Virus record (IMG/VR): IMGVR_UViG_3300044680_000280
Coordinates: 248,001 to 312,000 of that record
Length of the DNA stretch: 64,000 nt
Reading direction: 5' to 3' (one strand)
Made by a program: the position numbers and the translations under genes
The notes under the pieces: generated by a model
What the model saw: the letters and a program-made list of their open reading frames with translations, nothing else
Databases searched by the model: none
Told to the model about the DNA's origin: nothing
Shown: one piece after another, positions 1-64,000 of the stretch
How the letters are laid out: every line of letters begins with the position of its first letter
Position numbering within the stretch: position 1 is the first letter of the stretch

Positions 1-89
1 GTAGGTCAGCAATTTCCTGACTTGAATCCATGAGTTTAGGAATACACCGATCGACCTCCCGGTGTATGACAAACAAGAGGAGTACAATC

Positions 90-467
90 ATGGAAGAAGA
101 GCAGACGAAGACAGAGGAAACGCCGAAACCCCCGAGCTTTTACCGCAAGCACACGTTCTCGGTAAAGGGTCCGGGACGCAAGGAAACGAGCGCCTATCTT
201 ATGTCAAGGCAAATTCTCCTACCTCATCCCGTGGGAAGGCAACCGCTGACGAAGGCGCAGATCGACAAGTACTTCACGGAAACTAGAAACCGCCGATTCC
301 CAGAGCAGCGCGTGGCCAACCTCGAGTTGGTGCAACGTCAGCTCGACAAGGACACACGACGTCGTGCCCGCCTGAAGTTGGAGGGTAATGTCGTTGGAAC
401 AGTATCCGCGACGAACCTAGACGAGAAGGTCTCGGGGGAAATTCAGACGATCGCGCAAGAGTCGTGA
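90..467 (+). CDS. hypothetical protein
   Basis: ORF; ATG 90 follows GAGGAG and GGTGTA at 61-66. Confidence 0.7.
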   Translation: MEEEQTKTEETPKPPSFYRKHTFSVKGPGRKETSAYLMSRQILLPHPVGRQPLTKAQIDKYFTETRNRRFPEQRVANLELVQRQLDKDTRRRARLKLEGNVVGTVSATNLDEKVSGEIQTIAQES

Positions 468-751
468 TTTCCGAACGCCCGTTACCTGAACCTTGGTGGG
501 TCTACATTATCCAGGGGTCAGGTAACGGGCGTCTCTATACCGGCATCGCGAAGAACGTTGACAAACGACTGAAAGCCCACAACACGGGACGTGGGGCTAA
601 GTTCACTCGAATCGGCGGCCCGTGGTTCTGTATCTACAGAAAGGAGTATCCCTCACACGGGGACGCCATCCGAGAAGAGATACGAATTAAAAAGCTGACC
701 CGGGCGCAGAAGTTTCAACTGGCTCAAAGACCTCAAAGTCCTCTTCGATAG
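464..751 (+). CDS. GIY-YIG nuclease family protein (YhbQ/UPF0213-like)
   Basis: WWVYII...LYTGIAKNVDKRLKAHNTGRGAKFTR...AIREEIRIKKL. Confidence 0.9.
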   Translation: MISERPLPEPWWVYIIQGSGNGRLYTGIAKNVDKRLKAHNTGRGAKFTRIGGPWFCIYRKEYPSHGDAIREEIRIKKLTRAQKFQLAQRPQSPLR

Positions 752-2315
752 TCATTGCCATGTTGCGTTTGATCTCCGCAATCTTGTGTTTGGCAAAAAC
801 TCTCTTCGTTGCCAACTTGTGAAATTTGGGGTCTCGCTCGATTCCGATGAACTGACGGTTCTCTTCTGTAGCCGCCAGGCACGTCGTACCCGACCCGCAG
901 TAAGGATCGAGAACGACTCCTCCGACCGGCGTGACCAACTTGACGAGGTATTTCATCAGAGAAATAGGTTTTACGGTTGGGTGAAAGTTGGCTTCCTTAG
1001 GCACGTAATCGAGGTGCTCCAAGTACTTCTCTGGGATGTACTGAACGACCCACTCTTCGACCGCGCGCCCTGACTCCAAGGAGAAAGACGTGTCGAGACT
1101 GTCGTCACCCGGATTGAGGGCCAACATATTTCCTAGGGTCGCCTCCTCGATCTCAAAAAGGAGCTCTTCCGAGACGTCTTCTTTGACAATGTGCTCCTTG
1201 AGCTTGCTCTTCGGGAGACCCTCATTGCGTTCCTCCCTTGACGCTTTCGCCGCATAGAAGAACGGGGCCGCCGGCATAAACTGAACGAAGAAGCGAGCCA
1301 TACCGCCCGCATCTTTCGCAGAAGCACTTTGGGCATTCATTGTGGCGACCGGGCAACCCTCGACACATGCATAAAGGGCGACTTCTTCCTTGCCCTCGGC
1401 ATCGCCTGTCTTCATGCTCGTGTACGCATGACCCGCCCCGTGACCGAAGGGCTTCATGCCGTCATCGAATCGATTGATGATCGGGGCATCCACCTTCGCC
1501 GTCCCCGTCTGAGTGCATCCCTCCGCATGGGTGAGAACCGCGTTTGCTGGCCAACGGCCGCCCTCCTTGACGTCGTTGGCGCCCGAAAGATCGCTACTGT
1601 TCTTCCAGGAGTTGCCGAGAGACCCACCCTTTGCCTTGAGGGCGGAGACCATAGCCCTGTGCTGCTCGAGGTCTTTGGCGTTCGCGTGCTTCACCCGCGT
1701 CCCGTCGATGTTGATTCCACCCGTTCCCGTCTGGACAATCTGATCAGCAAGGGTGCCGCTGAACGGCTTCCGCATGCAAAGGATGGGCTCCCAAGCCGGT
1801 TTCAGCGCCGTACCGTACCCCTCAAACTGGTCCGCCCTGGCGAGCAGTTTGGCCTTCAGCTCCGGGTCTTCCGCAACCGCGGCCCGCTTGCGTAACTCCT
1901 TGGAAATGTTCATGGACTTGGGAAAGCCTTGCGCTTGAATCCATTGTAGGCAAGGGGATCCAAAGTACGACGAAATGGTGTCTCGGTTGTCGAACCCTGC
2001 GGCTCGGAGTCCGATGCTCATGACGTCCCAGGTTCGAGTCGAAGCGAAGCTCAAAACGTAGCCCCCTGGCTTGAGCACGCGGAGGCACTCACGCCAAACG
2101 GGCACGGAGGGGATGTCCCACTTGTAAGACATGAAGTCCCCGCCCATGTCGAGCGTCGACCCGCGAAGGTACGCTTCAATGTCCTCCTTCGTTGGCTCCC
2201 TCGTGCCCATCCCGTAGGGGGGATCCGTCACAATACTGTCGACGGAGTTGTCAGGAAGGGTCTTCAGAACTTCGAGGCAGTCACCATTAAGTATGACATT
2301 GGTGGACTCGGACAT
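687..2315 (-). CDS. DNA N4/N6 methyltransferase (beta class)
   Basis: Motif IV DPPY near N-terminus; HPTVKP and motif I DPYCGSG near C-terminus. Confidence 0.92.
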   Translation of the reverse strand: MSESTNVILNGDCLEVLKTLPDNSVDSIVTDPPYGMGTREPTKEDIEAYLRGSTLDMGGDFMSYKWDIPSVPVWRECLRVLKPGGYVLSFASTRTWDVMSIGLRAAGFDNRDTISSYFGSPCLQWIQAQGFPKSMNISKELRKRAAVAEDPELKAKLLARADQFEGYGTALKPAWEPILCMRKPFSGTLADQIVQTGTGGINIDGTRVKHANAKDLEQHRAMVSALKAKGGSLGNSWKNSSDLSGANDVKEGGRWPANAVLTHAEGCTQTGTAKVDAPIINRFDDGMKPFGHGAGHAYTSMKTGDAEGKEEVALYACVEGCPVATMNAQSASAKDAGGMARFFVQFMPAAPFFYAAKASREERNEGLPKSKLKEHIVKEDVSEELLFEIEEATLGNMLALNPGDDSLDTSFSLESGRAVEEWVVQYIPEKYLEHLDYVPKEANFHPTVKPISLMKYLVKLVTPVGGVVLDPYCGSGTTCLAATEENRQFIGIERDPKFHKLATKRVFAKHKIAEIKRNMAMTIEEDFEVFEPVETSAPGSAF

Positions 2316-2325
2316 ACCGAATCCA

Positions 2326-3159
2326 CTACACCGTCATCGTGCGCTCCTCGTGAACGAATTTCATGAGCACCGTCTTGATCTTGGGTTCGTAGATGGCTTT
2401 CCACGACTTGTAGGGCGCCTTGAGACCCTCCGCCTTGAGGTGGGGCAGCATGACGTCTTCCGTCTGCGCATGAGCCTTGAATCCGAGAATCTCAGCCGGA
2501 GTGTACCCCTCCATGAGGAGGTCGAGGTACAGGGGAGCGTCCGGATGCACGTGTTGCAGTGCCTGTCGGACCTTCGGAAGCACACTGGTCGGTAGATTGT
2601 GGTAGAAGTTTGCTTCGGACTCTGGGTCCCCCATCTGCATCGTGGGGTTTCCCTCCTCGTCGGTGTTGTCGATGGACGGACCGAAGTCATACTTCTTGCG
2701 CTTCGTCTTCTGAATGTCCGAGAGGACAACGTAGTTCAAGCTCTTCAAGAGGTACCTGAACACCTCTCCCAGCTTCGCCCCCTCCCTCAGCTCTTTCCAC
2801 CCACCTTCGACCACGAAGGCGAATAGCCAATTCGAGATAGCGACGTCGACTAACTGCTCGGAGTGGTATTTGGCGAGCAGACTCTTTCGGAGGTCCGCAG
2901 CAAAACCCCGAAGGTAATCCGCAGGAAGGAGTTTCGTCGGGTCCTTGTGCTGATCCACCGGAAATTCAAGTGCCGGCTTCCCGTGGATGTCGGGCAAGTC
3001 CTGAATCTTCTTGCGGATAAAAATGACCCCTAAAGATCGGCCGAGAGCCTGGAGTTCCACTCCTGAGAGGGACGCGATTACGTAAGCCAGTCGCATCCCG
3101 AGCGGGAGCGATGCAAAGATAGCTCGGGTTACACGTACCCCCCGACTTCGTACTTCCAT
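2326..3159 (-). CDS. divergent sigma-factor-like protein
   Basis: Region-2-like VFRYLLKSLNYVVLSDIQKTKRK; region-4-like LYLDLLMEGYTPAEI; adjacent to a second sigma-like gene. Confidence 0.45.
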   Translation of the reverse strand: MEVRSRGVRVTRAIFASLPLGMRLAYVIASLSGVELQALGRSLGVIFIRKKIQDLPDIHGKPALEFPVDQHKDPTKLLPADYLRGFAADLRKSLLAKYHSEQLVDVAISNWLFAFVVEGGWKELREGAKLGEVFRYLLKSLNYVVLSDIQKTKRKKYDFGPSIDNTDEEGNPTMQMGDPESEANFYHNLPTSVLPKVRQALQHVHPDAPLYLDLLMEGYTPAEILGFKAHAQTEDVMLPHLKAEGLKAPYKSWKAIYEPKIKTVLMKFVHEERTMTV

Positions 3160-3194
3160 CCTAAGAGTGTTGGGCGAATGAAAGGAAAACCGCT

Positions 3195-4322
3195 TCAGGC
3201 CATCGACGAGACGAAGATGTTTTCCTCTGCCAATTCCACATCTTCCTCAATGGTTACCGACTCTTCCATCAGGTCGTCGGTAATGACCTGATCCTCGGCA
3301 CCCGGAGTAGGACGCATTTGAATCTGTCGACGCTCGCGGGCGATGCGGACCCAAGGACGGAGCAGACGTTGAGTGAGGCGGAGGTCATCCGGAGATAGCT
3401 CGAGCTTGCGGACAGCTTCCTCGATGTCGTACCCTTCATTGATGAACTCGAAGATCTCTTCCGCACGGGCGGCGGCGGGACTCTTGGAGATCTCCCGGAG
3501 CAGAAGGCTGAGTTCGGCACGGGCTTCTTGATTGCAGGGGGTCTTATCCGGCAGTCGGCTTTCCCAGGAGAGGGAGTCCTCGACGAGCGGGCGGAGCTCC
3601 TGGAAGGTGTCCCAAACGCGCTCCTTGTTGTGTCGCTCCTCACCTCGGCAAAAGTTCTTGAAGCGATTGTGCACCGTCTTTGAAAGGTAGTTCTGAAAAT
3701 GCCGCCGGCTCTTGGGGACGATCGTGTTGTGGTCGAGCATGACCGCGTCCTCGAAGTACTCCATCTCACCGAGTCGAATGACCGCCGCGAGATTGTAGGT
3801 AGTGTGCTTGGAGTCCGCCTTGCCCTTCAAAGGAAGGACCATCCAAGGCTCCCGGGGAACCGTCGCAACGAACGTCTTGATCGCGTCACGAAACCGTTCC
3901 CACGTGATTCCAAGGGCCTTGTGGGCTTGTTCCCCGGTGATCGTCTCCGGAACGACGACGTTGCTCTGCTCGAGAAATCGTTCGATCGCGCGGGCTTGCT
4001 TCAGTTGGAGAAAGATCTCCTGAACGATGTCACGCGTTCGGCTGTTCGCCGTGACCTTGTTGTAACGACTGATCAGGTGAACGACGAGGGCGCCGTAGAG
4101 GCGAATGAACTGGTCGTACACTTCGCGCTTGTCGAGAGACCGTATGTCGAAAATGGCCTGAATGTAGTCAGCGTAAATCGGGTCGAACGTTTCGGATTCC
4201 ACCTCGGAGCTTCGATGTCGTCGAACCTTTCGAATTCCTGTGATCTCGTCTTGGAAATCCTCCGCATCAGGTGCGTCGGGGGTGAGATTGACGACGTTCG
4301 AGGCTTGGTTTCGAATTGACAT
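3195..4322 (-). CDS. ECF-like sigma factor with insertion in region 2
   Basis: DIVQEIFLQL (2.2-like), FQNYLSKTVHNRFKNFCR (2.3/2.4-like), FEFINEGYDIEEAVRKLELS (region 4-like). Confidence 0.65.
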   Translation of the reverse strand: MSIRNQASNVVNLTPDAPDAEDFQDEITGIRKVRRHRSSEVESETFDPIYADYIQAIFDIRSLDKREVYDQFIRLYGALVVHLISRYNKVTANSRTRDIVQEIFLQLKQARAIERFLEQSNVVVPETITGEQAHKALGITWERFRDAIKTFVATVPREPWMVLPLKGKADSKHTTYNLAAVIRLGEMEYFEDAVMLDHNTIVPKSRRHFQNYLSKTVHNRFKNFCRGEERHNKERVWDTFQELRPLVEDSLSWESRLPDKTPCNQEARAELSLLLREISKSPAAARAEEIFEFINEGYDIEEAVRKLELSPDDLRLTQRLLRPWVRIARERRQIQMRPTPGAEDQVITDDLMEESVTIEEDVELAEENIFVSSMA

Positions 4323-4396
4323 TTTAGTGGTTCTCCGATTTGTACCCGAAAGGTGGCCAACACACGGGCGTATGGTGTAAGTTTAAGAAGAGCAAG

Positions 4397-5014
4397 ATGG
4401 ACCTAAGTACTCTGACGAACTACGATATTCCTTGGACTCCATTTGGAGATGAGGAGTTCAACGTGACCCAAGATCCCGAGGAGATGCTTCTCGAGTTGGA
4501 TGCGTTGAATGCGGCGGCAAATGTAGTCGAAGGACGAACCTCCGCCAACGGCGTCCGTGACTTCATTCGCTCCGTGCTGAACAAGCGCTCTACCTCTCCC
4601 GACATTGAAAACATTCTGGTGACCAGCGCCATGACCCGCGTAGCGGGTCTCGCGGTGAGTCCCGTCTCCTCTATGCTCCAACCAACGAACTGGGCGAAGA
4701 GGGTTGCTCAAACGGTTGCCATAGCGTGGATCGGATGGGCATCCGGTCAAGTAAATACAACCGAGACCCTTTTGAAAAAACTCCGAAATGAGCAACGGAC
4801 AGAAGAGTATGTACAAGAAAGCTCCGGAGCAGTCAACCTGATGTCGCTATATTTTTGGGCGGGCGCCGTAGAAGCGCTGGCCCAGGAAGATCTGTCGACT
4901 TCAAAGAGGCTCTGGAAGAGATCACTCGAGGTTGGAAGCACCTTCGGAACGAGTTCCAGCCTCCTCGTTCAGTGGTCGTACACTGCAAGTTTCTTCCCTA
5001 TGCTGGCCCCGTAG
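4397..5014 (+). CDS. hypothetical protein
   Basis: Long ORF; GGTGTA at 4374-4379 upstream. Confidence 0.7.
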   Translation: MDLSTLTNYDIPWTPFGDEEFNVTQDPEEMLLELDALNAAANVVEGRTSANGVRDFIRSVLNKRSTSPDIENILVTSAMTRVAGLAVSPVSSMLQPTNWAKRVAQTVAIAWIGWASGQVNTTETLLKKLRNEQRTEEYVQESSGAVNLMSLYFWAGAVEALAQEDLSTSKRLWKRSLEVGSTFGTSSSLLVQWSYTASFFPMLAP

Positions 5015-5516
5015 GGGCCCTGCCTTCGGGAACCGTTGCCGTTCCATCGTGTCGTGTCGGGCCCCCTTCGGGGCCGTTATCTGTTTGTCTTCGAGGTACT
5101 GTTCTCTACGGGACTGTTTCTACGGTCGTTGTTTGAATCGTGGTTGTTTGTGTTGTTGCGGTTGCGGTTGCGGTTGTTACGATCATCATCAGTGACATCA
5201 GAACCTCACCCATCCGTTCTCTCTTATATTTGATACCATCTAACCAACTGTGATCCCTGAGGATACATTGGATCGAAGATCTCCACAGGTGGAACAATGA
5301 TGTCCCACCTCTATAAGGTCGCTACCTGGACGTTCCGCTCCTTCCCGTGAGGGAAAGAGAAGGCCAGCCTGACTTGGGGATGTGTTGCTACGAGTGAGCA
5401 TTCGCGTCTCACTGTAGGACCGTAACTCCGGTACGTCAAGCTCTTACCTTTTAGGTGAGGTGGGACATCGACAGAGAACTCTTGGAAGGGTAGCCTCTGG
5501 TGTAAGGAATCTCATC

Positions 5517-5834
5517 ATGATGACGTTACTGGAATTCTCGGATGTGAATGGGAAACCCCAGGTTAAGATCGATCTTCCGCCGCTTCTCATGGGATCGAAG
5601 GTGCGGTTGCACCTTAGTCTTCAGCGTACGAGTGGGGCTCGAAATGAGATCCTCGTCGTTGACGGACAGTTTCGAGTCGCTGCGGTCGGTGTAGATGCAG
5701 GATGTTCTCCACAGAGACAGGTGGTTTCCGTGGAATCTCTGAACGTCACCCCGACGTGGCGGTCGATCAAGAAAACAGTTGAATGGAGGCGTGCGCTTCC
5801 CCCTGTGAGGGCTCCGCGCACGATTGTTGAATGA
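5517..5834 (+). CDS. hypothetical protein
   Basis: GGTGTA 5499-5504 and AGGA before ATG 5517. Confidence 0.65.
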   Translation: MMTLLEFSDVNGKPQVKIDLPPLLMGSKVRLHLSLQRTSGARNEILVVDGQFRVAAVGVDAGCSPQRQVVSVESLNVTPTWRSIKKTVEWRRALPPVRAPRTIVE

Positions 5835-6136
5835 GGATCACACCGATTGAACCGGAGGCTCTACGGGGTCTTCCACGCACGATCTCGATGGGAGGAACGA
5901 AGCACGTCTCGGTCTACCACGGGACGCCCCTCGAGATGGTCCGCAGCATGGCTTCTGAGATGGGGTTGGGTACGGACGTACACGAAGCCGTCTCCACACT
6001 ACTAGACGCTCTGGGGCGCAACCGCGGCGTTCTGATCGCCATCCCTGAGGATGCTCCCGAGGACGTCGTCGCAACCCTCTTCGTTTACGCGCTCCTCGAC
6101 TCGGGTGTCTCTCGGGCGGTTACGGCTGAGAGCTGA
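5831..6136 (+). CDS. hypothetical protein
   Basis: ATGA overlap with upstream gene. Confidence 0.65.
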   Translation: MRITPIEPEALRGLPRTISMGGTKHVSVYHGTPLEMVRSMASEMGLGTDVHEAVSTLLDALGRNRGVLIAIPEDAPEDVVATLFVYALLDSGVSRAVTAES

Positions 6137-6749
6137 ACATTTTGAACGCCTGGGACTCTACAGGTCCCTCTGCGAGGTTTTCCTTGTACTTCCCAGTCTG
6201 TGAGTACAATTTTTCAACCTCACCCGAAATAGTGTGGAAACGAACCTGACCGATTCTCATGCCAGGGTATAGACGTACGGGGTAAGTGCAGGTAACCTCT
6301 AAAGTTAGCTGACCCGAAAACCCGGGGTCACAGAAGCCAGCGGTTTCATGGATGCTCACAAAAAGTCGCCCGATACTGCTCTTTCCGTCGAGCACGGGGA
6401 CAAACTCGTCGGTGCTGATCCGCTCCTTAGTGTGCATCAAGTAGCCGATCCCGGGTTTCAGGACCCAACCCTCGACTGGGTCGATCCTGAACCGACGGAT
6501 CTTGTTCGGCTTCCGAACGTCGAGGATGGCGGACTTAAAGCCATAGATGGGAACGAGGTTTCGACCGTCGGGGACCTCGTCAGCACCAGACGGAAGCGAG
6601 TAAGTTACAGCCTCGTACACCGCGACGTGCTCACCGAGGGTGACGTCGTAGCTCGTGGGGTTGACCTGGTCGGGGTCGAACGGGTCGATTTTGATACGAA
6701 ACTCGCTAATCGCGTTAAGAATGCCCCGATCGGAGAGAATGCCGTCCAT
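6120..6749 (-). CDS. dcd: dCTP deaminase
   Basis: QVNPTSYDVTLG, GKSSIGRL, AGFCDPGFSGQLTLE, GMRIGQ; start set at ATG 6749, 11 nt after GGTGTA. Confidence 0.92.
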   Translation of the reverse strand: MDGILSDRGILNAISEFRIKIDPFDPDQVNPTSYDVTLGEHVAVYEAVTYSLPSGADEVPDGRNLVPIYGFKSAILDVRKPNKIRRFRIDPVEGWVLKPGIGYLMHTKERISTDEFVPVLDGKSSIGRLFVSIHETAGFCDPGFSGQLTLEVTCTYPVRLYPGMRIGQVRFHTISGEVEKLYSQTGKYKENLAEGPVESQAFKMFSSQP

Positions 6750-6973
6750 GGTGTCCATACTACACCGCTCATCCCTCCCGACATGATCATATCCCACAGT
6801 ATCATGTTCGATTCCAGTGTCACCGCCCGGGTCTTTGTGAAGCGTTACTACCTCGAGCTGAGGCACCCGTGTCTGGTGGAGGACGAGGTGGTGCACATTG
6901 TGCTCCCAAAAAGTGACTTTGAGGCCGCGAGTTTACTTGCCGCCGACCTCAACGGGAGCATACTCTATGCAGA

Positions 6974-7492
6974 ATGGTAGATACGTTGTCATTACGTTAC
7001 TGGCCGGACCCGGTGCTGAACAAAAAGTGCGCTGAGGTTCCGGAGGTCACCGACGAGATCCGTGCCGTTGCCAAGGGCATGCTTGACATCATGTACAAGC
7101 AGGGCGGAATCGGTCTGGCGGCCCCGCAAGTCGGGCGACTCATCCGGATGATCGTCGTGGACGTTTGGTGGCCGAAAACGGGCGCGCGAAATCCCCGGGT
7201 CTTCATCAATCCACTACTGACACTGGGCGAGGAGAAGGAACGAGCTCGCGAGGGTTGTCTATCCCTCCCGGGTATCACGGACTTTGTCACGAGATCAAAG
7301 AGTGTTCAGGTTCACGCGCTGGATGAGCATGGCAAGCCCGTCATGCAACACGCGGACGGACTTCTTGCGGTTTGCCTCCAGCACGAGTGTGAGCACCTCG
7401 ACGGTATCACGCTTGTCGAGCACATGGGGCGGGCGAACCGTCGGATCCTAAAAAAGCAAATGCAGTCCAAGCGACCGCCCCGTCCGGTGTAA
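6974..7492 (+). CDS. def: peptide deformylase
   Basis: GIGLAAPQVG, EGCLS, QHECEHLDG motifs. Confidence 0.95.
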   Translation: MVDTLSLRYWPDPVLNKKCAEVPEVTDEIRAVAKGMLDIMYKQGGIGLAAPQVGRLIRMIVVDVWWPKTGARNPRVFINPLLTLGEEKERAREGCLSLPGITDFVTRSKSVQVHALDEHGKPVMQHADGLLAVCLQHECEHLDGITLVEHMGRANRRILKKQMQSKRPPRPV

Positions 7493-7505
7493 TGCTAGGG
7501 ATACG

Positions 7506-7766
7506 ATGGAAAATTGGGTAAAGTTCCTCCTGTTCGTGGCCACGTACAGTACCGCGATGACGGAGTCGACTGAGGAGAGGCGATTAATAATCGCTGACGC
7601 GAGAAAGGTACCCTATAGCGTGAGCTCAGTCGGTCTCGCAGAGGACCGGGCCTACGACTTCGTACAGTGGGAGCTCGGATATAAGCCGTTACCCTCTTGG
7701 GCTCCAAAAAACATGGCTCCTGTGAGGATGCGAGTGTTTCCTGGAATGAGCGATAGGGGCTACTGA
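7506..7766 (+). CDS. hypothetical protein
   Basis: ORF after GGTGTA 7486-7491. Confidence 0.55.
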   Translation: MENWVKFLLFVATYSTAMTESTEERRLIIADARKVPYSVSSVGLAEDRAYDFVQWELGYKPLPSWAPKNMAPVRMRVFPGMSDRGY

Positions 7767-7770
7767 TTCC

Positions 7771-7965
7771 ATGGACCCGTTTACCATCATCGCAATCTTC
7801 GTGCTCATCGGGTACGCTCTTCGGCAACGGCAGAAGGCCAAGGCCGAACGCGAGGTTCGCCTCCGGGTCGAGCTCAAAAACGCGGCTCTCCTGGCCGAGA
7901 TTGAGCGCCAGGGATTCGAGTTCCGCAGCGCATTCAACAACGGACTGGATCTGCACGTCCACTAG
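7771..7965 (+). CDS. small membrane-anchored protein
   Basis: N-terminal hydrophobic helix followed by charged helix. Confidence 0.6.
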   Translation: MDPFTIIAIFVLIGYALRQRQKAKAEREVRLRVELKNAALLAEIERQGFEFRSAFNNGLDLHVH

Positions 7966-9782
7966 GACAGTAGGTTCAAGAACGTCAAGAAAAGGTCTTC
8001 CCTCTGGGTCGAGGACAAGACAGACTTGAAGCTATCGAGCTGATCCCGAGTCATGTCGTACTCGAGCACGTAGTGGGCAAAAACCTCGGCGAACGCCTCG
8101 TCGATGTTGCTCTTACCGTAGTCGGACACGGGGGTGACGGGACGCTCGTCCGTCTCATACTCCTCGTGGTAAGCTTTCCAGGCATCTCCGACGCGGGCCC
8201 CCTGCGCCTTGTTGAACTCGTCGACTGCGATGTCAATGTACTTGTCAGCTTTGGTCACAGCCTCGACGATCTTTTCCTCGTAGCCGTCGAGCCATTCGGA
8301 CAAGTGTTTCTGAAAAACCTCCATCCAGTAGGCGTCGAAACTCTTCGGCTTTTGACTGGGTTCGGGCTCTGAGTGAATCTTCTTTGAAATGTCCTCGTCA
8401 AAATCAAAGGCGTACCTCTGAACGGCGCTGCTAGCCGTGAGCATTTCATCAAAGGCATGCTTCGTTGTAGGATTCAATGTTGACGAGGCGCCAGCGGAGT
8501 GCACCGCGTCAAGCATGTCGTTGTAAAATGTCCAGCCCGCCTTGGAGACCCGTTCGAAATTCTCCTTGAGGATGTCTCGAAAAAAGCTCTTCTTGGGAAA
8601 AGGGGACGTCAACGGGTCCAGGGACGATCGAACGGCCTTGGCGGCGGCTTGAACCTTTTCTTTGGCTGCTCTCACCGCATCGTTCAAAATGAGAATCGCC
8701 TTACCTGTCGGTTTTGGTTTCTTGTGCACCCTCACCAAGGATTCGAACTTCCCTCTTTGAGACTGGCTCATGAACTTGAACCAGTAGCGGTGCCCGAGCT
8801 CATGAGCCATCAGCTCGACAATGAACCAACTCGGTCGGTTGAACACATTGACGACGTCGGGTCCAATAGGGTAGTTTCCACCCACGCCGCCACCCGTGTT
8901 GTAATTGACCCCTCCACAATCGTTGCAGGAGATGTACACGGTTCCGTACCAAACCTTGTCCAGACGTTTTGCCTTGAGTTTGTGGTACGCCTCCGTCAGG
9001 TACTTGACGTAGTCCTTCACATTTTCTGGCGTTACGGTCAGATCTCGTATAACGACTTTGATGCCATGCAGCTCAAACTGGGTGTGAGTGTCTAGTTTGT
9101 CCTCGGAGTATACGGTCTGAAGCACATCCTTCAGGTGATCGATCCAACTGATGGGATCCACCTTCAAAGCCTTCTTGTCGATGGTGATCAGTCTCTTGAT
9201 GGCTGCATCCAGGTTCAATCGTTTGAAGAGGCCGTACTTCTCATTGAGTCGACTGTAGTCATTGTTCCGACTCCGCTCCAAAGCATCGATCTCGACGGGG
9301 GTCGCCTTTTTGAGCACCTTCTTTGCCAGGGCCACAACAGCTTCCCTGTCGACTTTCCAAACGCCTTTGAGAGCGATTTGAAGACTCGGCACCTTCTCCT
9401 CAAACATCGTCTGTACTTTGGATGTGATTGAGTTGAAAATCTCGTCTTCAACCGTTTGGACTGGATACACGCTATCAATCGCCCGATCAAGCAGAGCGTA
9501 GGAAGCCGATATCTCTTTGAGAGGCTCCTCGATCATCGAGAACCTCATATCGATTGATTGCTCGGCAAACTGGTGGATTCCAAAATTGACTAAGTCCGTT
9601 TTGAATTTTTTGTAGAAGGCTAGGAGGTCGCCAATCTTCCACGACACCTCTCGATTGCTGTCTAGCTTATCCGTAAGGATCTTCTTTAGCTCAGCCTTCT
9701 TCTCCCGCCAGAACTTGTCGGGGATGAACCCACCCGTTCGCAGAAGGAATCGTCGAGCGACACGTTTTGCGAGCTGATCCAC
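7962..9782 (-). CDS. zincin-like metallopeptidase domain protein
   Basis: AHELGH zinc motif plus distal DYGKSNIDEAFAEVF; N-terminal AKRVARRFL. Confidence 0.65.
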   Translation of the reverse strand: MDQLAKRVARRFLLRTGGFIPDKFWREKKAELKKILTDKLDSNREVSWKIGDLLAFYKKFKTDLVNFGIHQFAEQSIDMRFSMIEEPLKEISASYALLDRAIDSVYPVQTVEDEIFNSITSKVQTMFEEKVPSLQIALKGVWKVDREAVVALAKKVLKKATPVEIDALERSRNNDYSRLNEKYGLFKRLNLDAAIKRLITIDKKALKVDPISWIDHLKDVLQTVYSEDKLDTHTQFELHGIKVVIRDLTVTPENVKDYVKYLTEAYHKLKAKRLDKVWYGTVYISCNDCGGVNYNTGGGVGGNYPIGPDVVNVFNRPSWFIVELMAHELGHRYWFKFMSQSQRGKFESLVRVHKKPKPTGKAILILNDAVRAAKEKVQAAAKAVRSSLDPLTSPFPKKSFFRDILKENFERVSKAGWTFYNDMLDAVHSAGASSTLNPTTKHAFDEMLTASSAVQRYAFDFDEDISKKIHSEPEPSQKPKSFDAYWMEVFQKHLSEWLDGYEEKIVEAVTKADKYIDIAVDEFNKAQGARVGDAWKAYHEEYETDERPVTPVSDYGKSNIDEAFAEVFAHYVLEYDMTRDQLDSFKSVLSSTQREDLFLTFLNLLS

Positions 9783-9819
9783 TCTTGAGATCCCCTATAG
9801 AACGATCTTAGCTCTACCG

Positions 9820-9966
9820 TCAAGCGCTCAGAGGTTCCTTCTTCTCGAAGGCGACCCCCCGTTCGTGTCCCTCCGATAGTTTTTTACACTGGGAGCAGAG
9901 CTTTACGGGGCCCGACGTGACAGCGGGCCGTTCATTACAAGCCATGCACATGTTCCGTTCGCTCAT
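9820..9966 (-). CDS. small CxxC-CxxC zinc-finger protein (not in ORF track)
   Basis: MSERNMCMACNERPAVTSGPVKLCSQCKKL..., ATG abuts the upstream TGA. Confidence 0.6.
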   Translation of the reverse strand: MSERNMCMACNERPAVTSGPVKLCSQCKKLSEGHERGVAFEKKEPLSA

Positions 9967-10143
9967 TCAGTCCTCCGGTGTGTCGACGCTCTGCATTTTG
10001 CGGATCTCCGCCTTGGCGATTTTCCACGCGCGCTGAACGACCCAGGAAAGGGATCTGTCCAAACGCCTCGCTTCCGCGCCGATCTCTTCGAGTTGTTTGT
10101 CCGGGAAGTACAAGGATTGCTTACGTTTATCGTCTTTGTTCAT
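9967..10143 (-). CDS. TIGR04563 (MXAN_4361/4362-like) small RHH-type protein
   Basis: DKRKQSLYFP...EARRLDRSLSWVVQRAWKIA matches the family pattern as recalled. Confidence 0.85.
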   Translation of the reverse strand: MNKDDKRKQSLYFPDKQLEEIGAEARRLDRSLSWVVQRAWKIAKAEIRKMQSVDTPED

Positions 10144-10225
10144 GACCCTCTCCCGCGACTTGACTTTGTTCAGAGTCCCCGGTAATGTTGGGCACAACGA
10201 GTATGGCTTATAGGTAGAGTAGCAG

Positions 10226-10984
10226 ATGTACGCACAACGTCACATAATCATAGGAGATATTCACGGCTGTCTGGACCTTTTGAAGCGCCTGTTAGACCGT
10301 GTGCGCTTCGATCCTTCGGGCGACTCTCTTGTTTTCCTGGGGGACTTCGTTGACCGAGGTCCCGACCCCGTGGGGGTTGTTCGCCTTGTCCGTAAGCTCT
10401 GTCAGGAGTCAAAGGCACGGGCTGTAAATGGAAATCACGAGGAAAAGATGCTTCATTGGCTCACCAATGTTGAGCTAGAGAAGACGAAGGGTCGAAAGAA
10501 CAGCATGCAGCGGCCAAAACCCGAGCGCCTCGCTCAATGGGAGGGGATGAGCCCTGAGGACATCAAGTGGCTCGGCTCCCTTCCCTATCAGCTCAAGGTG
10601 TGTCCTGGCTGGCTAGCCGTGCATGCGGGGTTCGAGAATCGGCCCATGTCCGAGCAGTTATCCGAACGTATGTGCCGTGTGAAGTACGTTAATGCCTCCA
10701 CTGGGAGTTTGGTGAAGCCCGACCGTAAGAATAGAAATGTACCGCCTACGGGTGCGGTCGAGTGGATGTCCACCTGGAGAGGCCCTGAGAGCATCGTCTA
10801 TGGGCACATCGTTCATGGTTTGGGGGCGCCTCGAGTCGATCATCCAGCTCCGGGGGTTGAGACTTGGGGGATCGACACGGGGGCGTGTTACGGCGGGAAC
10901 TTGTCCGCCCTCGTTCTCGAAACCCGTGAAGTGTTCACTGTTTCGGACGGAAAGTCGTACGCTCGACTCTACAACGACGACTGA
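10226..10984 (+). CDS. calcineurin-like metallophosphoesterase (PPP/ApaH/PrpA-like)
   Basis: GDIHG, GDFVDRG, GNHE, VHAG, YGH, IDTGA motifs. Confidence 0.92.
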   Translation: MYAQRHIIIGDIHGCLDLLKRLLDRVRFDPSGDSLVFLGDFVDRGPDPVGVVRLVRKLCQESKARAVNGNHEEKMLHWLTNVELEKTKGRKNSMQRPKPERLAQWEGMSPEDIKWLGSLPYQLKVCPGWLAVHAGFENRPMSEQLSERMCRVKYVNASTGSLVKPDRKNRNVPPTGAVEWMSTWRGPESIVYGHIVHGLGAPRVDHPAPGVETWGIDTGACYGGNLSALVLETREVFTVSDGKSYARLYNDD

Positions 10985-11238
10985 GGAGATCGCCATGAGG
11001 CCAGGAGAACCATGGCCTCATGAGTGGTCTTCTCCCTTACTAGAGCCATATCATACATAGCCTCTAAGGCGACGATTGCGGTTCCGCTGGCCAGGGCACC
11101 GTAGATACATTTGTCCAAAACATCGAGAATAGTTATCGCTTTTGGTGGAGATTCCCATTTTTCGATCAGAGGCTTTACGCTGGCATCCAATTGGGAGTCC
11201 GGAGCTCGCAGTAGCAGGGTCTTTAGTTGGTCAGACAT
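10969..11238 (-). CDS. hypothetical protein
   Basis: GGTGTA exactly 10 nt before ATG. Confidence 0.65.
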   Translation of the reverse strand: MSDQLKTLLLRAPDSQLDASVKPLIEKWESPPKAITILDVLDKCIYGALASGTAIVALEAMYDMALVREKTTHEAMVLLASWRSPQSSL

Positions 11239-11287
11239 ATGCCATTTTTACACCAACATGATTCACATGCCGGTGTATGTGCCGCGC

Positions 11288-13621
11288 ATGAACAGCTACC
11301 AGGTGAACCCAAACCTTTACCTCGTCGTGAATGAGGTAAGTAAGGCCCCAGCAACCAAGATCGTTGATGTCCCCGTCGACCATATTCTCGTGTACGACTG
11401 CTCGGGGAGTATGAGCTATGACTTACCGAAAATACGGGAGCAGGTGAAGAAGAAGCTTCCGAAGATGCTCGGGCCGAATGATCGCCTCAGCATAGTGTGG
11501 TTCTCGGGCCGCGTAGAGCACGGAATTCTCCTTGAAGCTGAACCGGTAGCGACGCTATCGGATCTCAAGACCATCGAGCAAACAATCGATCGGTGGCTTC
11601 GTCCTGTCGGGATGACGGGCTTCAAGGGGCCTCTCGAAGACGTGGTCGCGCTCGCGCAACGTTTGGAGAAGACGGGTGGTAATAGAGCACGGTCGATGAT
11701 GTTCTTTACCGACGGCTGTGACAACCAGTCCAGCCAGAACGAAGTTCTCAAAGCAGTTGAGAACGCGGGCATGCATGTACAATCGGCAACCTTCGTCGAA
11801 TATGGTTACTACGCCAACCGACCCCTGCTAGCCCAAATGGCTGAGAAGAGCGGCGGATCCCTTATCTTTGCCGAGACCTTCGACAAATACGAACCTCAGT
11901 TCGAGGCGTCCATCAAACGCAAGAGCACGAATGCCAAACGAATCGAGGTCACCCTCAAAGGTGACCCGGTCGGTGGGTTTGCCTACGCTCTCCAAGGTGG
12001 AGATCTCGTAACATTCGGTGTCGAGGGCGGAAAGATTTCCGTTCCAGAGGACCTCGGCCAATTCTACTACCTGTCTCCGTCATGCGTCGGAACTCTTGCT
12101 TCGGGTACAAGCATGAAGGGGCTCGACGCCACCCTTTCCGCTGTATACGCAGCGATCAGCCTCTTTTCCGTTCGCATGAAGCCTGACGTTGTGCTCCCCC
12201 TTCTCAAGGTGACGGGCGACGCGAGGTTCATCAAGGATTTCTCGACTTGCTTCGGCAAGCAGAAGTACAGCGCCTTCATGGACGCCACCAAGGCGGCGGC
12301 TTTCGATCGGGATCTGCGGTTGAAGGACGGGTACAACCCGAACCTCGTTCCGCCCGATGACGCGGTCACCGTTCTCGATGTACTCGAGACCCTTTATGAG
12401 GATGAGAGCGCGCGTATCCTCCTCAACGATATGACGTACACGAGCATCGGCCGGGGACGGCTCGACGCCACGGATCAGCTCACGGCGGAAGAGCAAACCC
12501 AAGTCGACACTCTCACCGAGGAGATGGGTAAGACCAAGGACGCGAAGAAGATTCGACTTCTTGCCCAGCAAATCGCCGACATCACTGACAAGCCGGAGGC
12601 CCTCAAGTTCAAACGGGAGGTACCGTCGTCGGGTCTGCCCATCAAGAACCTGACCTTCAACGAGGACCGTCCCAACGTAAGCTTCCTCGTTCAAATCCCG
12701 GGTACCATCGACCTTTCGAGTCGCATCGACAAGGCGACGATCGACTTGACGGGCGTCCCGACCATTTTCAAGTGCTTCCAGTTCCGAAACTATGCCGTCA
12801 TTAAGGATGGGCTCGTCAACATCGAGAAGCTCCCCGTCATCGTGTCCCAGAAGACCTTCGACAAGTTTTTGGCCGAGGGCGTCGTGACGAAGGAGGATGT
12901 TCTACGGCTCGAAACCGACGGGCACTCCGTCGGCTTGTGCATTAATCTCAAGTCCCTTCCCGTCATCAACCGCAAGATGGTGAAGGAGCTCAGCGCCAAG
13001 ACCTTCTTCGAGACCGCGTATGAGGTCACCAAGGCCAAGGCGGCGCAGAAGGTACTCAAGGACTATGCCAAGTCTCTCCTGCCGGAGAAGCAAAGCGTCG
13101 GCTATGCGGACAAATACGGCCAGGAGATCGCCGTGTGGCTCAAGGAGCAAGGGATCACGGACTACAACGGATTCCAGCCTCCCCATACGACGTCGGCGCC
13201 GACGACCGATGTATACACGGGTAAGGAACTGAAGGTCTCCCTCAAGGGACTCTCATCTCTGCCCAAGGTTGCCGAAGTGAAGGCGAAGATCCAAAAGGTG
13301 GGCTCCAAACTCAACGCCCCGTCCGCCCTCATGGCGGAGACGATCAAGGAAGTGGAGGCGTTCCTCTCAAGTGCCGTCTACTTGAAGGCGGCTGACCAGC
13401 CAGGGGTCCTCCAGGCGTGGCTCGACGGACAGACGAAGGCGTCGATCAGGAAGACCCGCGCGCTCATGCTCGACATGGCCAAGTTCACGTTTACGACCGT
13501 CGTCGGTCAAACCTGGTTCAAGGAGTTCTCCTCCGTGGACCAGACAGACATGACGATCACCGTGGACGGTAACGACATTCCGTGCAAGGTGGAAATGAAA
13601 GAGATTGAGATCAGGGTGTAG
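11288..13621 (+). CDS. large vWA-domain protein
   Basis: MIDAS DCSGSM and FFTDG; ATG 11288 is 10 nt after GGTGTA. Confidence 0.88.
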   Translation: MNSYQVNPNLYLVVNEVSKAPATKIVDVPVDHILVYDCSGSMSYDLPKIREQVKKKLPKMLGPNDRLSIVWFSGRVEHGILLEAEPVATLSDLKTIEQTIDRWLRPVGMTGFKGPLEDVVALAQRLEKTGGNRARSMMFFTDGCDNQSSQNEVLKAVENAGMHVQSATFVEYGYYANRPLLAQMAEKSGGSLIFAETFDKYEPQFEASIKRKSTNAKRIEVTLKGDPVGGFAYALQGGDLVTFGVEGGKISVPEDLGQFYYLSPSCVGTLASGTSMKGLDATLSAVYAAISLFSVRMKPDVVLPLLKVTGDARFIKDFSTCFGKQKYSAFMDATKAAAFDRDLRLKDGYNPNLVPPDDAVTVLDVLETLYEDESARILLNDMTYTSIGRGRLDATDQLTAEEQTQVDTLTEEMGKTKDAKKIRLLAQQIADITDKPEALKFKREVPSSGLPIKNLTFNEDRPNVSFLVQIPGTIDLSSRIDKATIDLTGVPTIFKCFQFRNYAVIKDGLVNIEKLPVIVSQKTFDKFLAEGVVTKEDVLRLETDGHSVGLCINLKSLPVINRKMVKELSAKTFFETAYEVTKAKAAQKVLKDYAKSLLPEKQSVGYADKYGQEIAVWLKEQGITDYNGFQPPHTTSAPTTDVYTGKELKVSLKGLSSLPKVAEVKAKIQKVGSKLNAPSALMAETIKEVEAFLSSAVYLKAADQPGVLQAWLDGQTKASIRKTRALMLDMAKFTFTTVVGQTWFKEFSSVDQTDMTITVDGNDIPCKVEMKEIEIRV

Positions 13622-14047
13622 TCACGCCCTACTTCTGTGTTCTTTCCTCTCTACCTTCATTTTCAAACCTTTTTTCGCCCTCTTCTCTGCGTAGTGCCGT
13701 GCCATGCTTTCCGATAGTTTTCTGCGTCTCTCTTCGGTCCAAGGCTTCGGCACGTATTTTCGTGTGGTGGGCTCCTCCTGGGGCTTGGCCAACTCAGGAA
13801 CCTTGGCGAGCCCATTGAGGACACCGTTTTGGTGAGCCCCGTTGACTTGAACTACGGTGGGATCCTGTTGAATTTTAGCCAGTTCCTTGCCCTCTTCGAA
13901 TATGAGCTCGATCGCCGCTTCCCGGTTGATCCTTATGTGGATTTTCCCTAGCTCCAACCAAACGTCCCCATCTTCTCCCACGATAATGTTCACGGGAACC
14001 GACCCTAGTCCAATGCGCTTGGTGTGCCGTACGATTTGCTCTACCAT
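13622..14047 (-). CDS. hypothetical protein with NUMOD3-like basic motif
   Basis: WTEERRRKLSESM near C-terminus; GGAGAGG upstream. Confidence 0.6.
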   Translation of the reverse strand: MVEQIVRHTKRIGLGSVPVNIIVGEDGDVWLELGKIHIRINREAAIELIFEEGKELAKIQQDPTVVQVNGAHQNGVLNGLAKVPELAKPQEEPTTRKYVPKPWTEERRRKLSESMARHYAEKRAKKGLKMKVERKEHRSRA

Positions 14048-14237
14048 GGGTTACCTCTCCTAAGGCGCTCATGCCACGAGCCCGGCTTCGCTGTCAAGAA
14101 CTCCGGCTCCTGGCTTCTGCACTTTCTATGCCCGCTCAACCATTCGGACCTGAACCGATTTCGTTCAAAAACTACCCCGGGTTGGTGTAAGAAGAACGTG
14201 GGGAGCAAGCTTTCCTGTAACCCCGGGAGATTTCAAC

Positions 14238-14897
14238 GTGGCTGAAAACAAAAAGGGTCTGTGGTCCTCCTTGAAGAGCCTTGCCATCGAGGACGTGCCC
14301 GACCCGTCGGCAAAGTCCGCGGTTCCTCTGATTCCAACGACACGTCCAAACCCCGGCGCCGTACCTCCCCCGTGGGTCGCTCCCCCGAGGATTGAAGTTT
14401 CGGTCGATCCGGCAACCTTATCGAAGATCGAGGGCAAACTCCAGGCCTCGACCCCTCCTGTTTATGCGGCGTTTATGGATCAGTTTCAGGCGCTCGAAGC
14501 CGTGATCCCCGACGAGGCAACGCGGTTCAAAGCGGCTCTTGTCGCCAGTCGTTCGTCCATCGAACAGATCTCGGGATCCATCGACCAGCTCCTTGTTGTC
14601 CTGGCGTCTCTGCTTGACGAGTTCAATCGGAAGTTCGAGGACAACCAGAGCAAAGCGGAAACTACAGCCAAGCAGCAGATGGAGGCTGACACGAAGCTCA
14701 TCGCCACTTGCGAGGAGCAACTCAAAGCCATCCAAGCTCAGATTGCTACCCTTCGCACGAAGGTCGACAGCGAACAAGCACAGGTTCAGGCGGAATCCGC
14801 TCGTCGAGAGGGCGTCCGCCAGTCGTTCAAAGCAGCATACGACCAGGTTTTCAATCGCCTCACCGCCCAAAAACAACGCATCTCACAGAGGGTCTAA
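14238..14897 (+). CDS. coiled-coil protein, first gene of ABC/OmpA operon
   Basis: Long helical C-terminal half; tight operon spacing. Confidence 0.75.
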   Translation: MAENKKGLWSSLKSLAIEDVPDPSAKSAVPLIPTTRPNPGAVPPPWVAPPRIEVSVDPATLSKIEGKLQASTPPVYAAFMDQFQALEAVIPDEATRFKAALVASRSSIEQISGSIDQLLVVLASLLDEFNRKFEDNQSKAETTAKQQMEADTKLIATCEEQLKAIQAQIATLRTKVDSEQAQVQAESARREGVRQSFKAAYDQVFNRLTAQKQRISQRV

Positions 14898-14900
14898 ATC

Positions 14901-15941
14901 ATGTCCGGCGAACTAGCTCAAGCCACGAAATCTTGGACGTCTCGTCCCGAAGGCAAAGTCGGCACCGTTTTCGGGTTTCTCCTCCTCGGCGGGGCGGCGA
15001 TTGCCGTTCTGTACTTCTGGGGACTCATTCTGCCTTGGCTGATCATGATGGCGGCGAACACGCTGACCCTGATCGGTCTCTGCGCGGCCATTGCGGGGAT
15101 TCTCTTCATCGTCTTCGACCCACGTTGGCGGAACCTCGCATGGTACGGCTACAAGTCGTTCATGCGAGGGCTCACCGGCATGTTCATCGAGCTCGACCCC
15201 ATCGGCATTCTGAAGAGCTACGTCACCAGCCTCAAAGACAAACTCGAGGAGATGGACAAGTCTCTTGCAAACCTCGACGGTCAACGGGGCAAGCTTCGGA
15301 AGCAGATCGCCGACAACGAGAAAGCCCGCGTCCACGCGCTCAAGATGATGGAAGTTGCCCGCGACCAAAAGCAGAACGCGGCGATGACCCTTCAAGGTCG
15401 CCAAGCGGAAAGACTCGCCCAGTCGAACGTCTCTTTGCAGGACCTTCTGACCCGAATGGATCGCCTTGCGACCGTGCTCGGCAAGATGCGGGAAGCCTCC
15501 GCCATCATGATCGAAGACATCACGAACGAGGTTGAGCTCAAGAGCCGGGAACGTGCCGCCCTCCTCGCCGGGTACAACGCCTTTTCCAAGGCTCGCAGCG
15601 TCATGAAGGGCGGCGGCGATGAAGCCGAGATCTTCAACATGACCATGGAGAAACTGACCGACGATTACGGCATGAAGATGGGTGAGATCGACAACTTCAT
15701 GAAGGTTTCTCAAGGATTCCTCGAGACCGTCGATCTCGAAAATGGCGTTGCCCAGAAGTCCGCAATCGAACAGCTCGAAGCGTGGGAAAATAAGAGTGCC
15801 AACATTCTTGGGCCGACGAACGGCACCGACGTCCACCTTCGAGTCGGCGATGCGGCACCCGCACTTCCGGCCAGCAGCGACGATTTCGCCGACCTCTTCA
15901 CCTCCGATCCCGCGACCCTTTCGGCTTCGGTCAAACGCTAA
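14901..15941 (+). CDS. membrane-anchored PspA/IM30-like coiled-coil protein
   Basis: Two N-terminal TM segments followed by a long coiled coil; PspA likeness is inferred. Confidence 0.6.
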   Translation: MSGELAQATKSWTSRPEGKVGTVFGFLLLGGAAIAVLYFWGLILPWLIMMAANTLTLIGLCAAIAGILFIVFDPRWRNLAWYGYKSFMRGLTGMFIELDPIGILKSYVTSLKDKLEEMDKSLANLDGQRGKLRKQIADNEKARVHALKMMEVARDQKQNAAMTLQGRQAERLAQSNVSLQDLLTRMDRLATVLGKMREASAIMIEDITNEVELKSRERAALLAGYNAFSKARSVMKGGGDEAEIFNMTMEKLTDDYGMKMGEIDNFMKVSQGFLETVDLENGVAQKSAIEQLEAWENKSANILGPTNGTDVHLRVGDAAPALPASSDDFADLFTSDPATLSASVKR

Positions 15942-15980
15942 CCGTGCAACTGAAACCAACCCACACAAGGATCTAAATCA

Positions 15981-17777
15981 ATGGCTACTCGTGTCAAACC
16001 GCTCCCGAAGATTCTCCTGGCACTCGCCCTCTTCGGCGGCCTCTTCTTCGTCTTTCACACCCTCGTCGCCAACGGCATCATCTCTCTGCCGGGAACCGCC
16101 GCCGAGGTTCCCAAGGTCGCCGCCGTTCCTACGGCGATTCCGACCGCAACGTCCGCTCCTCTTGTTCCCGCCGTGCCGATGCCGTCGGGCTCCGCCATCT
16201 CGAGCGGGACGAACATTCGAGCCTCCATGTGGGCATGGAACGCTCAAATGGGATTCATGTTCGCCAACGGCGGCCCCGATACGACGTCGGGCTCTCTCAT
16301 GGCCCAACACGGACTGAACGTCCACGTCAAGCGCGAGGACGACACGTCCAAGATGCAAGGAATGCTCATGGCTCTTGCCAAAGGCCTCAAGACCGACCCG
16401 AACACGTCCGCGGGTGTGCACTTCATCACGCTGATGGGCGATGGTACCGCGGCCTTCTTCGCCGCCGCCAACCCCGAGCTCAAGAAGATCTGCAAGGACT
16501 GCGAAGCCGAAGTCGTCGGTGTTCTCGGCTACTCGCGCGGTGAGGACAAGCTCATGGGTCCCGCCGAATGGAAGTCCAACCCGAAAGCCGCTCGCGGTCA
16601 CCTCATCGCGGGCGTCATCCGTGACGGAGACTGGAACGTTGCCATGAAGTGGGCGGGGGACAACGGACTGCTCAACAATCCCGACGAGACTACGTATGAC
16701 CCAGACGCACTGAACTGGCTCAACGCCGACACCTACATCGAGGCTGGGAACAAGTACATCTTGAACGTCTGTGAGCCTCGTCCCGTCGTCCACGGGGGCA
16801 AACGAACGGGCGAGACCAAGAGTGTCTGCGTCGACGGCGTCGTGACCTGGACTCCCGGAGACGTGAACGTGGCCCAAAAGAAGGGCGGTCTCGTTTCGAT
16901 CATCTCGACCAAGGAGTACAGTGGTCAAATGCCTTGCGCCCTTATTGGCATCAAGAAGTGGGACGTAGCCCACAAGACCGAGATCGAAGGCTTCCTGAAA
17001 GCCTCGTTCGATGGTGCGGATCAAGTTCGCCAATACCCGAGCGCCCTGCACAAGGCCGCGGAAATCAGCGCAGCGGTCTACGCAGACCCGGAAGCCAACG
17101 CCGATTACTGGGAGAAGTACTACAAGGGCACGTTAGAGACCGACCGTCAGGGCGTGAAAGTCTCTCTCGGTGGATCGTCCGTCTCCAATCTCGCTGACAA
17201 CCTCCAGATCTTCGGGCTCGCCCCGGGTTCCGCCAACCTTTACGAAGCCACCTACGTGACGTTCGGGGACATCGTGGTGCAGCAGTACCCGAAGCTCGTG
17301 CCGAACTACCCCAAGGTGACCGACGTCGTAAACGTGTCGTTCGTTCAGGATCTCGCAAATTCCGCTCCCCCTTCCCCCGCCGCAACCGCCGAACACAACA
17401 CCTTCGTTGCCGGCGCCCCGGTCGAAACGGTCTCCAAGAAATCGTGGTCGATCAACTTCGAAACGGGTAAAGCAACATTCACGCCAGACGCGATGAAAAC
17501 CCTCACGCAACTCGAGCGCGAACTCGTCATCACTGACCTCGCCATCGAAGTCGACGGTCATACGGACAACACGGGTGACCCATCATTCAATCAGACCCTC
17601 TCGAAGCAGCGCGCGGCGGCTGTTCAGACCTGGCTCTCACAGCAGTCCAGCGCGAACTTCCCACCCGAGCGATTCACCGTTCAAGGCTACGGAGATTCCA
17701 AGCCTATCGCAACGAACTCGACGCCCGTTGGTCAAGCAAAGAACCGTCGAGTCGACGTCGTCCTCGGTCAGCAGTAA
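15981..17777 (+). CDS. ABC substrate-binding (NMT1/TauA-like) domain fused to OmpA-C domain
   Basis: N-terminal anchor; GYSRGEDK...VTWTPGD core; C-terminal VDGHTDN...LSKQRAAAV...GYGDSKP...NRRVDV. Confidence 0.85.
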
Positions 17778-17849
17778 TCAGCAGTTCCAAAGCAGATTCT
17801 GGGGTCTCAGTTTCCATATTGAGGCCCCAGCTCTTTTAATGAGGGTACC

Positions 17850-18638
17850 ATGAACAGACACGACTTGTCCGAAGCTCTCAAACCGAACGGCCATGTGTCA
17901 TCCAGAGCCACCACGATCCTTTTCGTCGGCACCCTCGTGGCCCTCATCGGGGCCTGGTTCGCTCGACCCGACTTCATTCCCGGTCCCGTCGAGGTGGCTC
18001 AAGCGTATCCCCGACTGTTCGATCAGGGTCTCTTCTATCAGCTCTACATCAGCCTCTCGACAAACCTTCAAGCCATCGCCCTCTCCTGCTTCTTTACGAT
18101 TCCGTTGGCGTACTTGAGCGTTCTTCCCGTCATGCGGCCCCTCGTCCACATGCTTTGCAAAGGACGGTTCCTCGGTGTCACCGGGTTCGTCATCCTCTTC
18201 ACCATCTTCTTCGGCGGTGGACACGCGCTGAAGGTCGCTTTGCTCGTCTTTGGAATGAGCTTGTTTCTCGTGACATCTCTTTTTGACATCGTCGAGAGCA
18301 TCCCCCGAGAGGAGTTTGACCACACCCGAACGCTCCGCATGGGGGACTGGGGCTCGGTGATCGAGGTGGTTATCCTAGGAAGGTTCGACCAGGTTCTCGA
18401 CGCCATCCGTCAGAACGCTGCCATGGGTTGGGTCATGTTGACCATGGTGGAGGGACTCGTCCGGTTCGAAGGAGGACTGGGGGCTCTCATGCTGGCTGAG
18501 GACAAGCATATCAAACTGGACGCCGTCTTCGCCGTTCAAATCATCGTTCTGGTCATCGGTATCCTTCAGGACGTCGCCCTCCGTGCCATACGGCACCTTC
18601 TTTGCCCCTATGCCGAACTATCCCTCGAAAGGCATTAG
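17850..18638 (+). CDS. ABC transporter permease (TauC/SsuC-like)
   Basis: Multiple TM helices; EAA-like loop; WVMLTMVEGL...GGLG. Confidence 0.85.
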   Translation: MNRHDLSEALKPNGHVSSRATTILFVGTLVALIGAWFARPDFIPGPVEVAQAYPRLFDQGLFYQLYISLSTNLQAIALSCFFTIPLAYLSVLPVMRPLVHMLCKGRFLGVTGFVILFTIFFGGGHALKVALLVFGMSLFLVTSLFDIVESIPREEFDHTRTLRMGDWGSVIEVVILGRFDQVLDAIRQNAAMGWVMLTMVEGLVRFEGGLGALMLAEDKHIKLDAVFAVQIIVLVIGILQDVALRAIRHLLCPYAELSLERH

Positions 18639-18640
18639 AC

Positions 18641-18862
18641 ATGAATCCCCTCAAACAACGAGAACAAATCCTCGTCGACTTTCTCTGTTTCATGCTGTTT
18701 GGACTCGTACTGTTCTTATTCGGAGGAGTCCCCCTTGTTCGTATGATTGGTGCCACGATCATCGCAAGCACCATCATCATTCACGGGTATGTCCAAATGC
18801 GGCTCTGCCAACAGATTGAGAAAGACGGTTACGATTCAGTAACCGGGGAGAAGAAGTCGTGA
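18641..18862 (+). CDS. small two-TM membrane protein
   Basis: Two hydrophobic segments; sits between permease and ATPase. Confidence 0.6.
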   Translation: MNPLKQREQILVDFLCFMLFGLVLFLFGGVPLVRMIGATIIASTIIIHGYVQMRLCQQIEKDGYDSVTGEKKS

Positions 18863-19680
18863 GTCAGGTCTGTGAACGCAAAGAAGTTCTCGTCAAGCTC
18901 GACAACATCTCCCTATCCTTTGACGGGCGGCCGGTTCTCTCCGACATCAACGCGGAAGTTCGGGACATCGTTCGTCCAGGTTGCGTGACGGGTCAGGTCG
19001 TAGGAATCCTCGGCCCGAGCGGTGTGGGAAAAACTCAGCTCTCGCGAATCATGACTGGACTCATGGAGCCAACGACGGGCGCCGTACGAGTCGGCGTCAG
19101 GCTCGAACCGATCCACGCTGGACTTGTTGGCTACGTTGCCCAGAACTACCCTCTTCTCCGTCACCGGACCGTGCTCGGGAATCTCATGGTTGCCGCTCGT
19201 CGTTCGGGCCTGAGCTCCGACGGGGCAAAGGATAAGGCGATGGGATACCTCGGCATGTTTGGACTCCAAGACAAGTGGGACGCTTATCCCGCTCAGTTAT
19301 CGGGTGGACAGCGCCAACGAATCGCCATTGCCCAGCAGCTTCTATGCTCGGAGCACTTCCTCATTCTGGATGAGCCAACAACGGGACTCGATCCCATCAT
19401 GAAGGACAAGGTCTGCGGTTTCATTCGTCAGGTTGCCAGCCTCTACGAGGAGAACACGATCTTCGTCATCACTCACGACATCTCGGCGATCCTCACGATT
19501 GCTGACACACTTTGGGTCCTCGGGCGCCGTAAGGACGCGGCGGGCAACGCCATCGGGGCGACCATCGTCAAGACTTACGACCTCATCGAACGTGGCATCG
19601 CCTGGGAAACGGACGTCGCCACCACCCCGCAGTACCGCGACGCTCAACGAGAGATTCGATCTCTATTTGAGACCCTCTAG
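18859..19680 (+). CDS. ABC transporter ATP-binding protein (TauB/SsuB-like)
   Basis: Walker A GPSGVGKT, LSGGQ, Walker B LILDEP, H-loop THD. Confidence 0.95.
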   Translation: MSQVCERKEVLVKLDNISLSFDGRPVLSDINAEVRDIVRPGCVTGQVVGILGPSGVGKTQLSRIMTGLMEPTTGAVRVGVRLEPIHAGLVGYVAQNYPLLRHRTVLGNLMVAARRSGLSSDGAKDKAMGYLGMFGLQDKWDAYPAQLSGGQRQRIAIAQQLLCSEHFLILDEPTTGLDPIMKDKVCGFIRQVASLYEENTIFVITHDISAILTIADTLWVLGRRKDAAGNAIGATIVKTYDLIERGIAWETDVATTPQYRDAQREIRSLFETL

Positions 19681-19962
19681 ACCGGGCCACGTAGGAAGTC
19701 CGTTCACCATATCGAATGGTGGGCAGCCGCATCTGTACCAATGAAGGAGACCCTTCTTCCCCAGGAGTAGAACAGGAACTTGCCAGGCTTCAACGCTCCA
19801 GCAGTCCTCGTACTCGGCGTCAGGGAATTGAGCTCGGACGTCTTTCAGTACCTCTTCCTTGGTCGGCGCGACGAACAATTTCCCGTTTCCAACCACCACC
19901 CATCCAACGGTGCTGCTGTTGTACGGGTCCCCATTGCTGATCGAATGACACGTAAACTCCAT
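19663..19962 (-). CDS. hypothetical protein
   Basis: GGTGTA 10 nt before ATG. Confidence 0.6.
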   Translation of the reverse strand: MEFTCHSISNGDPYNSSTVGWVVVGNGKLFVAPTKEEVLKDVRAQFPDAEYEDCWSVEAWQVPVLLLGKKGLLHWYRCGCPPFDMVNGLPTWPGLEGLK

Positions 19963-19998
19963 GACCCTCCCTTACACCACTTGGTGTAATAGCCCCAT

Positions 19999-20604
19999 AT
20001 GTACCCGGATCAACTCGCACTCATCGACCTCGATAGTACGGTCGCGGATTATGATGCCGCCATGAAAGAGGAGATGCTGAAGCTCCAAGCACCGGAAGAA
20101 CCTCCGTACACGGGGCGTTACGAGAGTGACGCCGCCGAGCCCTCGTACATGGAAGCTCGTCGCAAGCTCATTCAACGCAAGCCCGGGTTTTGGCGGAACC
20201 TGAAGCCCCTCGAGCTCGGAATGGACCTTATCGAAGAGATTCGAACCGTCGGTTTCGAACTGCATGTGCTGACGAAGGGACCCAATAGCACCCCCGGGGC
20301 CTGGGGAGAAAAACTCGATTGGGTAAAGGAGCATCTCCCTGGGGTACCCGTGACGGTCACGTCTGACAAGAGCCTCGTCTACGGCCGCATTCTGGTCGAC
20401 GACTATCCACCGTACTTTCAAAAGTGGCTTCAAGTTCGACCGCGGGGGCTCGTCATCTGTGTGGCCCAACCCTGGAACACTGTCTACGGGGGGGACCCCA
20501 ATGTTTTTCGATACACTGGGGAATCAAACAATCGCGGGCTTCTTCGAAGCCTTCTCGATAGGGTGTTCAAGCGAAAGTCAGGAGAAACCTTTTACTCCGC
20601 CTGA
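19999..20604 (+). CDS. 5'(3')-deoxyribonucleotidase (NT5C-like HAD)
   Basis: IDLDSTVAD, W..K..WV..HL, LVDDYP. Confidence 0.8.
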   Translation: MYPDQLALIDLDSTVADYDAAMKEEMLKLQAPEEPPYTGRYESDAAEPSYMEARRKLIQRKPGFWRNLKPLELGMDLIEEIRTVGFELHVLTKGPNSTPGAWGEKLDWVKEHLPGVPVTVTSDKSLVYGRILVDDYPPYFQKWLQVRPRGLVICVAQPWNTVYGGDPNVFRYTGESNNRGLLRSLLDRVFKRKSGETFYSA

Positions 20605-20792
20605 TTGTTGCTAGGAGGCGGGGGTATCGTCTGAACCAGCTTACCGTTGGCGTCGACACGGATTGCCTTCATCTTGTCTACTGAGCCGGGCCGCTTGATG
20701 ATTGCGTGGAGTTTTTTGCAGATCTCCTCGGTCTCTTTGGACTCATCGACAAGTTCAAGAGCACTCTTCTGCTCTGCTTCCGTGACTGACAT
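20592..20792 (-). CDS. hypothetical protein
   Basis: ORF with AGTGAGGGG upstream. Confidence 0.55.
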   Translation of the reverse strand: MSVTEAEQKSALELVDESKETEEICKKLHAIIKRPGSVDKMKAIRVDANGKLVQTIPPPPSNNQAE

Positions 20793-20799
20793 CGTCCCC

Positions 20800-21504
20800 T
20801 CACTTCTTTTTCGGTGGGATAGGTGGGAACTTCGGAATGTTCAAGGGCGGCATTCTCCTCGGAGGATCGGGACGCGGCGGTCGTGGGGGAGGGGGCGTGG
20901 AAGGAGTATCCGGCATAGGGGTTGCGTTCGTTTCTGGATCGACGTAACCCATGGCAGCCATAACGCCTCGCAGGAAGGAGTTGGCGGACTTGAGACTCTC
21001 TCGAATACGACGTAGCTCCTCGGCGCGATCCTTCGAATCCTTGTCATACTCGTCTCGCATGATGACCCCTGGGATGTCAGGACTCGAGCGGCCGATTTCG
21101 TCGTGAAGACGTCTCTCCCTCTCATCGAGGTCATCTTCCAGCCTTTGGAGAGAACTCTTAAACGAGTTCATCCGTTGCTCGATGCGCTGTTCGAATTCGG
21201 ACCAATGCTCACCCGTCATCGACCCACGGTTGGCCGTTCGGGATACGATACGGATGAGCCAGTCGGGGGGAGCGTCCCTCCAGCTATCGACCTCATTCCT
21301 TAGCGCCCGAACACTCTTGGAGAGTGTGTCCAGGGTGTAAAAAACGCCCGTCGGGGGTTCGGTCTCAGCATCCCCAAGTAGCTTCTCAAGCTTGGAAATT
21401 CGCGTACGGATAGCCTGAAAAACCCCAAGAAACGTCGTTCCTGCGGCCGATCCGCCGGTGATGACTCCCGGAACCAGGCTTTGGAGTGCCGTAATGATAT
21501 CCAC
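20800..21504 (-). CDS. coiled-coil protein with hydrophobic N-terminus and Pro-rich tail
   Basis: Hydrophobic N-terminus, heptad region, PPPPRPPRP tail. Confidence 0.7.
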   Translation of the reverse strand: MDIITALQSLVPGVITGGSAAGTTFLGVFQAIRTRISKLEKLLGDAETEPPTGVFYTLDTLSKSVRALRNEVDSWRDAPPDWLIRIVSRTANRGSMTGEHWSEFEQRIEQRMNSFKSSLQRLEDDLDERERRLHDEIGRSSPDIPGVIMRDEYDKDSKDRAEELRRIRESLKSANSFLRGVMAAMGYVDPETNATPMPDTPSTPPPPRPPRPDPPRRMPPLNIPKFPPIPPKKK

Positions 21505-21526
21505 ACCTACGTGGATAAAAGAAGAC

Positions 21527-21670
21527 TTAATCGATCAGGGGACTATCCCACTGGTAGTACTCCGCGTCGAAGTCAGGACTTGCGGGATTCCCAGGATGTC
21601 CAGACGGCCCGGACGACCCTTTTTCGTCTGATTTTTCGTCCTTGTCGTCATTCTTTTCGTTGGGTCCCAT
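21527..21670 (-). CDS. small acidic protein (not in ORF track)
   Basis: GGAGA-N5-ATG; MGPNEKNDDKDEKS...EYYQWDSPLID. Confidence 0.45.
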   Translation of the reverse strand: MGPNEKNDDKDEKSDEKGSSGPSGHPGNPASPDFDAEYYQWDSPLID

Positions 21671-21679
21671 ACTGTTCTC

Positions 21680-22261
21680 CTACCGTGACTTGATGTAGTT
21701 CTTCCGTGGAATGTCCGCGAGTCTATTGACAATGTCCAAGTTGTTTGAACGCACGGCCGCCGACAGATTGACCGAGACCCTGCGGTAGTAGGGAGATTCG
21801 AGCCATTCTGCGTAGGGGGTGTTGCCTCGAGCCTTGTTGCACTTCCGGCACGACGCCAGAAGGTTGTCCGGGGTACTCGGTCCTCCCTCTTCCCAGCAGA
21901 TAATGTGGTCGACAGTAAGAGGAACGTCATCTTTCCCGCAGTAGCAGCACTTGTAGGAGTCCCTCTTGAAAACCCTCCAAGAGATGTTCGCCTCGATAGT
22001 ACGGGCGCTCTTTCGGAGAATTGCCTTCTTGATGGTTCCGTCCCCCTCCCTTGCCGTGACCTCGGTTTCGAGCGTGTCCAGTTGGGTCATGAGCTTCTGC
22101 CAGTCCTCAACTCCCATACTGAGGTTTTCTAGCTCTGCTGTAAGATCCCGCTCTTCCGGAAAGAGGGCCAAAAAGGCTCGTCCTTCCCCCGCGTAGACAA
22201 CACCTACCATACCCACGGTGTGCCCAAATTTCAGCAGGTCCAGTTGGGAAAGTTTCACCAT
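21680..22261 (-). CDS. HNH endonuclease
   Basis: RDSYKCCYCG...LTVDHII...GG...NLLASCRKCNKARG. Confidence 0.92.
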   Translation of the reverse strand: MVKLSQLDLLKFGHTVGMVGVVYAGEGRAFLALFPEERDLTAELENLSMGVEDWQKLMTQLDTLETEVTAREGDGTIKKAILRKSARTIEANISWRVFKRDSYKCCYCGKDDVPLTVDHIICWEEGGPSTPDNLLASCRKCNKARGNTPYAEWLESPYYRRVSVNLSAAVRSNNLDIVNRLADIPRKNYIKSR

Positions 22262-22307
22262 GTTCCCATTAATACACCAAGACTGGCGTCTCGGACCACC
22301 AAAATAG

Positions 22308-22418
22308 AGCGGCTGCCTCGAATCGAACGAGGGACCTCCGGACTAACTACTCCGGTGCTCTTCCATCGGCCCTACTTCCCTGGCGCCAGGCTTTCGAACC
22401 TCGCTGAGCTACAGCCGC
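22308..22418 (-). tRNA. atypical tRNA-like gene (45-nt D-loop, 8-nt anticodon loop, no encoded CCA); identity unassignable
   Basis: Acceptor GCGGCTG/CAGCCGC, D stem GCTC/GAGC, anticodon stem CCGGA/TCCGG, variable AGGTC, T arm CCTCG-TTCGATT-CGAGG; GGTGTA 12 nt upstream. Confidence 0.8.
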
Positions 22419-22464
22419 ACTCTTGACAATTACACCGGTTCTCTACTTGTGCCCTCACTCGAGT

Positions 22465-23250
22465 ATGACAACGACTCGCAAAGTTCAACGCTACGGATGG
22501 GTCCCCGACCTTCCGGACCATCGAGACCATCTCTACGCCGCTCCCAGCCCCGTGCTAGCGGCCCTTCCCCCGTCAGTCGACCTTCGCCCCAACTGCCCCG
22601 CCGTCTACGACCAAGGTCAATTGGGAAGCTGCACCGCTAATGCAATCGGTGCTGCGTTCGAGTTCGACCAGATCAAGGAAAAACTTCCTCATGTCTGGAG
22701 GCCATCGCGCCTGTTCATTTACTACAACGAGCGTTCCATCGAGGGCACCGTGTCGCAGGACGCAGGAGCTCAAATTCGAGACGGCATCAAAAGCGTTGCG
22801 TCCCAGGGCGCTTGCTCCGAAGACCTCTGGCCGTACGACATCACGAAGTTTGCGGATCAGCCACCGGCGGACACCTACACGAACGCCTCGAAGCATCTCG
22901 TGACGAGCTACCAGTCGGTTGCTCAGGACGCGCAACAGATCAAGGGCTGCCTCGCCTCGGGTTACCCCGTAGTTTTCGGCTTCACGGTCTACTCGGACTT
23001 CGAGTCTCAGCAGGTTGCATCGACCGGCGTCGTCAACATGCCGACCTCGAGTGAAACGGTCGTCGGTGGTCACGCGGTTCTCTGCGTTGGCTACGACGAC
23101 TCGACGAGCCAGTTCATCGTTCGCAATTCTTGGGGCAACGGGTGGGGTCTCAACGGGTACTTCCTCTTCCCGTACCAGTATCTCCTCAGTTCGAGCCTCG
23201 CGTCCGACCTGTGGACCGTTAGATTCGTACAGGGTACACCGAACTCGTAA
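22465..23250 (+). CDS. papain-family (C1A) cysteine protease
   Basis: YDQGQLGSCTANA (Gln/Cys), GGHAV (His), IVRNSWG (Asn); N-terminal YGWVPDLPDHRD. Confidence 0.95.
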   Translation: MTTTRKVQRYGWVPDLPDHRDHLYAAPSPVLAALPPSVDLRPNCPAVYDQGQLGSCTANAIGAAFEFDQIKEKLPHVWRPSRLFIYYNERSIEGTVSQDAGAQIRDGIKSVASQGACSEDLWPYDITKFADQPPADTYTNASKHLVTSYQSVAQDAQQIKGCLASGYPVVFGFTVYSDFESQQVASTGVVNMPTSSETVVGGHAVLCVGYDDSTSQFIVRNSWGNGWGLNGYFLFPYQYLLSSSLASDLWTVRFVQGTPNS

Positions 23251-23270
23251 TTCTCCTAAACGAGGACTGA

Positions 23271-23302
23271 GAAGGGGGGCGGGCGAAATACCGCCCCCCT
23301 TC
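23271..23302. terminator. perfect 12-bp hairpin between convergent genes
   Basis: GAAGGGGGGCGG-N8-CCGCCCCCCTTC. Confidence 0.65.
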
Positions 23303-23310
23303 TGTGTACC

Positions 23311-23886
23311 TTATGGTTGGGAATTCGATTCACCCATCGCGGGAACGATAACGGGGTGGGCCTGAATTGTAACGGCTGGGACTGCGACGCCCACTGCGGT
23401 CGGATACCTTCGGATTCGATAGATTTCGAGTTTGAAGTTTTCCGCTTGCTCATGAACCGTTCCCGGGCCTAAAGAGAAGCCCCATCGGCCGTCATCTTGA
23501 ATGCGGCCCCGAAGGTTCCGTCCGATGACCAACTTTGCCCTCTTGACGTCCTCAAAGCGGCAAATGACCTTGTCTCCGAAGACCGAGATGAACAGAACCC
23601 CTCCGAGGGTCTCCAGAATCCACGCTCCGAGCGGGTGAACGGGAGGCGTAGCCCCCAACTTTTGAAGGTGACTCTCGAGGATCATGCCGAGGTGGGCCGC
23701 ACGATTGATCTCTGCCTCGCTTTTCACGGGCGCCGGCGGGGCGTCCTGCTTTTTGATCGTGACGGACGATTTTCGTCTCGTTACGGGCACGGGGGTTGGG
23801 ACCAGCTTGATTCTGGCAACGCTGGCAACCTTTTTCTTGCCCGGTACGAACGAGTAGCCCATCTTTGTGCGCTCTTTGTCAGCCAT
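23311..23886 (-). CDS. hypothetical protein
   Basis: Long ORF with GAGAGG upstream. Confidence 0.65.
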   Translation of the reverse strand: MADKERTKMGYSFVPGKKKVASVARIKLVPTPVPVTRRKSSVTIKKQDAPPAPVKSEAEINRAAHLGMILESHLQKLGATPPVHPLGAWILETLGGVLFISVFGDKVICRFEDVKRAKLVIGRNLRGRIQDDGRWGFSLGPGTVHEQAENFKLEIYRIRRYPTAVGVAVPAVTIQAHPVIVPAMGESNSQP

Positions 23887-23981
23887 GGGAACCGCCTCTC
23901 GTCCTTTAGTACGGCAAAATCGCCTCGAAGTTCAATCTCATCCTTCAATTCTATGAGCGCCGCACCTACACGAAAAATAGG

Positions 23982-24010
23982 TTGAACCGTTCGAGGGCTT
24001 GCGCTGTACT
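23982..24010 (+). promoter_or_regulatory. class-2 promoter TTGAAC-N17-TGTACT
   Basis: Repeated bipartite motif upstream of gene at 24029. Confidence 0.7.
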
Positions 24011-24028
24011 CGGTCTAGGAGCAAGACG

Positions 24029-24436
24029 ATGCGAAATCACTTCCGGATTGGAAAAATGGCTGACCTCGAGACTCTTCTACCCGGGTTCAAAAAGGTTTGG
24101 CCGGAAATCAAGGCGCTCTGCGGAACGTCGCAACGTCACCCCAAGTTGGTCTGCTTCACCGACAAGCCCGAGCAGGTGTACCCCAACGACTACGACCAGG
24201 CCAGGCGCATCTCGTTGAACCTCGAGACCATGCAGGTCGAGGGCACCGTTCATATTTCCGCCGGCGAGTGGGCATGCCACGGGGGCAGCAACAACGACCG
24301 CGAAGTCACTGCGATTCCGACAACGCACGCTCTGCTCACCTGCACCTACAGCGACTACCACCGCACCTTTACGATGGTCGTTCAGGTCGCAAAACTTCCC
24401 GAGGCTCTTTCGCCTCCCGCTCAACAACAGGGTTGA
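24029..24436 (+). CDS. hypothetical protein
   Basis: AGGAG before ATG; class-2 promoter. Confidence 0.7.
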   Translation: MRNHFRIGKMADLETLLPGFKKVWPEIKALCGTSQRHPKLVCFTDKPEQVYPNDYDQARRISLNLETMQVEGTVHISAGEWACHGGSNNDREVTAIPTTHALLTCTYSDYHRTFTMVVQVAKLPEALSPPAQQQG

Positions 24437-24461
24437 ACCTTCTGCGGCGTCCCGTTGTACT
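24433..24461 (+). promoter_or_regulatory. class-2 promoter TTGAAC-N17-TGTACT
   Basis: 6 nt before ATG 24468; -35 overlaps the upstream stop. Confidence 0.75.
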
Positions 24462-24467
24462 AATCCC

Positions 24468-25286
24468 ATGAGCACGACTCGATACATCGGCAACTGCCAG
24501 ATCTGCGAAGGGGACCAGAAACTTCACAAGGGGAGTATGGTTCACCATGGGTACAGACGCCCTGGTAATGGGTCGATTCGAGGAGACTGTCCCGGTGTAG
24601 GATACGAGCCGTACGAAGTATCCTGCGAGCTCATAAAAATCTACAAGTCGAATCTAGAGGACTCGGTGCAGGAACACGAAGCCCACCTCGATGAGTTGCA
24701 GGAAGGTCGAGTTCAGGAGATCCGTAGGATGGAGCTCAAAAACCGCGTAGAGACCACCGTGATCTATGTTCGGGGACAAGTTCCTGACCGTGACTTCGAA
24801 CGAGTCCTTCGGGAGAGGATCAGAGAGGTTACGCACAGAATTCACTACCTCAAGCTCGAGATCGGACGGTACACCATTCGCATCGCCAACTGGAAACTCC
24901 TTCCTCTTCGCACCGTCGAAGAAGAGGAGGTCAAGGAAACCGTTTCTCGCGCCGTCCGAGCCGAGGAGGTGGCCAAGCGTCGCGAAGCCAAGCTCGCCAA
25001 GGAAGCCGCCACGCGGGCCAAGAAGGAAGCTCTCAAGGTCAAGCGGGCCGCCATCGAAGCCGAGTTCGCCAACGGCTTCCGTGCTATTGCGGCCAGCTCA
25101 GAGAGCCTTGAGGTTCGTAAGGCCGAGGCGATGAAGCTGGCGTACAAAATGGCTCTGAAGAAGTATGACTACATGGGCGCCCGTCAGCTTGAATGTGACG
25201 ACGTTCTCCTTCTTCTCGGCCTTGCCGTGTGCAAGGGAGACTGGATTGAATACAAATACCCCCTGAAGGGTGGACATCGAATCTGA
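24468..25286 (+). CDS. phage hypothetical protein with N-terminal CxxC...HHG...C motif and coiled coil
   Basis: GNCQICEG...VHHGYRRPG...GDCPG. Confidence 0.75.
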   Translation: MSTTRYIGNCQICEGDQKLHKGSMVHHGYRRPGNGSIRGDCPGVGYEPYEVSCELIKIYKSNLEDSVQEHEAHLDELQEGRVQEIRRMELKNRVETTVIYVRGQVPDRDFERVLRERIREVTHRIHYLKLEIGRYTIRIANWKLLPLRTVEEEEVKETVSRAVRAEEVAKRREAKLAKEAATRAKKEALKVKRAAIEAEFANGFRAIAASSESLEVRKAEAMKLAYKMALKKYDYMGARQLECDDVLLLLGLAVCKGDWIEYKYPLKGGHRI

Positions 25287-25368
25287 AACCCCGCATCAAG
25301 GACAATGACAATGGCCGGTTCAAAGGCGAAAGCAACGAAGGACATCGGACAACAGCAATAAACCGTGG

Positions 25369-25602
25369 GTGAGCAACTACCCGGCTCTCGAGGACTGGCT
25401 CGACACGATGGACGCCGTGTGCATGTACCAGGAGGTCTTCGGTAAGAACATGATCGAGATGTGGATGATCAAAGGGCGGCCGTTTATCGTGCTCGTACAT
25501 CCGAACGGTCTCGGGTGGAACATCTTCACCGACGGCTCGACGGGGGACGTCAAGGCCACTCTCGATGATGCTGAGAAACGCATCACGGCCACATACAAAT
25601 AG
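25369..25602 (+). CDS. hypothetical protein
   Basis: ORF in co-oriented cluster. Confidence 0.6.
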   Translation: MSNYPALEDWLDTMDAVCMYQEVFGKNMIEMWMIKGRPFIVLVHPNGLGWNIFTDGSTGDVKATLDDAEKRITATYK

Positions 25603-25603
25603 G

Positions 25604-25631
25604 TTGAACTCCACGGCTCCCGCTCTGTATT
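25604..25631 (+). promoter_or_regulatory. class-2 promoter TTGAAC-N16-TGTATT
   Basis: Same motif, before AGGAG and ATG 25649. Confidence 0.7.
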
Positions 25632-25648
25632 GACTTCAGGAGAAGCGA

Positions 25649-25936
25649 ATGCGGTACGAAGGCTACCACGACATCGGTGAGCTCCCCATCAAGGCGGGGG
25701 ACCGAGTTACCCTTCCGAAGGGAACGCTCGTGATGACCACCAACCCAAAGCACGATGGTATCCGGGTCCTGAAGCGAAAGTGCACCGTGACAGTGCATCA
25801 CGTGGGACACGGCTCGAACGCCTACGTAAACCGTGGCGAAAAAATCCCCGTCAGCAATCCAGAGGTGTTCTGGGCAGACACCAGCGGGTACTGGTGCCGT
25901 GTGGACATTAACACGGTGCTCGCTAAAAGTGCCTAA
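25649..25936 (+). CDS. hypothetical beta-rich (SH3-like) protein
   Basis: IKAGDRVTLPKGT pattern; AGGAG upstream. Confidence 0.65.
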   Translation: MRYEGYHDIGELPIKAGDRVTLPKGTLVMTTNPKHDGIRVLKRKCTVTVHHVGHGSNAYVNRGEKIPVSNPEVFWADTSGYWCRVDINTVLAKSA

Positions 25937-25968
25937 AGGTTCACCCCAAACCGACGTTCCATAAGGTC

Positions 25969-26244
25969 ATGGCAAAGAAAAGCGCTCGCGGTAGGACGGA
26001 ACTGGTCCACGTTGTTCACGCGTACGACGTTAACCTCAGCGAGACCACGCGGTCTCCCAGCACCGTCGTCTGGCGCCGCATCTCTCGGGCGCTCATGAGC
26101 GACGGTGTGATTCTCGAGAAGGTCGACATCCGGTTCGAGGATGGGCAGAAACACTCCTACGGCTGGAAGGTTAAGGACAAGTCGGAGCTCTCTCCGGCAG
26201 AGTTCACCGCGGACTACGTCGAACGAGGTTGGGAGGTCAAATAG
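25969..26244 (+). CDS. hypothetical protein
   Basis: ORF in cluster. Confidence 0.65.
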   Translation: MAKKSARGRTELVHVVHAYDVNLSETTRSPSTVVWRRISRALMSDGVILEKVDIRFEDGQKHSYGWKVKDKSELSPAEFTADYVERGWEVK

Positions 26245-26283
26245 TTCGGGGTGGGCTTCACCGCCCCGGTGTATTGAAGGGGT

Positions 26284-26883
26284 ATGACCCCTTCCAGATT
26301 CATCCGAAAATTTCTATTCGCAGGAATCGCAGCTCTGACCATGGCGAGCACCGCCATGGCTCAGGACGCGTACGTCTCCCCAACGGAGTACCACCCTGAC
26401 ATTTCGCAGCCCCCGTACGAGGCGCATCGATGGTTGGGCTTTCAGTTCGATCTCGGCCTCCCGAGCGGAACCGCTCTCGGTCTCGTCGTTCGCCCGAAGG
26501 TTGAATGGCTCCGGCTGAACCTCGCCGGAACGTACAACACCGCCTCTCCGGGAGCGCGAGTGGGACTGACCCTCGATCCCGTTCCGTTCGGCATCGCTCC
26601 TACACTCACGCTCGAGGGGGGCTTCGCGGGAACGGGCAGTCCGGTGTTCGTCGGGTCCAAAGTTCCAGCAGTCGGCTACGAGTACGTCAACTTTCATGCT
26701 GGACTCGAGTTCGGGAAACGAAACAAATGGCGTCTGTTCATTCACGCGGGACCGACCTACACCCACGTGACGACGTCCGATTTCAACAAGGCTGTCAACG
26801 TACAGAACCTTGTTCTCGCGAATCCGACCGCAAACCTCTGGGTCGTATCGACGGGTGACCTCGGTGTCACCGTGTACTTCTGA
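26284..26883 (+). CDS. secreted outer-membrane beta-barrel-like protein
   Basis: Signal peptide ending AMA; amphipathic strands; C-terminal VTVYF; GGTGTA 10 nt upstream. Confidence 0.7.
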   Translation: MTPSRFIRKFLFAGIAALTMASTAMAQDAYVSPTEYHPDISQPPYEAHRWLGFQFDLGLPSGTALGLVVRPKVEWLRLNLAGTYNTASPGARVGLTLDPVPFGIAPTLTLEGGFAGTGSPVFVGSKVPAVGYEYVNFHAGLEFGKRNKWRLFIHAGPTYTHVTTSDFNKAVNVQNLVLANPTANLWVVSTGDLGVTVYF

Positions 26884-26924
26884 GTCGGCCTCCAAACCAC
26901 CACCCCGAACTTCTGAGAACCACA

Positions 26925-27464
26925 ATGAAAATTCAATTCGCACTCCTCCTGTCCCTTCTCCCCGCATGCGGTGTGTACGGCTCGGTCGACGAGCCCCCCT
27001 CCTGTTTCAGCAGCACCATCGAGCCCGTAGGTGTCGAGGGCGGCCTTCCCATCTTCGATGGCGGCGCTCCGAGCGAAACGTTAACGCTTTCCGCCAACTT
27101 CGACTTCTCGGGCATTGCAAGTGCTTTGAAGGACGTCTCGAAGTCCCAGACGATTCGAGTCACCAGCATCACCCTTGAGACGCAAACGCTGTCCGAACCC
27201 ATGCGATGGCTTGAAGACGCCACGGCCACCGTCTCGAGCCAAGACGGCAACCAAGACGACCTTCTGGGCACGTATACGGCTCCGGTCGGTGGCGCCGGGT
27301 ACACGGCCGACTTCGCCGTCGACGCCAACACCCCCATCCAAACGCTCATCACGCATCCGGTGACCCTGGACCTTGCCATTACGGGCACGGCAGCCCCGCC
27401 AAACGAGGCTCTCAACGTGACCATGTGCGTCAGCTTCGACGGAACGATTTCGAAGAAGTTATGA
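26925..27464 (+). CDS. lipoprotein
   Basis: Lipobox LLPA-C. Confidence 0.7.
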   Translation: MKIQFALLLSLLPACGVYGSVDEPPSCFSSTIEPVGVEGGLPIFDGGAPSETLTLSANFDFSGIASALKDVSKSQTIRVTSITLETQTLSEPMRWLEDATATVSSQDGNQDDLLGTYTAPVGGAGYTADFAVDANTPIQTLITHPVTLDLAITGTAAPPNEALNVTMCVSFDGTISKKL

Positions 27465-27901
27465 AACCTGTCGACGGGCTCCCGAACTTCACCAAAGGAC
27501 TCTACCTGCTCGTTGGAAACAACGAGCAGGAGCTCTCCGAAGTACTTCTTGATCTGGTCAAGCGGGTCAATAAGGAGTACCTCTTGAATGGGCAGGGAGT
27601 TTATTTCAAACATTTCGTCGGCGATCGTATGAACCGTCAAGAGATCCTCGAATGGTCGACTCAGGTTCAAAACGAGGGTATGGGGCCCGACAACGATAAT
27701 TGGCCCGTCCTCGCATCTACAATGCATCCGTGGGTTGTTGACAGCCTGCGAATCGCCGAGGACGTCCAGGAGAGGCTCCTTTTTGTCCGTGACGGCAAAC
27801 TCATGCGACTCGACGAAGTGGAACTTCACGATTTCCTGAGGGATTATCGTGCGGGCATCTGTCACACGTCCGAAATCATGGTCTCCAACGGTTTATGGTG
27901 A
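27461..27901 (+). CDS. hypothetical protein
   Basis: ATGA overlap with upstream stop. Confidence 0.65.
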   Translation: MKPVDGLPNFTKGLYLLVGNNEQELSEVLLDLVKRVNKEYLLNGQGVYFKHFVGDRMNRQEILEWSTQVQNEGMGPDNDNWPVLASTMHPWVVDSLRIAEDVQERLLFVRDGKLMRLDEVELHDFLRDYRAGICHTSEIMVSNGLW

Positions 27902-27906
27902 GCTAA

Positions 27907-28386
27907 ATGACCACGGAAAGATACAAACGGTGCGAGCACTGCGGTGCTCATTACGTACATCAAAGCAGCGGCGGATGCACCCCGAAGTACAATCACGGCA
28001 AATGGTGCCACGACTGTTACAAAGTGGTGCAAGACGCTCTGACTGCCCAACCAAGGCAATACGAGTGCCGATATCAAAGTACTTCGGGACACCCTCGTCT
28101 ATCGTTGGTCACGGTAGACAAGCTCCTCGGATGGGAAATCCTAAACAGAGCAGAACAGAGCCTCCCCATCACCCGTATCTTTTCAGGCCTTTATGACCTG
28201 AAGTCCCAGGACTCTCAGAGCGTTCGAGAAATCCGAGGTCGGGACCAGTACAGTGGGATTTCCTTCAAACTCGCTGTCTGGAAAAACAACTCCGAGAAAC
28301 CGGAGATCGAAGCGGCCATGGAGTACGATATTCAACAGGGGTGTTTCACGGGGCGAGCTTGGAGCACCACCCCATGCATCCCCTAG
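27907..28386 (+). CDS. hypothetical protein with N-terminal zinc ribbon
   Basis: CEHCG...CHDC. Confidence 0.65.
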   Translation: MTTERYKRCEHCGAHYVHQSSGGCTPKYNHGKWCHDCYKVVQDALTAQPRQYECRYQSTSGHPRLSLVTVDKLLGWEILNRAEQSLPITRIFSGLYDLKSQDSQSVREIRGRDQYSGISFKLAVWKNNSEKPEIEAAMEYDIQQGCFTGRAWSTTPCIP

Positions 28387-28580
28387 GACATTACGTCCCA
28401 CTTGTGCCAGGTGTACAGAGTTCGGATGAGGACACCAAAAAATACCATGACCGTAAGGTGGAAGGAATCACTGTCCTCAAATTCACCGAACCATACTACC
28501 GCGAACATGATAGTCGTGAGAGCCGCCTCCAAATGGAAGCGAGCCTGGTAATCATCAGCGGTACGCCTTTTCGTTCTCAT
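28383..28580 (-). CDS. small membrane protein
   Basis: Two hydrophobic segments. Confidence 0.45.
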   Translation of the reverse strand: MRTKRRTADDYQARFHLEAALTTIMFAVVWFGEFEDSDSFHLTVMVFFGVLIRTLYTWHKWDVMS

Positions 28581-28657
28581 CTGTTCCTCTTTAAAGGGAA
28601 AACCCGGGCCGCTTTTGAGCCGTTCCCGGGTTACAGTCCTTGAGATAGGTAGGTTGG

Positions 28658-28987
28658 TCAGTTGACCGATTCTCTGATCTTGACGGAGTCCCCGACGTCG
28701 ACAGTGTGGGCCACACCGATTCGCGGTTCCGTCGGAAGGTCGTTGGAGACCTCTTGTGGCTCGACGTTGAAACGGAGGTTCGACCAGAGGTCATCGACGC
28801 TCTCCGGATACCGAACCGCTACGGTCACCTCGAGAAGATTCGGCGACGTCTTTCGCGTGGTGCCGATCATGTTGTCGAGCGTCTTCGTGAAGGCTTCGAT
28901 GATGGCAGCCCGTTTGCTCTGAAGTGTCGGTGCCTCGACCGGTTCCTCTTTGACCGCACCCGGCGTACCCGTTCTCGTCATACCCAT
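28658..28987 (-). CDS. hypothetical protein
   Basis: GGGAGA upstream; GGTGTA (minus strand) at 29028-29033. Confidence 0.6.
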   Translation of the reverse strand: MGMTRTGTPGAVKEEPVEAPTLQSKRAAIIEAFTKTLDNMIGTTRKTSPNLLEVTVAVRYPESVDDLWSNLRFNVEPQEVSNDLPTEPRIGVAHTVDVGDSVKIRESVN

Positions 28988-29058
28988 GGCTTTGATCTCC
29001 CTGTTTTCGTGTCGTATTCCCTATCAGTACACCGGGGCGACCGCGAAAAAATCAGAAA

Positions 29059-30258
29059 TCAGAACTTTGATGGGTCGCCCCACTGGCTCAGGGCTTCCTT
29101 GAGCTCCTCATGGAGCGAGGCGGGCTCCGTGGTCAGGGCGTCGAGCAAAAGTTTGATGGCGACCCCACCGTGCGCCCCCAAATGCCCGCCCCGCATCTTT
29201 GTGAGGTTCTTGGGTACCTTGTCGTTTGGATCATAGCTGAACACGGCAAGAACGAATCCATTCTTCTTCAGGTTCTCCACGGTTGCCGCAGCAAGTTTCA
29301 CGCCAGCTTTCCCGTCGACACTGACGTAGTAGTCGAAGTACTCGTAGCCGAACATTTGTTTACCTTGGGCGGCCCGCTCCTTCTTGAGCTCTCTCGCCAT
29401 CGCCAGGTTGTACACGGGGGTAACTTCGACGTTGGTCTTTCTACCCGACATAGACGGGTGGTCCTTGGACACGAGCCCGCTCGAGATCAGAATGTCCTTC
29501 AGGCTTGCACCGCCCGAACCCATTTTCACACTCAAGACAGTACTCTCGTTGAGCTCACCCCCTGGCCACGCAATGTACTTTTGAGGCGCCTTGCGGACCG
29601 TGCCCCCGTCCCCGAATTCCATTACCTCTCGGACGAGCTTTGGACACAATTTCGTTAGGTCCGACTTCAGAGGACCCTCGGTAAAATGACCCAGCCAGTC
29701 CGACTCGATGATCACGTTTCCAGACTTGTCGGCGTCAAAAACGGTGTTCGCCCCGCGATGGCGAACACCCTCGGCGATCAACTTGTTTTCAATTCGACCA
29801 AAGACAACCCACATATCCGCGGACCAACCCCGTTCCTTGTAGCTCATCCATTCGGGCTTCGAAATGAAGAGCCACTCAACCCCGCTAGGATGGTGGACCC
29901 CTTCCGCAAAGTTTTTGCCCTTGATCGTGTCGACAACAGGCGGGGGCTCCCTCTTCGGACGATCGGGCGTTGGGGAACGTTCGGGACGCCACTCGCTCCG
30001 AGGAGCTGATGCCCCCGCTTTGAGGAGGTAGTCCTTTGCCATGTTGATCGCCACAAGAGCCTCGTGGCTACCGCCCTTGTCGGGATGGTTTTCCAGGGCT
30101 TTTTGGCGCCAGTTCTTGGTGATTTCCTCGGCAGAGGGCGTGTCCTTCGGATCGAAACCGAGAAGTTTGAGCGCGCGTTCTCGGGTCATGTCCCCAACAT
30201 ACTGCCACGCCAGCTTCTCCAGGTATCGTTGGGCAACTCGGGACGCAATACGGCTCAT
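29059..30258 (-). CDS. J-domain (DnaJ-like) protein with long uncharacterised C-terminus
   Basis: ALKLLG...EEITKNWRQKALENHPDKGGS...AINMAKDYL; N-terminal ASRVAQRYL. Confidence 0.85.
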   Translation of the reverse strand: MSRIASRVAQRYLEKLAWQYVGDMTRERALKLLGFDPKDTPSAEEITKNWRQKALENHPDKGGSHEALVAINMAKDYLLKAGASAPRSEWRPERSPTPDRPKREPPPVVDTIKGKNFAEGVHHPSGVEWLFISKPEWMSYKERGWSADMWVVFGRIENKLIAEGVRHRGANTVFDADKSGNVIIESDWLGHFTEGPLKSDLTKLCPKLVREVMEFGDGGTVRKAPQKYIAWPGGELNESTVLSVKMGSGGASLKDILISSGLVSKDHPSMSGRKTNVEVTPVYNLAMARELKKERAAQGKQMFGYEYFDYYVSVDGKAGVKLAAATVENLKKNGFVLAVFSYDPNDKVPKNLTKMRGGHLGAHGGVAIKLLLDALTTEPASLHEELKEALSQWGDPSKF

Positions 30259-30331
30259 GGGGGTATCCTAGTAGAGCTTACAAGAAACTTAAAGCTAGGC
30301 AAACCCCCATCCTTGGGTGTATACTGTAAAC

Positions 30332-30445
30332 GGGTCTCGTAATTGACCCACCTGAGCCACAGACCCACAACTGTTCTGAAGACTAACCTTGCAACCAAGC
30401 AAGGCTCCACTCTTTAGACTTGTGGGTCTCTGTCTTTAACGGCTC
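30332..30445 (+). ncRNA. candidate structured small RNA
   Basis: Starts 10 nt after GGTGTA 30316-30321 with no ORF; 5' hairpin plus long interrupted stem. Confidence 0.45.
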
Positions 30446-30462
30446 GGTGTAGTGGGTTCGGT

Positions 30463-30966
30463 ATGTCGTACGAAACTGATCCGAAAGTTCACAGGTGGGA
30501 TCTCCGTTACCTGGAGGCGGCCAAGCACTTTGCTCAGTGGAGCAAAGATCCGAGCACAAAGGTCGGAGCCGTCATTGTTACGAGACAACAGACCTACTCC
30601 GGCGACCTCTTGGATCTGAGAAAGATCGATATGGGCCGGATCGTTTCGGTCGGATACAACGGATTCGCACGGGGCATCAAGGACTCAGATGATCGCCTCA
30701 ACAATCGGGAGCTCAAGTACAAGATGGTTGTTCATGGGGAGCGAAACGCCATGCTCTACGCCCAGCGGGATCTCACCGGTTGCACGCTTTACACATGGCC
30801 TTTCATGCCGTGCGCCCCCTGCGCCGCCATGACGATTCAAACGGGAATCAAGCGGGTCGTGGCACCAAAAAACGACAATCCTCGTTGGGTGGAGGACTTC
30901 CAAATCACACGAACGATGTTCAGGGAAGCTATGGTAGAGCTGGTCGAAAAGGAGATTGAACTATGA
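30463..30966 (+). CDS. dCMP deaminase
   Basis: SKDPSTKVGAVI, GYNG, VVHGERNA, PCAPCA. Confidence 0.93.
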   Translation: MSYETDPKVHRWDLRYLEAAKHFAQWSKDPSTKVGAVIVTRQQTYSGDLLDLRKIDMGRIVSVGYNGFARGIKDSDDRLNNRELKYKMVVHGERNAMLYAQRDLTGCTLYTWPFMPCAPCAAMTIQTGIKRVVAPKNDNPRWVEDFQITRTMFREAMVELVEKEIEL

Positions 30967-31265
30967 TGATTTCCCGCGTTACTCTCACCCTCGAAGTCCA
31001 GTGTACGGACGGAACGACTTTCAAGTCCCCCATCTCCGTCTCTCCGTACTTATACGATGTTGTAGACTCGGAGATTCTCGCAGAATTAGGCGCGGAGCCC
31101 GAGAAATCCACTCCCGATGAGAAACTGTTCGCCATCTTAGTCAACAAGATCCGACGAAACGAAGGGTTTGTCGTGTATGAGGCTCCAACCGAGAATCGAG
31201 ATATCATCGATTGGCTGTCCACTCACATTCTCTCGATGCTTCGACTGAAGTCAAAGGACAAGTAG
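30963..31265 (+). CDS. hypothetical protein
   Basis: Overlapping start/stop with dCMP deaminase. Confidence 0.6.
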   Translation: MMISRVTLTLEVQCTDGTTFKSPISVSPYLYDVVDSEILAELGAEPEKSTPDEKLFAILVNKIRRNEGFVVYEAPTENRDIIDWLSTHILSMLRLKSKDK

Positions 31266-31268
31266 CCG

Positions 31269-32129
31269 TCAGTTGCAAGTGCAGGCTTGTTGGCTCCAGA
31301 CCTTCTGAACGCTGTACCCGTCGATGGTCTCCCACCAGAATGGTTCGTTCGCGACTTGACAGAGATCGGCAACTTCTTCGCCTGTATTGTCGTCGAACCA
31401 GCCGTTGGCGACGTCTGGGTTCGTCGACGCTTCGTAAAGCTCGTGACTGATAATACCCATCATCTCGTCGAACCAGCCCGAGTAAAGAAAGATTGCGAAC
31501 GTGTACTTCTGACTGCCGTAAGACCCGTATCCGTGGAAGCCGCCGAGCGTGAGATTGTAGTCGTTCGTCGGAATATAACCCGGAGGAAGAAACACCCCGT
31601 AGAAGGTATTCGAGTCCGGAACCGGCAAGAGCCCGACCTGAATCTCATTGTTCAGCTCGTTCGGAACGAACTGGGTCGGAAGAACCGTGAGGATTTGAGC
31701 TTGAGCGTCCGTCGACGCATCGTAGTATGTGTCCTGCCCGAGGCCGCCGTCCCCTGTTGGAAGAAGAAGATTCGCGTTCGAGTTGTAAACGTTCGTGTCG
31801 AAAGAACCCGAACCGATCCCGTATTGGGACAGACGATCGAGAACATTTCCTCCGTTCAAGAGCACGTCCCACGGTTTGTAGTATTGGCTCTGATCAACAT
31901 CTCCTTGAAGAGAACCTGTCCAGTAGCTCCCCCAGAAGACGAAGTGAACCTGCGGATGAGTGAGGAGCCAACCGTTCGCCTGATGACGGTAGACATCATA
32001 CGGACAAGTTCCAGCGTCCGGAGTGGCACCCGGAGGCGTGAAGTTCGTGGTGTCGTTCGAATCCCCGTAGGCGCAGGCACTCGCGAGAAGAAGCAGGGTG
32101 ATCCAGCTACTGTTCAGTTTGCGGCTCAT
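31269..32129 (-). CDS. lipoprotein, possibly Phi-1/EXORDIUM-like
   Basis: Lipobox LASA-C; SHELYEASTNPD...GWFDD..GEEVADLC; GGTGTA 10 nt upstream. Confidence 0.6.
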   Translation of the reverse strand: MSRKLNSSWITLLLLASACAYGDSNDTTNFTPPGATPDAGTCPYDVYRHQANGWLLTHPQVHFVFWGSYWTGSLQGDVDQSQYYKPWDVLLNGGNVLDRLSQYGIGSGSFDTNVYNSNANLLLPTGDGGLGQDTYYDASTDAQAQILTVLPTQFVPNELNNEIQVGLLPVPDSNTFYGVFLPPGYIPTNDYNLTLGGFHGYGSYGSQKYTFAIFLYSGWFDEMMGIISHELYEASTNPDVANGWFDDNTGEEVADLCQVANEPFWWETIDGYSVQKVWSQQACTCN

Positions 32130-32173
32130 ACTAAACTAGTACACCGAATCAGTGTACCGGGAGACAAGAATCC

Positions 32174-32482
32174 TCAGCCATCGGAATCAATTGGCTCTAT
32201 CGACTCCTCGCTGGTTGACAGCATGTGATCCCACACGGACTGACGCTTCTCGAGGGATTCCAACCCGCACTTTGAATCCAAAGCGAATTTCTGGCTGGAG
32301 GTGAGCATGAGCTTGGCTGATGTCTTCTTTTCGCTCTCCCAGAGCCAGAGAGACATCTTGATCTCGAGCTTGGCTTTCGGGGCGTACAGAAAACCCTTCT
32401 CGGACGCCTCTTGAGCCAGTTTTCTCCACACTTGTTCGAAAACGCGTTTGACCTTAAGTCGGTTATCGTTGAAAAGACCCAC
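32174..32482 (-). CDS. hypothetical protein with C-terminal WDHML tag
   Basis: KRQSVWDHMLSTSEE near C-terminus. Confidence 0.65.
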   Translation of the reverse strand: MGLFNDNRLKVKRVFEQVWRKLAQEASEKGFLYAPKAKLEIKMSLWLWESEKKTSAKLMLTSSQKFALDSKCGLESLEKRQSVWDHMLSTSEESIEPIDSDG

Positions 32483-32485
32483 GGG

Positions 32486-33160
32486 TCACCGAGACTTCGC
32501 CCAATCGACGAGCTCCTGCGTCACGATTCGCATGTTCTCCTCGGTCATGGGTTTCAGGGGGAGCTTGAACAGGACAACGCCCGATTCCTCTTCGCATGCG
32601 TCCGCAACGATGAGGGGCGACGAATGATTCTTGTTCGTCGAGACGGTTAGGACAACGCTCTCCCGCTCACCCGGCTTCTTTTCCAGGATGTAGCAAACGT
32701 CGGTCATGTGATCGTTTTCATGCGGGAAGAGTGTTCCCTTGAGACCCGAGGCCATGAAGACATCCGAGACGATATTGACCATGCCAGCCCTTCCGTCTGT
32801 AACTACACCGAATTTCGTCTTTGCCCAATCGATAAGTCGTTGAGCCGACATCAACGCATTCGCTAGATTGAGCTCCTCGTGTGGGAAGTCTCGCAGTGTC
32901 GCCCCCGATCCTTCCAGGGTGATCTCGGAACCCAACACGCGTTCCGCACTGTCGGCGTCAGGACGGTAGAGCTTTGCTCCGACCTTGTAGATCGAGAGGA
33001 CGACCCGTGCCGTTCGCCCGTGCGAATCAGCCAACATTTGGGGGAGGACATACCAGAGCGTCCAGTAATCAGAGTCGTGACCCTGATGCAGCTCGATTCG
33101 TCCTCCCAGCCCTGAATCCTCGAACACCTGCCACGCGGAGTCGGCAATGTCGTTCTGCAC
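32486..33160 (-). CDS. hypothetical protein (paralog of 33208-33546)
   Basis: GTG 10 nt after GGTGTA; C-terminal VTQELVDW. Confidence 0.7.
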   Translation of the reverse strand: MQNDIADSAWQVFEDSGLGGRIELHQGHDSDYWTLWYVLPQMLADSHGRTARVVLSIYKVGAKLYRPDADSAERVLGSEITLEGSGATLRDFPHEELNLANALMSAQRLIDWAKTKFGVVTDGRAGMVNIVSDVFMASGLKGTLFPHENDHMTDVCYILEKKPGERESVVLTVSTNKNHSSPLIVADACEEESGVVLFKLPLKPMTEENMRIVTQELVDWAKSR

Positions 33161-33207
33161 TATTTTAGTTTACACCGGATAGTGCCCGCATGCATCTACA
33201 GAAAAAA

Positions 33208-33546
33208 TCAAGCAAATGCGGGCTTTTGGTGGCACAACTTCCACCAGTCGACGAGCTCTTGCACGACCTCTTTGACCGCGTCGACGCTTATCGTGCGGGC
33301 CCGAATCGACTTCAGAACCTTCCCCGTCTGGTCGTCGTAGACCACCGCCGAGACGATCTTTAGAGGGCTCATCGAGATCCCACACAGAGTGTATTCGGAC
33401 GGAGCCTCACCCCCGAGCCGTAGATACGGCATTTTGAAGGTGAGGCACACGTACGAACTCGTGCTAGAGGACCACTGGTTCAAACTTCGACCGAAGCCCG
33501 CTTCCCGGAGCATTTCTTCGGCGATTTTGCTTTCTTTCTTCCACAT
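33208..33546 (-). CDS. hypothetical protein (paralog of 32486-33160)
   Basis: C-terminal VVQELVDW. Confidence 0.65.
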   Translation of the reverse strand: MWKKESKIAEEMLREAGFGRSLNQWSSSTSSYVCLTFKMPYLRLGGEAPSEYTLCGISMSPLKIVSAVVYDDQTGKVLKSIRARTISVDAVKEVVQELVDWWKLCHQKPAFA

Positions 33547-33611
33547 GACGACATCCCACCCCCACGACGGGGTGAATGGTACACCGGAGGACTGACGTGC
33601 GCCCGTCCTTT

Positions 33612-33812
33612 TTAAAGCTCGCGCGATAGCGAGAGCTCTATCTCGATTCGGGACAACACGACGGTGACAGCCTCGTCCATGTCGATCTCGTCCTGTAGGT
33701 GCTGAGTCATTTCGGGTTGTGGTTCGACCGCTCTAAATTCTTGCTTTTCCATTGACTTTGTATCCTGGTGTTCTTTCGTCATTCCCGGAGGGAATAAGTT
33801 ATTACCAGACAC
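33612..33812 (-). CDS. hypothetical protein
   Basis: ORF in co-oriented run; start uncertain. Confidence 0.5.
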   Translation of the reverse strand: MSGNNLFPPGMTKEHQDTKSMEKQEFRAVEPQPEMTQHLQDEIDMDEAVTVVLSRIEIELSLSREL

Positions 33813-34044
33813 CCCAGCACATCGCGGCCGTCTCGACGAAGACGTTCGACTTCATCTGGACCTTCGACTGAGCCCCGATTCTGAAAAGCAGGGGCTCCTC
33901 CGGGTCGTCCGTCGCGACGATTAGCATGGAAAGGACTTGGGGCTTGTTGTTCGGCAGAAGGCCGATAAAGCGGTACGTCTTGGGTCCGTGGTAGAAGACG
34001 TCGCCCTGGTTGAGTTTCGAAGCCTGTTTTTCTTTGATGAGCAC
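33802..34044 (-). CDS. hypothetical protein
   Basis: GTG 34044 after AAGGAG; ASKLNQGDVF beta-rich pattern. Confidence 0.55.
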   Translation of the reverse strand: MLIKEKQASKLNQGDVFYHGPKTYRFIGLLPNNKPQVLSMLIVATDDPEEPLLFRIGAQSKVQMKSNVFVETAAMCWGVW

Positions 34045-34048
34045 CGGG

Positions 34049-34306
34049 TCACTCCTTGGGCGTTTCGCCCGCTGCACTGAGCCACGTGTCGAGCCTCGTC
34101 GAGTTCGTGAAGTTGCGCATGACGTCGCTACGGACGCGACGGACTTTGCTTGCCTGGCTCGTCGTCTTTTTACCCGTCGCAAGCAGACGCCGAGCCGCTT
34201 TTCGTCGGTTACGGTCGTTTCGCCACTCGGCGGTAAGTTCGTGATTTTCGTCGAACTTCACGGGGCGACTCATGTGTAAAACCTGAAGGGCGGTCTTGAT
34301 GTCCAT
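34049..34306 (-). CDS. basic hypothetical protein
   Basis: GGTGTA 10 nt before ATG. Confidence 0.65.
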   Translation of the reverse strand: MDIKTALQVLHMSRPVKFDENHELTAEWRNDRNRRKAARRLLATGKKTTSQASKVRRVRSDVMRNFTNSTRLDTWLSAAGETPKE

Positions 34307-34350
34307 TCCCCATTATTACACCGGAGACACCCCGGACTCAGCCAGAAAAA

Positions 34351-34536
34351 TCAGTCGATGACGAGCAAGGTCTCCAGTTCGTGGGTCACCCCGTCGCGGG
34401 GCTGTGCCCACTTGTGGTTGCACTCTGGGCACTGCTTGATGAGGCGGTCCCGCTTGACGAGTCGGAGCTCGATCTTTTCCGCGGGGCAGTGGCATTCGGG
34501 GCAGTGTGCGTCTGTGGCCATGTTCGTTTCCCTCAC
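34351..34536 (-). CDS. zinc-ribbon protein
   Basis: CPECH...CPECNHKW. Confidence 0.7.
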   Translation of the reverse strand: MRETNMATDAHCPECHCPAEKIELRLVKRDRLIKQCPECNHKWAQPRDGVTHELETLLVID

Positions 34537-34615
34537 CCTAGTAGAACGGAAGGAGCCCAGGAACCTTTACCTTGAGCTCCTATTTGGTCAGAATGCTCGG
34601 TACGCCGAGACAGCC

Positions 34616-34861
34616 TCAGGCCACCTTCACGGCTGGCATCGAGGGCACCGTGGGGCGATCGTTCGGGCCACGACGGCTCTCTTCGAGCAACTTGAGGAGC
34701 TCCGCCTTGTTGATCTCTCGCGTCGGGCGAAACGGGGGAGCCTGAATCTCTACGACATTCGCGAAAGCAACGAGGGCGTCTTCAATTGAGTCGAATGGCT
34801 CATCCAGTCCGACCACGGGCTCGAGTTTGTCGATCTGGTCCAGGGTGTCTTCGGCTTCCAT
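34616..34861 (-). CDS. hypothetical protein
   Basis: GAGG upstream; class-2 promoter TTGAAC-N16-CGTACT at 34884-34911. Confidence 0.65.
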   Translation of the reverse strand: MEAEDTLDQIDKLEPVVGLDEPFDSIEDALVAFANVVEIQAPPFRPTREINKAELLKLLEESRRGPNDRPTVPSMPAVKVA

Positions 34862-34930
34862 TGTGATCTACCTCTTGCAAGATAGTACGGCCGGTCAGAA
34901 GCGAAGTTCAATAGCCGGCGGACAAAAACG

Positions 34931-35164
34931 TCACACTAACGTTTCTTTCAAGCTTTCGATCCTGGCTACCGCACGACCCCCCTGAAGGAGGAGCACCCGC
35001 TTCTCGCCTCGTTTCATGGCCTCGAAAAATGCCGACCACGCGTCCCGCTCCGATAGGTTCTCGTGTAGGAGAACGTCGTTTACAATGACGGTGAAAATCG
35101 ACCTATCGATAGGCGGGGGTACGCTGACTCTGAAAACTCGTCTCCCGCTTCCCCTACGCCGCAT
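34931..35164 (-). CDS. hypothetical protein (paralog of 35880-36104)
   Basis: FTVIVNDV...ERDAWSAFF...RVLLL. Confidence 0.6.
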   Translation of the reverse strand: MRRRGSGRRVFRVSVPPPIDRSIFTVIVNDVLLHENLSERDAWSAFFEAMKRGEKRVLLLQGGRAVARIESLKETLV

Positions 35165-35169
35165 GCCTC

Positions 35170-35457
35170 CTAGCTTAGCAGTTCAGGAGGGGTCCAGCGA
35201 GGTTGTTCCTTGTTTTGGGGCTCGGGGAGCGGAGCGTCACTCTCGGGAACGAAGACCTTGAAGGCACCGAATTTGGTTTCCATCGTGGTCCAAAGAACCC
35301 GGATGACGTAGTCGTCGCCGAGAGCGGGGACATTGACCTCGAAGTGCGACTTCAGCACCTTGGTGACCGTGCCATTAAGGGCACCGCTGACGAACTTTTG
35401 GCAAACCCGGACGGTCTGCCCTTTGTTGACCACTTGGACGGTTTTGGGGTCACTCAT
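35170..35457 (-). CDS. hypothetical SH3-like protein
   Basis: GGAG upstream; VNKGQTVRV. Confidence 0.65.
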   Translation of the reverse strand: MSDPKTVQVVNKGQTVRVCQKFVSGALNGTVTKVLKSHFEVNVPALGDDYVIRVLWTTMETKFGAFKVFVPESDAPLPEPQNKEQPRWTPPELLS

Positions 35458-35638
35458 TTTTCTTCTCCTTCAAAATGGGCGGATACTTCGAAGACTTCCT
35501 CGGAACCTCCTCCTCCTCGATCGGGGGAACCACCTTTCCGAGGATGTGGGCCACCAGAGCTCGCGCGGCCTTGAACTTTTGGCTCGATTCTCGACGTTCG
35601 GCTTCTCTAGCCGGAGCTTTCGGCCACTCGTCACTCAT
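35450..35638 (-). CDS. hypothetical protein
   Basis: MSDEWPK..., fits operon packing. Confidence 0.5.
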   Translation of the reverse strand: MSDEWPKAPAREAERRESSQKFKAARALVAHILGKVVPPIEEEEVPRKSSKYPPILKEKKNE

Positions 35639-35649
35639 CGGTTTCACTC

Positions 35650-35883
35650 TCACCCCCGCGAGGGTGCCCCCTTGCGCTTTCGGTTCGGTCTTGCTGTCCG
35701 CACAAACGACTTCATGAACACTTTTGCCCACCTTTCGGGAATGACCCGAGCGTTTGGACCTTTACCCTGGACCGCATTGAGCGCCAGGTCAAGCACGGAA
35801 CCGTGGATACGATTCACGTGCGTCCAGTGGCCCTGAATTGAACCCTCCCTCTTTGCCTGTCGGCGACTCGTGATCTCGTTCAC
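35650..35883 (-). CDS. hypothetical basic protein
   Basis: GTGA overlap with upstream stop. Confidence 0.45.
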   Translation of the reverse strand: MNEITSRRQAKREGSIQGHWTHVNRIHGSVLDLALNAVQGKGPNARVIPERWAKVFMKSFVRTARPNRKRKGAPSRG

Positions 35884-36104
35884 GGACGGTCCCCCATTTG
35901 AGCGAGGGGACGCCCGTTTCGCAAAAGTCGAACCCGTCGATCCTGCCGGATCGACGCAAAGAACGACGCCCAGGCTTCCTTCTCGCCGAGCTCTTCGCCC
36001 TTCACGACATCGTCCACGATGACCGTGTAATCGCGAAACACTTCCTTCTCCGGCATTTGATGCTCCAGACGGGAAAGCTCCCGCCACTTGTTCTTGGTAC
36101 CCAC
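35880..36104 (-). CDS. hypothetical protein (paralog of 34931-35164)
   Basis: YTVIVDDV...EKEAWASFF...RVRLL; upstream promoter has both TTGAAC and GGTGTA. Confidence 0.65.
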   Translation of the reverse strand: MGTKNKWRELSRLEHQMPEKEVFRDYTVIVDDVVKGEELGEKEAWASFFASIRQDRRVRLLRNGRPLAQMGDRP

Positions 36105-36141
36105 GGTTATAGTACACCGGTCAGGGGTAGAAGTTCAAGGT

Positions 36142-36501
36142 TCAGGCGTCGTTCGTGACGAGATCCGTTCGAATCGTCAGGTCGAACGGGGACTCCGCAG
36201 CGAGGACTTCCCGGGGTAGGCTGTACGTGTCGGCCAAAGTCATGTTGACCATCGAAAGGAGAGCTCGCTGGGGGAAGACGATGCTGTACGTCAGCAGGGC
36301 CTGGCGTGGACGGCCGAACTGGTCGGCGTCCACGTTCGCAGACTTCATCCACGCCTCGAGCCAGGCGACGTACGCCGGATGGCCCATATCGGTGTAGCCC
36401 TCAAGCACGATGTTTCGGCAGAGGTCCTTCAGCTCCTGCATCTCTTCGTGGTTCATGTAGGGTTTGAACAGGAGGGTCGTCGAGTCCACTTCGTAGCTCA
36501 T
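36142..36501 (-). CDS. hypothetical protein
   Basis: GGAGA upstream; overlap with upstream stop. Confidence 0.6.
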   Translation of the reverse strand: MSYEVDSTTLLFKPYMNHEEMQELKDLCRNIVLEGYTDMGHPAYVAWLEAWMKSANVDADQFGRPRQALLTYSIVFPQRALLSMVNMTLADTYSLPREVLAAESPFDLTIRTDLVTNDA

Positions 36502-36926
36502 TGTTCGTTCTCCGTTGGGGTTGGATTCGTGGAAGGGGCTCCGCATGTGCATGAATCGCAAATCTCGCACACATAGAGCCCGTGATCGTTACAGGAAATG
36601 GGAATGGCACACGTTAGGGCGAGGCGCCGCTGGCAGCCGATCGCGTGCTGTCGAGCCTTTTCGCAGACGCACTGAATGAGCTGGCAGTCACAGTCCGCAA
36701 CTCGACCGACGGCCATGTACTCGTCCAATGACATTTTGCCAAGAACCTTGTAGACACCGTTTTCATCGGGGATATCTGAAAAAAGTATAACCTCGGTACC
36801 GTCATGCGACGCCCCGTTTATGGCCCGAATCAACTCCTGGTACGGTCCCTCTTCGGGTATGGATCCCTCTTCGGGTATGGATCCCTCTTCGGGTATGGAT
36901 CCCTCTTCGGGTATGGGGTCAGACAT
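36498..36926 (-). CDS. Cys-rich hypothetical protein with N-terminal IPEEG[SP] x4
   Basis: Tandem repeat plus CDCQLIQCVC...CEICDSCTC. Confidence 0.65.
   Translation of the reverse strand: MSDPIPEEGSIPEEGSIPEEGSIPEEGPYQELIRAINGASHDGTEVILFSDIPDENGVYKVLGKMSLDEYMAVGRVADCDCQLIQCVCEKARQHAIGCQRRLALTCAIPISCNDHGLYVCEICDSCTCGAPSTNPTPTENEQ
36847..36916. repeat. 18-bp tandem repeat, about 4 copies
   Basis: CCCTCTTCGGGTATGGAT x3 plus a 16-bp fourth copy. Confidence 0.95.
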
Positions 36927-37410
36927 CGAGACAGTCGATTCGCCACCGGGTCAAACGGCAAATATCCCCCTCTGAGTCGCTCATGAGACTGAGGAGCAGG
37001 CCTTCTCCGAGGCTTGTTCGCATCTTGATGTTCTCAATGCACTGGCTCGGAGTGAGAAAAATCTTGCCGTACGGCACGGTGGGTGAATCGACTGACTCAA
37101 GCCCGGCAAGCCAATCGAGCCAACGTTTCCGCTCGGCATCGAGATCGACACTTTTGGTCGGGGGCGTAGGACGGTACTCGCTCCCGTACGCCGTCAGGAT
37201 GACTCGAGACGGGCCCGTCATGTCGACGGGGGTACAGGTCGTTTGGCTCCTGTCGAGCCAAGCCTGGGGCGTCTCGTCGCCCGCTTGACCCATGGCGAGG
37301 TATCGGGCCATTTCCTCCGTCTCCGCCAGGATGACGAGACCGAGCGTTTTGTTGGGCGCGTCCTCGACGGGACCGATGAGTTCGAGATGCCAGAGCTCCA
37401 TGAATTCCAT
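36919..37410 (-). CDS. hypothetical protein
   Basis: GGTGTA at 37414-37419; start may be ATG 37401. Confidence 0.65.
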   Translation of the reverse strand: MEFMELWHLELIGPVEDAPNKTLGLVILAETEEMARYLAMGQAGDETPQAWLDRSQTTCTPVDMTGPSRVILTAYGSEYRPTPPTKSVDLDAERKRWLDWLAGLESVDSPTVPYGKIFLTPSQCIENIKMRTSLGEGLLLSLMSDSEGDICRLTRWRIDCLDV

Positions 37411-37412
37411 CC

Positions 37413-37565
37413 TTACACCGGAGAGGGGGGCTCAACCGCCCCTTTTTTGCCCTCGAGTATCCGTTTCACACGAAGCTCCCGCTGGGCCAGCTTGAGCAAG
37501 ATCTCCATCACCGCGAGTTCGAGCCGATCGTACTCCCTGTTGGCTGAGGTCGAGATGCTCTCCAT
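37413..37565 (-). CDS. small hypothetical protein (not in ORF track)
   Basis: MESISTSANREYDRLELAVMEILL..., fills the gap between co-oriented genes. Confidence 0.5.
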   Translation of the reverse strand: MESISTSANREYDRLELAVMEILLKLAQRELRVKRILEGKKGAVEPPSPV

Positions 37566-37568
37566 GTG

Positions 37569-38045
37569 TTAGTTCGCGTGACGTATTCTGACCGCACCGT
37601 TCATTCCACCACATTCGGAGAACATGTCCGGTGGCCAGCGCCGCACCGCCTCTTCGACGGCATCCCTCCACGTGCCCGTGTTGATCCCCGCGTACTCTTC
37701 AGCGGTCGTGGATTCTCCGTTGAATCCACTGACAAAGAAAAGCCACGGACCGGCGGCTTCGTCGGAATGCTTTGCCAAAAGGGCGTCCTTAACTTGCTGT
37801 TTGGTTTCCGCCAAACGACGAGGAGCCTCCTCCTCTTCCCTCTTTTTGCGAGCCCTCTCAGTTTGAGCTTGTTTTTCCCGGTGGAGCCGATCTTCGCGCA
37901 ACGTGTTGCGGAACTCCGCCATTCTCCGGGTCAGAACCTCGAGACGACGTCTCACGGGCCCATCTACAGCAGGCACCGTCTCATCCAAGAACTGCACCAG
38001 GACGTCGTAATCCTCCTCATTCAACTGCTGAAGCTTCTTCGCCAT
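37569..38045 (-). CDS. coiled-coil hypothetical protein
   Basis: Long ORF; GAGTGAG upstream. Confidence 0.65.
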   Translation of the reverse strand: MAKKLQQLNEEDYDVLVQFLDETVPAVDGPVRRRLEVLTRRMAEFRNTLREDRLHREKQAQTERARKKREEEEAPRRLAETKQQVKDALLAKHSDEAAGPWLFFVSGFNGESTTAEEYAGINTGTWRDAVEEAVRRWPPDMFSECGGMNGAVRIRHAN

Positions 38046-38051
38046 GATCTC

Positions 38052-38522
38052 TCACTCCTCGGGTCTTTTGGCTCGCTTCCCTTCCAACCATTTCAGTAGG
38101 TCAACCCGTCCTGAGTAGAGCACGGGAATTGTCTGCGCTTCCGCGAGATCCGCCGCGCACAGCCGGTGGTGCCCGTCAACGAGAACGAGAATGGGGTAAA
38201 CATGACCGTTCGCGCATTTGTTGTCGAGCACAATCGGATCGAGAGCCTCCCCCGATCGCAACATCTCGTAGAAGTACCGAATCCGACCCCAATGCCACGC
38301 GTACTGGTGACGCTCTCGCATAAGACGAGATTGCCATGGGTGGGGGTACGAGCGGTCGGCCTCCTCAACGTACTCCTCCTCGGGGGGATACCGCAGGACA
38401 AACTCAAGACGTCGCTCGCGATCGGCGTTCCCGCTGTCGTCACGGGAACCACCGAAGAGAGATACAAAAGGATCGTATACTTCGCGTACTCGACTGACGA
38501 GTACAATGTTTTCCGTCAGCAT
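38052..38522 (-). CDS. ParB/Srx-like domain protein
   Basis: LDPIVL...LVDGHHRLCAA...IPV. Confidence 0.65.
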   Translation of the reverse strand: MLTENIVLVSRVREVYDPFVSLFGGSRDDSGNADRERRLEFVLRYPPEEEYVEEADRSYPHPWQSRLMRERHQYAWHWGRIRYFYEMLRSGEALDPIVLDNKCANGHVYPILVLVDGHHRLCAADLAEAQTIPVLYSGRVDLLKWLEGKRAKRPEE

Positions 38523-38821
38523 CAATGATCCCCCGCGGGACCGGCACGGTACCCGGCCGATCTGATCCAAAAATGTCTGACCCCCTGATCGATGGTCGCA
38601 CTCGTCGCAGTGAAGTACTCGACCGCATACTTCAACACATCCGGCTCGAAGTCGCAGGAGTCGGGGTTGATGCAAGCGTTGATCGGCCCCTTTGGGTCCT
38701 CTCGGTTTTCAACGAGACTGAACGCCGACCGAAGGATCGTGTTCTCGACGAGCATCCTCGTTGCAAACGTAGGGGCGGCGTCCGTAACCATCTTCAAAAC
38801 CGCGAGACTGATTCGTTCCAT
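38522..38821 (-). CDS. hypothetical protein
   Basis: Class-2 promoter 6 nt before ATG. Confidence 0.65.
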   Translation of the reverse strand: MERISLAVLKMVTDAAPTFATRMLVENTILRSAFSLVENREDPKGPINACINPDSCDFEPDVLKYAVEYFTATSATIDQGVRHFWIRSAGYRAGPAGDH

Positions 38822-38827
38822 GTCAGC

Positions 38828-38855
38828 AGTACAACGCGATCCGCGCCGAGTTCAA
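38828..38855 (-). promoter_or_regulatory. class-2 promoter TTGAAC-N16-TGTACT
   Basis: 6 nt before ATG 38821. Confidence 0.75.
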
Positions 38856-38899
38856 CCGAAATCGACAGCTCTACCGAACGGTGTCACCGCCCAATTCTC

Positions 38900-39304
38900 T
38901 CACATTTGAATGTCAAGCACTTGGGCAACGAGCCTGAGCTGAGCATCCTCATCCAAGGCACGAAAGTCTCGGAGAGTCTCCTCGAGCTCGGGCGGAACGC
39001 GGGGCACGTCGTCCATTGCCAGACACTTTTGTACATGAAAGACAAGGTCCTCCCCAAACCAATCGATTGCGGCCCCATCCCGCCATTTGATCAAGGCCTC
39101 GAGCTTCTGGGACGCCCGTTCTTCTGGGACGCCGCCCTCGATGAAGTCTACGACAGCCGCAGAGCAAGTTACGCACATGTTGAAGCACTCCCCTTTTTGA
39201 AGGAGGCTTCCTCCAATCTCTTCCTTCGAGATCCTCTTTCGGCACCTGGCACAAAACTCTTCCATGGTACCTCTACTCGTACGCCCGTTTGGGTTGAAAT
39301 GCAC
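38900..39304 (-). CDS. hypothetical protein with CxxC-CxxC
   Basis: CARC...CVTC. Confidence 0.6.
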   Translation of the reverse strand: MHFNPNGRTSRGTMEEFCARCRKRISKEEIGGSLLQKGECFNMCVTCSAAVVDFIEGGVPEERASQKLEALIKWRDGAAIDWFGEDLVFHVQKCLAMDDVPRVPPELEETLRDFRALDEDAQLRLVAQVLDIQM

Positions 39305-39442
39305 GAACTAAATGGGCCGCGGTCAACCCGTGGTGCCGTACCCGTCCCCGGCCGGACGGGCTGCAAAGCCAGAGGTCAAAAAAGACACGGTTCGTTACAA
39401 AATAGTTTCTGAAACCAAAAACCTCCGGTGTATTGACTAGCT

Positions 39443-39760
39443 ATGGACACCCTTTCAACCCAAATCAAAAACCTCGCCGCTCAATTCGCCGACGACGTCG
39501 TCACGGCCTTCCTGTCCTCGTCTCCGAACGAGATTCAGAGCCTGACGAGCCGCCCCCGAACCACCACCACCGCCGCTCGCGCCCCGCGGACCACGAATCC
39601 GGCAACGCGCTCTGGACGCCTCCCCAAAATCCAGAGTCGATTGTATCAGGTCGGAGACCGCTTCTACCTCGACACGAGCGACGGCCGGACCTACACCAGC
39701 ACCCGAAAGCGAGACCTCATCCGACGCGCCGCCGCGCGCGGTATCGAAGTCAACGTCTGA
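39443..39760 (+). CDS. small basic putative DNA-binding protein
   Basis: Helical N-terminus, Thr/Arg-rich linker, GRLP motif; GGTGTA 10 nt upstream. Confidence 0.6.
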   Translation: MDTLSTQIKNLAAQFADDVVTAFLSSSPNEIQSLTSRPRTTTTAARAPRTTNPATRSGRLPKIQSRLYQVGDRFYLDTSDGRTYTSTRKRDLIRRAAARGIEVNV

Positions 39761-39925
39761 AAGATTTTTGACCTAATTCTCCGGTTCGACCCGCGCGGGT
39801 CACCCGGGAGGGTCAAAGACGGGGAAAGCAGCCCGCACAACGCAGTGAATTAAAAAGTAGCTGCTAGCTTGACGCCTCGGAGAGACGAGGAGGCCTAACC
39901 TCTAATCACCCCACAATGGGGGACA

Positions 39926-40633
39926 ATGCCCGTCGAAACCTACACTGTCTTGTCGACCTTCACGATCTCCCCTCTCCCTGGAGAAACTAGGGAGAGGGTC
40001 TTCACGGAAGGCGGTACCCTATCTTACGATAGGACCATAATCTCGCGGTACACCGAACAACTTGATCAGGCCCTCTATAACGGGTGGATCGTCCGACTCG
40101 TCCCTCTTGAACAGGACGACGGAAATGACGGAGACGATGGGGACGACGGAGACATTCGTCGGTGGAGCTCCGATCCTCAAACCCAAGAAAGAATCGCTAT
40201 ACGAGATTGGAATCGTCGCCGCGACCGTACGACAATTCTAGGTCCGGATGAGCCTCGATCTCCCTACATCAGTGCGATTGATTATTCGTACTCTTCGACG
40301 AGTAACGAGATTCTAGTACCGCTCCCAGAAACCCACAGCCTCGTGATGGATGGCGATCACCTCGTCGGACGGGCTCAGCAAGAATCCGATGAAAGCGAAA
40401 GCGACGATAGTTCGATTCCCATCGAATCCCCTCCTATCGAAGTTGCCGTGGTTCACATTTCCAAGAAGTACTTGGAACGTTGGGAAGGACTGCACGGGAA
40501 CACCCTTCGGGCCGAGCTCACCGCCGCGGTCACCAAATTCATGACTTTGGAAACGGACGACGAAGCGGAAACCCTTCCGAAAGAGCCAAAAAAGTCTCAC
40601 TGGGAACATGTGCTGGAAGAGGTAGCGGAATGA
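39926..40633 (+). CDS. acidic hypothetical protein with C-terminal WEHVL tag
   Basis: Ends PKKSHWEHVLEEVAE. Confidence 0.7.
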   Translation: MPVETYTVLSTFTISPLPGETRERVFTEGGTLSYDRTIISRYTEQLDQALYNGWIVRLVPLEQDDGNDGDDGDDGDIRRWSSDPQTQERIAIRDWNRRRDRTTILGPDEPRSPYISAIDYSYSSTSNEILVPLPETHSLVMDGDHLVGRAQQESDESESDDSSIPIESPPIEVAVVHISKKYLERWEGLHGNTLRAELTAAVTKFMTLETDDEAETLPKEPKKSHWEHVLEEVAE

Positions 40634-40827
40634 CACCGATCGATACGGACGGGGAACTCGGGCAAGCCATGATGGCCGCCATTCGGGAAGCCCGAACCCT
40701 GTGCGAAAGAACTGGGAATACCCCGGAGAACGAAGCCCTGCGGAAGGCTATTGATGATATGGATCAGATCGTCATCCGAGGCATTCGCAAAGATCTCGAG
40801 GCACTGGCAAGAAGCCCCGTCAACTAG
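40630..40827 (+). CDS. small helical protein
   Basis: ATGA overlap. Confidence 0.55.
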   Translation: MTPIDTDGELGQAMMAAIREARTLCERTGNTPENEALRKAIDDMDQIVIRGIRKDLEALARSPVN

Positions 40828-41483
40828 ACGCCACTCACGAGCGTCTTCTTGTCCCTTCGGTACGACTTCCGCGTAAGGTCTAGCCACGGGTCCATATGCT
40901 CGAACTTCTTGAAATCGCAGATCGTGATGAGCAGATAATCTCGCCACGAGCGTGTCCCGTTGTCGATGGCGTCCCAGACCTTGCCCCGAGCTTCCCACCG
41001 CCGATAGTCCGCCTTCGTTCGAATGTAGCTCGGCGGATCCACATTGTTCCAGTAGCAGAAATCCTCAAGCCTCGGATCCCTCTTCATGAACTTGACCGTG
41101 TTCCTTACGAATCCGTTCGCGTAGGGGATGACGTAAAGGTTGCCCCTGTACTCTCGAATCGTCACATCCACCGTGAGATCCATCGGATTATCAAACGATG
41201 ATACCGACGCCTCTTTGAAAGCCTTCCGTATCCTCACTTGAGCCATAGAAAGCCGAATGCGGTAATCGTTCCTCTTCTCGACGGGGTAGTAGCCCGCATT
41301 CTCCTTGTACTCGTCGGACTCGGGGTCGATGCTCTTCACGATGTTCGAGTAGCAGTCACGAAGAACCTTGATGACCTCTTTTTCGCCCCGCTCGTTCGTG
41401 TCCCGAACCCACTGCCAGAACTTGGCGGGACTCTTCGCAACCGACGGTTTCAGACGGTAAGCGGTCCAGACCTTCGTGCTCAT
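40824..41483 (-). CDS. hypothetical protein
   Basis: GGTGTA 10 nt before ATG. Confidence 0.75.
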   Translation of the reverse strand: MSTKVWTAYRLKPSVAKSPAKFWQWVRDTNERGEKEVIKVLRDCYSNIVKSIDPESDEYKENAGYYPVEKRNDYRIRLSMAQVRIRKAFKEASVSSFDNPMDLTVDVTIREYRGNLYVIPYANGFVRNTVKFMKRDPRLEDFCYWNNVDPPSYIRTKADYRRWEARGKVWDAIDNGTRSWRDYLLITICDFKKFEHMDPWLDLTRKSYRRDKKTLVSGV

Positions 41484-41511
41484 GCCCTAGAGATACACCG
41501 AAACGAGACTA

Positions 41512-41736
41512 CTACTCGTCGGTTTCCGTCTTGATGATGTTCTTGTCGTGCCGTCGACGAGCCGCGCTGGTCGCCTTCTTGGCCCCGCGTCTGGCCCTCG
41601 CCGCCCCGTGGATACCCCGGCAATGATCGTGCCCTTTAACGGACTCGGAGGACAGGAGACCGTTCGCCATGGTTGCGTCGTTGTGCTCGACCCGCTTCAT
41701 AGGTTGAGCCGCTCCGCTTATCGTTTTGGAACCCAT
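41512..41736 (-). CDS. small basic hypothetical protein
   Basis: Arg/Lys/Ala-rich C-terminal half; start uncertain. Confidence 0.4.
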   Translation of the reverse strand: MGSKTISGAAQPMKRVEHNDATMANGLLSSESVKGHDHCRGIHGAARARRGAKKATSAARRRHDKNIIKTETDE

Positions 41737-41756
41737 GGCGAACAGCTTACCTCCGG

Positions 41757-43070
41757 CTATGAGATCCGTCGAATCTGATCTCGAAATGGGCTCCCGTCTG
41801 GAAAAATATTGATGACCGTGGACAGCTTCGACAGAAGAATCAAAGCTCTCTTCCTGTTGTAAATGACTTGCTGGCCGATAGGTCCTCGCAGGGGGAGTCG
41901 AACCACGAACTTATCGGTGAGAGTTGGAAACACATGAAGGAACACCGTTCCTCTGTGCTCGATTCCAGAATAAATGTACTCCAGCTCTTCTGCATGACTC
42001 TGATTCACTGCTAGTCGAACATCGTTGTCCTTGCCAAACAACTTGGGCAGCTCTGAAAGATTATAGGTGCGTGGTGGGGGTCGGTCAAACGTCCCACTCT
42101 CTTCCTTGGGTTGGACAGAGAGCATAGCCGCCACAACGCTCAAAACCTCCTCGTTGGATGCGTACTCAATGAAAGGCACAATCGCTCTTGAAGGGCGTAC
42201 GACGGATAGTATGTGGAGGTCATTGACCTTAAATGATCCTAACTCGGTGGTGGTGACAAATAACGCCTCATCCCCAGGAGACTTGTCAAAGGCAACGCCT
42301 TGTTCACCGCTCGAGTTGATGGGAAACGTCGGTTGGATATGCAGCTCTCCCTTGGGAACTTCCTCACCGAGAACCGTTTTCTTCATGATGACGGACAGGG
42401 GATCCAGCATTCGAATGACGGCGCCTTTACCATCCGTTTTCTTGTCTTCGAGTTCAAAATTGTCGCCGTAACTCGGAGCCACGTTTCCGAAAGTGAGGTA
42501 CCCGCAATTCCGTACGTGGGACAAAAGCTCCTCGGAAAGTAACTCGAGCTCTTCAGTCCGTTTATCGGGATAAATCCTCTTCAAGAGAGGAACGATGGTA
42601 GAGAATCGTTTGGTCTCATTGGACAACCAATTCGACTCAAAACGAAGCTTCTCGTGTCGAATCAATACGGGCTGTGGTGAGGAGCTGTCACACGGAAACG
42701 CAAAGATAAGAGAGATGGGACACTCTGCGTCCTCGGTGACCCCAACCTCACGCTTCTTATTGGTAGAATAAGCCAAGGTCAACGGAAGCACACGACGGGG
42801 CGGCTCAAGCATATTCCAGCAGTCAGGACCCCTTGACCGTAAATAAATAGATTCAGCTACGCAAAGAGCTCTACGATCCTCGGGGGATAGGATCACGTGC
42901 AGAGGACTCGGACCCTCTTCCGGAAACAGGACGGACATGATTTCTTGCCGTTCGAACTTCGGCGGAGCCACGACCTCCTGGGTCTCCCCTCGAACATGCC
43001 TCGATGCCGTTTGCCAGCTCTCCCCGGTCTTTTCTTGACGTGCCTCTATCTTCTTTTTGAGATTGCTCAT
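41757..43070 (-). CDS. hypothetical protein, AT-richer, with KKKIEARQEKTGESWQTASRHV N-terminal module
   Basis: GGGAG upstream of ATG 43070; 437-aa ORF. Confidence 0.7.
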   Translation of the reverse strand: MSNLKKKIEARQEKTGESWQTASRHVRGETQEVVAPPKFERQEIMSVLFPEEGPSPLHVILSPEDRRALCVAESIYLRSRGPDCWNMLEPPRRVLPLTLAYSTNKKREVGVTEDAECPISLIFAFPCDSSSPQPVLIRHEKLRFESNWLSNETKRFSTIVPLLKRIYPDKRTEELELLSEELLSHVRNCGYLTFGNVAPSYGDNFELEDKKTDGKGAVIRMLDPLSVIMKKTVLGEEVPKGELHIQPTFPINSSGEQGVAFDKSPGDEALFVTTTELGSFKVNDLHILSVVRPSRAIVPFIEYASNEEVLSVVAAMLSVQPKEESGTFDRPPPRTYNLSELPKLFGKDNDVRLAVNQSHAEELEYIYSGIEHRGTVFLHVFPTLTDKFVVRLPLRGPIGQQVIYNRKRALILLSKLSTVINIFPDGSPFRDQIRRIS

Positions 43071-43416
43071 TGTTCGTCTCCCTTGGAAACGTCGCCCTCG
43101 CCACCCCGAAACGACGTCGCCAAAAAGGGAAACCAACCGAATCGCTCCGAGGCATCCCCCTTCGCCCCGCAGTAACGCTCGCGGGTGGGCGAACGAACGC
43201 AGGGTAAGGTCCGAGCATGGACCTACCTTACTCTATTACACCGGGGACAAGAAGAACGCAAGGATCCTTTTGTGCCACGGATTACTTGCTGAGGGACCCC
43301 TGATGGTTCATACCGTGTCGAGCTGGGAATAGCTCGGCTTGCCGTCCCCGTAAGGGGACTAGATCCTTCGAGCCTCAATTTCTTCCGTAAGCGTAAGGGG
43401 TCAGCGCTACGGAAAA

Positions 43417-44151
43417 CTACTTGATGAGCTTCAAAAGTCGTTCCTTCTCCGCGTTCAACTCCTCAGACTTCTCTGGGGTTAGGTAATCGACCTGGCGGAG
43501 TTGGTACTCAACGTCTCGGAGTCTCTCCTTCGCTCGGTACACTTTTTCTGCTCGCGCTGATCGAGGCTTTAGGAGATACTGCACGTGCTTGTCGGGCATG
43601 TGGATAACCCGTTTGCCTACGATCGTTCCTTGATCAGTTTCCGTACCGATGCTCTCTGAGTGGAGCGTAAAGGTCGGTGCACGATCCGAATCAAAGTCGT
43701 GTCCGTAAATTTTCGCCCTCTCGCTCAGGATGATGCATCCAGGCTTCCAAGGGACCTCCGCCTGGTCCCTTGGAATTCTTTCTGGCTTACCGAGTTGCGT
43801 GCCCTTAAAGTACTGTACGATCCACGTGATCGCATCGAGCTTTTCCCTTTCGAGAGCTTGAAGCTTACTTTTGTGGGAATGCTCCCATTCCTGGTACACA
43901 AGCTTCGCGGAGGGTACTTTGCGATTATTGGGTCCCGAGAATCCGTTGCTCTCCACGTAAAGGCTCGAGGCGAGCCCCGTACCGATGCGTTTTTCGTAGG
44001 GAGCCGTTCCAAGCTCCGAGACTTCTTTACGGAACGCCTCCCAATACGGGCCGAGTTCGCCTTGGAGCCTATCGATCTTGGCCAGAAACTGGTCGTAAAT
44101 TGCCTGCGGGGTCAGAACCTCTGTCGCACGGCGATCGTAGCTGTAGCTCAT
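43417..44151 (-). CDS. hypothetical protein (MSYSYDRRA N-terminus)
   Basis: Long ORF followed by hairpin 43383-43414. Confidence 0.7.
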   Translation of the reverse strand: MSYSYDRRATEVLTPQAIYDQFLAKIDRLQGELGPYWEAFRKEVSELGTAPYEKRIGTGLASSLYVESNGFSGPNNRKVPSAKLVYQEWEHSHKSKLQALEREKLDAITWIVQYFKGTQLGKPERIPRDQAEVPWKPGCIILSERAKIYGHDFDSDRAPTFTLHSESIGTETDQGTIVGKRVIHMPDKHVQYLLKPRSARAEKVYRAKERLRDVEYQLRQVDYLTPEKSEELNAEKERLLKLIK

Positions 44152-44210
44152 GTCCAAGTTTACCACCTGAAACCTCAGGTGCCATCAATTTCGAACGCCG
44201 CTACGGAAAG

Positions 44211-44510
44211 TCAATCCTCTTCCAGTAGGTGTTCCCAGACGGACTTCTTCGGCGGTCGTACATCCGAAGAATCGGATGTTTTTAACGCGGGTTGGAGCCA
44301 CCCCGTTTTGTGGGTTCTCTGTAATACGGGAGCGATTCGATACATGAGAGGCGTGGTGAAGGAGATCGGTCGACGAGTGCCCTCTTCTAGAAATCGAGGC
44401 TCGGAGAAGAGTGGAATGAACACCGGCTCTCCCGATTGAATGGGCGAATTCACGGGGGGATGAATGAAGCTCAACATCCCGTCAGACCTGAAATCTGAAT
44501 CCGTCGGCAT
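44211..44510 (-). CDS. hypothetical protein with C-terminal WEHLL tag
   Basis: Ends PKKSVWEHLLEED. Confidence 0.7.
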   Translation of the reverse strand: MPTDSDFRSDGMLSFIHPPVNSPIQSGEPVFIPLFSEPRFLEEGTRRPISFTTPLMYRIAPVLQRTHKTGWLQPALKTSDSSDVRPPKKSVWEHLLEED

Positions 44511-44514
44511 TGAC

Positions 44515-44955
44515 CTAACCCTCGTCCTCGAGCATGTGTTCCCACACGGACTTTTTGGGTGACCGCGACTCCACGGGTGGCTGTTCTTTTAGAGAACTAA
44601 GCCACCGTCGGCCACGCTCATACGCTATTTGAGCCGTCGTCGCGGGTCCCTCTGGACCCATCCCATTCAACTGCTCGTCCGATACACGGCGAAGCCAATC
44701 CATAACATCATCGTTCACCCAATTCGGTTGTACCTCACGGGGCTCGAGAGGAAGAGGGGTCGTTAACGCTCTCGTTTGGCTGACCTCCGACGGTCTTTCG
44801 AACATCGAGCTTGAGACGGCCTCATCCGAACGCCTTGTGGCGATCTCCGTCCGTGCGCCCAACTCATCGAGTGATCGAAGAATACGGTCGAGACGCTCGA
44901 TGATCGCTTGATCAAATCGTTCGAAATCAAGCCTATCCGTATCCTCAGACGGCAT
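44515..44955 (-). CDS. hypothetical protein with C-terminal WEHML tag
   Basis: Starts MPSED; ends PKKSVWEHMLEDEG. Confidence 0.7.
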   Translation of the reverse strand: MPSEDTDRLDFERFDQAIIERLDRILRSLDELGARTEIATRRSDEAVSSSMFERPSEVSQTRALTTPLPLEPREVQPNWVNDDVMDWLRRVSDEQLNGMGPEGPATTAQIAYERGRRWLSSLKEQPPVESRSPKKSVWEHMLEDEG

Positions 44956-46150
44956 CGGTGTCGTCCTCGGATAAATGCTCCCACAATGACTTCTTCGGCT
45001 CATTCCTTGGGGAAAGGTTGATCTGATTGAAAGACACAAGCCCCGCCTGAATGTAGGTTAATGCCAATCCCCACATGGTGTGCTCCGTCCCTTTCACTTC
45101 GCTCAAAACCCGAGCCTGCTCCTCCAAAGTCGAGATCATGTCCAGGGGAAGGAAACACGTGAACTCATGCAAGTCCTCGCCCGGCGGCCTCGGTTGAACG
45201 TACCATGCGGAAACGCTGTCAACCTCGTCATCTTGCTCAACCTCGTTTTGGTAATCCTCTTGCTGAGGGGGCGGACCCAAAAGTCTGTACTCGTTAATAT
45301 CAATCTCTCGGGTCGTAATCTCCGCCTCCGAAAACAGGGTCTCCCCATGCTCTTCATCCTCCGGATGACCGATAACCCACTCTTGAATTCGCTGGAGCAC
45401 CCATGGAGTACGATATTCGTCCAAGTCCGAAGACGATAGCACTTGAGACGTTCCCGAAGTGAGCTGCTGATTTATGATGCGGTCTAGATCGACCCGCCAA
45501 CGAGAACGTATGAAATCCGTGAATTCGTGAAAGGTTCCGTTTAGTACTCTACGAAGTCCCTGGGCCTCGGTTTCACCGCCCGAAACCGCCGTCGTCTCTG
45601 TCCTCGTCGTGGCCCTTGTCCTCGCCCGTCTTCCCCGCTCTCGTTCGACTTGATCCATCGTTACCGTACGACCCACGAGCTCGTTTAACTCCTCATTGGG
45701 TACGTGGCGAAGCCACGCGGGCGGCTCTGCGTCCAGGAGCACGAGAAGACTACGGGACTCGTTCAAAAGGGAGATCGTCACGAGTTCCCCGGTCGCCCGA
45801 AGAATCGTCTCCGTCTCGTCCGCCTCCAACAACGGCATCTGATAATGATCGTACATCCAATGTCCGACTTGATTGTCAAGCCAAGCGGTTCGAAACTGAA
45901 TCAATCCGAGACGACTGAACTCGAAAATACCGATCCCGTCGAACCCCCCGATCGTCCTAGTTTCCTCAATTCGCATCAGCACCCGCTGCCACTGGGGTGC
46001 AATAAACCGTTCGAATAAAGACGCCTCCTCCGACGACGTACGATTCGAACGACTCTGCTCCGCGAGTCTCAACTCCTCAATCCGCGCTTCCGCTTCGACA
46101 AGACGAGCAAGACGAGCCGCGAGAGACTCTACCGTGTCCTCTGAAGGCAT
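44945..46150 (-). CDS. multi-module protein with RHH-like domain and WEHLS tag
   Basis: Starts MPSED; FTCFLPLDMISTLEEQA...TMWGLALTYIQAGL; ends PKKSLWEHLSEDDTDAV. Confidence 0.7.
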   Translation of the reverse strand: MPSEDTVESLAARLARLVEAEARIEELRLAEQSRSNRTSSEEASLFERFIAPQWQRVLMRIEETRTIGGFDGIGIFEFSRLGLIQFRTAWLDNQVGHWMYDHYQMPLLEADETETILRATGELVTISLLNESRSLLVLLDAEPPAWLRHVPNEELNELVGRTVTMDQVERERGRRARTRATTRTETTAVSGGETEAQGLRRVLNGTFHEFTDFIRSRWRVDLDRIINQQLTSGTSQVLSSSDLDEYRTPWVLQRIQEWVIGHPEDEEHGETLFSEAEITTREIDINEYRLLGPPPQQEDYQNEVEQDDEVDSVSAWYVQPRPPGEDLHEFTCFLPLDMISTLEEQARVLSEVKGTEHTMWGLALTYIQAGLVSFNQINLSPRNEPKKSLWEHLSEDDTDAV

Positions 46151-46151
46151 G

Positions 46152-46868
46152 TTACTCGGACTCCCCTAGCAAATGATCGAACACCGTCTTCCGCGGTTCA
46201 AGCCCGACATTATTCAGCTTTCCAAGACGACGACAGTCGTTCGACAGACCCTCCTCAATGTACCGCACCATCAGATCCTGCCACATAGTCCCGTCTCGTT
46301 CGTATGCCTCGAAACTCAAATTCTTGATCGCTTCGATCGTCTCACGGGGAATGCGTAACGTCACCGCTAAATCAACTTCGAGACCCCCGATAAGAACGGG
46401 CGAGCGGGTCGTCGGCAAAATGGGGTTCATCACGGACCACGTGGCTCGGGTCGCCACAATAATGATCGCATTCCAAAACCGATCCCGCTCCGAGTCAGGT
46501 AACGACCGACACAATCGCTCGACCTGAAGACGTATCCAGTCATCCCTGTGCGCTTCTAATCCATCCTGATTGAACGGCAAGTTGCCCGGTATGGTTTGAC
46601 TGCGGCTAATGAAATCCAACTCCCGTTGCCACCGCTCCCGCACCTCATCCTCAAAGTTACGGCCCCCATTGTGAAGAATGCGGTTCAACCGAGTTGGCTC
46701 GTTCACACTCAAATCTACGCCGTCAGGACTCAGGTTCCGCGGGCCCGGGTCCCAACCCTGAACGGACCCCGCCCCTCGAACGGCCGCCTCAATGTCTTTG
46801 ATAATGTCCGCCCGCTCCTCCGCCGATAGGTGCGTCGTCAGAGCCGGAAAATCGGACGGCAAAGGCAT
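46152..46868 (-). CDS. RHH-like DNA-binding protein with FDHLL tag
   Basis: VTLRIPRETIEAIKNL...DGTMWQDLMVRYIEEGL; ends PRKTVFDHLLGESE. Confidence 0.7.
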   Translation of the reverse strand: MPLPSDFPALTTHLSAEERADIIKDIEAAVRGAGSVQGWDPGPRNLSPDGVDLSVNEPTRLNRILHNGGRNFEDEVRERWQRELDFISRSQTIPGNLPFNQDGLEAHRDDWIRLQVERLCRSLPDSERDRFWNAIIIVATRATWSVMNPILPTTRSPVLIGGLEVDLAVTLRIPRETIEAIKNLSFEAYERDGTMWQDLMVRYIEEGLSNDCRRLGKLNNVGLEPRKTVFDHLLGESE

Positions 46869-46911
46869 GATCCCTAAGGATACACCGAAACCCCGGCGTT
46901 ACACTGACCCG

Positions 46912-47127
46912 ATGCCCGCCAAAATCATCGTCGGTCCCTGGAAGGGACCCTCGACCGCTCCCAACGATGAAAAAAGTCCGGCCCCCTTCGTTGCCTTGTA
47001 CGTCGCCCTCGCCGCCCCGCTGGGCGTCTTTGCGGTGCTTCTTCTCCTCTACCAGGTCTTTCTCAAAGACGTGCCCTGGAACGACTTTGTCGAAGCGTTG
47101 CCGAAAAACTCATCCGTCTTCCAGTAA
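46912..47127 (+). CDS. small membrane protein
   Basis: Single long hydrophobic segment. Confidence 0.5.
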   Translation: MPAKIIVGPWKGPSTAPNDEKSPAPFVALYVALAAPLGVFAVLLLLYQVFLKDVPWNDFVEALPKNSSVFQ

Positions 47128-47592
47128 ATGCTCCCAAACAGACTTGGACGGTTCCTCCGTAGGCATCGCGGACACCACGGATCCCTCCTCGAGAGTCTCC
47201 TGCTTGATGAGCCAGTCCCAGAGTAGCTCCCTCGACTTGGCCGCAATCGAGGTCGACTGACCACGAACCGCCCGGTCAAGCCGAGCCCATTCGTCGGAGT
47301 TGAAGAACAACGTCGTAAACTTCTCAGAGGGGGACGCCGGGTCCATACGATCTTCGAATAAACCCCTCAGACGCATTAACCCTATGTACGCATCCTCAAT
47401 ACTCCGCGCCTCGTGGGGCCAATTCAACAACTCCCTGAGCTCGTTATGGTCAGCGTAGGCGTTCGGACTCTTCTGCCAGGGCTCCACCTTCAAGTGATAT
47501 AGGCGAACCTCTTCTAAGTCCTGGTCCAAGGAGTCATACTCCCTTCCCGACAACCGAATCCACCGATCTACAACCCAACGTACAGTCGGCAT
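47110..47592 (-). CDS. RHH-like protein with WEHLL tag
   Basis: FTTLFFNSDEWARLDRAV...SIAAKSRELL; ends PSKSVWEHLLEDG. Confidence 0.65.
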   Translation of the reverse strand: MPTVRWVVDRWIRLSGREYDSLDQDLEEVRLYHLKVEPWQKSPNAYADHNELRELLNWPHEARSIEDAYIGLMRLRGLFEDRMDPASPSEKFTTLFFNSDEWARLDRAVRGQSTSIAAKSRELLWDWLIKQETLEEGSVVSAMPTEEPSKSVWEHLLEDG

Positions 47593-47658
47593 GAGATCCC
47601 TACCCCTCCGTCGTGGGCATGCCCCCATTGTTACACTTTGATGTCCGCCAAAACCAGG

Positions 47659-48159
47659 TCATTCGTCCTCTTCGGGACAGGACGAATCCCCGATGGCCGC
47701 CGCCGTGATCTCCCTCACTCGTTTCTGCTCCCGTTTCAAAAACTCCTCAACCGTAATGCCCAGCTCCCCCGCCCGCTTCTCCGCCGTCTCCCGTACCGAT
47801 GGCCATTTCACACGGTCCCGAAGAGGACCCTCCTTTTCCTTGGGAACCACGACGATTCCCCGTCGGAGCGTCTCCTCCGCGGTCACCATCCATCGCAATT
47901 CGCGAACGATGGATCGCTGAACTCGCTCCGACGGTTCCACCTTCCCCTCTATCCACCGAGTAACCGCAAACGGAGCCACTTCCAAGAGCTCCGCCATTTG
48001 TTCCACGCTTACCCCGCTGAGCGATATCCCGTCCCGAACAAGGTCGGCAAAGCTCCCCTCGTCCTCGAATAGGAACAGCCTCGCCCTCGTCAGGTACGAA
48101 CCCAAATCGCCCAGTACGTCCATGATCCCGAAGATACGCGGAAACAATCTCCGGGTCAA
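47659..48159 (-). CDS. XRE-type HTH transcriptional regulator
   Basis: SGVSVEQMAELLEVAPFAVTRWIEGKVEP. Confidence 0.7.
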   Translation of the reverse strand: MTRRLFPRIFGIMDVLGDLGSYLTRARLFLFEDEGSFADLVRDGISLSGVSVEQMAELLEVAPFAVTRWIEGKVEPSERVQRSIVRELRWMVTAEETLRRGIVVVPKEKEGPLRDRVKWPSVRETAEKRAGELGITVEEFLKREQKRVREITAAAIGDSSCPEEDE

Positions 48160-48187
48160 GAAGTTCGCCTCGGTGTATCAGTAGGGC

Positions 48188-48601
48188 ATGATGACCGACG
48201 CCAAAAGTCACATGGAATACTTCACCTTCGCATGTGAGCACGTATGCCCCGAACGGAAATTCTCTGCCGCCGACATCCAAGGCGTAACCCTTGGGGGTAC
48301 TTCCATCGGCTTACGATGCGCCTGCGGCGACGAAGTACGCCTGGGCTTGAGCATCGCAAAAGCCCTGCCCAAACCGATCCAACCCTACCTGCTGACAACA
48401 GAAGCCCGTCTCGAAACTTTGAAACGTATCAATGAGGACCCGAAAACCCTCCTCTCCGAACTGATGAACTCGGGCGGCTGGTTCCAGCCAGACCCAGGAG
48501 TCGCCAAGATGACCGCCATGGCTGCCTTTATGGGTCCCGAAGGCAACCCCATGCAGAAAAAACTCGAAGCCATGTTCGATGCCCAACCAAAGACGTCATG
48601 A
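48188..48601 (+). CDS. hypothetical protein with CxxxC-CxC motif
   Basis: GGTGTA 10 nt before ATG. Confidence 0.65.
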   Translation: MMTDAKSHMEYFTFACEHVCPERKFSAADIQGVTLGGTSIGLRCACGDEVRLGLSIAKALPKPIQPYLLTTEARLETLKRINEDPKTLLSELMNSGGWFQPDPGVAKMTAMAAFMGPEGNPMQKKLEAMFDAQPKTS

Positions 48602-48831
48602 ACACCGACCAACTGAAGGACGCCATCTGCCTCGCGAAGGGAATCCTGGCCGAAGCCCAGGTAAGTATTGACCACGCATTTCCGCTACCGCCCGACTCAA
48701 GGTACGAGCCGCTCGAGTGCAGAGAATGCACCCTCGCCCGAGCTGTCCTGGAACTCTCCGACAGGCTAGGAGAGAAAGAGGCGGAGAGATTCGACCGCAA
48801 CTTCGTCGAAACTCAGAGAGATCAGCCCTAA
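48598..48831 (+). CDS. small hypothetical protein
   Basis: ATGA overlap; CREC. Confidence 0.55.
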   Translation: MNTDQLKDAICLAKGILAEAQVSIDHAFPLPPDSRYEPLECRECTLARAVLELSDRLGEKEAERFDRNFVETQRDQP

Positions 48832-49067
48832 CCCCTCTCCCACTTCCCCTCATCATTCCACCTTCCAGACCCAAGAAGGAACGACGGCGACCCAGGCTCC
48901 CCCTCAAATGGGGCCCTCGAGTTCCCCTCGGGTCGGGACAACCCGTGCTTTCTCAGCCGTCGACCCCGACGGGCATTCTCAATGTCCCACATCACAAGAG
49001 CCACAAAGACCGCCGCGCCCCACAGCACCATCGAAACCGCGCCCCGTACCCGTTTCCAAATGCCCAT
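48828..49067 (-). CDS. small membrane protein
   Basis: GGTGTA 9 nt before ATG 49067; TM segment. Confidence 0.55.
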   Translation of the reverse strand: MGIWKRVRGAVSMVLWGAAVFVALVMWDIENARRGRRLRKHGLSRPEGNSRAPFEGEPGSPSFLLGSGRWNDEGKWERG

Positions 49068-49113
49068 GGGAAAGGTTACACCGAAGACGAACAGCGGGCG
49101 GGGGCTCGATGAT

Positions 49114-49186
49114 GTCGACGAACATCGAACCCAGCTCGATGTTCGTCGACGCAGTTCGATGAGTGGCTCGACGAACATCGAACCCA
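49114..49186. repeat. 15-bp perfect inverted repeat plus 19-bp direct repeat
   Basis: GTCGACGAACATCGA-N7-TCGATGTTCGTCGAC; TCGACGAACATCGAACCCA again at 49168-49186. Confidence 0.9.
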
Positions 49187-49801
49187 TGCCCGCGAAGCAG
49201 GGCGGTGGGGGTTTCCCCTTTTGGTCAAAAAGTATACCGACCTAAAAAATTCTGTTATTTTTCAAGGGCTTACCCAAAAAGGAATGACGTATGGGGTTAT
49301 CCGTATTACCATCTAACCGACCCGGGACCATACGTATACTCAATATGCCCCTTTCCCGAGATCTGTGAGGGCGAGTAAGATAATGGAGCGGTTCTACGCT
49401 CACTGTAACTAGACCGCCTCGATCGGTATACCCGACCCCGCCCTGCTTCGCGGGCCCGGGTCGATGATCCCCACTGAACAGACTTACCATACAGCACTGA
49501 ACTACCTACATCGCGCCATCTGTTCAGCACTGGTCACGTCAAGGGCTGAACAGAAGCCCTCACTGAACGCTGAGCTCAATCAGGTGTGGGCGAAAATCAC
49601 ATGTACCCACCTCTGGGCGATTCGAAGAGCGAGCTCCAAGATGGGACCCAAAAGGGGCGGCGGGGGTCGCACTACGGTTCAGTTCGCTACACACGAACGA
49701 ACCTACACACCTACCTACGAACACGGGCGGGTCGTGTGTGTGGTGGGCGGCGCCCAGGTATATATACCAGTGTTCGTAGAGGGGGGAGCGGTGAAGGTAT
49801 A

Positions 49802-50111
49802 TGGGGAACAAACACAAGCCCGCGGAGCAGGGCCCGGTGTATGTGATTCTATGGGCAATAATTGAAGCTGGCCCTCTTGGGCTACCCCGCAAGTGGCGTA
49901 TGAGGTTGGGGTCGGACCACATCGTTCACCTCGAGTGGAGCCACGACCACATCACCTGGACGACCGTCCCTCGAGTGGCCCTCCCGACGACGTATGGAAC
50001 GGGCACCTACGTCACATGGGACCTCGTGGGGGACCTGATGCAAGAAGGGGTTCCCGGAGCGCCCGCTTCCATTGGGGAACAAGCACAAGCCCGCGAAGCT
50101 GGGCCCGGTGT
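49802..50111 (+). repeat. 39-bp direct repeat pair (3 mismatches)
   Basis: 49802-49840 and 50073-50111. Confidence 0.9.
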
Positions 50112-50268
50112 CTGAACTGTTAACCGAGCCTGGGGTCAGAACCCCTAACGCCGCGCCGAGGATGCCCTCAGAGGGGCTTTGGGAGGACGCCTAGGCTTGG
50201 AGCCGTCCATATCGGGCGATGGGCTGTTGAGCCGGCTGATGTCCATCTCGGCTCTCCTTGCAGAAACG

Positions 50269-50392
50269 GTCAGTGAGCCCCGATTTAGGGTTGCGAGCCC
50301 TAGACCCACCCGAGGATACCTCCTGCGCTTCCCACGCGTAGGCACTTCAATGGTACCGGCCCTACCTCGGAAGCCCATCGGGGCTCACTGAC
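50269..50392 (-). ncRNA. candidate structured RNA closed by a perfect 16-bp stem
   Basis: GTCAGTGAGCCCCGAT/ATCGGGGCTCACTGAC; TTGAAC-N16-TTTACT ends 6 nt before 50392. Confidence 0.55.
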
Positions 50393-50453
50393 ACAAGTAG
50401 TAAAGCGCCGGGAAGGCGGAGTTCAAGTGGATGAGCTCAAGGTTTCGCTCTTT

Positions 50454-50642
50454 TTACTCGCCAGTGTCCTGTAGCTCCCACAACGGCTGTGTGTTCAGCA
50501 CGAGAGCCCGCACCGCCGCCGCGAGTGCGGTGACCGCGTCATTGAGGCGCCCGTTCTCGCATTCGCCCAGGTCCTTCTCCACCTGCTCCACCTGCTCGAG
50601 TATCCGTAGCCCGGCGACCGACAGCGTGTTTACCTTCGCCAT
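50454..50642 (-). CDS. small helical protein
   Basis: AAAGGAA upstream of ATG. Confidence 0.6.
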   Translation of the reverse strand: MAKVNTLSVAGLRILEQVEQVEKDLGECENGRLNDAVTALAAAVRALVLNTQPLWELQDTGE

Positions 50643-50670
50643 GTCTCGATTCCTTTCGTAGAAAAATCTC

Positions 50671-50832
50671 TCAGCTCATCCACCACTGAAGCAGGCGAGT
50701 CCACCAGCTCGGGAGATGGGCTTGCACGTGACTGCGCCAGGCATACTCCGCCAACTCGCACCGTACGATGAACTGTTTGTCGCAAATGGGGCAGCGCACG
50801 GCACCTCTGGGGAGGTCTACATCGAGCCCCAT
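50671..50832 (-). CDS. C2H2-like zinc-finger protein
   Basis: CPICDKQF...WRSHVQAH; ATG overlaps upstream stop. Confidence 0.55.
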   Translation of the reverse strand: MGLDVDLPRGAVRCPICDKQFIVRCELAEYAWRSHVQAHLPSWWTRLLQWWMS

Positions 50833-51005
50833 CAGTGGCCACAGACCGTGCATTTGACGCGGTCGCTCGGGGAGCCGTTCCGATTGATCCGCTCCTCCGT
50901 GTGACCGCAGGCAAGGACGAACGTCCAATGGTTCGCGGGAACGGCACGACGGCTCCGACGACGAACGATCGTGGTCTCGACCTTGAAAGAGCTGATGACG
51001 TCCAT
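50832..51005 (-). CDS. small zinc-binding protein
   Basis: LACGH...CTVC. Confidence 0.5.
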   Translation of the reverse strand: MDVISSFKVETTIVRRRSRRAVPANHWTFVLACGHTEERINRNGSPSDRVKCTVCGH

Positions 51006-51365
51006 GGTGAAAGTACAGCTCGGAGCGGGGCGAAGTTCAAACTTTGGGCTCATTCACCTGAGCTCGCAAAGCGATCGCTTCTTTTCGTGCGGACCAAGCA
51101 TCGGCGAACAGGGCATTAGCCGACCATGCGTCATGGTTGTCAGCCGCGGCCTCTGCCCGCTCTTCCAAGGCCGCCGCCTCTCGGTCCAACTCGTCGGCTC
51201 TCAACTCGTTCATGGTCCGTCCCTCCTGAAGGTAGTAAAGCGCCCGGACGATGAAAGTTCAATCCCCCGCCCCTTGGGGGAGTCTAGACCGAGCCCATTT
51301 TCCTCGAGCTCCGGCCGCCGAAAACGTTTCATTGCGGGGAACCTCACTTTTACCTACATGCAACG

Positions 51366-51430
51366 CCTCGAGCCCGAAGGAGCTCCGTTTCCCCGGTGTA
51401 GGCTAAGTCCCCTCGAGCCCGAAGGAGCTC
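51366..51430 (+). repeat. 20-bp direct repeat CCTCGAGCCCGAAGGAGCTC x2 flanking a GGTGTA motif
   Basis: Copies at 51366 and 51411; GGTGTA at 51395-51400. Confidence 0.9.
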
Positions 51431-51481
51431 GGTTCTCCATTTGGGCTTGCACAGCCGAAAAAATCCGGCAGATTGTGTCGG

Positions 51482-51592
51482 GTAAAGGTAACGTCACACC
51501 TTGAGATGACGAGACCTGATCAGTCGTATGGCGTAAAGGTAACGTCACACCTTGAGATGACGAGTCGTATGGCGTAAAGGTAACGTCACACC
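51482..51592 (+). repeat. GTAAAGGTAACGTCACACC x3 (two copies extend to 32 bp)
   Basis: Copies at 51482, 51533, 51574. Confidence 0.9.
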
Positions 51593-51714
51593 CCTCTCGG
51601 CAGCCGTCGAAAGCTTCAGCCGAGAGGTCTCGATATGGCAGCTCAGAGCCTTCGTATCTGAGACTTGTAACGACTGATCAGGTGGAGGTGGCCCGATGAG
51701 CCCCTCGAGCGGGT

Positions 51715-51743
51715 TTGAACCTTGGACGGTTCCGCGCTGTACT
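51715..51743 (+). promoter_or_regulatory. class-2 promoter TTGAAC-N17-TGTACT
   Basis: 6 nt before ATG 51750. Confidence 0.75.
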
Positions 51744-51749
51744 TCTCCC

Positions 51750-52157
51750 ATGAGCACTGAGACAACGACGATGGAAACGGCAACGACAACGACCCTCGAG
51801 AGCCTCTTGGCGGGTCACGAAGTTTCTGAGCCGCGTGTAGTCAGCCTGCAACTCGCGATTGAGCTCGGAGCTGACAAGGCGACCCTAGAGCGCATCCGCG
51901 ACGCAGCGAAGGTGAACCGACGTGATTTCATGGTCTTACCGGCTCACCGATTCGAAAACCTGAGCCGAGGGCGCGGCTGGGCCCGCAAGGGTCGAGGGGA
52001 CAACGTGGCATGGGGAGAGCGGTGCGACGGCGGCTACCGCGTCGGCCCTGGCCGCTGGTCAGTCGGCGCTACGGACGGATACAGCCGCAAGGCCTCCGTC
52101 GAGTGGCAGGTCGAACAGATTGTCGTCGGCGCCGAGACGTGGACGATCGCGAACTGA
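51750..52157 (+). CDS. hypothetical protein
   Basis: Class-2 promoter, leaderless spacing. Confidence 0.7.
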   Translation: MSTETTTMETATTTTLESLLAGHEVSEPRVVSLQLAIELGADKATLERIRDAAKVNRRDFMVLPAHRFENLSRGRGWARKGRGDNVAWGERCDGGYRVGPGRWSVGATDGYSRKASVEWQVEQIVVGAETWTIAN

Positions 52158-52176
52158 ACCCCGTTTCAAACGACAC

Positions 52177-52205
52177 TTGAACCCCGTTCGGTTCCGCGCT
52201 GTATT
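52177..52205 (+). promoter_or_regulatory. class-2 promoter TTGAAC-N17-TGTATT
   Basis: 7 nt before ATG 52213; shares GGTTCCGCGCTGTA with the 51715 promoter. Confidence 0.75.
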
Positions 52206-52212
52206 TCCTCCC

Positions 52213-52500
52213 ATGAGTACCGAGGCAGGAATCGAAGCGTTCAACGACGAGGTGGGAGCCATCGGTGACGCTCGCCGATGCCCCCGTCACCCGGGAGTGA
52301 AGACCTCGTCTGATGACGGTCTGTTCGATGGCGTCTGCGGCCTTTGCGAGGCTGACATGGCGGATGATACCGATCGTTGGGACGTCGACTCGGAGAACCC
52401 GCATCGTAGCCAGTGTGGGTACGGGGTCGGACGATTCCCGCCCGGCCCGCGCCTCAGTATTGCGTGTGTCCCGTTCGAAGACGACGGGATCCCGTTCTGA
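52213..52500 (+). CDS. Cys-containing hypothetical protein
   Basis: CPRH...CGLC. Confidence 0.65.
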   Translation: MSTEAGIEAFNDEVGAIGDARRCPRHPGVKTSSDDGLFDGVCGLCEADMADDTDRWDVDSENPHRSQCGYGVGRFPPGPRLSIACVPFEDDGIPF

Positions 52501-52590
52501 GGACTTGAACCCCGTTCGAGCACGATTCACGGTGGGTGTGAAAAGTTCGAAAAAACCTCAACCTCGAGCGGCAACCGCCGTTCTATCTAA

Positions 52591-52848
52591 GTGAAGGGAC
52601 AAACGACAATGTCAGCTCTCGAAACCATCAAGCAGAACGGCAGCATCCTCGAAGACCTCATCAAGCCCGTCAAGGTATTCAAGGGCCCGTGGACGAGCTC
52701 GGACGAGTCCATCACCACCCCGACCGAAGTTCACCTCTACGCGGACGGCTCCGCCATCGCGTGCCACCCCGACCAGGGTGACTTCCCCTACGAAACCCTC
52801 TTCTTGCTCCAGAGGGCCTACCTCATCACCATTCCCGAAGCGTTGTAA
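52591..52848 (+). CDS. hypothetical protein
   Basis: ORF followed by a GC hairpin. Confidence 0.6.
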   Translation: MKGQTTMSALETIKQNGSILEDLIKPVKVFKGPWTSSDESITTPTEVHLYADGSAIACHPDQGDFPYETLFLLQRAYLITIPEAL

Positions 52849-53020
52849 TCCCCCTTGCCCCCCTTCGGGGGCTCGGGTTACGCTCCCGATGCTCTCACCG
52901 GATGGTCCGTGAGAGTCGACCCCGTCGTAAGGACCCTGCGCAGGCCTCACGACGGGGTTTCCTAATTTGCACGATCCCCTAACGTGATACGCTGAGCTCC
53001 TCGTAGAGCCCCGCATTCGA

Positions 53021-53068
53021 AGAAGCCCCGTGACGTCGCTCAGCGACTTCGCGGGGCTTCTGCTTTTT
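53021..53068 (+). terminator. intrinsic terminator-like hairpin
   Basis: AGAAGCCCCG...CGGGGCTTCT followed by GCTTTTTG. Confidence 0.6.
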
Positions 53069-53764
53069 GTCCCCAGCCTGGGGACAACCTGGGTGTTGCC
53101 TCAAACCCGCCCGTTGCACGACATGTACAACACCACGAATTCATGTCATACATTTTGACACACCTGAACAACGGTTCCCCTCGAGCGATAGGCACTGAAC
53201 AGAGACCCTCGTTCAGTAGCTGAACATAAATACAGCACTGTTCGCACGGTTGGTTCAGTGCCACCTGTCCGCGAAGCGGGACAGGTGCGAGCTGGAGGCG
53301 AGCTCCCACATATCTCGAGGGTAATGCCGTATTCGCTTGACTTTGTCATGACCGAGTTTCTTAAGCGTGTTGAGGCACATCCCCAAAAGAAATCAAGCTC
53401 TTCCGCCGAAGGACGGACCGATTTATTCCTCCGGGATTCGAAATCCCAACTCATCCGTGGGCTTGACCTCTACCATGAGTGGAGGGAACCTACCTTCGCC
53501 CTGCTTCGCGGGCCCGTGGTAGACGGTTAGATGGTTCGATGGACCGACGGGGTGATGGGTAGATGGATCGACGGGGTGACCGGAGAGCGTACCGCGAGAT
53601 TCCCCTAGCCGCACCGGTTCGAATGGTTAAGCTTGCCAGTAAGGGTATCAAGCTTCCTTTGGGGAGCCCCTAGAGGGGTCGGCCTTGCTCTTGAGGTTGG
53701 CCCTTCGCCATTTCCAGCCCTGCTTCGCGGGCATGTAGAATGGTGGGTGGTGTATACTGGAGTC

Positions 53765-54001
53765 ATGTTCAATCCGTCCTCACCTGAGGTCAAGGTGTGC
53801 GGGGAGGCGGGTCAGCGACTGTATGACAAACTTGAGGCGGAGGGGGTCTCTCTGATGGCGGTCGGGGTGGGCGTCAGTTGGAACGGACAGCAGCCTGCGA
53901 TCCACCTGATGCTTGTCCGGAGCACGGACAGACCGATTCCTGAGACCTTTGAGGGGTACGAAGTCCACTGTCGCGTCACGGGGCGGATTGTGCCGCTGTG
54001 A
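53765..54001 (+). CDS. small alpha/beta protein (homolog of 57340-57576)
   Basis: GGTGTA 10 nt upstream; AVGVG...IP..FEGY.V...VTGRIVPL. Confidence 0.7.
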   Translation: MFNPSSPEVKVCGEAGQRLYDKLEAEGVSLMAVGVGVSWNGQQPAIHLMLVRSTDRPIPETFEGYEVHCRVTGRIVPL

Positions 54002-54073
54002 CGGTACGGGCTGAAACATTTACGTTTGTAAAAAAGCCCGAACTCTTAAAACCCCCATGGTGTACTAAAAGAG

Positions 54074-54598
54074 GTGGAGCCTTTACACGGTGGACTCCTA
54101 GATGAGAGGAATTTTAGAGACCGCGGCTCGGTCCCCTTCGAACTCGACGAGCCGGTACAGGTTGAGGCTGTGGGAGGGGAGAGTTGGGAACTACCTACGG
54201 GAAAGTACTACATTAAAATGGTTAGATATTACCTCAGGATTGAAACCGTCGTCCTAGAGGCAGCACCTCTCTCTGTAGCGGAGCTGGAAATCGTTATCGC
54301 TAAAAACTTCGAGGAACGATGCTCGCTCACACGTAGAGTAGACGGTCGTATTTTAAGCCGTACATGTGAGTTCAAACACCCTACACAATTGGGAGAATTC
54401 CTTTACGGCCCTAAATGCATCCAACCTGGGTGTAATGGGGTCATCTCCTCATTTACCTTCGAAGCGGAAGAACAGATCTCCCTGTGTCCCAAACATACAA
54501 CTCCTAAAGGTTCATTCCACTTAGGAGCTGACGATGACGATGACGATGACGATCAAAAACCTCCACGTTACGACCGCATGAGAAGGCAATTCCAATGA
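54074..54598 (+). CDS. hypothetical protein with Cys/His motif and poly-Asp
   Basis: GGTGTA 9 nt before GTG; CIQPGC...CPKH. Confidence 0.6.
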   Translation: MEPLHGGLLDERNFRDRGSVPFELDEPVQVEAVGGESWELPTGKYYIKMVRYYLRIETVVLEAAPLSVAELEIVIAKNFEERCSLTRRVDGRILSRTCEFKHPTQLGEFLYGPKCIQPGCNGVISSFTFEAEEQISLCPKHTTPKGSFHLGADDDDDDDDQKPPRYDRMRRQFQ

Positions 54599-56001
54599 GT
54601 GGCCAAGTCACCGAAGCCGTTTACCAAACGCCAGAGCCGAACACACCTATCGTGCTCTACGAAGGTGACATGGAGCTCAAACAGGGAGACGGTGAAAGCG
54701 AGACACACATCTGGGGTAAAGGTAGGATCACTTACCACTGGCAACCCACACCGAGTATTGAGTGGGAGCTGCCTATGGAAAAGTATATAGGCCGTCCAAA
54801 GTTCGAGAACTGCACAATAACCATCCCCTCACGTTTCTGTGTATTTCCGGCTTACGTATCCCGAATTAGACCTGGTAAGGTTTCTGGCGATGCAATTGAA
54901 GCGGTACTATCCAACCATAATTGGTACTCACCCAAAGTTCAACAATTGCGGTTACATATACCCAATTTTCTCACCGATCGGTGGGGTTCTTGGATTGCTG
55001 CACCGAATGAACATTGCGAGTACGCTGGGCGAACTAAAGTTGAACTATCCGACTGGACACTGACTTTGGACTTGTTGGGGCATATTCCTCGGAATCGTAG
55101 AGATGGGGGACATATGGTCACCCATGTTATGGTCGTTGAGCGACCCGATAATTCGGAATTCGACCCGAACATGGCGAGGGAGCTTGTGGAGTCCCTGTAC
55201 AGTGTCTTCTCTTTCTGTACGGGGCAAGCTACGGGTGCAGTGCTTGTGACGGGGCACAACCTGATGGGTCAAGTTTGCTGGAAATGGTGGCGTACCCTTC
55301 ATATCGACGCCTACCAATCTCGTACCACATGGCTTCCGTCTGATTACAAGGGGGCGGGCACTCAACATCATCCTTCTTTCTCAAGACAAGATGCTTTTAA
55401 AGCGCTTTTACGCGGCTTCACGGAGGTAACCTCGATTTCTCCTATCGCCCGTCGTACCCTTTCTACCTGTGTGTATTGGTATTTGAAGGCACGAGATCAA
55501 TCTGTTGAGAGTGCCGTGATCTTCTCAGTTCTTATCCTGGAGACTCTGACATGGTTCGACAGCGTCATCACTCACGGTGAGGACCCCAACGCCTTTGAAG
55601 CTTCTCCAGCCAAGGTGTCTGCGTATTTGGAGACTCTTGAGATACCTCATGATGAGCTGTACGAAGGTCAGGGCGCTATCGAGCGTCTTATTGAGATGCG
55701 AGACACAATGACGCATCCGCCAAAAGGAGGGGATTTCAAAGAGTACCCTGACATAATGCGAGATCACGTCCTCGCCTTGTATCTGATGGAGAGGGCCTTT
55801 CTAAGAGTCTTGGGCTACAACGGGTACATGTTCGATCGCAGGACCGGCCGAGACGTTGTGGTGGGTGTCCTGCCAGAACCACCCACCGTTAGTGGAGAGG
55901 AACTAGAAGAGATAAGACAGAACAGGATGAGAGGACCTCAGCAGGTCGGGGAACACGAGTGGCATATAGGGGGCCCCATCGACCAGTCTCGTAAGCCCTG
56001 A
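54595..56001 (+). CDS. ApeA/YopA-like protein with putative C-terminal HEPN RNase
   Basis: Beta-rich N-terminus, helical C-terminus with R-x4-H motif RDTMTH; AT-richer DNA. Confidence 0.5.
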   Translation: MSGQVTEAVYQTPEPNTPIVLYEGDMELKQGDGESETHIWGKGRITYHWQPTPSIEWELPMEKYIGRPKFENCTITIPSRFCVFPAYVSRIRPGKVSGDAIEAVLSNHNWYSPKVQQLRLHIPNFLTDRWGSWIAAPNEHCEYAGRTKVELSDWTLTLDLLGHIPRNRRDGGHMVTHVMVVERPDNSEFDPNMARELVESLYSVFSFCTGQATGAVLVTGHNLMGQVCWKWWRTLHIDAYQSRTTWLPSDYKGAGTQHHPSFSRQDAFKALLRGFTEVTSISPIARRTLSTCVYWYLKARDQSVESAVIFSVLILETLTWFDSVITHGEDPNAFEASPAKVSAYLETLEIPHDELYEGQGAIERLIEMRDTMTHPPKGGDFKEYPDIMRDHVLALYLMERAFLRVLGYNGYMFDRRTGRDVVVGVLPEPPTVSGEELEEIRQNRMRGPQQVGEHEWHIGGPIDQSRKP

Positions 56002-56031
56002 CCATTTAAACCCTCGGTGTAATGCCTCTCC

Positions 56032-56493
56032 ATGGATCTCGACACTCTTCTAGCTCACCTTGAGAGCACGGCGGGCGTTAGCGGGACCAGCCTACACCCG
56101 GACGACTGGCAATGGTCCGAGTTGTTCAGGGATTACCTGGGGAAGCACTCACGGGTCTTTCGGGGATGTCCGTGCATCGGTACGGAGGCGACGACAGGAC
56201 AGTGTCACCGTAAGAGCGCCGAGTGGGCTCGAGAGCACGGCGGAACTTTTTGGTCCGGCTACGCCCTTTCCGAGGGGGAGTGGGTAACGCACTCGTGGGC
56301 GGTGCACCGAGGTTCTCTTGTGGTGGAATGCACTCCGATTGCACGGACGGTGTACGTTGGTGTGAGACGACTATTGACAAGGCGGGAGCTCATCGGGAGT
56401 CGTCTCAATGTCGGTCCCTCCGTGTTGGAGACGGTGGAAGAGCGACGCCTGCGGAAGCGGTTAGCTGAACCGTCCTTTACCTCATGTCCTTAG
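56032..56493 (+). CDS. hypothetical protein with possible Cys-His catalytic motif
   Basis: GQCHRKSA...GYALS.GEWVTHSW; GGTGTA 10 nt upstream. Confidence 0.6.
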   Translation: MDLDTLLAHLESTAGVSGTSLHPDDWQWSELFRDYLGKHSRVFRGCPCIGTEATTGQCHRKSAEWAREHGGTFWSGYALSEGEWVTHSWAVHRGSLVVECTPIARTVYVGVRRLLTRRELIGSRLNVGPSVLETVEERRLRKRLAEPSFTSCP

Positions 56494-56524
56494 GGCGTCT
56501 GACCCCTCGGGAAGCAACCGCGGT

Positions 56525-56740
56525 TTGGGGACAAACATAGTTGACCTTTGGCTTCCGACGGTTAGGATTTGCTATATGGGTCCGCGCGATCAGAACCGGC
56601 CGGATGGTTACCCCATCGACCAGAAGTTCGACGAGGCCGCGAGCCGCGTGCTCAAAGATCGGCGCCTCGATGAGGAGAAGGCCGACGACTTTCTCCGCGA
56701 GATGGAGAAGCGCCTGCGAGCCGCCCAGAAGAAGGGTTGA
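56525..56740 (+). CDS. small hypothetical protein
   Basis: ORF ends in the terminator hairpin; start uncertain. Confidence 0.45.
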   Translation: MGTNIVDLWLPTVRICYMGPRDQNRPDGYPIDQKFDEAASRVLKDRRLDEEKADDFLREMEKRLRAAQKKG

Positions 56741-56759
56741 GCTGCCCGGCTCAACCCTT
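56732..56759. terminator. perfect 11-bp hairpin between convergent genes
   Basis: AAGGGTTGAGC-N6-GCTCAACCCTT. Confidence 0.65.
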
Positions 56760-56805
56760 AGGGGTCCGGGCGACGTAGACGCCCGTGCATTCGGGGATCG
56801 ACCCT

Positions 56806-57078
56806 TCATGAGTCATGAGTGACCTCCTCAGTCAAAAGGTGTTCCCAATGGTTCATGCGGGGTTCTGTAGGTTGTGAGCTGGAGGGGGCATCAGGTACGT
56901 AAACATCGATCTGGCAGCGGCTAGAATCAGCCTCATCTTGAAGCAAGAGGACGACTCGTCCTTGTACTTCCCACTCCCACCCCGACCCGAATTCGGCGGA
57001 TGCCACCCCGCGGATCGTAACCCAGGAGCCGATGTTCGGGCGGACACCGTCAGGGATGGGCATCGTGAATCTAGGCAT
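56806..57078 (-). CDS. small beta-rich protein with WEHLL tag
   Basis: GGTGTA 12 nt before ATG 57078; ends PRMNHWEHLLTEEVTHDS. Confidence 0.7.
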   Translation of the reverse strand: MPRFTMPIPDGVRPNIGSWVTIRGVASAEFGSGWEWEVQGRVVLLLQDEADSSRCQIDVYVPDAPSSSQPTEPRMNHWEHLLTEEVTHDS

Positions 57079-57142
57079 CGTTCTTACCCCTACACCGGGT
57101 CCTTGGAGGGCGGTTATGACGGAACTGACTTGACCCATCGGC

Positions 57143-57313
57143 TCAGTTGGGTCGGAAGGCCCTCTTGACCATGGGGATCTCTAGCAGTCCTTCGGCCTCG
57201 TAGTTGGGTCCTTGGAGGGCGGGCCCTTTACATGCGGGCTGGCAGATCGGGTTCTTCTGTCGGGCCGGGAGTGTTCGTCTACAGAAGAGGCATCGAGGGG
57301 TGCGAGAACGCAT
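57143..57313 (-). CDS. small zinc-finger protein (not in ORF track)
   Basis: MRSRTPRCLFCRR...ICQPAC; GGTGTA at 57330-57335. Confidence 0.5.
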   Translation of the reverse strand: MRSRTPRCLFCRRTLPARQKNPICQPACKGPALQGPNYEAEGLLEIPMVKRAFRPN

Positions 57314-57339
57314 GCGGGGTAGGCATTACTACACCGTAG

Positions 57340-57576
57340 TTACAGCGCACGGATGTTGCCCACGGCGTTAATCATGACTCGAACTCCATTCACGGCGGGA
57401 GGGACCGCTGCTCGTACTTCATCGCTCATGACGTCGACGTTGACTTTGACGCAGTAATTCCCCGACTCGCCCGCGATTCCGATGCCACGCAGCCAGTGAG
57501 GATGCCCAAGCTTCTCTTTCAGAGTCGCCTTGGCATGCTGTGCTTGCACCAGGGCGGTCTCGTCTCGACTGTTCAT
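57340..57576 (-). CDS. small alpha/beta protein (homolog of 53765-54001)
   Basis: RGIGI...VKVNV...VPPAVNGVRVMINAVGNIRAL. Confidence 0.7.
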   Translation of the reverse strand: MNSRDETALVQAQHAKATLKEKLGHPHWLRGIGIAGESGNYCVKVNVDVMSDEVRAAVPPAVNGVRVMINAVGNIRAL

Positions 57577-57653
57577 CCCGGACGCAGCACATAAGTAAAT
57601 CCAGGTTTGAACTTCGCCCCTCCTTGGGCGGTACTTTCCGTTGAAAGGCGGGT

Positions 57654-58055
57654 ATGAGGATGCACCGTGTTGTTTTCATCGAGAAGAGCGGCAAGTCGGG
57701 CTCGGCGTCGTTTCCCACCCTCCACATTGCGACGATGTACGCGAGGACTGTCAAGAGCGGCAAAGTCGTGGAGGGCGGGACGGACGAGCTCACGTCGGTC
57801 GCAGTGGTCAAGTGCGAGGCTCCCGAGATCGTGAATGCGAAGAGGCAGATCCTGAACGAGTCCATTCTCAGGGAGCATGCGGCGGAAGCCTACATGGAGG
57901 CGGGAACGGAAACGCGCCTCCTGGGCGGGTCGACGTCGGAAGCCTTGGACAATGCCAGCTCGGCTCGAGCCCAGGTCATGCGTAACCTGTGCGCATGCGG
58001 CAAGTCCTGCCCGATCGGCATGAGCGTTTGCTACTCGTGCCGTCGGTATCGGTAG
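57654..58055 (+). CDS. hypothetical protein with C-terminal zinc finger
   Basis: TTGAAC-N17-GGTACT at 57607-57635; CACG...CYSC. Confidence 0.65.
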   Translation: MRMHRVVFIEKSGKSGSASFPTLHIATMYARTVKSGKVVEGGTDELTSVAVVKCEAPEIVNAKRQILNESILREHAAEAYMEAGTETRLLGGSTSEALDNASSARAQVMRNLCACGKSCPIGMSVCYSCRRYR

Positions 58056-58117
58056 CCGTTTGCAAAGTGACGGAACACGGGCTCGATCCAAGGTCGTGCC
58101 GGTGTAAGAGATTGAGG

Positions 58118-58555
58118 ATGAGAAAGTCGTATGAGCAACGGCGGGCGGCGAGAGCGGACAGATTCGTCGCGTCTCTTACGGACGAGAGCGAGTTTTTCGG
58201 CCTAATCGGCGCGGGTTGTCCCGACTCCTTCTACCGGATCTACGTTCGACTCACGAAGGAGTCTCGAACGTGGTGGCGCTTCGAGGTTGGAGCGGGTCCG
58301 TCGAGCATCAATCCGATCAAGCGTCAGGGCAACATGAACGTAGCGGATCGGGCGGTAGCGATGTGGGGACCTATTCCGTTCCTCGCCGATTACACCTACG
58401 ATCCCGAAAAGCTTTCAATTGCCAAGTTCAACTCGAGGAGCCTAGTCATACAGCCGAGTTTGAACCCGATGTTGCGCCGACAGAAGAAAAACGTTCAATC
58501 TACGAACATATACTCGATCCAGGCCAGGGCCTCCTCAACGGTGGAACTGGCGTGA
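58118..58555 (+). CDS. hypothetical protein
   Basis: GGTGTA 11 nt before ATG 58118. Confidence 0.6.
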   Translation: MRKSYEQRRAARADRFVASLTDESEFFGLIGAGCPDSFYRIYVRLTKESRTWWRFEVGAGPSSINPIKRQGNMNVADRAVAMWGPIPFLADYTYDPEKLSIAKFNSRSLVIQPSLNPMLRRQKKNVQSTNIYSIQARASSTVELA

Positions 58556-58938
58556 TTTGCCAGCTCCGCGGCACGGATGGTTCGTTGGACGAGCTCTTCC
58601 AGGAGAAACTCAGAGTCATCGACATCCGACGTGCCGATGACGACGTCAACGACATAAACCCCTTCCGAGACGGTTAGACGGTCCCATCGTCCGAAGTGGT
58701 TGCCGGGTATTGAGGGGATGACGACGCACGATGAGCCATCCTCGGATACCCGTAGACCGACATCTCGGCTATAGTTGAAGTCTCCATTGTGATCCACTTG
58801 GAGGTTTCGTAGCCGTAGAGGCGGAAGCACAACGTTACCCTCCATCTCCATCCCACGGGGAAGCGGTCCAGCATTACGAAGAGCCGCTTCGCGCTCTTCT
58901 ACAGCTCTGGCGTAAGAAACTTGGAGGGAGTCGGGCAT
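58495..58938 (-). CDS. hypothetical protein
   Basis: GGTGTA at 58956-58961. Confidence 0.6.
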   Translation of the reverse strand: MPDSLQVSYARAVEEREAALRNAGPLPRGMEMEGNVVLPPLRLRNLQVDHNGDFNYSRDVGLRVSEDGSSCVVIPSIPGNHFGRWDRLTVSEGVYVVDVVIGTSDVDDSEFLLEELVQRTIRAAELANHASSTVEEALAWIEYMFVD

Positions 58939-58965
58939 GGGGTTGTTACCTTTCTTACACCGGCC

Positions 58966-59601
58966 TCACGTGAGCTCCTCGTCGGGCGCCATCATGTGGT
59001 CATAGACCGTAGTTCTGTTTTTCCTCTCTCGCTTCTTCCGTTGGTGGGGGAACGCAAGGGGCCAAGCCCCGTTGAGGTCGTACCGTACGAAGGGTTCGTT
59101 GTACGAGGGCATGAGCGGGTGTCTCGGTTGGCCGTCTAGGAGAAGGTCTCCGATATGTCCCACTTCGACTTCGATGGAGAGCTCGTGTGCTCGAAGCATG
59201 AGCTGGAACTCTTGTACTCGTCGATCGACGTGGGCGCGGCATTTGGCGGAGCCCCAGCCGAGGACGACGCGGCACACGTTTTTGTTGTAGAGAGCCGCCG
59301 CGAGATAAGAGTTCGTTTTAGGTCCTACTGCGAACCCGTAGTCCAGTTCGGCAAGGGTGCTGGGGTTGCGGTTGCGATAGGCGAAGAGGTTTTGGATTTC
59401 GAACGAGCCGAAGCCCCATCGGGAGGCGAAGCCGAAGCATTTGCGGACCGTGGCATCGTCTTGGAGGACGTCCGCCGTGCTCGGGTTCAGGAGTACGAAG
59501 AGACACTTCAGAGTTGGACCCCATGTTCGGGTCAACGAGTAGCGGTATATACCGTCTTCCGATAGAACCGCGTCCCTTTGGCATCGAGCTAATGTGGGCA
59601 T
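58966..59601 (-). CDS. DUF1643 family protein with appended YDHMM tag
   Basis: YRYSLTRTW, FVLLNPSTAD...DDATVRKC, NLFAYR, HPL; ends RTTVYDHMMAPDEELT. Confidence 0.85.
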   Translation of the reverse strand: MPTLARCQRDAVLSEDGIYRYSLTRTWGPTLKCLFVLLNPSTADVLQDDATVRKCFGFASRWGFGSFEIQNLFAYRNRNPSTLAELDYGFAVGPKTNSYLAAALYNKNVCRVVLGWGSAKCRAHVDRRVQEFQLMLRAHELSIEVEVGHIGDLLLDGQPRHPLMPSYNEPFVRYDLNGAWPLAFPHQRKKRERKNRTTVYDHMMAPDEELT

Positions 59602-61394
59602 CAGTATCCGTGTATGGGGCAATACCTACCCGCGGTATCATCGTTGGCGATGATCATGCACCGACACTGTAGTTCGTACGCCTCTTTGGTCAGGTTGAAC
59701 TCTTCTAGTTGGCGCTTGGCCTCTTCGAGCTCGGCATTGCGGGGCGTGGGGCCCTTCATGTCCTTGATGAGGTCGTGAACCCCGGGTACATGATGCTCGA
59801 TGCAGTCACACAGGAAATCCTCGATATGTGCGCGATCTTCGTACGTTTCGACGGTGCCGTCGGTCTTGAACTCTTTGACGACCCCTCCGCCTACTTGAAG
59901 CGCGTGCCACGTTAGTTTCCCTTTGAGGGTCACGAGGACGCCGCCGTAACCCAAGGACGGTTCAATCACACATGATATGGGGCGCCTATCGAGTCTGACG
60001 GTGGCGTACCGTCTTCGTAGTTCGGACACTTCTGTCTCGCTGAGGGTAGCTTTCGGGTTCGGTGGGCCCGAGAATAGGAGCGGTTCTACCACGATGTTCA
60101 TGCCCGGGTTTCTCACCCAGGCGTCCATGACGGAGATGCAGTCGCGAATTTCACTGTCGCTCGATTCGGCGGGATTCGGCCGGTACGGTTGAAGCTTCTG
60201 GAAGCCGAGCACGGACAAATGGTCGTAGGGGAAACCAGGCGCAGCTTTTGACGTCTCCTCACGGGCTTTCGTCTGCTGGGCGTTCTTCTGTACCCATTCG
60301 TTCACGATCGTTTGGGCCAGTTCGGACGGGGGGGCATCTTTCTCCTCGGCCAGGTCGTGATCGGGGAAGGACGGAAGCTGGAACAAGCGTAGCTCGGCGA
60401 GGAGCTCATTGACGACCTTTACGCGGTTGTCCCTCTCGACCCCTAATTGCCGCTGGAATTCGTCCTTTTCCTTCAGCAGCGTATCTTTCTCCATTTTCAC
60501 CGTATCGAGGTCCTGGATGAGCGCTTCGTAGTCTTTGATCTCCAGTCGGCGGCTCGACGCAATCGGAGGAAGCTCGGCCTTTTGTCGGAACGTGTTGACG
60601 GCGTGTCGAAGCTCTTCCGTATCGGGCGTCTTGGCGGTGAGGAGACATTCGGCAATGGTCACGAAGCGGGCATACTCTATGGCCATGTTGAGGTGGTCGT
60701 TTTCGACTTGCCGTTTGCTTGCCACGAGCTCCGCGTTGTCTCGGTTGTCGTTGGACAGGCGCTGACGCGCCGTATCAAGCTCGCCTTTGAGTTCGTTTCG
60801 CTCGCGCTGCACCTCCGTCAGAGCTTCGCTCAACGACATGCTCGACGCACGAAGCTCTTCAACATGAAGCCGCAGTTTGTCTCGCTCGTCAGCCAACTGC
60901 ATGTTGTCTGCCAATGCACGCTGTAGCTCTGAGCGCGTCTCATATTGGGGGCTCGACGCAATCGGAGGAAGCCCGGCCTTCTGTCGGAACGTGTTGACGG
61001 CGAACCGAAAATCGATGTTCAGTCTCTCTTGATCTGTTCCCGTACTTGTCAGGAGACGTTCGGCAAGGTGTACGAAGTTTTCATACTCCTTGCCCTGTTC
61101 TGAGTAGAGACTCGAGAGTCTCTCGTTGCTGGCCGTGAGCTGGTCGACGCGGTGGGCCAGCTCGAGTCGTTCTCGTCTAAAGTAAGGTGACTCGTAGGTC
61201 TCCTTCATGGGCGATGTCGGTCCTTGCCCTAGGGCTCTATCGAAGTCTGCATTCCAGGCGTCACGGAAGCGCTGAAGCATTCCCAGGTCGAAACTATCCC
61301 ACGGCTCGTTGGTGATGTACCGGATGAGTTCTTTCCACGCCGGCGTCGTTGACGGTTGGGGTTTATCTGAGTTCATGTGCGCATTCCTTTTCAC
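59601..61394 (-). CDS. large coiled-coil protein with internal duplication
   Basis: AVNTFRQKA[GE]LPPIASS twice; heptad repeats. Confidence 0.8.
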   Translation of the reverse strand: MKRNAHMNSDKPQPSTTPAWKELIRYITNEPWDSFDLGMLQRFRDAWNADFDRALGQGPTSPMKETYESPYFRRERLELAHRVDQLTASNERLSSLYSEQGKEYENFVHLAERLLTSTGTDQERLNIDFRFAVNTFRQKAGLPPIASSPQYETRSELQRALADNMQLADERDKLRLHVEELRASSMSLSEALTEVQRERNELKGELDTARQRLSNDNRDNAELVASKRQVENDHLNMAIEYARFVTIAECLLTAKTPDTEELRHAVNTFRQKAELPPIASSRRLEIKDYEALIQDLDTVKMEKDTLLKEKDEFQRQLGVERDNRVKVVNELLAELRLFQLPSFPDHDLAEEKDAPPSELAQTIVNEWVQKNAQQTKAREETSKAAPGFPYDHLSVLGFQKLQPYRPNPAESSDSEIRDCISVMDAWVRNPGMNIVVEPLLFSGPPNPKATLSETEVSELRRRYATVRLDRRPISCVIEPSLGYGGVLVTLKGKLTWHALQVGGGVVKEFKTDGTVETYEDRAHIEDFLCDCIEHHVPGVHDLIKDMKGPTPRNAELEEAKRQLEEFNLTKEAYELQCRCMIIANDDTAGRYCPIHGY

Positions 61395-61419
61395 GGGACG
61401 TCGTTATCGGTCATGAAAC

Positions 61420-61740
61420 CTACAACACACGGTCGAACCAATGGGTTTCCGTTGGCGGGGGACACCATCTACACCGGCAGGCAGACCCTTCTTGTCCCGC
61501 CATGTGTGCGTTGTGGAGTTCGGTTTCAATTCGCTCCCGGGCTTGGTGGGAGAGCCCAAACATCTCCTGCAACTCTCGGGCGACCTCGTGATAGTCGGTC
61601 CTATTGCTCATCAGGTGCCTTTGGGTTGATGACGTGACCCCGACGACGGTCGGCTTCCACGGTCCGAAGTGGAACCACAACCATGCCCTGGCACGAAGTT
61701 TGAGCTGACCCCTTTCGAGCTGTTCTTCTTCGGTCGGCAT
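61420..61740 (-). CDS. hypothetical protein
   Basis: GGAG upstream; ends PPTETHWFDRVL. Confidence 0.55.
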   Translation of the reverse strand: MPTEEEQLERGQLKLRARAWLWFHFGPWKPTVVGVTSSTQRHLMSNRTDYHEVARELQEMFGLSHQARERIETELHNAHMAGQEGSACRCRWCPPPTETHWFDRVL

Positions 61741-61749
61741 GAGCTTATC

Positions 61750-61929
61750 CTACTCCTCGCTGGTGCCGTAGATCGATGGTCTGACGAACCATGTCCACGC
61801 TTTCGCGTGGAATTCTTCTGGGCTGAGGTTAGTCATCCCCTGTGTGATTCCGAGTCGCCAAGCGGCTTCTGATGGGCGCCTGGCGACTCGGGGGCTGTGC
61901 GGATCAAGGCCGTAGGACCTGGGGTCCAT
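61750..61929 (-). CDS. small hypothetical protein
   Basis: ATG overlaps upstream TGA. Confidence 0.5.
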   Translation of the reverse strand: MDPRSYGLDPHSPRVARRPSEAAWRLGITQGMTNLSPEEFHAKAWTWFVRPSIYGTSEE

Positions 61930-62189
61930 CACCGCTTTCTCCAATTCGGAGGGGGGTGATTCTGGGGAGCCGAAAAAACGCACTCCTGGAGCACCTTCTC
62001 TTCTTTGTCGTCACGCTTCCGCCTCTCGGCGAGCATCGTGTCGGCCATCTCGGCCGCATCGGCGGCAAGATCCTCCCTTTCATCTTCGCCTACCGGGGTC
62101 ATGGAGCTGCTCGAGAAGGCGCCCCTGATGACGGCGGCAGCGAAGCGATCCCAGGCCTTGCGCTCCTCTTTCGTTCGAATTCGATCCAT
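61929..62189 (-). CDS. small hypothetical phage protein
   Basis: WDRFAAAVI...AADAAEMADTMLAERRKR; GGTGTA 11 nt upstream. Confidence 0.7.
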   Translation of the reverse strand: MDRIRTKEERKAWDRFAAAVIRGAFSSSSMTPVGEDEREDLAADAAEMADTMLAERRKRDDKEEKVLQECVFSAPQNHPPPNWRKR

Positions 62190-62289
62190 GTTCCTCTACA
62201 TACACCGACGCGGAGCGGGAGCCGAGCCCGAAAGGGGCTGGATAGTTGACCGATTTGCATGGCTTCGAGCCGGTGTACTTATATTCTAC

Positions 62290-62511
62290 ATGAGCACAGA
62301 GGACATCGTAAGGCTTACGCTCTGCATCATCCTATTCACGTTAATATGTCTCGCCTTGTCGGGCGTCTTGGACGAAGGGTCCGACAAGTCGAAGTCCGTG
62401 GCGGAGAAGGGCGACGCTCTGTTCACTGAAGCCTGCGTTAACCAAGAGAACAGCGGGTCACCCCCTGAAAGCGGTGTATGGATAAAAAAGAACACCCATG
62501 CCCACCGTTGA
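62290..62511 (+). CDS. small membrane protein
   Basis: TM helix; GGTGTA 12 nt upstream. Confidence 0.55.
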   Translation: MSTEDIVRLTLCIILFTLICLALSGVLDEGSDKSKSVAEKGDALFTEACVNQENSGSPPESGVWIKKNTHAHR

Positions 62512-63289
62512 CGACGCTGCTTCGCCCCGACCTCAATTTGGCGTCATCTTTGACGTTGACGGGGTCCTTCTGGACTCCCTTCCCGCGCACCTGGACGTTT
62601 GTCGAAAAAGGGGTCTCGAGTATGGGCTCAACCTCTCGATCCCGGACCCCGCGGCTTTCCGTTCGATGGTCCGTCAGGGCGTGAAGATCAGCCCCATGGT
62701 CGACTTCTTCCGAGCGGTCGGCTTTCCGAGTGACCTAGCCGAACGTGCGGATTACGACTACCAACACAACTTCAGCCGTGAGTACACGTCTCCCCTCTTC
62801 CCCGGTGTTTCCGAGATGCTGGCACGGTTCAAGACGGCCAACTGGGAGATGGGAATCGTGACGTCGAATACACGGGGAAATATTCGAGAATCTCTTGGAA
62901 GTCTCAAGACGTACTTTCGGCACGAAAGCATATTCACCCGAGAGGACGGGATCTCCAAAGCGGTCGCCATCGAGTGCCTTACCGACCTGTTCTATCTCAA
63001 ACCCCACCAGGTCGTCTATATAGGAGACCAACCCGCCGATGCCAAGGCCGCTCTCGACGCGGGCGTCCGTTTCCTGGGCGTCACCTACGGTTGGGGTATC
63101 GAACGGGGAGACAACGGCATGGAGACGGTCGGTCACCCCAAGGAAATAGCCGATTATCTTCTCGCCGGTTTTACGGGCGGTACAACCCCGACGGAATCTT
63201 CGCCTTTGAGCGAGGATGCCCACATTTCATCAACACGTACATCGGCAAAACCTGCTCCTGCGACGACGCGCCAGTCCAGGAGGTCTTGA
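62498..63289 (+). CDS. HAD-superfamily phosphatase (Gph-like)
   Basis: IFDVDGVLLDS, LFPGV, IVTSN, YIGDQPAD..AA. Confidence 0.9.
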   Translation: MPTVDDAASPRPQFGVIFDVDGVLLDSLPAHLDVCRKRGLEYGLNLSIPDPAAFRSMVRQGVKISPMVDFFRAVGFPSDLAERADYDYQHNFSREYTSPLFPGVSEMLARFKTANWEMGIVTSNTRGNIRESLGSLKTYFRHESIFTREDGISKAVAIECLTDLFYLKPHQVVYIGDQPADAKAALDAGVRFLGVTYGWGIERGDNGMETVGHPKEIADYLLAGFTGGTTPTESSPLSEDAHISSTRTSAKPAPATTRQSRRS

Positions 63290-63593
63290 AGCATGGGGCA
63301 GACAAAGCACGGCTCTCTAGGTTCAGTAAGCAACCTACACCTAACCACTTTCTTTTGTACGGCGTTGGGAAAGTGGCTTGCTCGCTGACCGTGCTCGGTT
63401 AGACTCTCCGTTGTCGAGGCGGTGAGTCGGTCCTGAGCACGGGCCGGTCTTTACAGCGTCGCAAGCCGGGCGAAACGACCGGCTAGAGCCCTGATTCGGT
63501 GTTCCACCACCGGGTCGGGGCTCGTGACTTTTGTGGGTTTGGATTGCGGCTAGGACTGTGCCTTTCGTCGGACCCGCGGTGTATTAAAAAGGA

Positions 63594-64000
63594 ATGTCAA
63601 CAATTAATCCGGGAGACATCGTGCAACTCAAGTCGGGCGGTCCCAACATGACCGTCTCTCACCTCAACTCGGAGGGTGGGCATAGGGCTCACTGCTTCTG
63701 GTTTGATGGAAATACCCGACGAGATGCGGAATTTAATTCATGCACCTTGAATAAGGTTACGCCTAAGGTTACGCCAAAGAAGGAACCTCTCCCTCATGGT
63801 GGGTATCTCGAGTACAGTGGTGTCATCATTAATGTGACGCCTACACACCGCAACTTTGCTGTTTCAGTGCAGGTCGATGGGTTCGGGGATTTCGTGGCGT
63901 ATACCGCAGTCGGTCAACATGCACCACCAGTAGGTGCCGTGGCTAAGATACGAATTTACGAAAATCCCAGTCTCAATCGCATCCTAGAGTGGTCGACTTG
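63594..64000 (+). CDS. DUF2158/YodC-like protein, 3'-partial (not in ORF track)
   Basis: PGDIVQLKSGGPNMTV...CFWFDG; GGTGTA 10 nt upstream; open to window end. Confidence 0.8.
   Translation, partial: MSTINPGDIVQLKSGGPNMTVSHLNSEGGHRAHCFWFDGNTRRDAEFNSCTLNKVTPKVTPKKEPLPHGGYLEYSGVIINVTPTHRNFAVSVQVDGFGDFVAYTAVGQHAPPVGAVAKIRIYENPSLNRILEWST

What the first reader, a model, noticed from the sequence alone, without database searches (positions are those of the whole stretch)
61..63583. Window-wide GGTGTA-N(8-12)-start motif: a phage-specific promoter implying near-leaderless mRNAs
GGTGTA (usually CCGGTGTA or TCGGTGTA) lies exactly 10 nt before the start codon at 11238(-), 11288, 19962(-), 19999, 26284, 32129(-), 33160(-), 34306(-), 39443, 41483(-), 48188, 53765, 56032 and 63594. 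It lies 8-12 nt before 5517, 6749(-), 22261(-), 30463, 36104(-), 46868(-), 49067(-), 54074, 57078(-), 58118, 62189(-) and 62290. Most of these have no Shine-Dalgarno sequence, and I found no shared -35 element. The fixed spacing suggests a -10-only promoter whose start site is at or just before the ATG, comparable in logic to T4 late promoters read by a phage sigma. It also corrects several starts in the ORF track and predicts non-coding transcripts at 22418, 30332 and 51411.
Basis: partly seen in the sequence, partly recalled or inferred. Interest (0 to 1): 0.7.

Follow-up and report, generated by a model that had tools for sequence, protein, structure and literature searches.

The report
Huge-phage promoter making leaderless mRNAs
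A 407-kb phage from peat marks about a third of its genes with the short word (C/T)GGTGTA placed 10-11 bases before the start codon, which is best read as a phage-specific, -10-only promoter that produces mRNAs with no leader, probably read by a divergent phage-encoded sigma factor found in the same window.

Summary
All 26 coordinates check out. GGTGTA is the most over-represented hexamer in the 406,734-bp phage genome. About 130 copies lie 9-12 nt before an ATG, against roughly 1.5 per distance bin for control hexamers.

The promoter and leaderless reading is well supported by sequence logic, but no TSS was mapped.
- Motif-linked starts lack Shine-Dalgarno sequences, are 92% ATG and have a pyrimidine at -1. 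Other genes carry a normal SD.
- When the motif lies 22-60 nt upstream, in this phage or before the same gene in relatives, an SD appears in the leader. The motif therefore acts independently of the start codon.
- A tRNA-like gene and a highly structured RNA begin at the same distance from the motif.
- The geometry, TA-N10/11-ATG, matches the Deinococcus leaderless -10.
- No -35 element exists, sigma-70 consensus promoters are not enriched, and candidate host-lineage genomes lack the arrangement.

The window encodes a divergent sigma-70-family protein (3195-4322, minus strand). Its family co-occurs with the motif in every adequately sampled relative and has no homolog in deposited phages. That this protein reads the motif is inference.

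Verdict: a new variant of a known kind, namely a phage sigma-type promoter class combined with leaderless expression.

The parts
3195..4322 (-). Gene for a divergent sigma-70-family protein (375 aa), the candidate reader of the motif. It has its own SD (GGAGAA) and no GGTGTA upstream.
   Evidence: Pfam Sigma70_r2 gives 19.7 bits for this protein, below the cut-off of 24. Of 60 family members, 23 match r2 (best E 1e-8) and a few match r4 or ECF. AF2 model pLDDT 82.5. VIA-align top hits are almost all sigma domain 2, with Z up to 8.0. Upstream sequence read.
2326..3159 (-). Conserved 277-aa partner gene between the sigma-like gene and the methylase; function unknown.
   Evidence: The order sigma-like, then a ~280-aa protein, then an N6/N4 methylase is kept in L119, L121, L122, L125 and one further contig. 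No Pfam or PHROG hit.
2313..2332 (-). Motif plus 11 nt plus ATG of the DNA methylase gene (687-2315).
   Evidence: The orthologous methylase genes in L119, L121 and L122 keep the motif at d=11-13 with unrelated spacer sequence.
5499..5519 (+). Motif, N12, ATG 5517
6747..6766 (-). Motif, N11, ATG 6749 (dCTP deaminase-like)
11236..11290 (.). Back-to-back divergent pair: TACACC-N17-GGTGTA. It drives 11238(-) and 11288(+), both at d=10.
   Evidence: N-termini of homologs in L001-L004 support the start at 11288.
19960..20001 (.). Back-to-back divergent pair with 4 bp between the two motifs. It drives 19962(-) and 19999(+, NT5C nucleotidase), both at d=10.
22259..22278 (-). Motif, N11, ATG 22261 (HNH endonuclease)
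22307..22436 (-). Motif (22436-22431), 12 nt, then a tRNA-like gene at 22418-22307. The gene has a perfect acceptor stem and T arm and a 34-nt insert.
   Evidence: ARAGORN with introns allowed. Sequence. Not found by default ARAGORN or by Rfam.
26268..26286 (+). Motif, N10, ATG 26284
30316..30445 (+). Motif, N10, then a 114-nt structured non-coding RNA candidate (30332-30445) that ends at the next motif.
   Evidence: Fold -45.9 kcal/mol, z = -5.87, 0 of 200 shuffles as stable. Here the motif reads GGTG-TATACT, a full -10 hexamer.
30446..30465 (+). Motif, N11, ATG 30463 (dCMP deaminase)
32127..32145 (-). Motif, N10, ATG 32129
33158..33176 (-). Motif, N10, GTG 33160
34304..34322 (-). Motif, N10, ATG 34306
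36102..36118 (-). Motif, N8, GTG 36104
37399..37419 (-). Motif, N12, ATG 37401. A GC-rich hairpin lies directly upstream.
39427..39445 (+). Motif, N10, ATG 39443
41481..41499 (-). Motif, N10, ATG 41483
46866..46886 (-). Motif, N12, ATG 46868
48172..48190 (+). Motif, N10, ATG 48188
49065..49082 (-). Motif, N9, ATG 49067
53749..53767 (+). Motif, N10, ATG 53765
54059..54076 (+). Motif, N9, GTG 54074
56016..56034 (+). Motif, N10, ATG 56032
57076..57096 (-). Motif, N12, ATG 57078
58101..58120 (+). Motif, N11, ATG 58118
62187..62206 (-). Motif, N11, ATG 62189
62272..62292 (+). Motif, N12, ATG 62290
63578..63596 (+). Motif, N10, ATG 63594
14184..14240 (+). Leadered version: motif, a 48-nt leader containing GGGAG, then GTG 14238.
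28985..29033 (-). Leadered version: motif, a 40-nt leader containing GGGAG, then ATG 28987.
51395..51430 (+). Motif followed at once by a GC hairpin, with a near-copy of that hairpin just upstream. What it transcribes is unresolved.

Best explanation
(C/T)GGTGTA is the single recognition element of a phage-specific promoter class. Its TA corresponds to positions -12/-11 of a bacterial -10 element, and GGTG occupies -16 to -13. There is no -35 element, and a positioned A/T tract near -40 to -47 occurs in a minority of sites. Host core RNA polymerase, carrying a specificity factor that is not the host housekeeping sigma, opens DNA at the TA and starts 10-11 nt downstream. In about 120-150 genes that position is the A of the ATG, so the mRNA is leaderless (or has a 0-2 nt leader) and is translated without a Shine-Dalgarno sequence. 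In a smaller set the same promoter sits 22-60 nt upstream and the leader carries an ordinary SD. It also drives at least one tRNA-like gene and probably a small structured RNA. The most likely reader is the divergent sigma-70-family protein encoded at 3195-4322(-). This protein has a sigma-2 domain interrupted by an excisionase/winged-helix-like insert and a C-terminal helical HTH-like domain. What is shown: the motif, spacing, SD exclusivity and conservation, and the sigma-like nature of the protein. What is inferred: the TSS position, and the protein-to-motif assignment.
For: Statistics. SD exclusivity: among 119 motif-linked starts GGAG occurs 4 times and never at the canonical position, while the 347 other genes show a clear GGAG/GAGG/AGGA peak ending at -7 to -10. 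Motif-linked starts are 92% ATG, and position -1 is C or T in 83% against 55% elsewhere, the usual Y(-1)R(+1) preference at a TSS. Distance classes: 115 sites at d=8-13 (10% with an SD core), only 4 at d=14-21, and 14 at d=22-60 (64% with an SD core, never starting closer than about 12-13 nt to the motif). This brackets the TSS at roughly +8 to +13. Operon heads: 41% of motif genes have a divergent upstream neighbour against 18% of others, and 13% have an intergenic gap <=10 nt against 37%. 182 of 327 copies lie in the ~15% of the genome that is intergenic. Non-coding targets: the tRNA-like gene starts 12 nt after a motif; a structured RNA starts 10 nt after one; CGGTGTA lies 45 nt before the mature tmRNA 5' end. 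Relatives: the ortholog of 11288-13621 in three other huge-phage contigs has CGGTGTA 26-33 nt upstream, followed by AGGAGG or AAGGA. The composite pattern YGGTGTA-N10-ATG occurs 28 times against 2 in the control in a 312-kb relative. In contigs L119, L121 and L122 it coincides with independently called gene starts, and the methylase ortholog keeps it in four phages. Geometry: the Deinococcus leaderless -10 (TANNNT ending 6-7 bp before the ORF, i.e. TA-N10/11-ATG) matches exactly (PMC12340547). At 30316 the motif reads GGTG-TATACT. A distant relative has TATACT-N7-ATG before its methylase. Not a host-type signal: sigma-70 consensus promoters are not enriched (4 against 5.9 expected), and five Polyangiaceae-like genomes of 3.5-9 Mb hold the composite pattern near control level: three equal their control and two are about 3-fold above it, all at ~2-5 per Mb. 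No phage RNA polymerase was detected. Sigma candidate. It co-occurs with the motif in G000, G001, G004, L119, L121 and L122.
Against: No TSS was mapped; the only RNA run holds five short contigs, none reaching a predicted start. The T at -7, the most conserved base of sigma-70-type -10 elements besides A-11, is not conserved. The TG of the motif sits one base closer to the TA than the classical extended -10 TGn. The sigma-like protein itself scores below Pfam's cut-off, and the structural Z-scores (<=8) are in the range the tool calls middling. A 13.9-kb contig with a distant member of the same protein family shows no clear GGTGTA arrangement. Host identity rests on a single auxiliary gene, so the host-genome control may have used the wrong lineage. 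Gene calls came from a rough home-made caller.
Confidence: 0.75

Rival explanations
1. The promoter is real, but it is read by a host factor rather than by the sigma-like protein at 3195-4322. The factor could be an alternative or ECF sigma of the host, or the host holoenzyme remodelled by a small phage protein as in Thermus phage P23-45 (gp39) or T4 (AsiA).
For: Myxobacterial-type hosts (lead) carry very many alternative sigmas (own knowledge). P23-45 switches host RNAP to -10-only promoters with a non-sigma protein (PMC4124052). The phage also encodes other proteins that carry only a sigma region 4. A distant family member occurs without a clear motif.
Against: The hexamer is kept unchanged in phages whose proteins are only 30-55% identical and whose GC ranges from 55 to 65%, and each of these phages also carries the sigma-like gene in conserved synteny. 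The composite pattern is near control level in the candidate host-lineage genomes (three equal to control, two about 3-fold above it). That test only covers the leaderless arrangement.
Confidence: 0.2
2. The motif is an RNA-level signal: a non-canonical ribosome-binding or translational-enhancer sequence, a binding site for a phage translational regulator, or a processing site lying in a longer 5' leader.
For: It has a fixed distance to the start codon, and GGUG can pair with the CACC of the 16S 3' end (own knowledge of the anti-SD sequence). The motif is strictly sense-oriented.
Against: GGUG would sit 12-13 nt from the AUG, whereas pairing with CACC predicts about 3-7 nt. The phage's other genes use ordinary GGAG-type SDs, so the ribosome is canonical. 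In relatives and in 14 sites of this genome the motif lies 22-60 nt upstream together with a separate SD. The same spacing precedes a tRNA-like gene and a structured RNA. It is enriched at divergent operon heads with only 4-20 bp between the two copies.
Confidence: 0.04
3. The motif is an operator or 'stoperator'-like site for a phage repressor or DNA-binding protein scattered through the genome, as in mycobacteriophage L5, and not itself the promoter.
For: It is a short asymmetric site, oriented with transcription, mostly intergenic, with tens to hundreds of copies. The record is labelled 'provirus' by IMG/VR.
Against: An operator does not explain the 10-11 nt spacing to ATG, the lack of SD at exactly those genes, the trough at d=14-21, or the absence of any other promoter signal.
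Confidence: 0.03

Closest known systems
Leaderless genes with an ORF-adjacent -10 element in Deinococcus-Thermus and Actinobacteria (TANNNT 6-7 bp before the ORF; PMC12340547, PMC3160421)
   Same: Identical geometry (TA-N10/11-ATG). No SD at those genes, while other genes use GGAG. About one third of genes are affected. The arrangement can be used to correct annotated starts.
   Different: There the element is the housekeeping TANNNT with an invariant final T. Here the conserved block is GGTG+TA with no conserved T at -7. It belongs to a phage and is at control level in candidate host-lineage genomes.
T4 late promoters read by gp55 with gp33 and the gp45 clamp (PMC2988020, PMC7892883)
   Same: A single short -10-region element and no -35. 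It is read by a very divergent phage sigma-family protein on host core RNAP. The gp55-containing complex 7d7d_F is among the structural matches of the window's protein (Z 6.3).
   Different: The sequence differs (TATAAATA, own knowledge). T4 late mRNAs have leaders and encode structural proteins, whereas here the targets are mostly metabolic and small unknown genes and are leaderless. The protein here is twice the size of gp55, with an inserted domain and a C-terminal domain. Clamp or co-activator dependence is unknown.
Extended -10 (TGnTATAAT) promoters used by Thermus phage P23-45 and T4 middle genes after sigma-4 is displaced (PMC4124052)
   Same: Independence from -35, extra specificity bases just upstream of the -10 hexamer, and use as a phage-specific class.
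   Different: Those are read by the host primary sigma with a full TATAAT-like hexamer. Here TG is out of register by one base and the downstream half of the hexamer is free.
AR9 late promoters, AACA-N6-T(A/G)+1, read by a phage multisubunit RNAP (PMC5312081)
   Same: A very short conserved word at a fixed distance from the start site in a giant phage, with about a hundred copies.
   Different: AR9 has its own RNAP and UTRs of 26-491 nt. No phage RNAP was found here, and transcripts are predicted to be leaderless.

Membership tests
Leaderless-mRNA genes with ORF-adjacent -10 (Deinococcus/Actinobacteria type) | The promoter -10 element ends 6-7 nt before the start codon (TA-N10/11-start). | tested here: met
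   d=10 in 61 sites and d=11 in 48 sites genome-wide, against about 1.5 per bin in controls. Reference geometry from PMC12340547.
Leaderless-mRNA genes with ORF-adjacent -10 (Deinococcus/Actinobacteria type) | No Shine-Dalgarno at these genes, while other genes of the genome have one. | tested here: met
   An SD core is present in 10% of d=8-13 sites, 64% of d=22-60 sites and 39% of other genes. The positional GGAG peak appears only in non-motif genes.
Leaderless-mRNA genes with ORF-adjacent -10 (Deinococcus/Actinobacteria type) | The mapped 5' end of the mRNA coincides with the start codon. | not testable with these tools
   The only RNA run (X4) gives five short contigs, none at a predicted start.
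Sigma-70-type -10 element (TANNNT) | Conserved T at -12, A at -11 and T at -7. | tested here: not met
   TA is invariant by construction. The position equivalent to -7 has T in only about 23% of sites, with a weak T (53%) at -6 in the d=10 class.
Extended -10 promoter | TG at -15/-14, one base upstream of the hexamer (TGnTAnnnT). | tested here: not met
   In GGTGTA the TG directly abuts the TA (-14/-13), so the register is off by one (sequence).
Canonical -35/-10 sigma-70 promoter | A TTGACA-like element 16-18 bp upstream of the -10. | tested here: not met
   No enriched k-mer other than the inverted motif and A/T tracts. Consensus scan gives 4 found against 5.9 expected. Divergent pairs lie only 4-20 bp apart.
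T4-type late transcription (gp55/gp33/gp45) | A TATAAATA element, a gp55-like minimal sigma, and dependence on a co-activator and the sliding clamp. | tested here: not met
   The sequence differs. The candidate protein is 375 aa with extra domains. Co-activator and clamp dependence were not tested.
Sigma-70 protein family (for the protein at 3195-4322) | A region 2 (core-binding and -10-recognition helices) recognisable by profile and fold. | tested here: met
   The protein itself scores 19.7 bits against a cut-off of 24. 23 of 60 family members match Sigma70_r2 (best 1e-8), and some match r4, r4_2 or ECF. Of the 24 best structural matches, 22 are sigma factors or sigma fragments, mostly their domain 2, with Z 5.6-8.0 and aligned ranges running from about residues 41-66 to 226-245 of the model. 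Sequence search of PDB and Foldseek E-values were not significant.
Shine-Dalgarno-type ribosome binding site | Complementarity to the 16S 3' end at an aligned spacing of about 5-9 nt. | tested here: not met
   Only GGUG could pair (with CACC), and it lies 12-13 nt from the AUG. In leadered cases a separate SD is present.
Stoperator/operator arrays of temperate phages | Repressor-bound sites without a fixed relation to start codons. | tested here: inconclusive
   The fixed spacing and SD exclusivity argue against it. No binding data exist.

The most novel reading that the evidence does not exclude
A previously undescribed sigma family defines a clade of huge soil and peat phages. The family has a sigma-2 domain split by an excisionase/winged-helix-like insert, about 195 cluster representatives in metagenomes, and no member in 50,697 deposited phage genomes. 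In this reading the inserted domain reads the duplex GGTG while region 2 captures only T-12/A-11. That would be a new mode of -10-only recognition, letting the phage run a third of its genes as leaderless mRNAs independent of host promoter and SD rules.
Probability: 0.3. Interest if true: 0.75.

Novelty: new variant of a known kind. Interest (0 to 1): 0.6.

Why it matters
This gives a directly usable rule for annotating a whole clade of uncultured huge phages. The rule fixes true start codons, delimits transcription units and flags small non-coding RNA genes. It would be the first large-scale case of leaderless expression driven by a phage-specific promoter rather than a host housekeeping one. 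It pairs a simple 7-bp DNA word with a concrete candidate sigma of unusual architecture, so one in vitro transcription experiment can test it. It also implies that the unknown host, possibly a Polyangiaceae-type myxobacterium, translates leaderless mRNAs efficiently.

Tried and rejected
- RNA evidence: one peat metatranscriptome (X4) holds the phage, but only as five contigs of 141-276 nt across 12 kb. No ends fall at predicted starts and DNA carry-over cannot be excluded.
- Phage RNA polymerases: Pfam Rpb2_6, Rpb1_2 and T7-type RNAP gave nothing in the genome. The T7-type control rang nowhere, so that negative is weak.
- Sigma70_r2 six-frame search of the genome: no hit. The sigma-like protein emerged only through a weak single-protein hit and a family-wide scan.
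- First AF2 model from 4 sequences: pLDDT 58, no useful matches.
- Foldseek on the good model: sigma factors dominate the list, but E > 0.1.
- Profile search of PDB sequences: nothing.
- tRNA genes of the 218-246 kb array do not carry the motif, so they belong to another promoter class.
- Rfam found no family for the tRNA-like gene or the structured RNA.
- Neither RNA has a homolog in the fetched relatives.
- No second over-represented intergenic word was found that could define the promoter class of the structural block.
- In the distant relative L125 no alternative motif could be established.
- Megablast against deposited phages: no match.
- No literature hit for the motif as a promoter.

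Full report
**Context.** The window is bases 248,001-312,000 of a single 406,734-bp IMG/VR virus record. CheckV estimates it as 85% complete, and its GC content is 55%. DNA runs from peat metagenomes hold it. The record carries 38 tRNA genes and a tmRNA gene. A protein look-up shows that the same gene also lies on a 463,523-bp contig. Most proteins are orphans. It is therefore a huge phage.

**The observation.**
- GGTGTA occurs 64 times in the window against 14.7 expected. Genome-wide it occurs 327 times against 112 and is the most enriched hexamer.
- The preceding base is C or T, so the core is YGGTGTA.
The window has 30 such starts in all.
- Genome-wide, the distance from the motif to an ATG opening an ORF of at least 50 codons peaks at 10 nt (61 sites) and 11 nt (48 sites), with shoulders at 9 and 12. 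Permuted control hexamers give about 1.5 per bin.
- 182 of the 327 copies lie in the ~15% of the genome that my rough gene calls leave intergenic.
- The motif-linked starts cluster in 240-407 kb and 0-50 kb. They are rare in the long co-directional blocks at 58-214 kb, which include tail-fibre-like genes.

**Promoter or translation signal?** Six independent lines point to a DNA-level promoter whose start site is at the ATG.
1. SD exclusivity. The 347 genes without the motif show a normal SD peak (GGAG, GAGG or AGGA ending 7-10 nt before the start). The 119 motif-linked starts have essentially none.
2. Start-site features. Motif-linked starts are 92% ATG, and the base before them is a pyrimidine in 83% against 55% elsewhere. 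Both are expected if the A is the first transcribed base.
3. Distance classes. There are 115 sites at 8-13 nt (10% with an SD core), only 4 at 14-21 nt, and 14 at 22-60 nt (64% with an SD core). In that last class the SD never begins closer than about 12-13 nt to the motif. This is the pattern expected if transcription begins about 10-11 nt after the motif, because leaders of 3-10 nt are useless for either mode of initiation.
4. Operon position. Motif genes are over-represented at the heads of transcription units: 41% have a divergent upstream neighbour against 18% of others. Many divergent pairs have the two motifs back to back with only 4-20 bp between them, leaving no room for -35 elements.
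5. Non-coding genes at the same spacing. A tRNA-like gene at 22418-22307 has a perfect acceptor stem and T arm plus a 34-nt insert, and it begins 12 nt after a motif. A 114-nt RNA with an exceptionally stable fold (z = -5.9) begins 10 nt after another motif and ends at the next one. The tmRNA gene has CGGTGTA 45 nt before its mature 5' end.
6. Relatives. Four IMG/VR contigs encode orthologs (52-55% identity) of the 777-aa protein at 11288-13621. In three of them CGGTGTA is kept but lies 26-33 nt upstream, followed by AGGAGG or AAGGA. The motif therefore works without a fixed relation to the start codon.

**Spread among related phages.** In the 312-kb relative, YGGTGTA-N10-ATG occurs 28 times against 2 for the reversed control. 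Three further contigs have GGTGTA-N9-13-ATG at starts called independently by the collection's own gene caller. The methylase ortholog keeps the motif in four phages while the spacer sequence differs.

**Geometry.** If the TA of the motif is taken as -12/-11 of a -10 element, +1 falls on the A of the ATG for d=10. This is the same arrangement described for leaderless genes of Deinococcus, where TANNNT ends 6-7 bp before the ORF (PMC12340547). At 30316 the motif reads GGTG-TATACT. A distant relative has TATACT-N7-ATG before its methylase. The element is nevertheless not a standard -10. The T at -7 is not conserved, and the TG is one base out of register with the extended -10. A GGUG-to-anti-SD pairing would need a spacing about 5-9 nt shorter than observed, so an SD-like role is rejected.

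**Who reads it.**
- No phage RNA polymerase was detected, and sigma-70 consensus promoters are not enriched.
- The NadA-like auxiliary gene is closest (65-73% identity) to Polyangiaceae/Myxococcota genomes. Five such genomes carry the composite pattern near control level: three equal their control and two are about 3-fold above it, all at ~2-5 per Mb. The phage has about 150 per Mb.
- The window itself encodes a 375-aa protein (3195-4322, minus strand) with a sub-threshold Sigma70_r2 match.
- An exhaustive profile search found 195 cluster representatives of its family. Of 60 aligned members, 23 match Sigma70_r2 (best 1e-8) and a few match region 4 or ECF models.
- With that alignment AlphaFold gives pLDDT 82.5. 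An all-against-PDB structural alignment returns almost only sigma factors or sigma fragments (mostly domain 2) among its best 24 matches. These include sigma-B at Z 8.0, pro-sigma-K, RpoE, sigma-28, AlgU, SigE, sigma-W and the T4 gp55 complex at Z 6.3.
- Residues ~124-192 form an insert resembling excisionase or winged-helix domains. The Z-scores are in the range the tool itself calls middling. The case therefore rests on the consistency of the hits together with the Pfam result.
- The gene has its own SD and no GGTGTA upstream.
- It sits in a conserved triad: sigma-like gene, ~280-aa unknown, DNA methylase.
- It has homologs in the two larger relatives that also have the motif, and none in 50,697 deposited phage genomes.
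- That this protein reads the motif is an inference from co-occurrence. Other proteins containing only a sigma region 4 exist in the genome, and a host alternative sigma cannot be excluded.

**What the motif drives.** Identified targets are a dCTP-deaminase-like protein, dCMP deaminase, a 5'-deoxynucleotidase, an HNH endonuclease, a DNA methylase, a helicase, an ATPase, and many small unknown genes. This looks like an early or middle, DNA-metabolism class rather than a late structural class.

**Limits.**
- No transcription start was mapped. The single metatranscriptome with this phage is too thin.
- The host assignment rests on one gene.
- The third predicted non-coding start (51411) is unresolved.

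**Verdict.** It combines two known principles, a phage-specific sigma-type promoter class and ORF-adjacent -10 elements giving leaderless mRNAs. The sequence, the scale and the candidate factor appear not to have been described.

Noticed in passing
window 22307-22418 (-): A tRNA-like gene with a perfect 7-bp acceptor stem and a TTCGATT T-loop, but an enlarged central region. ARAGORN calls it tRNA-Thr(AGT) with a 34-nt intron. The putative anticodon hairpin CCGGA-GTAGTTAG-TCCGG has an 8-nt loop. Default ARAGORN and Rfam both miss it.
   Followed up: partly
window 30332-30445 (+): A 114-nt intergenic RNA candidate with a very stable fold (-45.9 kcal/mol, z -5.9), bracketed by two motifs. No Rfam family, apart from a weak tRNA-Sec-like hit on the opposite strand (E 0.02), and no homolog in the fetched relatives.
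   Followed up: partly
window 687-4322 (-): A conserved gene triad: sigma-like protein, ~280-aa unknown protein, N6/N4 DNA methylase. It is kept even in distant family members. The methylase is motif-driven and the sigma-like gene is not. The middle protein could be a co-factor of the sigma.
   Followed up: partly
genome 164,951-246,034 (just upstream of the window): 38 tRNA genes and a tmRNA gene (tag ANDNGIPDLAIAA), nearly all on the minus strand. The tRNA genes lack the GGTGTA motif, so another promoter class must serve them.
   Followed up: partly
genome 398,133-399,077 (L015:5134-6078): A quinolinate synthase (NadA) auxiliary gene, motif-driven (d=11). It is 65-73% identical to Polyangiaceae/Myxococcota MAG proteins, which gives a host lead.
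   Followed up: partly
24-31 nt upstream of the motif, genome-wide: A positioned run of T or A (TTTT or AAAA) in roughly a quarter of motif sites, at about -40 to -47 from the predicted start. It may be UP-element-like, or a remnant of upstream terminators.
   Followed up: partly
window 51360-51440 (+): Two near-identical GC hairpins (CTCGAGCCCGAAGGAGCTC...) flank the motif at 51395. An 87%-identical 39-nt copy of a stretch further downstream (about window 51590-51627) lies at genome 313,293-313,331.
   Followed up: no
genome-wide: Besides GGTGTA, GTAC-containing words (GTACTT, GGGTAC, GTACGG, TTGTAC) and GAGCTC are over-represented 2-2.5-fold. The same GTAC words top the list in the distant relative L125. 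No explanation was sought.
   Followed up: no
L125 (contig with a distant sigma-family member): Several genes there have TTGAC-N17-CTTAnn or TATACT placed 6-7 nt before the ATG. That phage therefore also seems to use leaderless starts, but with ordinary -35/-10-like elements.
   Followed up: partly
window 11288-13621 (+): A 777-aa VWA-domain protein (phrog_2426) has ~35% identical homologs in about 500 Ackermannviridae-like phages of enterobacteria. It is one of the few links between this phage and cultured phages.
   Followed up: no
window 27962-28212, 31378-31518, 54332-54850, 56794-57013: Five short contigs, each identical to the phage, in a peat metatranscriptome (run X4). The phage may be transcriptionally active in situ, but DNA carry-over is not excluded.
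   Followed up: partly

What the first reader, a model, noticed from the sequence alone, without database searches (positions are those of the whole stretch)
2326..4322. Two tandem divergent sigma-like genes, one with a ~100-residue insertion splitting region 2
In 3195-4322, DIVQEIFLQL and FQNYLSKTVHNRFKNFCR are separated by about 100 residues (roughly 10-15 in typical ECF sigmas). The insert contains an HTH-like segment, ITGEQAHKALGITWERFRDAI. Gene 2326-3159 has weaker region-2 and region-4-like segments. Inference: these are the natural candidates to read the GGTGTA promoter, and the inserted domain would be an unusual sigma architecture.
Basis: inference. Interest (0 to 1): 0.65.

Follow-up and report, generated by a model that had tools for sequence, protein, structure and literature searches.

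The report
Phage sigma factor with inserted winged-helix
A very large phage (record of 407 kb) encodes a sigma-type transcription initiation factor whose promoter-opening domain is interrupted by an extra DNA-binding-like domain of about 95 residues, and which is always followed by a distantly related partner gene; I found no description of this layout, and it may be how these phages redirect the host RNA polymerase.

Summary
ORF 3195-4322(-) encodes 375 aa in which DIVQEIFLQL (aa 97-106) and FQNYLSKTVHNRFKNFCR (aa 209-226) lie 102 residues apart.

The protein founds a family of at least 195 cluster representatives. All 66 members examined carry an insert of at least 83 aa at this site. In relatives, Pfam finds the two halves of Sigma70_r2 on either side of the insert and Sigma70_r4 at the C-terminus.

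A confident AF2 model (pLDDT 81.7) matches mainly sigma factors. Those sigma-2 matches skip the insert, which on its own resembles excisionase/MerR-type winged helices. A co-fold with E. coli beta-prime clamp helices passes with the canonical region 2.1/2.2 interface (0.61 against 0.01 for the best control), and the insert lies outside it.

The second gene, 2326-3159(-), is a distant paralogue of the C-terminal half (hhalign 86%) with no sigma hits of its own. The pair, plus a methylase and a GIY-YIG gene, stays syntenic down to about 25% identity.

GGTGTA is real: 327 copies, about 130-150 of them 10-11 nt before a start codon, without a Shine-Dalgarno. This geometry fits leaderless promoters. 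The link to this sigma remains an inference, and two other sigma-like genes exist in the genome.

Verdict: new variant of a known kind.

The parts
3195..4322 (-). Gene for the 375-aa split-region-2 sigma-like protein (P0001)
   Evidence: ORF. The family was found (195 representatives at E<=1e-3). Sigma assignment.
4331..4336 (-). GGAGAA Shine-Dalgarno-type element 8 nt upstream of the ATG of the sigma-like gene. No GGTGTA lies on this strand upstream.
   Evidence: Sequence read. GGAGAA is the third most enriched upstream hexamer of the genes without the motif.
4197..4322 (-). N-terminal aa 1-42: low-confidence, poorly conserved extension
   Evidence: pLDDT 50-58. Absent or different in relatives.
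3990..4136 (-). Sigma regions 2.1-2.2 (aa 63-111; helices 65-87 and 93-109), the predicted beta-prime clamp-helix binding surface
   Evidence: Pfam Sigma70_r2 positions 2-38, above the cut-off in relatives. Co-fold interface residues 66-74 and 94-109.
3708..3989 (-). Insert (aa 112-205) between regions 2.2 and 2.3. The core, aa 124-192 (3747-3953), folds as strand-helix-helix-strand-strand-helix, a winged helix-turn-helix.
   Evidence: Present at >=83 aa in 66 of 66 members. pLDDT 85-96. Structural matches are TniQ wHTH Z 5.6, 7lxs_A Z 5.5 and excisionases Z 4.9; MerR-like, excisionase and PrtN proteins at prob 0.85-0.99. Sequence searches are inconclusive.
3621..3707 (-). Sigma regions 2.3/2.4 helix (aa 206-234). 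It holds the family's invariant N223, R226 and R230 and the near-invariant F209, Y212 and L213.
   Evidence: Invariant columns. P0048 equivalent matches Sigma70_r2 positions 44-71 at 27.4 bits. 18 of 64 isolated segments hit Sigma70_r2. Sigma-2 structural alignments span 50/63..~231 while aligning only 80-90 residues.
3531..3620 (-). Flexible sigma-2 to sigma-4 linker (aa 235-264)
   Evidence: pLDDT 56-76. No sigma-3 domain was detected.
3315..3530 (-). Sigma-4-like domain of four helices with an HTH (aa 265-336)
   Evidence: pLDDT 94-97. Family-level hits to Sigma70_r4, r4_2, GerE and HTH_23. PDB profile hits to LuxR-type HTHs and sigma-H region 4. Full-length sigma alignments reach residue about 330.
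2326..3159 (-). Gene for the 277-aa partner protein (the database version starts at aa 22 and has 256 aa). It is co-conserved directly downstream of the sigma-like gene.
   Evidence: ORF. Relatives' N-termini support the long form. Synteny. The L014 orthologue gives hhalign 99.8%.
2479..2880 (-). Part of the partner (aa 94-227) that aligns to region 2.3/2.4, the linker and the start of region 4 of the split-sigma family
   Evidence: hhalign 69%, rising to 86.4%, E 4.7e-6, with the deeper alignment.
2327..2332 (-). GGTGTA overlapping the partner gene's stop codon, 11 nt upstream of the ATG (2315) of the methylase gene
687..2315 (-). N6/N4 DNA methyltransferase gene, third gene of the conserved cluster; it is led by GGTGTA
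   Evidence: Pfam N6_N4_Mtase, 2.1e-29. Synteny.
464..751 (+). GIY-YIG gene, convergent with the methylase gene; a conserved neighbour of the cluster
   Evidence: Pfam GIY-YIG, 5.2e-17. Synteny.

Best explanation
Gene 3195-4322(-) encodes a phage sigma-70-family initiation factor with the two-domain, ECF-like layout: sigma-2, a linker and sigma-4, with no region 1.1 and no sigma-3.

Its sigma-2 domain is interrupted, between the core-binding helix (region 2.2) and the helix that recognises and melts the -10 element (regions 2.3/2.4), by a folded domain of about 95 residues. That domain has an excisionase/MerR-type winged helix-turn-helix fold.

Shown or predicted here:
- Both sigma domains are present.
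- The insert is conserved across the family.
- Regions 2.1/2.2 dock on the beta-prime clamp helices in the canonical way, and the insert stays out of that interface.

Inferred:
- The factor binds the host core RNA polymerase, because no phage RNAP was detected.
- In ECF sigmas the loop at this position shapes -10 specificity (my recollection of the sigma-E work, not checked here). The inserted winged helix would therefore sit next to the upstream edge of the -10 element and could contact the duplex there, a role played by sigma-3 and extended -10 contacts in larger sigmas.
- The most plausible targets are the (C/T)GGTGTA sites. If TA is -12/-11, a discriminator of 6-7 nt puts the transcription start on the A of the start codon, giving leaderless mRNAs.

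The 277-aa protein encoded directly downstream is a diverged paralogue of the sigma's C-terminal half. Because the pair is always kept together, it probably works with the sigma as a cofactor, a regulator or a second sigma-like subunit.

My sub-probabilities:
- Sigma-family protein with a folded insert in region 2: about 0.85-0.9.
- The insert is a DNA-binding winged helix: about 0.6.
- The factor reads the GGTGTA class: about 0.4.
- The partner binds the sigma or RNAP: about 0.4.

The overall confidence of 0.7 refers to the core claim: a sigma factor that acts on the host core enzyme and has a functional domain inserted in sigma-2.
For: Sequence:
- Sigma70_r2 matches positions 2-38 in P0001.
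- 28 of 66 family members hit Sigma70_r2 (best 1e-8), and a few hit r4, r4_2, GerE or HTH_23.
- The first half of r2 is above the cut-off in P0074 and P0036. The second half and r4 are above the cut-off in P0048, with about 93 residues between the halves.
- 18 of 64 isolated post-insert segments hit Sigma70_r2.
- The sigma-factor families phrog_1740 and phrog_351 are hit by 8 members.
- The PDB profile finds S. aureus SigB regions 2.1-2.2 and LuxR/sigma-H region-4 HTHs.

Structure:
- The AF2 model has pLDDT 81.7.
- In the exhaustive VIA search about half of the top 50 chains are sigma factors (SigB Z 8.0, pro-sigma-K 7.3, RpoE 7.1, sigma-E region 2 6.2, T4 gp55 6.0). Sigma-2 alignments span residues about 50-231 while aligning only 80-90 residues.
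- The insert matches winged helices of TniQ, small-terminase, excisionase, MerR and PrtN type.

Binding:
- Co-fold with E. coli beta-prime 230-345 gives a median score of 0.61 against 0.01 for the best control. This mark was reached by 58 of 80 solved complexes and 2 of 110 mismatched pairs.
- The interface is beta-prime 271-298 against residues 66-74 and 94-109.

Conservation:
- The insert is at least 83 aa in 66 of 66 members.
- The family's invariant residues lie in the 2.3/2.4 helix.
- The order sigma, partner, (methylase), GIY-YIG is kept down to about 25% identity.

Context:
- No Pfam RNAP beta or beta-prime hit in the 407-kb record.
- The sigma gene itself has an SD-type leader and no GGTGTA.
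- GGTGTA occurs 327 times, with a peak at 10-11 nt before start codons and no SD in between.
- ATG makes up 88% of starts in the motif class against 63% in the strong-SD class, p=1e-5.
- The other genes are enriched for SD hexamers.
- The motif has the same geometry in relatives L011, L013 and L014.
Against: - P0001 itself reaches no Pfam cut-off (19.7 bits against 24). The sigma assignment leans on relatives and on structure.
- Foldseek gave no match at E<=0.001.
- VIA Z scores are at most 8, a range the tool warns can reflect common helical arrangements.
- One of three co-fold runs scored 0.00, so the runs' minimum contact agreement is 0%. The beta-prime is from E. coli because the host is unknown. 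Solved sigma/beta-prime complexes mean a pass shows likeness, not binding.
- The winged-helix assignment of the insert is structural only. The insert-only profile finds nothing in the PDB, and HTH_17 appears in 3 of 46 members at E>=0.016.
- No -35-like element accompanies GGTGTA, although the protein has a sigma-4 domain.
- Two other proteins with canonical region-4 HTHs are encoded elsewhere in the genome.
- The motif is the same in all relatives, so there is no covariation linking it to this protein.
Confidence: 0.7

Rival explanations
1. The protein is a real sigma factor with the insert, but it does not read GGTGTA. In this reading the motif is used by the host's own sigma, by one of the phage's other sigma-like proteins (212 aa at C1:187892-188530 or 379 aa at C1:395783-396922), or by an undetected phage polymerase. 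This sigma would then serve another, unrecognised promoter class.
For: - Two further genes have region-4 hits above the cut-off.
- No -35-like signal lies next to GGTGTA, although this protein has a sigma-4 domain.
- The motif does not change across phages whose sigma is only 25-55% identical, as a host-determined signal would behave.
- Genes led by the motif include nucleotide-metabolism and DNA-modification genes, which could belong to any temporal class.
Against: - The family's most conserved residues lie in the -10-recognition helix, which matches an unchanging motif.
- The sigma gene itself lies outside the motif class, as expected of the factor that switches that class on.
- GGTGTA does not resemble the usual sigma-70 -10 hexamer (my knowledge).
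- The motif and the sigma family co-occur in every related contig examined.
Confidence: 0.35
2. The two adjacent proteins form one bipartite factor. The partner, a degenerate sigma paralogue, would be an obligate second subunit or co-activator, in the manner of T4 gp55/gp33, SPO1 gp33/gp34, SigO/RsoA or Tn916 Sig7/Sig8. Neither protein would be active alone.
For: - Strict adjacency, with a gap of about 25-35 nt, is kept from 55% down to about 25% identity.
- The partner shows distant homology to region 2.4 through region 4.
- Precedents for two-subunit sigmas are reviewed in bioRxiv 10.64898/2026.10.01.756105.
Against: - Unlike the known split sigmas, the 375-aa protein already has both sigma-2 and sigma-4.
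- No interaction test was run, because the single complex job went to the beta-prime test.
- The partner has no Pfam, PDB or PHROG sigma hit.
- Conserved adjacency alone is weak evidence of binding.
Confidence: 0.25
3. The protein is a sigma-derived decoy or regulator rather than an initiation factor. It would occupy the beta-prime clamp helices to displace host sigma and shut off the host, or act as a stand-alone DNA-binding regulator through its HTH domains.
For: - The only interaction predicted is with the clamp helices.
- P0001's own sigma-domain scores are below the cut-off.
- A large insert at the -10 specificity loop could in principle abolish promoter melting.
Against: - The strongest conservation is in the region 2.3/2.4 helix, which recognises and melts the -10 element (N223, R226, R230, F209, Y212, L213). 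A pure decoy would not need this.
- Sigma-4 is retained with high model confidence.
- The family is large and under clear purifying selection.
Confidence: 0.1
4. GGTGTA is a signal for translation or RNA processing rather than a promoter. The sigma-like proteins would then have nothing to do with it.
For: - The fixed spacing of 10-11 nt to the start codon is also what a ribosome-binding or processing signal would show.
- It occurs before about a quarter of the genes, some inside same-strand gene arrays.
Against: - Only GGTG could pair with the canonical anti-SD, and it lies too far from the start codon. The conserved TA and the preceding C or T are not explained by such pairing (anti-SD sequence from my own knowledge).
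- The other genes use ordinary GGAGG-type SDs.
- The spacing equals that of a -10 hexamer plus a 6-7 nt discriminator.
- ATG is strongly preferred.
- Back-to-back divergent copies occur at 43/61, 11249/11272 and 19973/19983.
Confidence: 0.2

Closest known systems
ECF (group 4) sigma factors, for example E. coli sigma-E, AlgU, SigW, SigK
   Same: - Two-domain layout of sigma-2, linker and sigma-4, without region 1.1 or sigma-3.
- Region 2.2 motif D-[IL]-V-Q-E and region 2.3/2.4 motif F..YL...V.N.F.N..R...R.
- These sigmas are the best structural matches for sigma-2.
- The predicted clamp-helix interface is the canonical one.
   Different: - A folded insert of 83-223 residues sits where ECF sigmas have a loop of about 10 residues between regions 2.2 and 2.3.
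- Pfam Sigma70_ECF is hit by only 1 of 66 members.
- No anti-sigma gene was recognised nearby.
- The family is found on contigs that look like those of very large phages.
Phage-encoded sigma factors (PHROG 1740 and 351; T4 gp55; SPO1 gp28 and gp34; jumbo-phage 'group 2' sigmas)
   Same: - Encoded by a phage that has no detectable RNA polymerase of its own, so presumably redirects the host core enzyme (PMC7824862).
- Some family members hit the phage sigma PHROGs.
- T4 gp55 is among the structural matches (Z 6.0).
- A single promoter element near -10 would recall T4 late promoters (my knowledge).
   Different: - The jumbo-phage review describes only minimal one-HTH sigmas and RpoD-like sigmas, with no domain inserted in region 2.
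- No tblastn match in 50,697 deposited phage genomes.
- P0001 itself matches no PHROG.
Two-subunit (split) sigma factors: T4 gp55/gp33, SPO1 gp33/gp34, B. subtilis SigO/RsoA, Tn916 Sig7/Sig8
   Same: Two adjacent, co-conserved genes that both show sigma-related sequence. The concept is reviewed in bioRxiv 10.64898/2026.10.01.756105.
   Different: In this case one protein carries both sigma-2 and sigma-4. What is 'split' is region 2 within a single chain, by an insert, and not the sigma across two chains. An interaction between the two proteins was not tested.
Excisionase, MerR, PrtN and TniQ-type winged helix-turn-helix domains (Pfam HTH_17 class)
   Same: The insert core (aa 124-192) has the same strand-helix-helix-wing-helix topology. 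It superposes at 2.4-3.7 A over 54-67 residues.
   Different: - It is embedded inside another domain instead of standing alone or at a terminus.
- Sequence similarity is not significant.
- DNA binding is not shown.

Membership tests
Sigma-70 family | Sigma-2 domain, regions 2.1-2.2 (core-binding helices) | tested here: met
   - P0001 aa 73-111 match Sigma70_r2 positions 2-38 at 19.7 bits, below the cut-off of 24.
- Relatives are above the cut-off: P0074 35.3 bits, P0036 26.7 bits.
- 28 of 66 members hit the family.
- Structural matches to many sigma-2 domains at Z 5-7.3 and rmsd 2.5-4 A.
Sigma-70 family | Sigma-2 domain, regions 2.3-2.4 (-10 recognition and melting helix) | tested here: met
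   - P0048 residues 143-170 match Sigma70_r2 positions 44-71 at 27.4 bits, above the cut-off of 24.
- 18 of 64 isolated post-insert segments hit Sigma70_r2.
- The family's invariant N223, R226 and R230 lie here.
- P0001's own segment gives no Pfam hit, so this is met at family and structure level only.
Sigma-70 family | Sigma-4 domain with an HTH | tested here: met
   - Sigma70_r4 at 24.3 bits against a cut-off of 24.1 in P0048; r4, r4_2, GerE and HTH_23 in several members.
- PDB profile hits to LuxR-type HTHs and sigma-H region 4.
- Alignments to full-length sigmas extend to residue about 330.
- P0001 itself has no Pfam hit in this region.
Sigma-70 family | Binds core RNA polymerase through the beta-prime clamp helices | tested here: met
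   In silico only.
- Co-fold with RPOC_ECOLI 230-345: runs 0.61, 0.00 and 0.69 (median 0.61), best control 0.01.
- This mark was reached by 58 of 80 solved complexes and 2 of 110 mismatched pairs.
- Partner pLDDT at least 71; minimum contact agreement between runs 0%.
- Interface: beta-prime 271-298 with residues 66-74 and 94-109.
- This shows likeness to solved sigma/beta-prime complexes, not binding.
Sigma-70 family | Confers promoter-specific initiation on core polymerase | not testable with these tools
   Needs in vitro transcription or in vivo 5'-end mapping.
ECF (group 4) sigma factors | Only sigma-2 and sigma-4, joined by a short linker | tested here: met
   No region 1.1 or sigma-3 was detected. 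The linker of 30 residues (aa 235-264) has low confidence.
ECF (group 4) sigma factors | Compact, uninterrupted sigma-2 with a short loop between regions 2.2 and 2.3 | tested here: not met
   The insert is 83-223 residues long in all 66 members and is folded with pLDDT 85-96.
ECF (group 4) sigma factors | Matches ECF-specific sequence models (Sigma70_ECF, Sigma70_r4_2) | tested here: not met
   Sigma70_ECF is hit by 1 of 66 members and Sigma70_r4_2 by 1 of 66.
Two-subunit split sigma factors | Sigma-2 and sigma-4 functions lie on separate polypeptides | tested here: not met
   The 375-aa protein carries both domains.
Two-subunit split sigma factors | The two subunits associate with each other and with RNA polymerase | not tested
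Only co-conservation of adjacency is shown.
Excisionase/MerR-type winged HTH (for the insert) | Winged-helix fold of this class | tested here: met
   - VIA: 7u5d_I Z 5.6 (rmsd 2.4 over 58 residues), 7lxs_A Z 5.5, 8c3t_A excisionase Z 4.9, 8dgl_A Z 4.9.
- BFVD: PrtN prob 0.97, MerR-like prob 0.94, excisionase prob 0.85.
- Foldseek E-values are weak (>=0.06) because the whole model was the query.
Excisionase/MerR-type winged HTH (for the insert) | Sequence membership (Pfam HTH_17, MerR) | tested here: inconclusive
   HTH_17 is hit by 3 of 46 insert segments at E>=0.016. The insert profile finds nothing in the PDB.
Sigma-70 family (for the 277-aa partner) | Recognisable sigma-2 and sigma-4 domains | tested here: inconclusive
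   - hhalign against the split-sigma family gives 86.4%, E 4.7e-6, over region 2.4 to the start of region 4.
- No Pfam, PDB or PHROG hit.
- The nearest Atlas structure clusters are Sigma70_r2 families, but at TM 0.30-0.39 from a poor model.
- One distant member carries the JGI name 'sigma24 family'.

The most novel reading that the evidence does not exclude
This would be a new architectural class of sigma factor, widespread in very large phages. A duplex-binding winged helix built into sigma-2, at the -10 specificity loop, would take over the upstream promoter contact. That would allow compact single-element promoters, (C/T)GGTGTA with TA at -12/-11, that start transcription on the start codon and so produce a leaderless regulon of 100-150 genes. 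The factor would work together with an obligate, degenerate sigma paralogue encoded next to it.
Probability: 0.25. Interest if true: 0.8.

Novelty: new variant of a known kind. Interest (0 to 1): 0.64.

Why it matters
Sigma factors are among the best-studied DNA-binding proteins, and their sigma-2 domain is regarded as a compact, conserved module. Known elaborations lie at the ends or between domains (my knowledge).

In this family an independently folded winged helix sits inside sigma-2, exactly where ECF sigmas set their -10 specificity. That raises a testable question about how promoter recognition can be rebuilt.

The family has at least 195 sequence clusters. It lies on contigs of up to the 0.2-1 Mb class and keeps the same gene order, so it is probably a core part of the gene-expression programme of an uncultured lineage of very large phages.

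If it proves to drive the GGTGTA class, it would explain a large leaderless regulon. It would also offer a compact orthogonal pair of sigma and promoter.

I found no description of this layout in the papers searched. That library is incomplete, so prior description cannot be excluded.

Tried and rejected
Searches that led nowhere:
- tblastn of both proteins against 50,697 deposited phage genomes: no match.
- First AF2 model, from 4 sequences: pLDDT 58, and its Foldseek result was uninformative. It was replaced by the 66-sequence model.
- Foldseek against the PDB with the good model: nothing at E<=0.001. The exhaustive VIA search was needed.
- Insert-only profile against the PDB and Pfam: nothing significant.
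- Profile of the post-insert helix against the PDB: nothing, probably because it is too short.
- ESM Atlas by features and by shape: no cluster with the same layout; leads only.
- The search for related loci: alignment A2 was too diverse to use. A1 found no relatives in viral contigs or genome contigs.

Ideas considered and rejected:
- GGTGTA as a Shine-Dalgarno. Only GGTG could pair with the anti-SD, the spacing is too long, the flanking C/T and the TA are conserved, and the other genes use ordinary SDs.
- The HTH_17 hits in whole-protein scans as evidence about the insert. They fall on the C-terminal region-4 HTH, not on the insert.
- A phage-encoded multisubunit RNA polymerase. No Pfam beta or beta-prime hit, although very divergent enzymes of the phiKZ type could be missed.
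- Host flanks in the 'provirus' record. GC content and motif density give no sign of them.


Full report
**Setting**

The window is bases 248001-312000 of a 406,734-bp IMG/VR virus record. The same protein is also seen on a 463,523-bp contig. GC content is even along the record, 0.535-0.572, and nothing suggests host flanks. No tRNA lies in the window. No Pfam-detectable RNA polymerase beta or beta-prime is found anywhere in the record. The neighbourhood of the finding is typical of a phage: an N6/N4 DNA methylase, a GIY-YIG protein, and frames that resemble dCTP deaminase and peptide deformylase.

**The observation**

Two minus-strand ORFs lie 35 nt apart: 3195-4322 (375 aa, P0001) and 2326-3159 (277 aa). 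In P0001:
- DIVQEIFLQL is aa 97-106.
- FQNYLSKTVHNRFKNFCR is aa 209-226, so 102 residues lie between the two.
- The HTH-like ITGEQAHKALGITWERFRDAI is aa 128-148.

Pfam finds Sigma70_r2 in P0001 below the cut-off (19.7 bits against 24). The match covers only profile positions 2-38 of 71, at aa 73-111. This is what a region 2 broken after 2.2 should give.

**A family, not a one-off**

The word-based search found three relatives at 42-56% identity. An exhaustive HMMER search with their profile found 195 cluster representatives at E<=1e-3 and 158 at E<=1e-10. Many proteins of 250-310 aa match profile positions about 45-297 in a single stretch.

I aligned 66 of them (A2):
- 28 of the 66 hit Sigma70_r2 (best 1e-8). 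Smaller numbers hit Sigma70_r4, r4_2, GerE or HTH_23.
- P0074 and P0036 match the first half of r2 (positions 1-37) above the cut-off, at 35.3 and 26.7 bits.
- P0048 matches the second half (positions 44-71) at residues 143-170 with 27.4 bits, and Sigma70_r4 at 241-264 with 24.3 bits.
- The two halves of region 2 are therefore both present, about 93 residues apart.
- The segment between them is 83-223 residues long (median 106) in all 66 members.
- Scanned on their own, 18 of 64 post-insert segments of 45 residues hit Sigma70_r2. No other family is hit by more than two.
- The only invariant residues of the family (N223, R226, R230) and three of the near-invariant ones (F209, Y212, L213) lie in this post-insert helix. 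The other near-invariant residues P162, P164 and G167 lie in the insert.
- The phage sigma families phrog_1740 and phrog_351 are hit by 8 members, but not by P0001.
- A PDB profile search finds S. aureus SigB regions 2.1-2.2 at the N-terminus and LuxR-type and sigma-H region-4 HTHs at the C-terminus.

**Structure**

With the 66-row alignment AF2 gives mean pLDDT 81.7, with 216 residues at 90 or above. The model reads as follows:
- Helices 65-87 and 93-109: regions 2.1 and 2.2.
- A compact unit made of strand 127-129, helices 130-137 and 141-154, strands 164-166 and 175-177, and helix 178-186.
- A long helix 206-234: regions 2.3/2.4.
- A low-confidence linker, 235-264.
- A four-helix C-terminal domain, 265-336.

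Foldseek against the PDB gave nothing at E<=0.001. The exhaustive VIA search is dominated by sigma factors:
- SigB Z 8.0, pro-sigma-K 7.3, RpoE 7.1, sigma-28 7.0, AlgU 6.7, SigE 6.5, BldN 6.4, SigK and SigW 6.3, sigma-E region 2 6.2, T4 gp55 6.0, and more.
- The sigma-2 matches span model residues about 50/63 to 231 but align only 80-90 residues at 3-4 A. They step over the insert.
- The Z values lie in the range that the tool warns can arise from common helical arrangements. I weigh them only together with the sequence evidence.

The insert on its own (aa 124-192) matches:
- a TniQ winged helix (Z 5.6, rmsd 2.4 over 58 residues), a small DNA-packaging protein (Z 5.5) and two excisionases (Z 4.9);
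- MerR-family and Xis chains at the top of the Foldseek list;
- in the viral library, PrtN, MerR-like and excisionase proteins at probability 0.85-0.99.

Sequence searches with the insert alone are not significant. The winged-helix assignment is therefore structural only.

**Core binding**

- The three runs scored 0.61, 0.00 and 0.69, median 0.61. The best of three controls scored 0.01.
- The tool's mark was reached by 58 of 80 solved complexes and by 2 of 110 mismatched pairs.
- The partner chain's pLDDT was at least 71. The minimum contact agreement between runs is 0%, because one run failed.
- The confident interface is beta-prime 271-298 (the clamp helices) against residues 66-74 and 94-109. 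These are regions 2.1 and 2.2, including the DIVQEIFLQLKQ helix.
- No insert residue is in the interface.

Sigma/beta-prime complexes have been solved, so this result shows that the surface is sigma-like. It does not show that this protein binds.

**The second gene**

Fourteen relatives were found at first, and nineteen with the profile search, some on contigs of 250-536 kb. Their N-termini support the 277-aa reading over the 256-aa database version.

There are no Pfam, PDB or PHROG hits at any depth.

Profile-profile comparison with the split-sigma family gives 69%. With a deeper alignment it gives 86.4% and E 4.7e-6 over 120 columns. The aligned stretch is FRYLLKSLNYVVLSDIQKTKRKK against FQNYLSKTVHNRFKNFCRGEERHNKE, continuing to YLDLLMEGYTPAEILG against IFEFINEGYDIEEAVR.

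By eye, the preceding SEQLVDVAISNWLFAFVVEGGW resembles an uninterrupted region 2.2. This is my reading and was not tested.

The Atlas's own poor model has Sigma70_r2 clusters as its nearest neighbours at TM 0.30-0.39. One distant member carries the JGI name 'sigma24 family'.

I conclude that it is probably a diverged paralogue. That it is a sigma factor is not shown.

**Synteny**

The order sigma-like gene, partner gene (gap of about 25-35 nt), usually the methylase, and GIY-YIG on the other strand, with dCTP deaminase a few kb upstream, is kept in:
- L011, sigma 42% identical;
- L013, 36%;
- L014 and a 237-kb contig, about 27%;
- a 13.6-kb contig, 28%.

The L014 downstream gene is a clear orthologue of the partner (hhalign 99.8%, E 3.5e-30). 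The two genes therefore form a conserved module in a lineage of very large phages.

**The GGTGTA element**

- It is enriched about fourfold in the window: 64 copies against 14.7 expected. The genome holds 327 copies, densest between 200 and 406 kb.
- The distance from the motif's end to the next start codon that opens a frame peaks sharply at 10 nt (63 cases) and 11 nt (41 cases). Depending on the counting rule, 129-151 copies fall at 9-12 nt.
- The extended consensus has C (70%) or T (24%) just before GGTGTA and a weak A/T patch about 25 nt upstream. There is no -35-like block and no SD between the motif and the start codon.
- The remaining genes carry ordinary SDs. All the top enriched upstream hexamers are of GGAG type, and the same holds in relative L011.
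- If the TA of the motif is taken as -12/-11, a standard discriminator of 6-7 nt places +1 on the A of the start codon at exactly the observed spacings. The transcripts would then be leaderless.
- In line with this, ATG makes up 88% of starts in the motif class against 63% in the strong-SD class (Fisher p=1.3e-5, with crude gene calls).
- Motif-led genes in the window include the methylase, the dCTP-deaminase-like frame, a dCMP deaminase, an NT5C nucleotidase, an HNH protein and a VWA protein.
- The motif, with the same geometry, also occurs in L011, L013 and L014, including before the dCTP-deaminase orthologue.

In favour:
- The sigma gene has a GGAGAA leader and no GGTGTA, so it belongs to the other expression class.
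- Its most conserved residues lie in the -10-recognition helix.
- The motif and the family co-occur in every contig examined.

Against, or open:
- Nothing covaries.
- The protein keeps a sigma-4 domain although no -35 element is visible.
- Two other genes have region-4 hits above the cut-off: a 212-aa protein with two such HTHs at C1:187892-188530 and a 379-aa protein at C1:395783-396922.

I put the link at about 0.4.

**Mechanism proposed**

Inference is marked as such.
- The protein binds the host core enzyme through regions 2.1/2.2 (predicted).
- Regions 2.3/2.4 recognise and open the -10-like TA (inferred from the family's conservation and from general knowledge of sigma factors).
- The insert occupies the position of the short loop between 2.2 and 2.3. 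In sigma-E that loop forms part of the pocket for the flipped -10 base and sets specificity (my recollection of the sigma-E region 2/-10 DNA work behind PDB 4lup and 2mao; not checked in a paper here).
- A winged helix at that place would lie beside the duplex just upstream of -12. It could read the CGGTG part of the motif, much as sigma-3 reads an extended -10 element (inference).
- The partner may stabilise or regulate this factor, or act as a second subunit (inference from co-conservation).

**Comparison with what is known**

- The layout is ECF-like but fails the ECF criterion of a compact sigma-2. It also fails the ECF-specific Pfam models.
- It is not a split sigma in the sense of T4 gp55/gp33, SPO1 gp33/gp34, SigO/RsoA or Tn916 Sig7/Sig8, because one chain holds both domains.
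- A comparative review of jumbo phages lists only minimal one-HTH sigmas and RpoD-like sigmas (PMC7824862).
- My literature searches found no sigma with a domain inserted in region 2. The library is incomplete, so this is absence of evidence only.

**Verdict**

The main interpretation, an unusual sigma architecture, is well supported at family and structure level. The second gene is related but is not established as a sigma. The promoter link is plausible but untested.

I class the finding as a new variant of a known kind, with an interest score of about 0.64.

Noticed in passing
whole genome G000:C1; in the window for example 2327-2332(-), 19983-19988(+), 26268-26273(+), 30446-30451(+), 32140-32145(-), 41494-41499(-), 56016-56021(+): There are two classes of gene start. 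About 100-150 genes have (C/T)GGTGTA 10-11 nt before the start codon, no SD and 88% ATG. About 160 genes have strong GGAG-type SDs. The geometry fits a -10-like element that fires leaderless mRNAs.
   Followed up: partly
window 43-48(-)/61-66(+), 11249-11254(-)/11272-11277(+), 19973-19978(-)/19983-19988(+): Back-to-back divergent GGTGTA pairs, only 4-17 nt apart, each facing its own gene. These are very compact divergent control regions.
   Followed up: no
G000:C1 1-200000 compared with 200000-406734: The first 200 kb is almost entirely made of minus-strand, SD-led gene arrays with few motifs (4-14 per 20 kb). The second half has short units on alternating strands and 14-33 motifs per 20 kb. 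The genome seems to have two parts that are organised differently for expression.
   Followed up: partly
G000:C1:187892-188530(-) and 395783-396922(-), outside the window: Two more proteins have sigma region-4 HTHs above the Pfam cut-offs. One is 212 aa with two such HTHs in tandem; the other is 379 aa with one at its C-terminus. They are alternative candidates for phage promoter-specificity factors.
   Followed up: partly
window 687-2315(-): The N6/N4 methyltransferase matches the 221-position Pfam model from residue 25 to 503. The catalytic domain therefore carries an insertion of roughly 260 residues. In relatives the orthologue is 513-702 aa long.
   Followed up: no
L014:795-815, 2351-2371, 5961-6000: In the distant relative L014 a different shared element, (GGTCGGCYC)GTAGTAGG, lies just upstream of three genes, one of them its split-sigma gene. 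The window's genome has only 9 copies of GTAGTAGG, and none before its own sigma gene.
   Followed up: partly
window 6974-7492(+) and 6120-6749(-): A frame of 172 aa carries the peptide-deformylase motifs GIGLAAPQ, EGCLS and HECEH (read from the translation; not run through Pfam). Beside it lies a dCTP-deaminase-like gene led by GGTGTA, whose orthologues in L011 and L014 are also led by the motif.
   Followed up: partly
window 7962-9782(-): A 606-aa ORF contains an HELGH motif of the zinc-metallopeptidase type, followed by a glycine-rich stretch. It was not analysed further.
   Followed up: no
window 26240-26273, 37419-37450(-), 29033-29080(-): Several GGTGTA copies are immediately preceded by a G+C-rich inverted repeat, for example GGGGTGGGCTTCACCGCCCC before 26268. 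A hairpin may therefore abut the motif. Whether it is a terminator of the upstream unit or part of the control element is not known.
   Followed up: no

What the first reader, a model, noticed from the sequence alone, without database searches (positions are those of the whole stretch)
14184..19680. Complete phage-borne envelope operon: coiled-coil, PspA-like protein, SBP-OmpA fusion and ABC importer
Six tightly packed co-oriented genes follow a GGTGTA at 14184. A TauA/NMT1-like binding domain is fused to a peptidoglycan-binding OmpA-C domain and sits with a TauBC-like permease/ATPase and a membrane-anchored PspA-like protein. A full importer with membrane-remodelling partners is unusual cargo for a phage, and the substrate is unknown. 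Inference: nutrient scavenging, membrane-potential maintenance during infection, or superinfection exclusion.
Basis: partly seen in the sequence, partly recalled or inferred. Interest (0 to 1): 0.6.

Follow-up and report, generated by a model that had tools for sequence, protein, structure and literature searches.

The report
Huge-phage PspA-like plus tethered ABC importer cassette
A roughly 460-kb peat phage carries a six-gene membrane module: a divergent PspA-like protein, a coiled-coil partner, and an ABC importer whose binding protein is tied to both the inner membrane and the cell wall. The module recurs in many large phages and a few bacteria, has been noted twice in surveys, and has no known substrate or role.

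Summary
Six co-oriented, tightly packed genes lie at 14238-19680, on a contig that also carries a portal gene, a tail-fibre gene and 38 tRNAs.

- **g3:** an AlphaFold model (pLDDT 92) shows an N-terminal membrane helix, a TauA/NrtA/CmpA-class binding domain (VIA Z 28 to TauA) and an OmpA-like peptidoglycan-binding domain.
- **g4 and g5:** g4 is an NrtB/CmpB/TauC-type permease. g5 is an ABC ATPase with all its motifs intact.
- **g2:** it has a two-helix membrane hairpin and a helical hairpin. Vipp1/PspA are its best structural matches and it aligns in register with PspA (HHalign 78%). The protein itself fails Pfam PspA_IM30, so I call it a probable divergent member.
- **g1:** an uncharacterised coiled-coil protein.

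The cassette is not unusual among large phages. The five conserved genes g1-g5 occur in about 40 IMG/VR contigs and in the AT-rich 462-kb phage LR756500.1. Bacteria mostly carry only g3-g4-g5, and rarely (5 of 301 Acidobacteriota sampled). Ravi et al. 2024 described the operon type in bacteria. Yuan and Chen 2026 reported PspA next to complete ABC transporters in 15 huge phages.

Substrate and function remain unknown. I rate it a new member of a known kind, of moderate interest.

The parts
14184..14189 (+). GGTGTA motif, 54 nt upstream of g1
   Evidence: Read directly from the sequence. Genome-wide, 44% of the 327 copies sit 15-18 nt before an ATG that opens an ORF, against a median of 6% for permuted hexamers. 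This copy is not at that spacing, so it may be a promoter element or may be chance.
14238..14897 (+). g1: 219-aa soluble coiled-coil protein with a Pro-rich N-terminus and no assignable family
   Evidence: Only generic coiled-coil Pfam hits. No hydrophobic segment. A profile finds it directly upstream of g2 in most viral loci. HHalign against PspA and against g2 was not significant. The ESM Atlas returns only 'hypothetical protein' clusters.
14901..15941 (+). g2: 346-aa protein with a membrane hairpin (about aa 18-76), a divergent PspA/Vipp1-like helical hairpin (about aa 95-238) and a low-confidence C-terminus
   Evidence: AF2 model with pLDDT above 90 over aa 100-230. The Foldseek top 10 are all Vipp1/PspA (best E 1.6e-3; 6zvs_A TMt 0.81). 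VIA ranks Vipp1 (Z 12.3) and PspA (Z 12.2) first and second. HHalign against bacterial PspA gives prob 78%, E 1.7e-5, aligned at the DP start of helix alpha1. PF04012 hits 11 of 46 family members but not this protein. Hydrophobic segments.
15981..17777 (+). g3: 598-aa protein with an N-terminal membrane helix (aa 5-36), a TauA/NrtA/CmpA-class binding domain (about aa 74-470) and an OmpA-like peptidoglycan-binding domain (about aa 482-598)
   Evidence: AF2 pLDDT 92.3, pTM 0.89. VIA: TauA 6ssy Z 28.1 (rmsd 2.8, 290 aligned), CmpA Z 24.8, NrtA Z 24.1, SsuA Z 23; TagL/OmpA-C Z 18.4. Foldseek agrees. Pfam OmpA E 7.6e-19. The OmpA D529, N537, L540 and R544 are invariant across 75 homologues. The binding domain has no Pfam or PDB sequence match.
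17799..17830 (+). 13-bp hairpin followed by a T-rich tail, between the binding-protein gene and the permease gene
   Evidence: Terminator-like scan. RNA fold of 17778-17849 gives -26.1 kcal/mol, z -3.6, with 0 of 200 shuffles as stable. Inferred to be an attenuator or mRNA stabiliser that gives an excess of g3, as in other binding-protein-dependent operons (my own knowledge).
17850..18638 (+). g4: 262-aa type I ABC importer permease of the NrtB/CmpB/TauC/SsuC kind
   Evidence: The family profile hits CmpB 9u9z at E 1.4e-8 and NrtB 8w9m at 3.4e-4. NCBIfam: SaoP 6e-10, TauC 7e-8, SsuC 9e-5, all far below cut-off. An EAA-like loop starts at aa 154 and there are several hydrophobic segments. The homologue in L148 carries PF00528.
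18641..18862 (+). g4b: 73-aa small membrane protein; a variable insert, not part of the conserved core
   Evidence: Called by both gene callers. Hydrophobic over aa 7-48. tblastn finds no homologue in any related locus. Phage versions often carry unrelated small ORFs in the g3/g4 and g4/g5 gaps, whereas bacterial versions are tight.
18859..19680 (+). g5: 273-aa ABC ATPase with intact catalytic motifs
   Evidence: Pfam ABC_tran E 1.2e-24. phrog_293 E 9e-50. Walker A at aa 52, LSGGQ at 147, Walker B plus Glu at 167-172, H-loop at 204.

Best explanation
This is a mobile envelope module carried by a huge phage from peat (contig 463,523 bp).

**Core transporter (shown).** The core is a type I ABC importer of the nitrate/bicarbonate/taurine/sulfonate (NitT/TauT) kind: permease g4 and ATPase g5. 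Its binding protein g3 is not free in the periplasm. An N-terminal helix holds it in the inner membrane and a C-terminal OmpA-like domain holds it on peptidoglycan.

**Upstream pair (shown as anatomy).** In phages the importer is almost always preceded by two genes. One is a soluble coiled-coil protein (g1). The other (g2) has a two-helix membrane hairpin that carries a cytoplasmic helical hairpin of the PspA/Vipp1/ESCRT-III type.

**Mechanism (inferred).** During the long infection of a large phage, the cassette is expressed from the phage genome. g3-g4-g5 import a small polar or charged solute at sites fixed to the wall. The invariant cleft-lining positions are rich in Asp, Glu, Trp, Tyr and Asn, which fits a cationic or amino-bearing ligand such as an aminoalkyl-sulfonate or -phosphonate, a polyamine or an amino sugar. 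g2, probably with g1, polymerises on the inner membrane to keep it sealed and energised.

**Status of the steps.** Gene content, folds, motifs, topology logic, conservation and phage setting are shown. Import direction, ligand class, membrane protection and cooperation between the two halves are inferred.
For: - **Anatomy and folds:**
- **Trio conservation:** g3-g4-g5 is adjacent in nearly all of the 127 related loci analysed (g4 found in 120 and g5 in 118 of the 128 loci with a g3 match, LR756500.1 included).
- **Upstream pair:** g2 is directly upstream in 41 of 47 viral loci, and g1 upstream of that in 37. The same order occurs in the AT-rich phage LR756500.1.
- **Real cellular system:** the cassette sits in a 6.6-Mb Acidobacteriota contig between mreBCD and surA-like genes, and in a 4.86-Mb Chthonomonadaceae chromosome.
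- **Selection on both domains of g3:** 37 invariant positions across 75 homologues lie at strand ends and helix starts of the binding domain and in the OmpA peptidoglycan motif.
- **ATPase:** all motifs are intact.
- **Operon signals:** SD-like words precede each gene, and there is a hairpin after g3.
- **Phage setting:**
- **Prior comparative-genomic notes of the same association:** PMC11237479 section 18 and bioRxiv 10.64898/2026.10.24.761521.
Against: - There are no expression data; only DNA runs from peat hold the sequence.
- No ligand can be derived. The binding domain has no sequence match to any solved binding protein, and I could not map residues on coordinates.
- The window's g2 has no PF04012 hit, and its structural Z scores are barely above those of generic helical hairpins.
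- Most bacterial copies lack g1 and g2, so the two halves need not work together.
- The g1-g2 complex prediction gave no verdict.
Confidence: 0.5

Rival explanations
1. The ABC system is not a nutrient importer but an envelope tether or sensor. The membrane- and wall-anchored g3 reports a wall- or periplasm-derived ligand, or mechanically couples the inner membrane to peptidoglycan. ATP hydrolysis by g5 changes that link, and the PspA-like g2 is the effector on the cytoplasmic face.
For: - The double anchoring of g3 is odd for a scavenging binding protein.
- g2 is strictly adjacent to g3 in phages.
- The invariant acidic and aromatic cleft positions would also suit amino sugars or muropeptides.
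- Ravi et al. likewise link membrane remodelling with this transporter.
Against: - g4 is a standard type I importer permease with an EAA-like loop, related to CmpB/NrtB.
- Known mechanotransducing ABC systems such as FtsEX, LolCDE and MacB use a different permease fold (my own knowledge).
- Bacteria mostly keep the trio without g2.
Confidence: 0.15
2. The cassette is chiefly a counter-defence or exclusion device. The PspA-like polymer repairs inner-membrane lesions made by host abortive-infection pore formers or by the phage's own envelope proteins, or the wall-tethered complex blocks entry of competing phages. The transporter part is secondary.
For: - The g1-g2 pair is nearly universal in phage copies but present in only about a quarter of the bacterial genome loci fetched.
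- PspA genes are widespread in large phages, in several different membrane-protein neighbourhoods.
Against: - There is no padloc or defence evidence; I did not scan that library.
- g3-g4-g5 are the most conserved genes of the module, at 35-70% identity across phages against 22-55% for g2, which does not fit a secondary role.
Confidence: 0.15
3. g2 is not a PspA/ESCRT-III homologue at all. It is an unrelated membrane-anchored coiled-coil protein whose long helical hairpin merely looks like one.
For: - No Pfam hit for the window protein.
- The best Foldseek E is only 1.6e-3.
- VIA Z of 12 lies within the range the tool gives for generic helical models, and unrelated hairpins score Z 11.
- Thermoanaerobaculia place an unrelated protein, with a membrane hairpin plus helical region, at the analogous position.
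Against: - Four independent lines put PspA/Vipp1 first: Pfam tallies over homologues (11 of 46, best 3.9e-5), Foldseek, VIA and ESM Atlas structure clusters (TM 0.52/0.66).
- HHalign aligns the conserved DP start of helix alpha1 in register.
Confidence: 0.2
4. The region is host chromosome inside a mis-called provirus, not phage DNA.
For: - IMG/VR labels the record 'provirus' and trimmed a 463,523-bp contig to 406,734 bp.
- Pfam terminase, sheath and T4 capsid models found nothing.
Against: - The window lies 248-312 kb into the record.
- The contig carries a portal gene (E 5e-25), a tail-fibre gene, 38 tRNAs in one array, and a run of giant minus-strand genes.
- The gene next door is phrog_2426, E 9e-180, present in 504 phage records.
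- The flanks are syntenic with another 363-kb viral contig.
- True bacterial copies have housekeeping flanks instead.
Confidence: 0.03

Closest known systems
PspA - (SIG+PBPb+OmpA) - permease - ABC ATPase operons noted by Ravi et al., mSystems 2024 (PMC11237479; example OGG56892.1, Candidatus Handelsmanbacteria)
   Same: The order and domain content match: a PspA-like gene, then a signal/TM-anchored solute-binding plus OmpA protein, then a TM permease, then an ABC ATPase.
   Different: The published example continues with a TM+Snf7 protein and a double AAA+ ATPase. Neither is present next to the window's cassette. Here a coiled-coil gene (g1) precedes the PspA-like gene, and the PspA-like protein itself carries the membrane hairpin. 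The published note covers bacteria only and is one sentence of comparative genomics.
Phage-encoded PspA next to complete ABC transporters (Yuan and Chen, bioRxiv 10.64898/2026.10.24.761521)
   Same: They report huge phages, including soil ones, that carry pspA adjacent to a binding protein, a permease and an ATPase (15 of 189 loci).
   Different: The preprint does not describe the OmpA fusion, the coiled-coil partner, the binding-protein family or the bacterial counterparts. I could not check whether this contig is among their 15.
TauABC / SsuABC / NrtABCD / CmpABCD importers (NitT and TauT families)
   Same: g3's binding-domain fold matches TauA (Z 28.1), CmpA (24.8), NrtA (24.1) and SsuA (23). 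The permease profile hits CmpB and NrtB. The ATPase is standard.
   Different: There is no sequence-level match of the binding domain to any of them, and no Pfam NMT1 hit for the window protein. The binding protein is membrane-anchored and fused to an OmpA-like domain. The cleft-lining invariant residues are acidic and aromatic, which is not obviously what anion binders need (inference).
PspA / Vipp1 (IM30), bacterial ESCRT-III superfamily
   Same: g2 has a long alpha1-alpha2/3 hairpin, the conserved DP at the start of alpha1, and best structural matches to Vipp1 and PspA.
   Different: The amphipathic helix alpha0 is replaced by a two-helix transmembrane hairpin. g2 is below the Pfam threshold. 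No PspB/C/F partner is seen in the flanks. Canonical PspA genes sit elsewhere in the bacterial genomes that carry the cassette.

Membership tests
Type I ABC importer, NitT/TauT kind (TauABC, SsuABC, NrtABCD, CmpABCD) | Class II periplasmic binding protein of the NrtA/TauA/SsuA structural group | tested here: met
   AF2 model with pLDDT 92.3. VIA Z is 28.1 to TauA (290 of 297 residues, rmsd 2.8) and 24-25 to CmpA/NrtA. Foldseek E is 7e-11 to 9e-11.
Type I ABC importer, NitT/TauT kind (TauABC, SsuABC, NrtABCD, CmpABCD) | BPD_transp_1-type permease with an EAA loop | tested here: met
   The profile of 56 homologues hits CmpB at 1.4e-8 and NrtB at 3.4e-4. An EAA-like stretch starts at aa 154. A homologue carries PF00528. 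The window protein itself has no Pfam hit.
Type I ABC importer, NitT/TauT kind (TauABC, SsuABC, NrtABCD, CmpABCD) | ABC ATPase with Walker A, Q-loop, LSGGQ, Walker B-Glu and H-loop | tested here: met
   PF00005 E 1.2e-24. All motifs were located.
Type I ABC importer, NitT/TauT kind (TauABC, SsuABC, NrtABCD, CmpABCD) | Sequence membership of the binding protein (Pfam NMT1/NMT1_2, or equivalog models for TauA/SsuA/NrtA) | tested here: not met
   There is no Pfam or NCBIfam hit outside the OmpA domain for the window protein. NMT1 is weak in 9 of 75 homologues (best 0.0044). The PDB profile search found nothing significant.
Type I ABC importer, NitT/TauT kind (TauABC, SsuABC, NrtABCD, CmpABCD) | Transported substrate (anion, sulfonate or pyrimidine) | not testable with these tools
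   This needs ligand-binding or uptake assays.
OmpA-C-like peptidoglycan-binding domain (PF00691) | Pfam score above the gathering cut-off, and conserved Asp/Arg of the DAP-binding site | tested here: met
   68.3 bits against a cut-off of 27.2. D529, N537, L540, S541 and R544 are invariant or nearly so. TagL is Z 18.4, rmsd 1.2, 43% identity.
PspA/IM30/Vipp1 (ESCRT-III superfamily) | PF04012 match above the gathering score | tested here: not met
   No hit at E <= 1 for the window protein or anywhere in the phage genome. 11 of 46 homologues hit weakly (best 3.9e-5).
PspA/IM30/Vipp1 (ESCRT-III superfamily) | alpha1-alpha2/3 helical hairpin of the ESCRT-III fold, aligned in register with PspA | tested here: inconclusive
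   The Foldseek top 10 are all Vipp1/PspA, but the best E is 1.6e-3. VIA Z 12.3 and 12.2 rank first and second, but generic hairpins reach Z 11. HHalign gives prob 78% over 61 columns. Atlas PspA clusters give TM 0.52/0.66.
PspA/IM30/Vipp1 (ESCRT-III superfamily) | N-terminal amphipathic helix alpha0 for peripheral membrane binding | tested here: not met
   The N-terminus is about 50 residues of continuous hydrophobic sequence (aa 18-76), read as a two-helix transmembrane hairpin.
PspA/IM30/Vipp1 (ESCRT-III superfamily) | Self-assembly into rings or rods and membrane protection | not testable with these tools
   This needs purification with EM, and physiology.
PspA-PBPb/OmpA-ABC operon class of Ravi et al. 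2024 | PspA-like gene adjacent to an anchored PBPb+OmpA protein, a permease and an ABC ATPase | tested here: met
PspA-PBPb/OmpA-ABC operon class of Ravi et al. 2024 | Downstream TM+Snf7 protein and double AAA+ ATPase | tested here: not met
   The genes downstream of g5 are a 99-aa ORF, NT5C, a 234-aa ORF and an HNH endonuclease. No AAA+ or Snf7 Pfam hit lies within 10 kb.

The most novel reading that the evidence does not exclude
The five-gene form (coiled-coil, membrane-anchored ESCRT-III-like protein, wall-tethered binding protein, permease, ATPase) may be one machine that originated, or is chiefly maintained, in huge phages. In this reading the transporter is not a scavenger. It senses or moves a wall- or periplasm-derived cationic ligand and so directs an ESCRT-III-like polymer to keep the host inner membrane intact through a long infection, or against membrane-targeting abortive-infection effectors. 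The rare bacterial five-gene copies would then be captures from phages.
Probability: 0.15. Interest if true: 0.7.

Novelty: new member of a known kind. Interest (0 to 1): 0.42.

Why it matters
Large phages are increasingly seen to manipulate the host envelope. This cassette is one of the most conserved such modules in soil and freshwater huge phages, and nobody knows what it transports or why it is coupled to a PspA-like protein.

It offers a compact, testable system for two open questions. The first is what bacterial ESCRT-III-like proteins do when they are hard-wired to the membrane and to a transporter. The second is what a binding protein gains from being tied to peptidoglycan.

The practical value of this report is the clean anatomy, the split between the three-gene bacterial form and the five-gene form that dominates in phages, and the pointer to prior literature.

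Tried and rejected
- **Near-identical phage records.** Megablast of the region against GenBank phages found no match.
- **Phage hallmark genes by Pfam.** Terminase_6N, Terminase_6C, Phage_sheath_1 and Gp23 gave nothing in the phage genome.
- **Serratia phage phiMAM1 proteins.** tblastn of 21 phiMAM1 proteins matched only the VWA protein and, weakly, a clamp loader. The phage is therefore not an Ackermannviridae relative.
- **PHROGs on 20 large ORFs.** Most are orphans. Only the portal, tail fibre, helicases and a methyltransferase were named.
- **Binding domain against PDB sequences.** A sequence profile of the binding domain alone gave no usable match, so no ligand-residue transfer was possible.
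- **g1 against PspA and g2.** HHalign was not significant.
- **Thermoanaerobaculia protein.** The 320-420-aa protein at the analogous position showed no homology to g2 or PspA.
- **Complex prediction of g2 (90-310) with g1 (55-219).** The result was 'no answer' with score 0.00, which is evidence neither for nor against binding.
- **RNA evidence.** Only three peat metagenome DNA runs hold the stretch.
- **Not done.** The padloc library was not scanned.

Full report
**1. The observation**

The + strand between 14238 and 19680 carries six ORFs of 219, 346, 598, 262, 73 and 273 codons. The gaps between them are 3, 39, 72, 2 and -4 nt. Gene callers on two independent assemblies of this sequence, a 463,523-bp JGI contig and a 52-kb Logan contig, call exactly the same six genes. 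GGTGTA is at 14184-14189, 54 nt before g1's GTG. The description is therefore accurate.

**2. Phage or host?**

The window is bases 248,001-312,000 of a 406,734-bp IMG/VR record. The record is labelled 'provirus', has a CheckV completeness of 85%, and was trimmed from the 463,523-bp contig.

Evidence that it is phage DNA:
- The same record has a portal gene (phrog_16240, E 5e-25), a tail-fibre gene, DnaB-like and other helicases, and a run of giant minus-strand genes of up to 2,706 codons.
- It has 38 tRNA genes, 37 of them packed into 28 kb just upstream of the window.
- The gene immediately upstream of the cassette (11111-13621, VWA-like) matches phrog_2426 at E 9e-180 and is found in 504 phage records.
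- The flanks hold a NinI-like phosphatase, a 5'-nucleotidase, an HNH endonuclease, a dCTP deaminase, a peptide deformylase and many orphan ORFs.
- The flanks are syntenic with a 363-kb viral contig, L008.

Pfam terminase, sheath and T4-capsid models found nothing. Only the VWA protein and, weakly, a clamp loader match the Ackermannviridae phage phiMAM1, so this is a novel lineage. The source is peat.

**3. What the genes are**

*g3 (15981-17777).* With a 75-sequence alignment, AlphaFold gave pLDDT 92.3 and pTM 0.89.
- Residues 5-36 are a single hydrophobic helix preceded by Arg and Lys, which implies N-in, C-out.
- Residues about 74-470 superpose on TauA (VIA Z 28.1, rmsd 2.8, 290 of 297 residues), CmpA (24.8), NrtA (24.1), SsuA (23), and ThiY and Thi5 (Foldseek E about 1e-10).
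- Residues about 482-598 are an OmpA-like domain (Pfam E 7.6e-19; TagL Z 18.4, 43% identity). The peptidoglycan-binding Asp and Arg are invariant.
- By sequence the binding domain is a family of its own. It has no Pfam hit, only weak NMT1 hits in 9 of 75 homologues, and no PDB sequence match.

*g4 (17850-18638).* A profile of 56 homologues hits the bicarbonate and nitrate permeases CmpB (1.4e-8) and NrtB (3.4e-4). NCBIfam gives weak SaoP, TauC and SsuC hits. An EAA-like loop starts at residue 154. A Sphingobacteriales homologue carries PF00528.

*g5 (18859-19680).* It is an ABC ATPase with Walker A, LSGGQ, Walker B-Glu and H-loop all intact.

*g2 (14901-15941).* It has about 50 continuous hydrophobic residues (18-76), read as a two-helix hairpin. 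A long helical hairpin follows, modelled with pLDDT above 90 over residues 100-230. The lines of evidence on PspA are these:
- The Foldseek top ten are all Vipp1/PspA (best E 1.6e-3; TMt up to 0.81).
- An exhaustive VIA search ranks Vipp1 (Z 12.3) and E. coli PspA (Z 12.2) first and second, but unrelated hairpins follow at Z 11.
- Pfam PspA_IM30 is the family most often hit among 46 homologues (11 hits, best 3.9e-5), yet it does not hit the window protein.
- HHalign against canonical PspA from five cassette-bearing bacterial genomes gives 78% probability, aligning the DP start of helix alpha1 in register.
- ESM Atlas structure clusters agree.

I read g2 as a probable, divergent PspA/ESCRT-III superfamily member in which a transmembrane hairpin replaces helix alpha0.

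*g1 (14238-14897).* It is a soluble coiled-coil protein with a Pro-rich N-terminus. No family can be assigned.

*g4b (18641-18862).* It is a small membrane protein with no homologue in any related locus.

**4. Distribution**

- g3 has thousands of metagenomic relatives, many of them on contigs of 200-620 kb.
- A pattern scan found 47 IMG/VR loci and 362 places in species-representative genomes, of which 80 were fetched.
- g3-g4-g5 are adjacent in nearly all of these loci.
- With profiles, g2 is found directly upstream of g3 in 41 of 47 viral loci, and g1 upstream of g2 in 37. The AT-rich 462-kb phage LR756500.1 has the same order.
- Among the 80 genome loci, only about a quarter have g1-g2.

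The bacterial copies divide as follows:
- The Armatimonadota, Thermoanaerobaculia, Bryobacterales and Saprospiraceae clades carry the trio alone.
- These are real chromosomal genes. A Chthonomonadaceae 4.86-Mb chromosome has the trio beside catalase, efp and accBC. A 6.6-Mb Acidobacteriota contig has the five-gene form between mreBCD/thrC and a surA-like gene, next to a faint transposase-like hit.
- The system is rare in bacteria, found in 5 of 301 evenly sampled Acidobacteriota genomes.

On a g3 tree, viral and genomic rows interleave, needing at least 6-7 changes of label. Trio-only clades are almost purely bacterial and follow taxonomy. The window's protein sits in an all-viral clade of eight (support 99). 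One clade of near-identical five-gene copies is labelled with several different phyla, which suggests phage contigs binned into MAGs.

In phages the gaps between g3, g4 and g5 often hold unrelated small ORFs. g4b is one of these. Bacterial copies are tight.

**5. Signals**

Each cassette gene has a purine-rich SD-like word 6-10 nt before its start. A perfect 13-bp hairpin with a T-rich tail lies between g3 and g4 (-26 kcal/mol, z -3.6). This is the position where binding-protein operons commonly attenuate transcription (my own knowledge).

GGTGTA is a genuine signal of this phage. It has 327 copies against about 199 expected. In 44% of them an ATG that opens an ORF lies 15-18 nt downstream, against 6% for permuted words and 7-9% for canonical SD words. 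The copy at 14184 is 54 nt from g1, so it is not at the usual spacing. It could still be a promoter element, but that is unproven and no RNA data exist.

**6. How it most likely works**

Shown:
- a complete type I importer of the NitT/TauT kind;
- a binding protein fixed to the inner membrane and, through an intact OmpA-like domain, to peptidoglycan;
- a membrane-anchored PspA-like protein and a coiled-coil protein that travel with the importer in phages.

Inferred:
- The transporter imports a small polar or charged solute.
- The invariant residues of the binding domain lie at strand ends and helix starts, where class II binding proteins line their cleft. Many of them are Asp, Glu, Trp, Tyr or Asn.
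- TauA, which binds an aminoalkyl-sulfonate, is the best structural match. I therefore favour a ligand bearing an amine, but this is a lead, not a result.
- g2, possibly with g1, would stabilise the inner membrane.

Whether the two halves cooperate is unknown. The g1-g2 complex job gave no verdict.

**7. Comparison with what is known**

Ravi et al. 2024 (PMC11237479, section 18 and Table S3) list an operon in a Handelsmanbacteria genome with this order: PspA, SIG+PBPb+OmpA, TM permease, ABC ATPase, TM+Snf7, double AAA+. They propose a link between membrane remodelling and solute transport. Yuan and Chen 2026 found 189 pspA genes in 184 huge phages, 15 of them next to complete ABC transporters.

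The window's cassette is of this kind. It lacks the Snf7 and AAA+ genes and adds g1.

What appears new here:
- the fold-level assignment of the binding protein and the permease;
- the split between the three-gene bacterial form and the five-gene form that dominates in phages;
- the rarity of the system in bacteria;
- the breadth across phages of very different base composition.

**8. Verdict**

The novelty is modest because the association has been noticed before, and the function is still open. I rate it a new member of a known kind, with interest about 0.4.

Noticed in passing
whole phage genome; in the window e.g. 19983 (+) before ATG 19999, 19973 (-) before ATG 19962, 22273 (-) before ATG 22261: GGTGTA, often with C or T before it, lies 16-17 nt before the ATG of about 145 ORFs. 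That is 44% of all 327 copies, against a median of 6% for permuted hexamers and 7-9% for canonical Shine-Dalgarno words. It looks like a phage-specific promoter or a non-SD translation signal. The cassette genes use SD-like words instead.
   Followed up: partly
G000 218,179-246,034 (ends about 2 kb upstream of the window start): There is an array of 37 tRNA genes on one strand covering nearly all amino acids, plus one more at 164,951.
   Followed up: no
window 17799-17830: A perfect 13-bp hairpin with a T-rich tail lies between the binding-protein gene and the permease gene. It is terminator- or attenuator-like. Conservation in related loci was not checked.
   Followed up: partly
window 11111-13621: An 836-aa VWA-like protein matches phrog_2426 at E 9e-180. 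It is shared at about 34% identity with 504 phage records (Ackermannviridae, Rhizobium phages and others), although, of the 21 phiMAM1 proteins tried, only a clamp loader also matched, and only weakly.
   Followed up: partly
loci L078, L092, L098, L110, L118 (GTDB genome contigs): Near-identical five-gene cassettes sit in MAGs assigned to Acidobacteriota, Vulcanimicrobiota, Chloroflexota, Saccharimonadota and Verrucomicrobiota. The most likely reason is phage or mobile contigs mis-binned into MAGs.
   Followed up: no
loci L052, L054, L058, L059, L062, L068, L069, L102 (Thermoanaerobaculia and relatives): The gene order is different (permease, ATPase, X, binding protein). X is a 320-420-aa protein with an N-terminal membrane hairpin and a helical C-terminal part. 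Its architecture is analogous to g2 but it has no detectable homology to g2 or PspA.
   Followed up: partly
L148 5108-13623 (Sphingobacteriales, 2.98-Mb scaffold): This is a bacterial five-gene copy with two tandem 339-aa genes at the g2 position and a family-2 glycosyltransferase inserted between the permease and the ATPase.
   Followed up: no
viral loci L003-L047, gaps between g3/g4 and g4/g5: Phage copies of the operon are often interrupted by unrelated small ORFs, many of them hydrophobic. The median gaps are 224 and 164 nt, against 116 and 34 nt in bacterial genomes, and reach up to 4 kb. g4b of the window is one such insert.
   Followed up: partly
G000 record as a whole: IMG/VR classes the record as 'provirus' and holds 406,734 of the 463,523 bases of the JGI contig. 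The gene content seen (portal, tail fibre, tRNA array, giant genes) fits a free huge phage better than an integrated element.
   Followed up: partly
window 6974-7492 and about 6120-6760 and 22423-23250: The cassette's neighbourhood holds a peptide deformylase, a dCTP deaminase and a papain-like (Peptidase_C1) gene, which are further host-like auxiliary genes.
   Followed up: no
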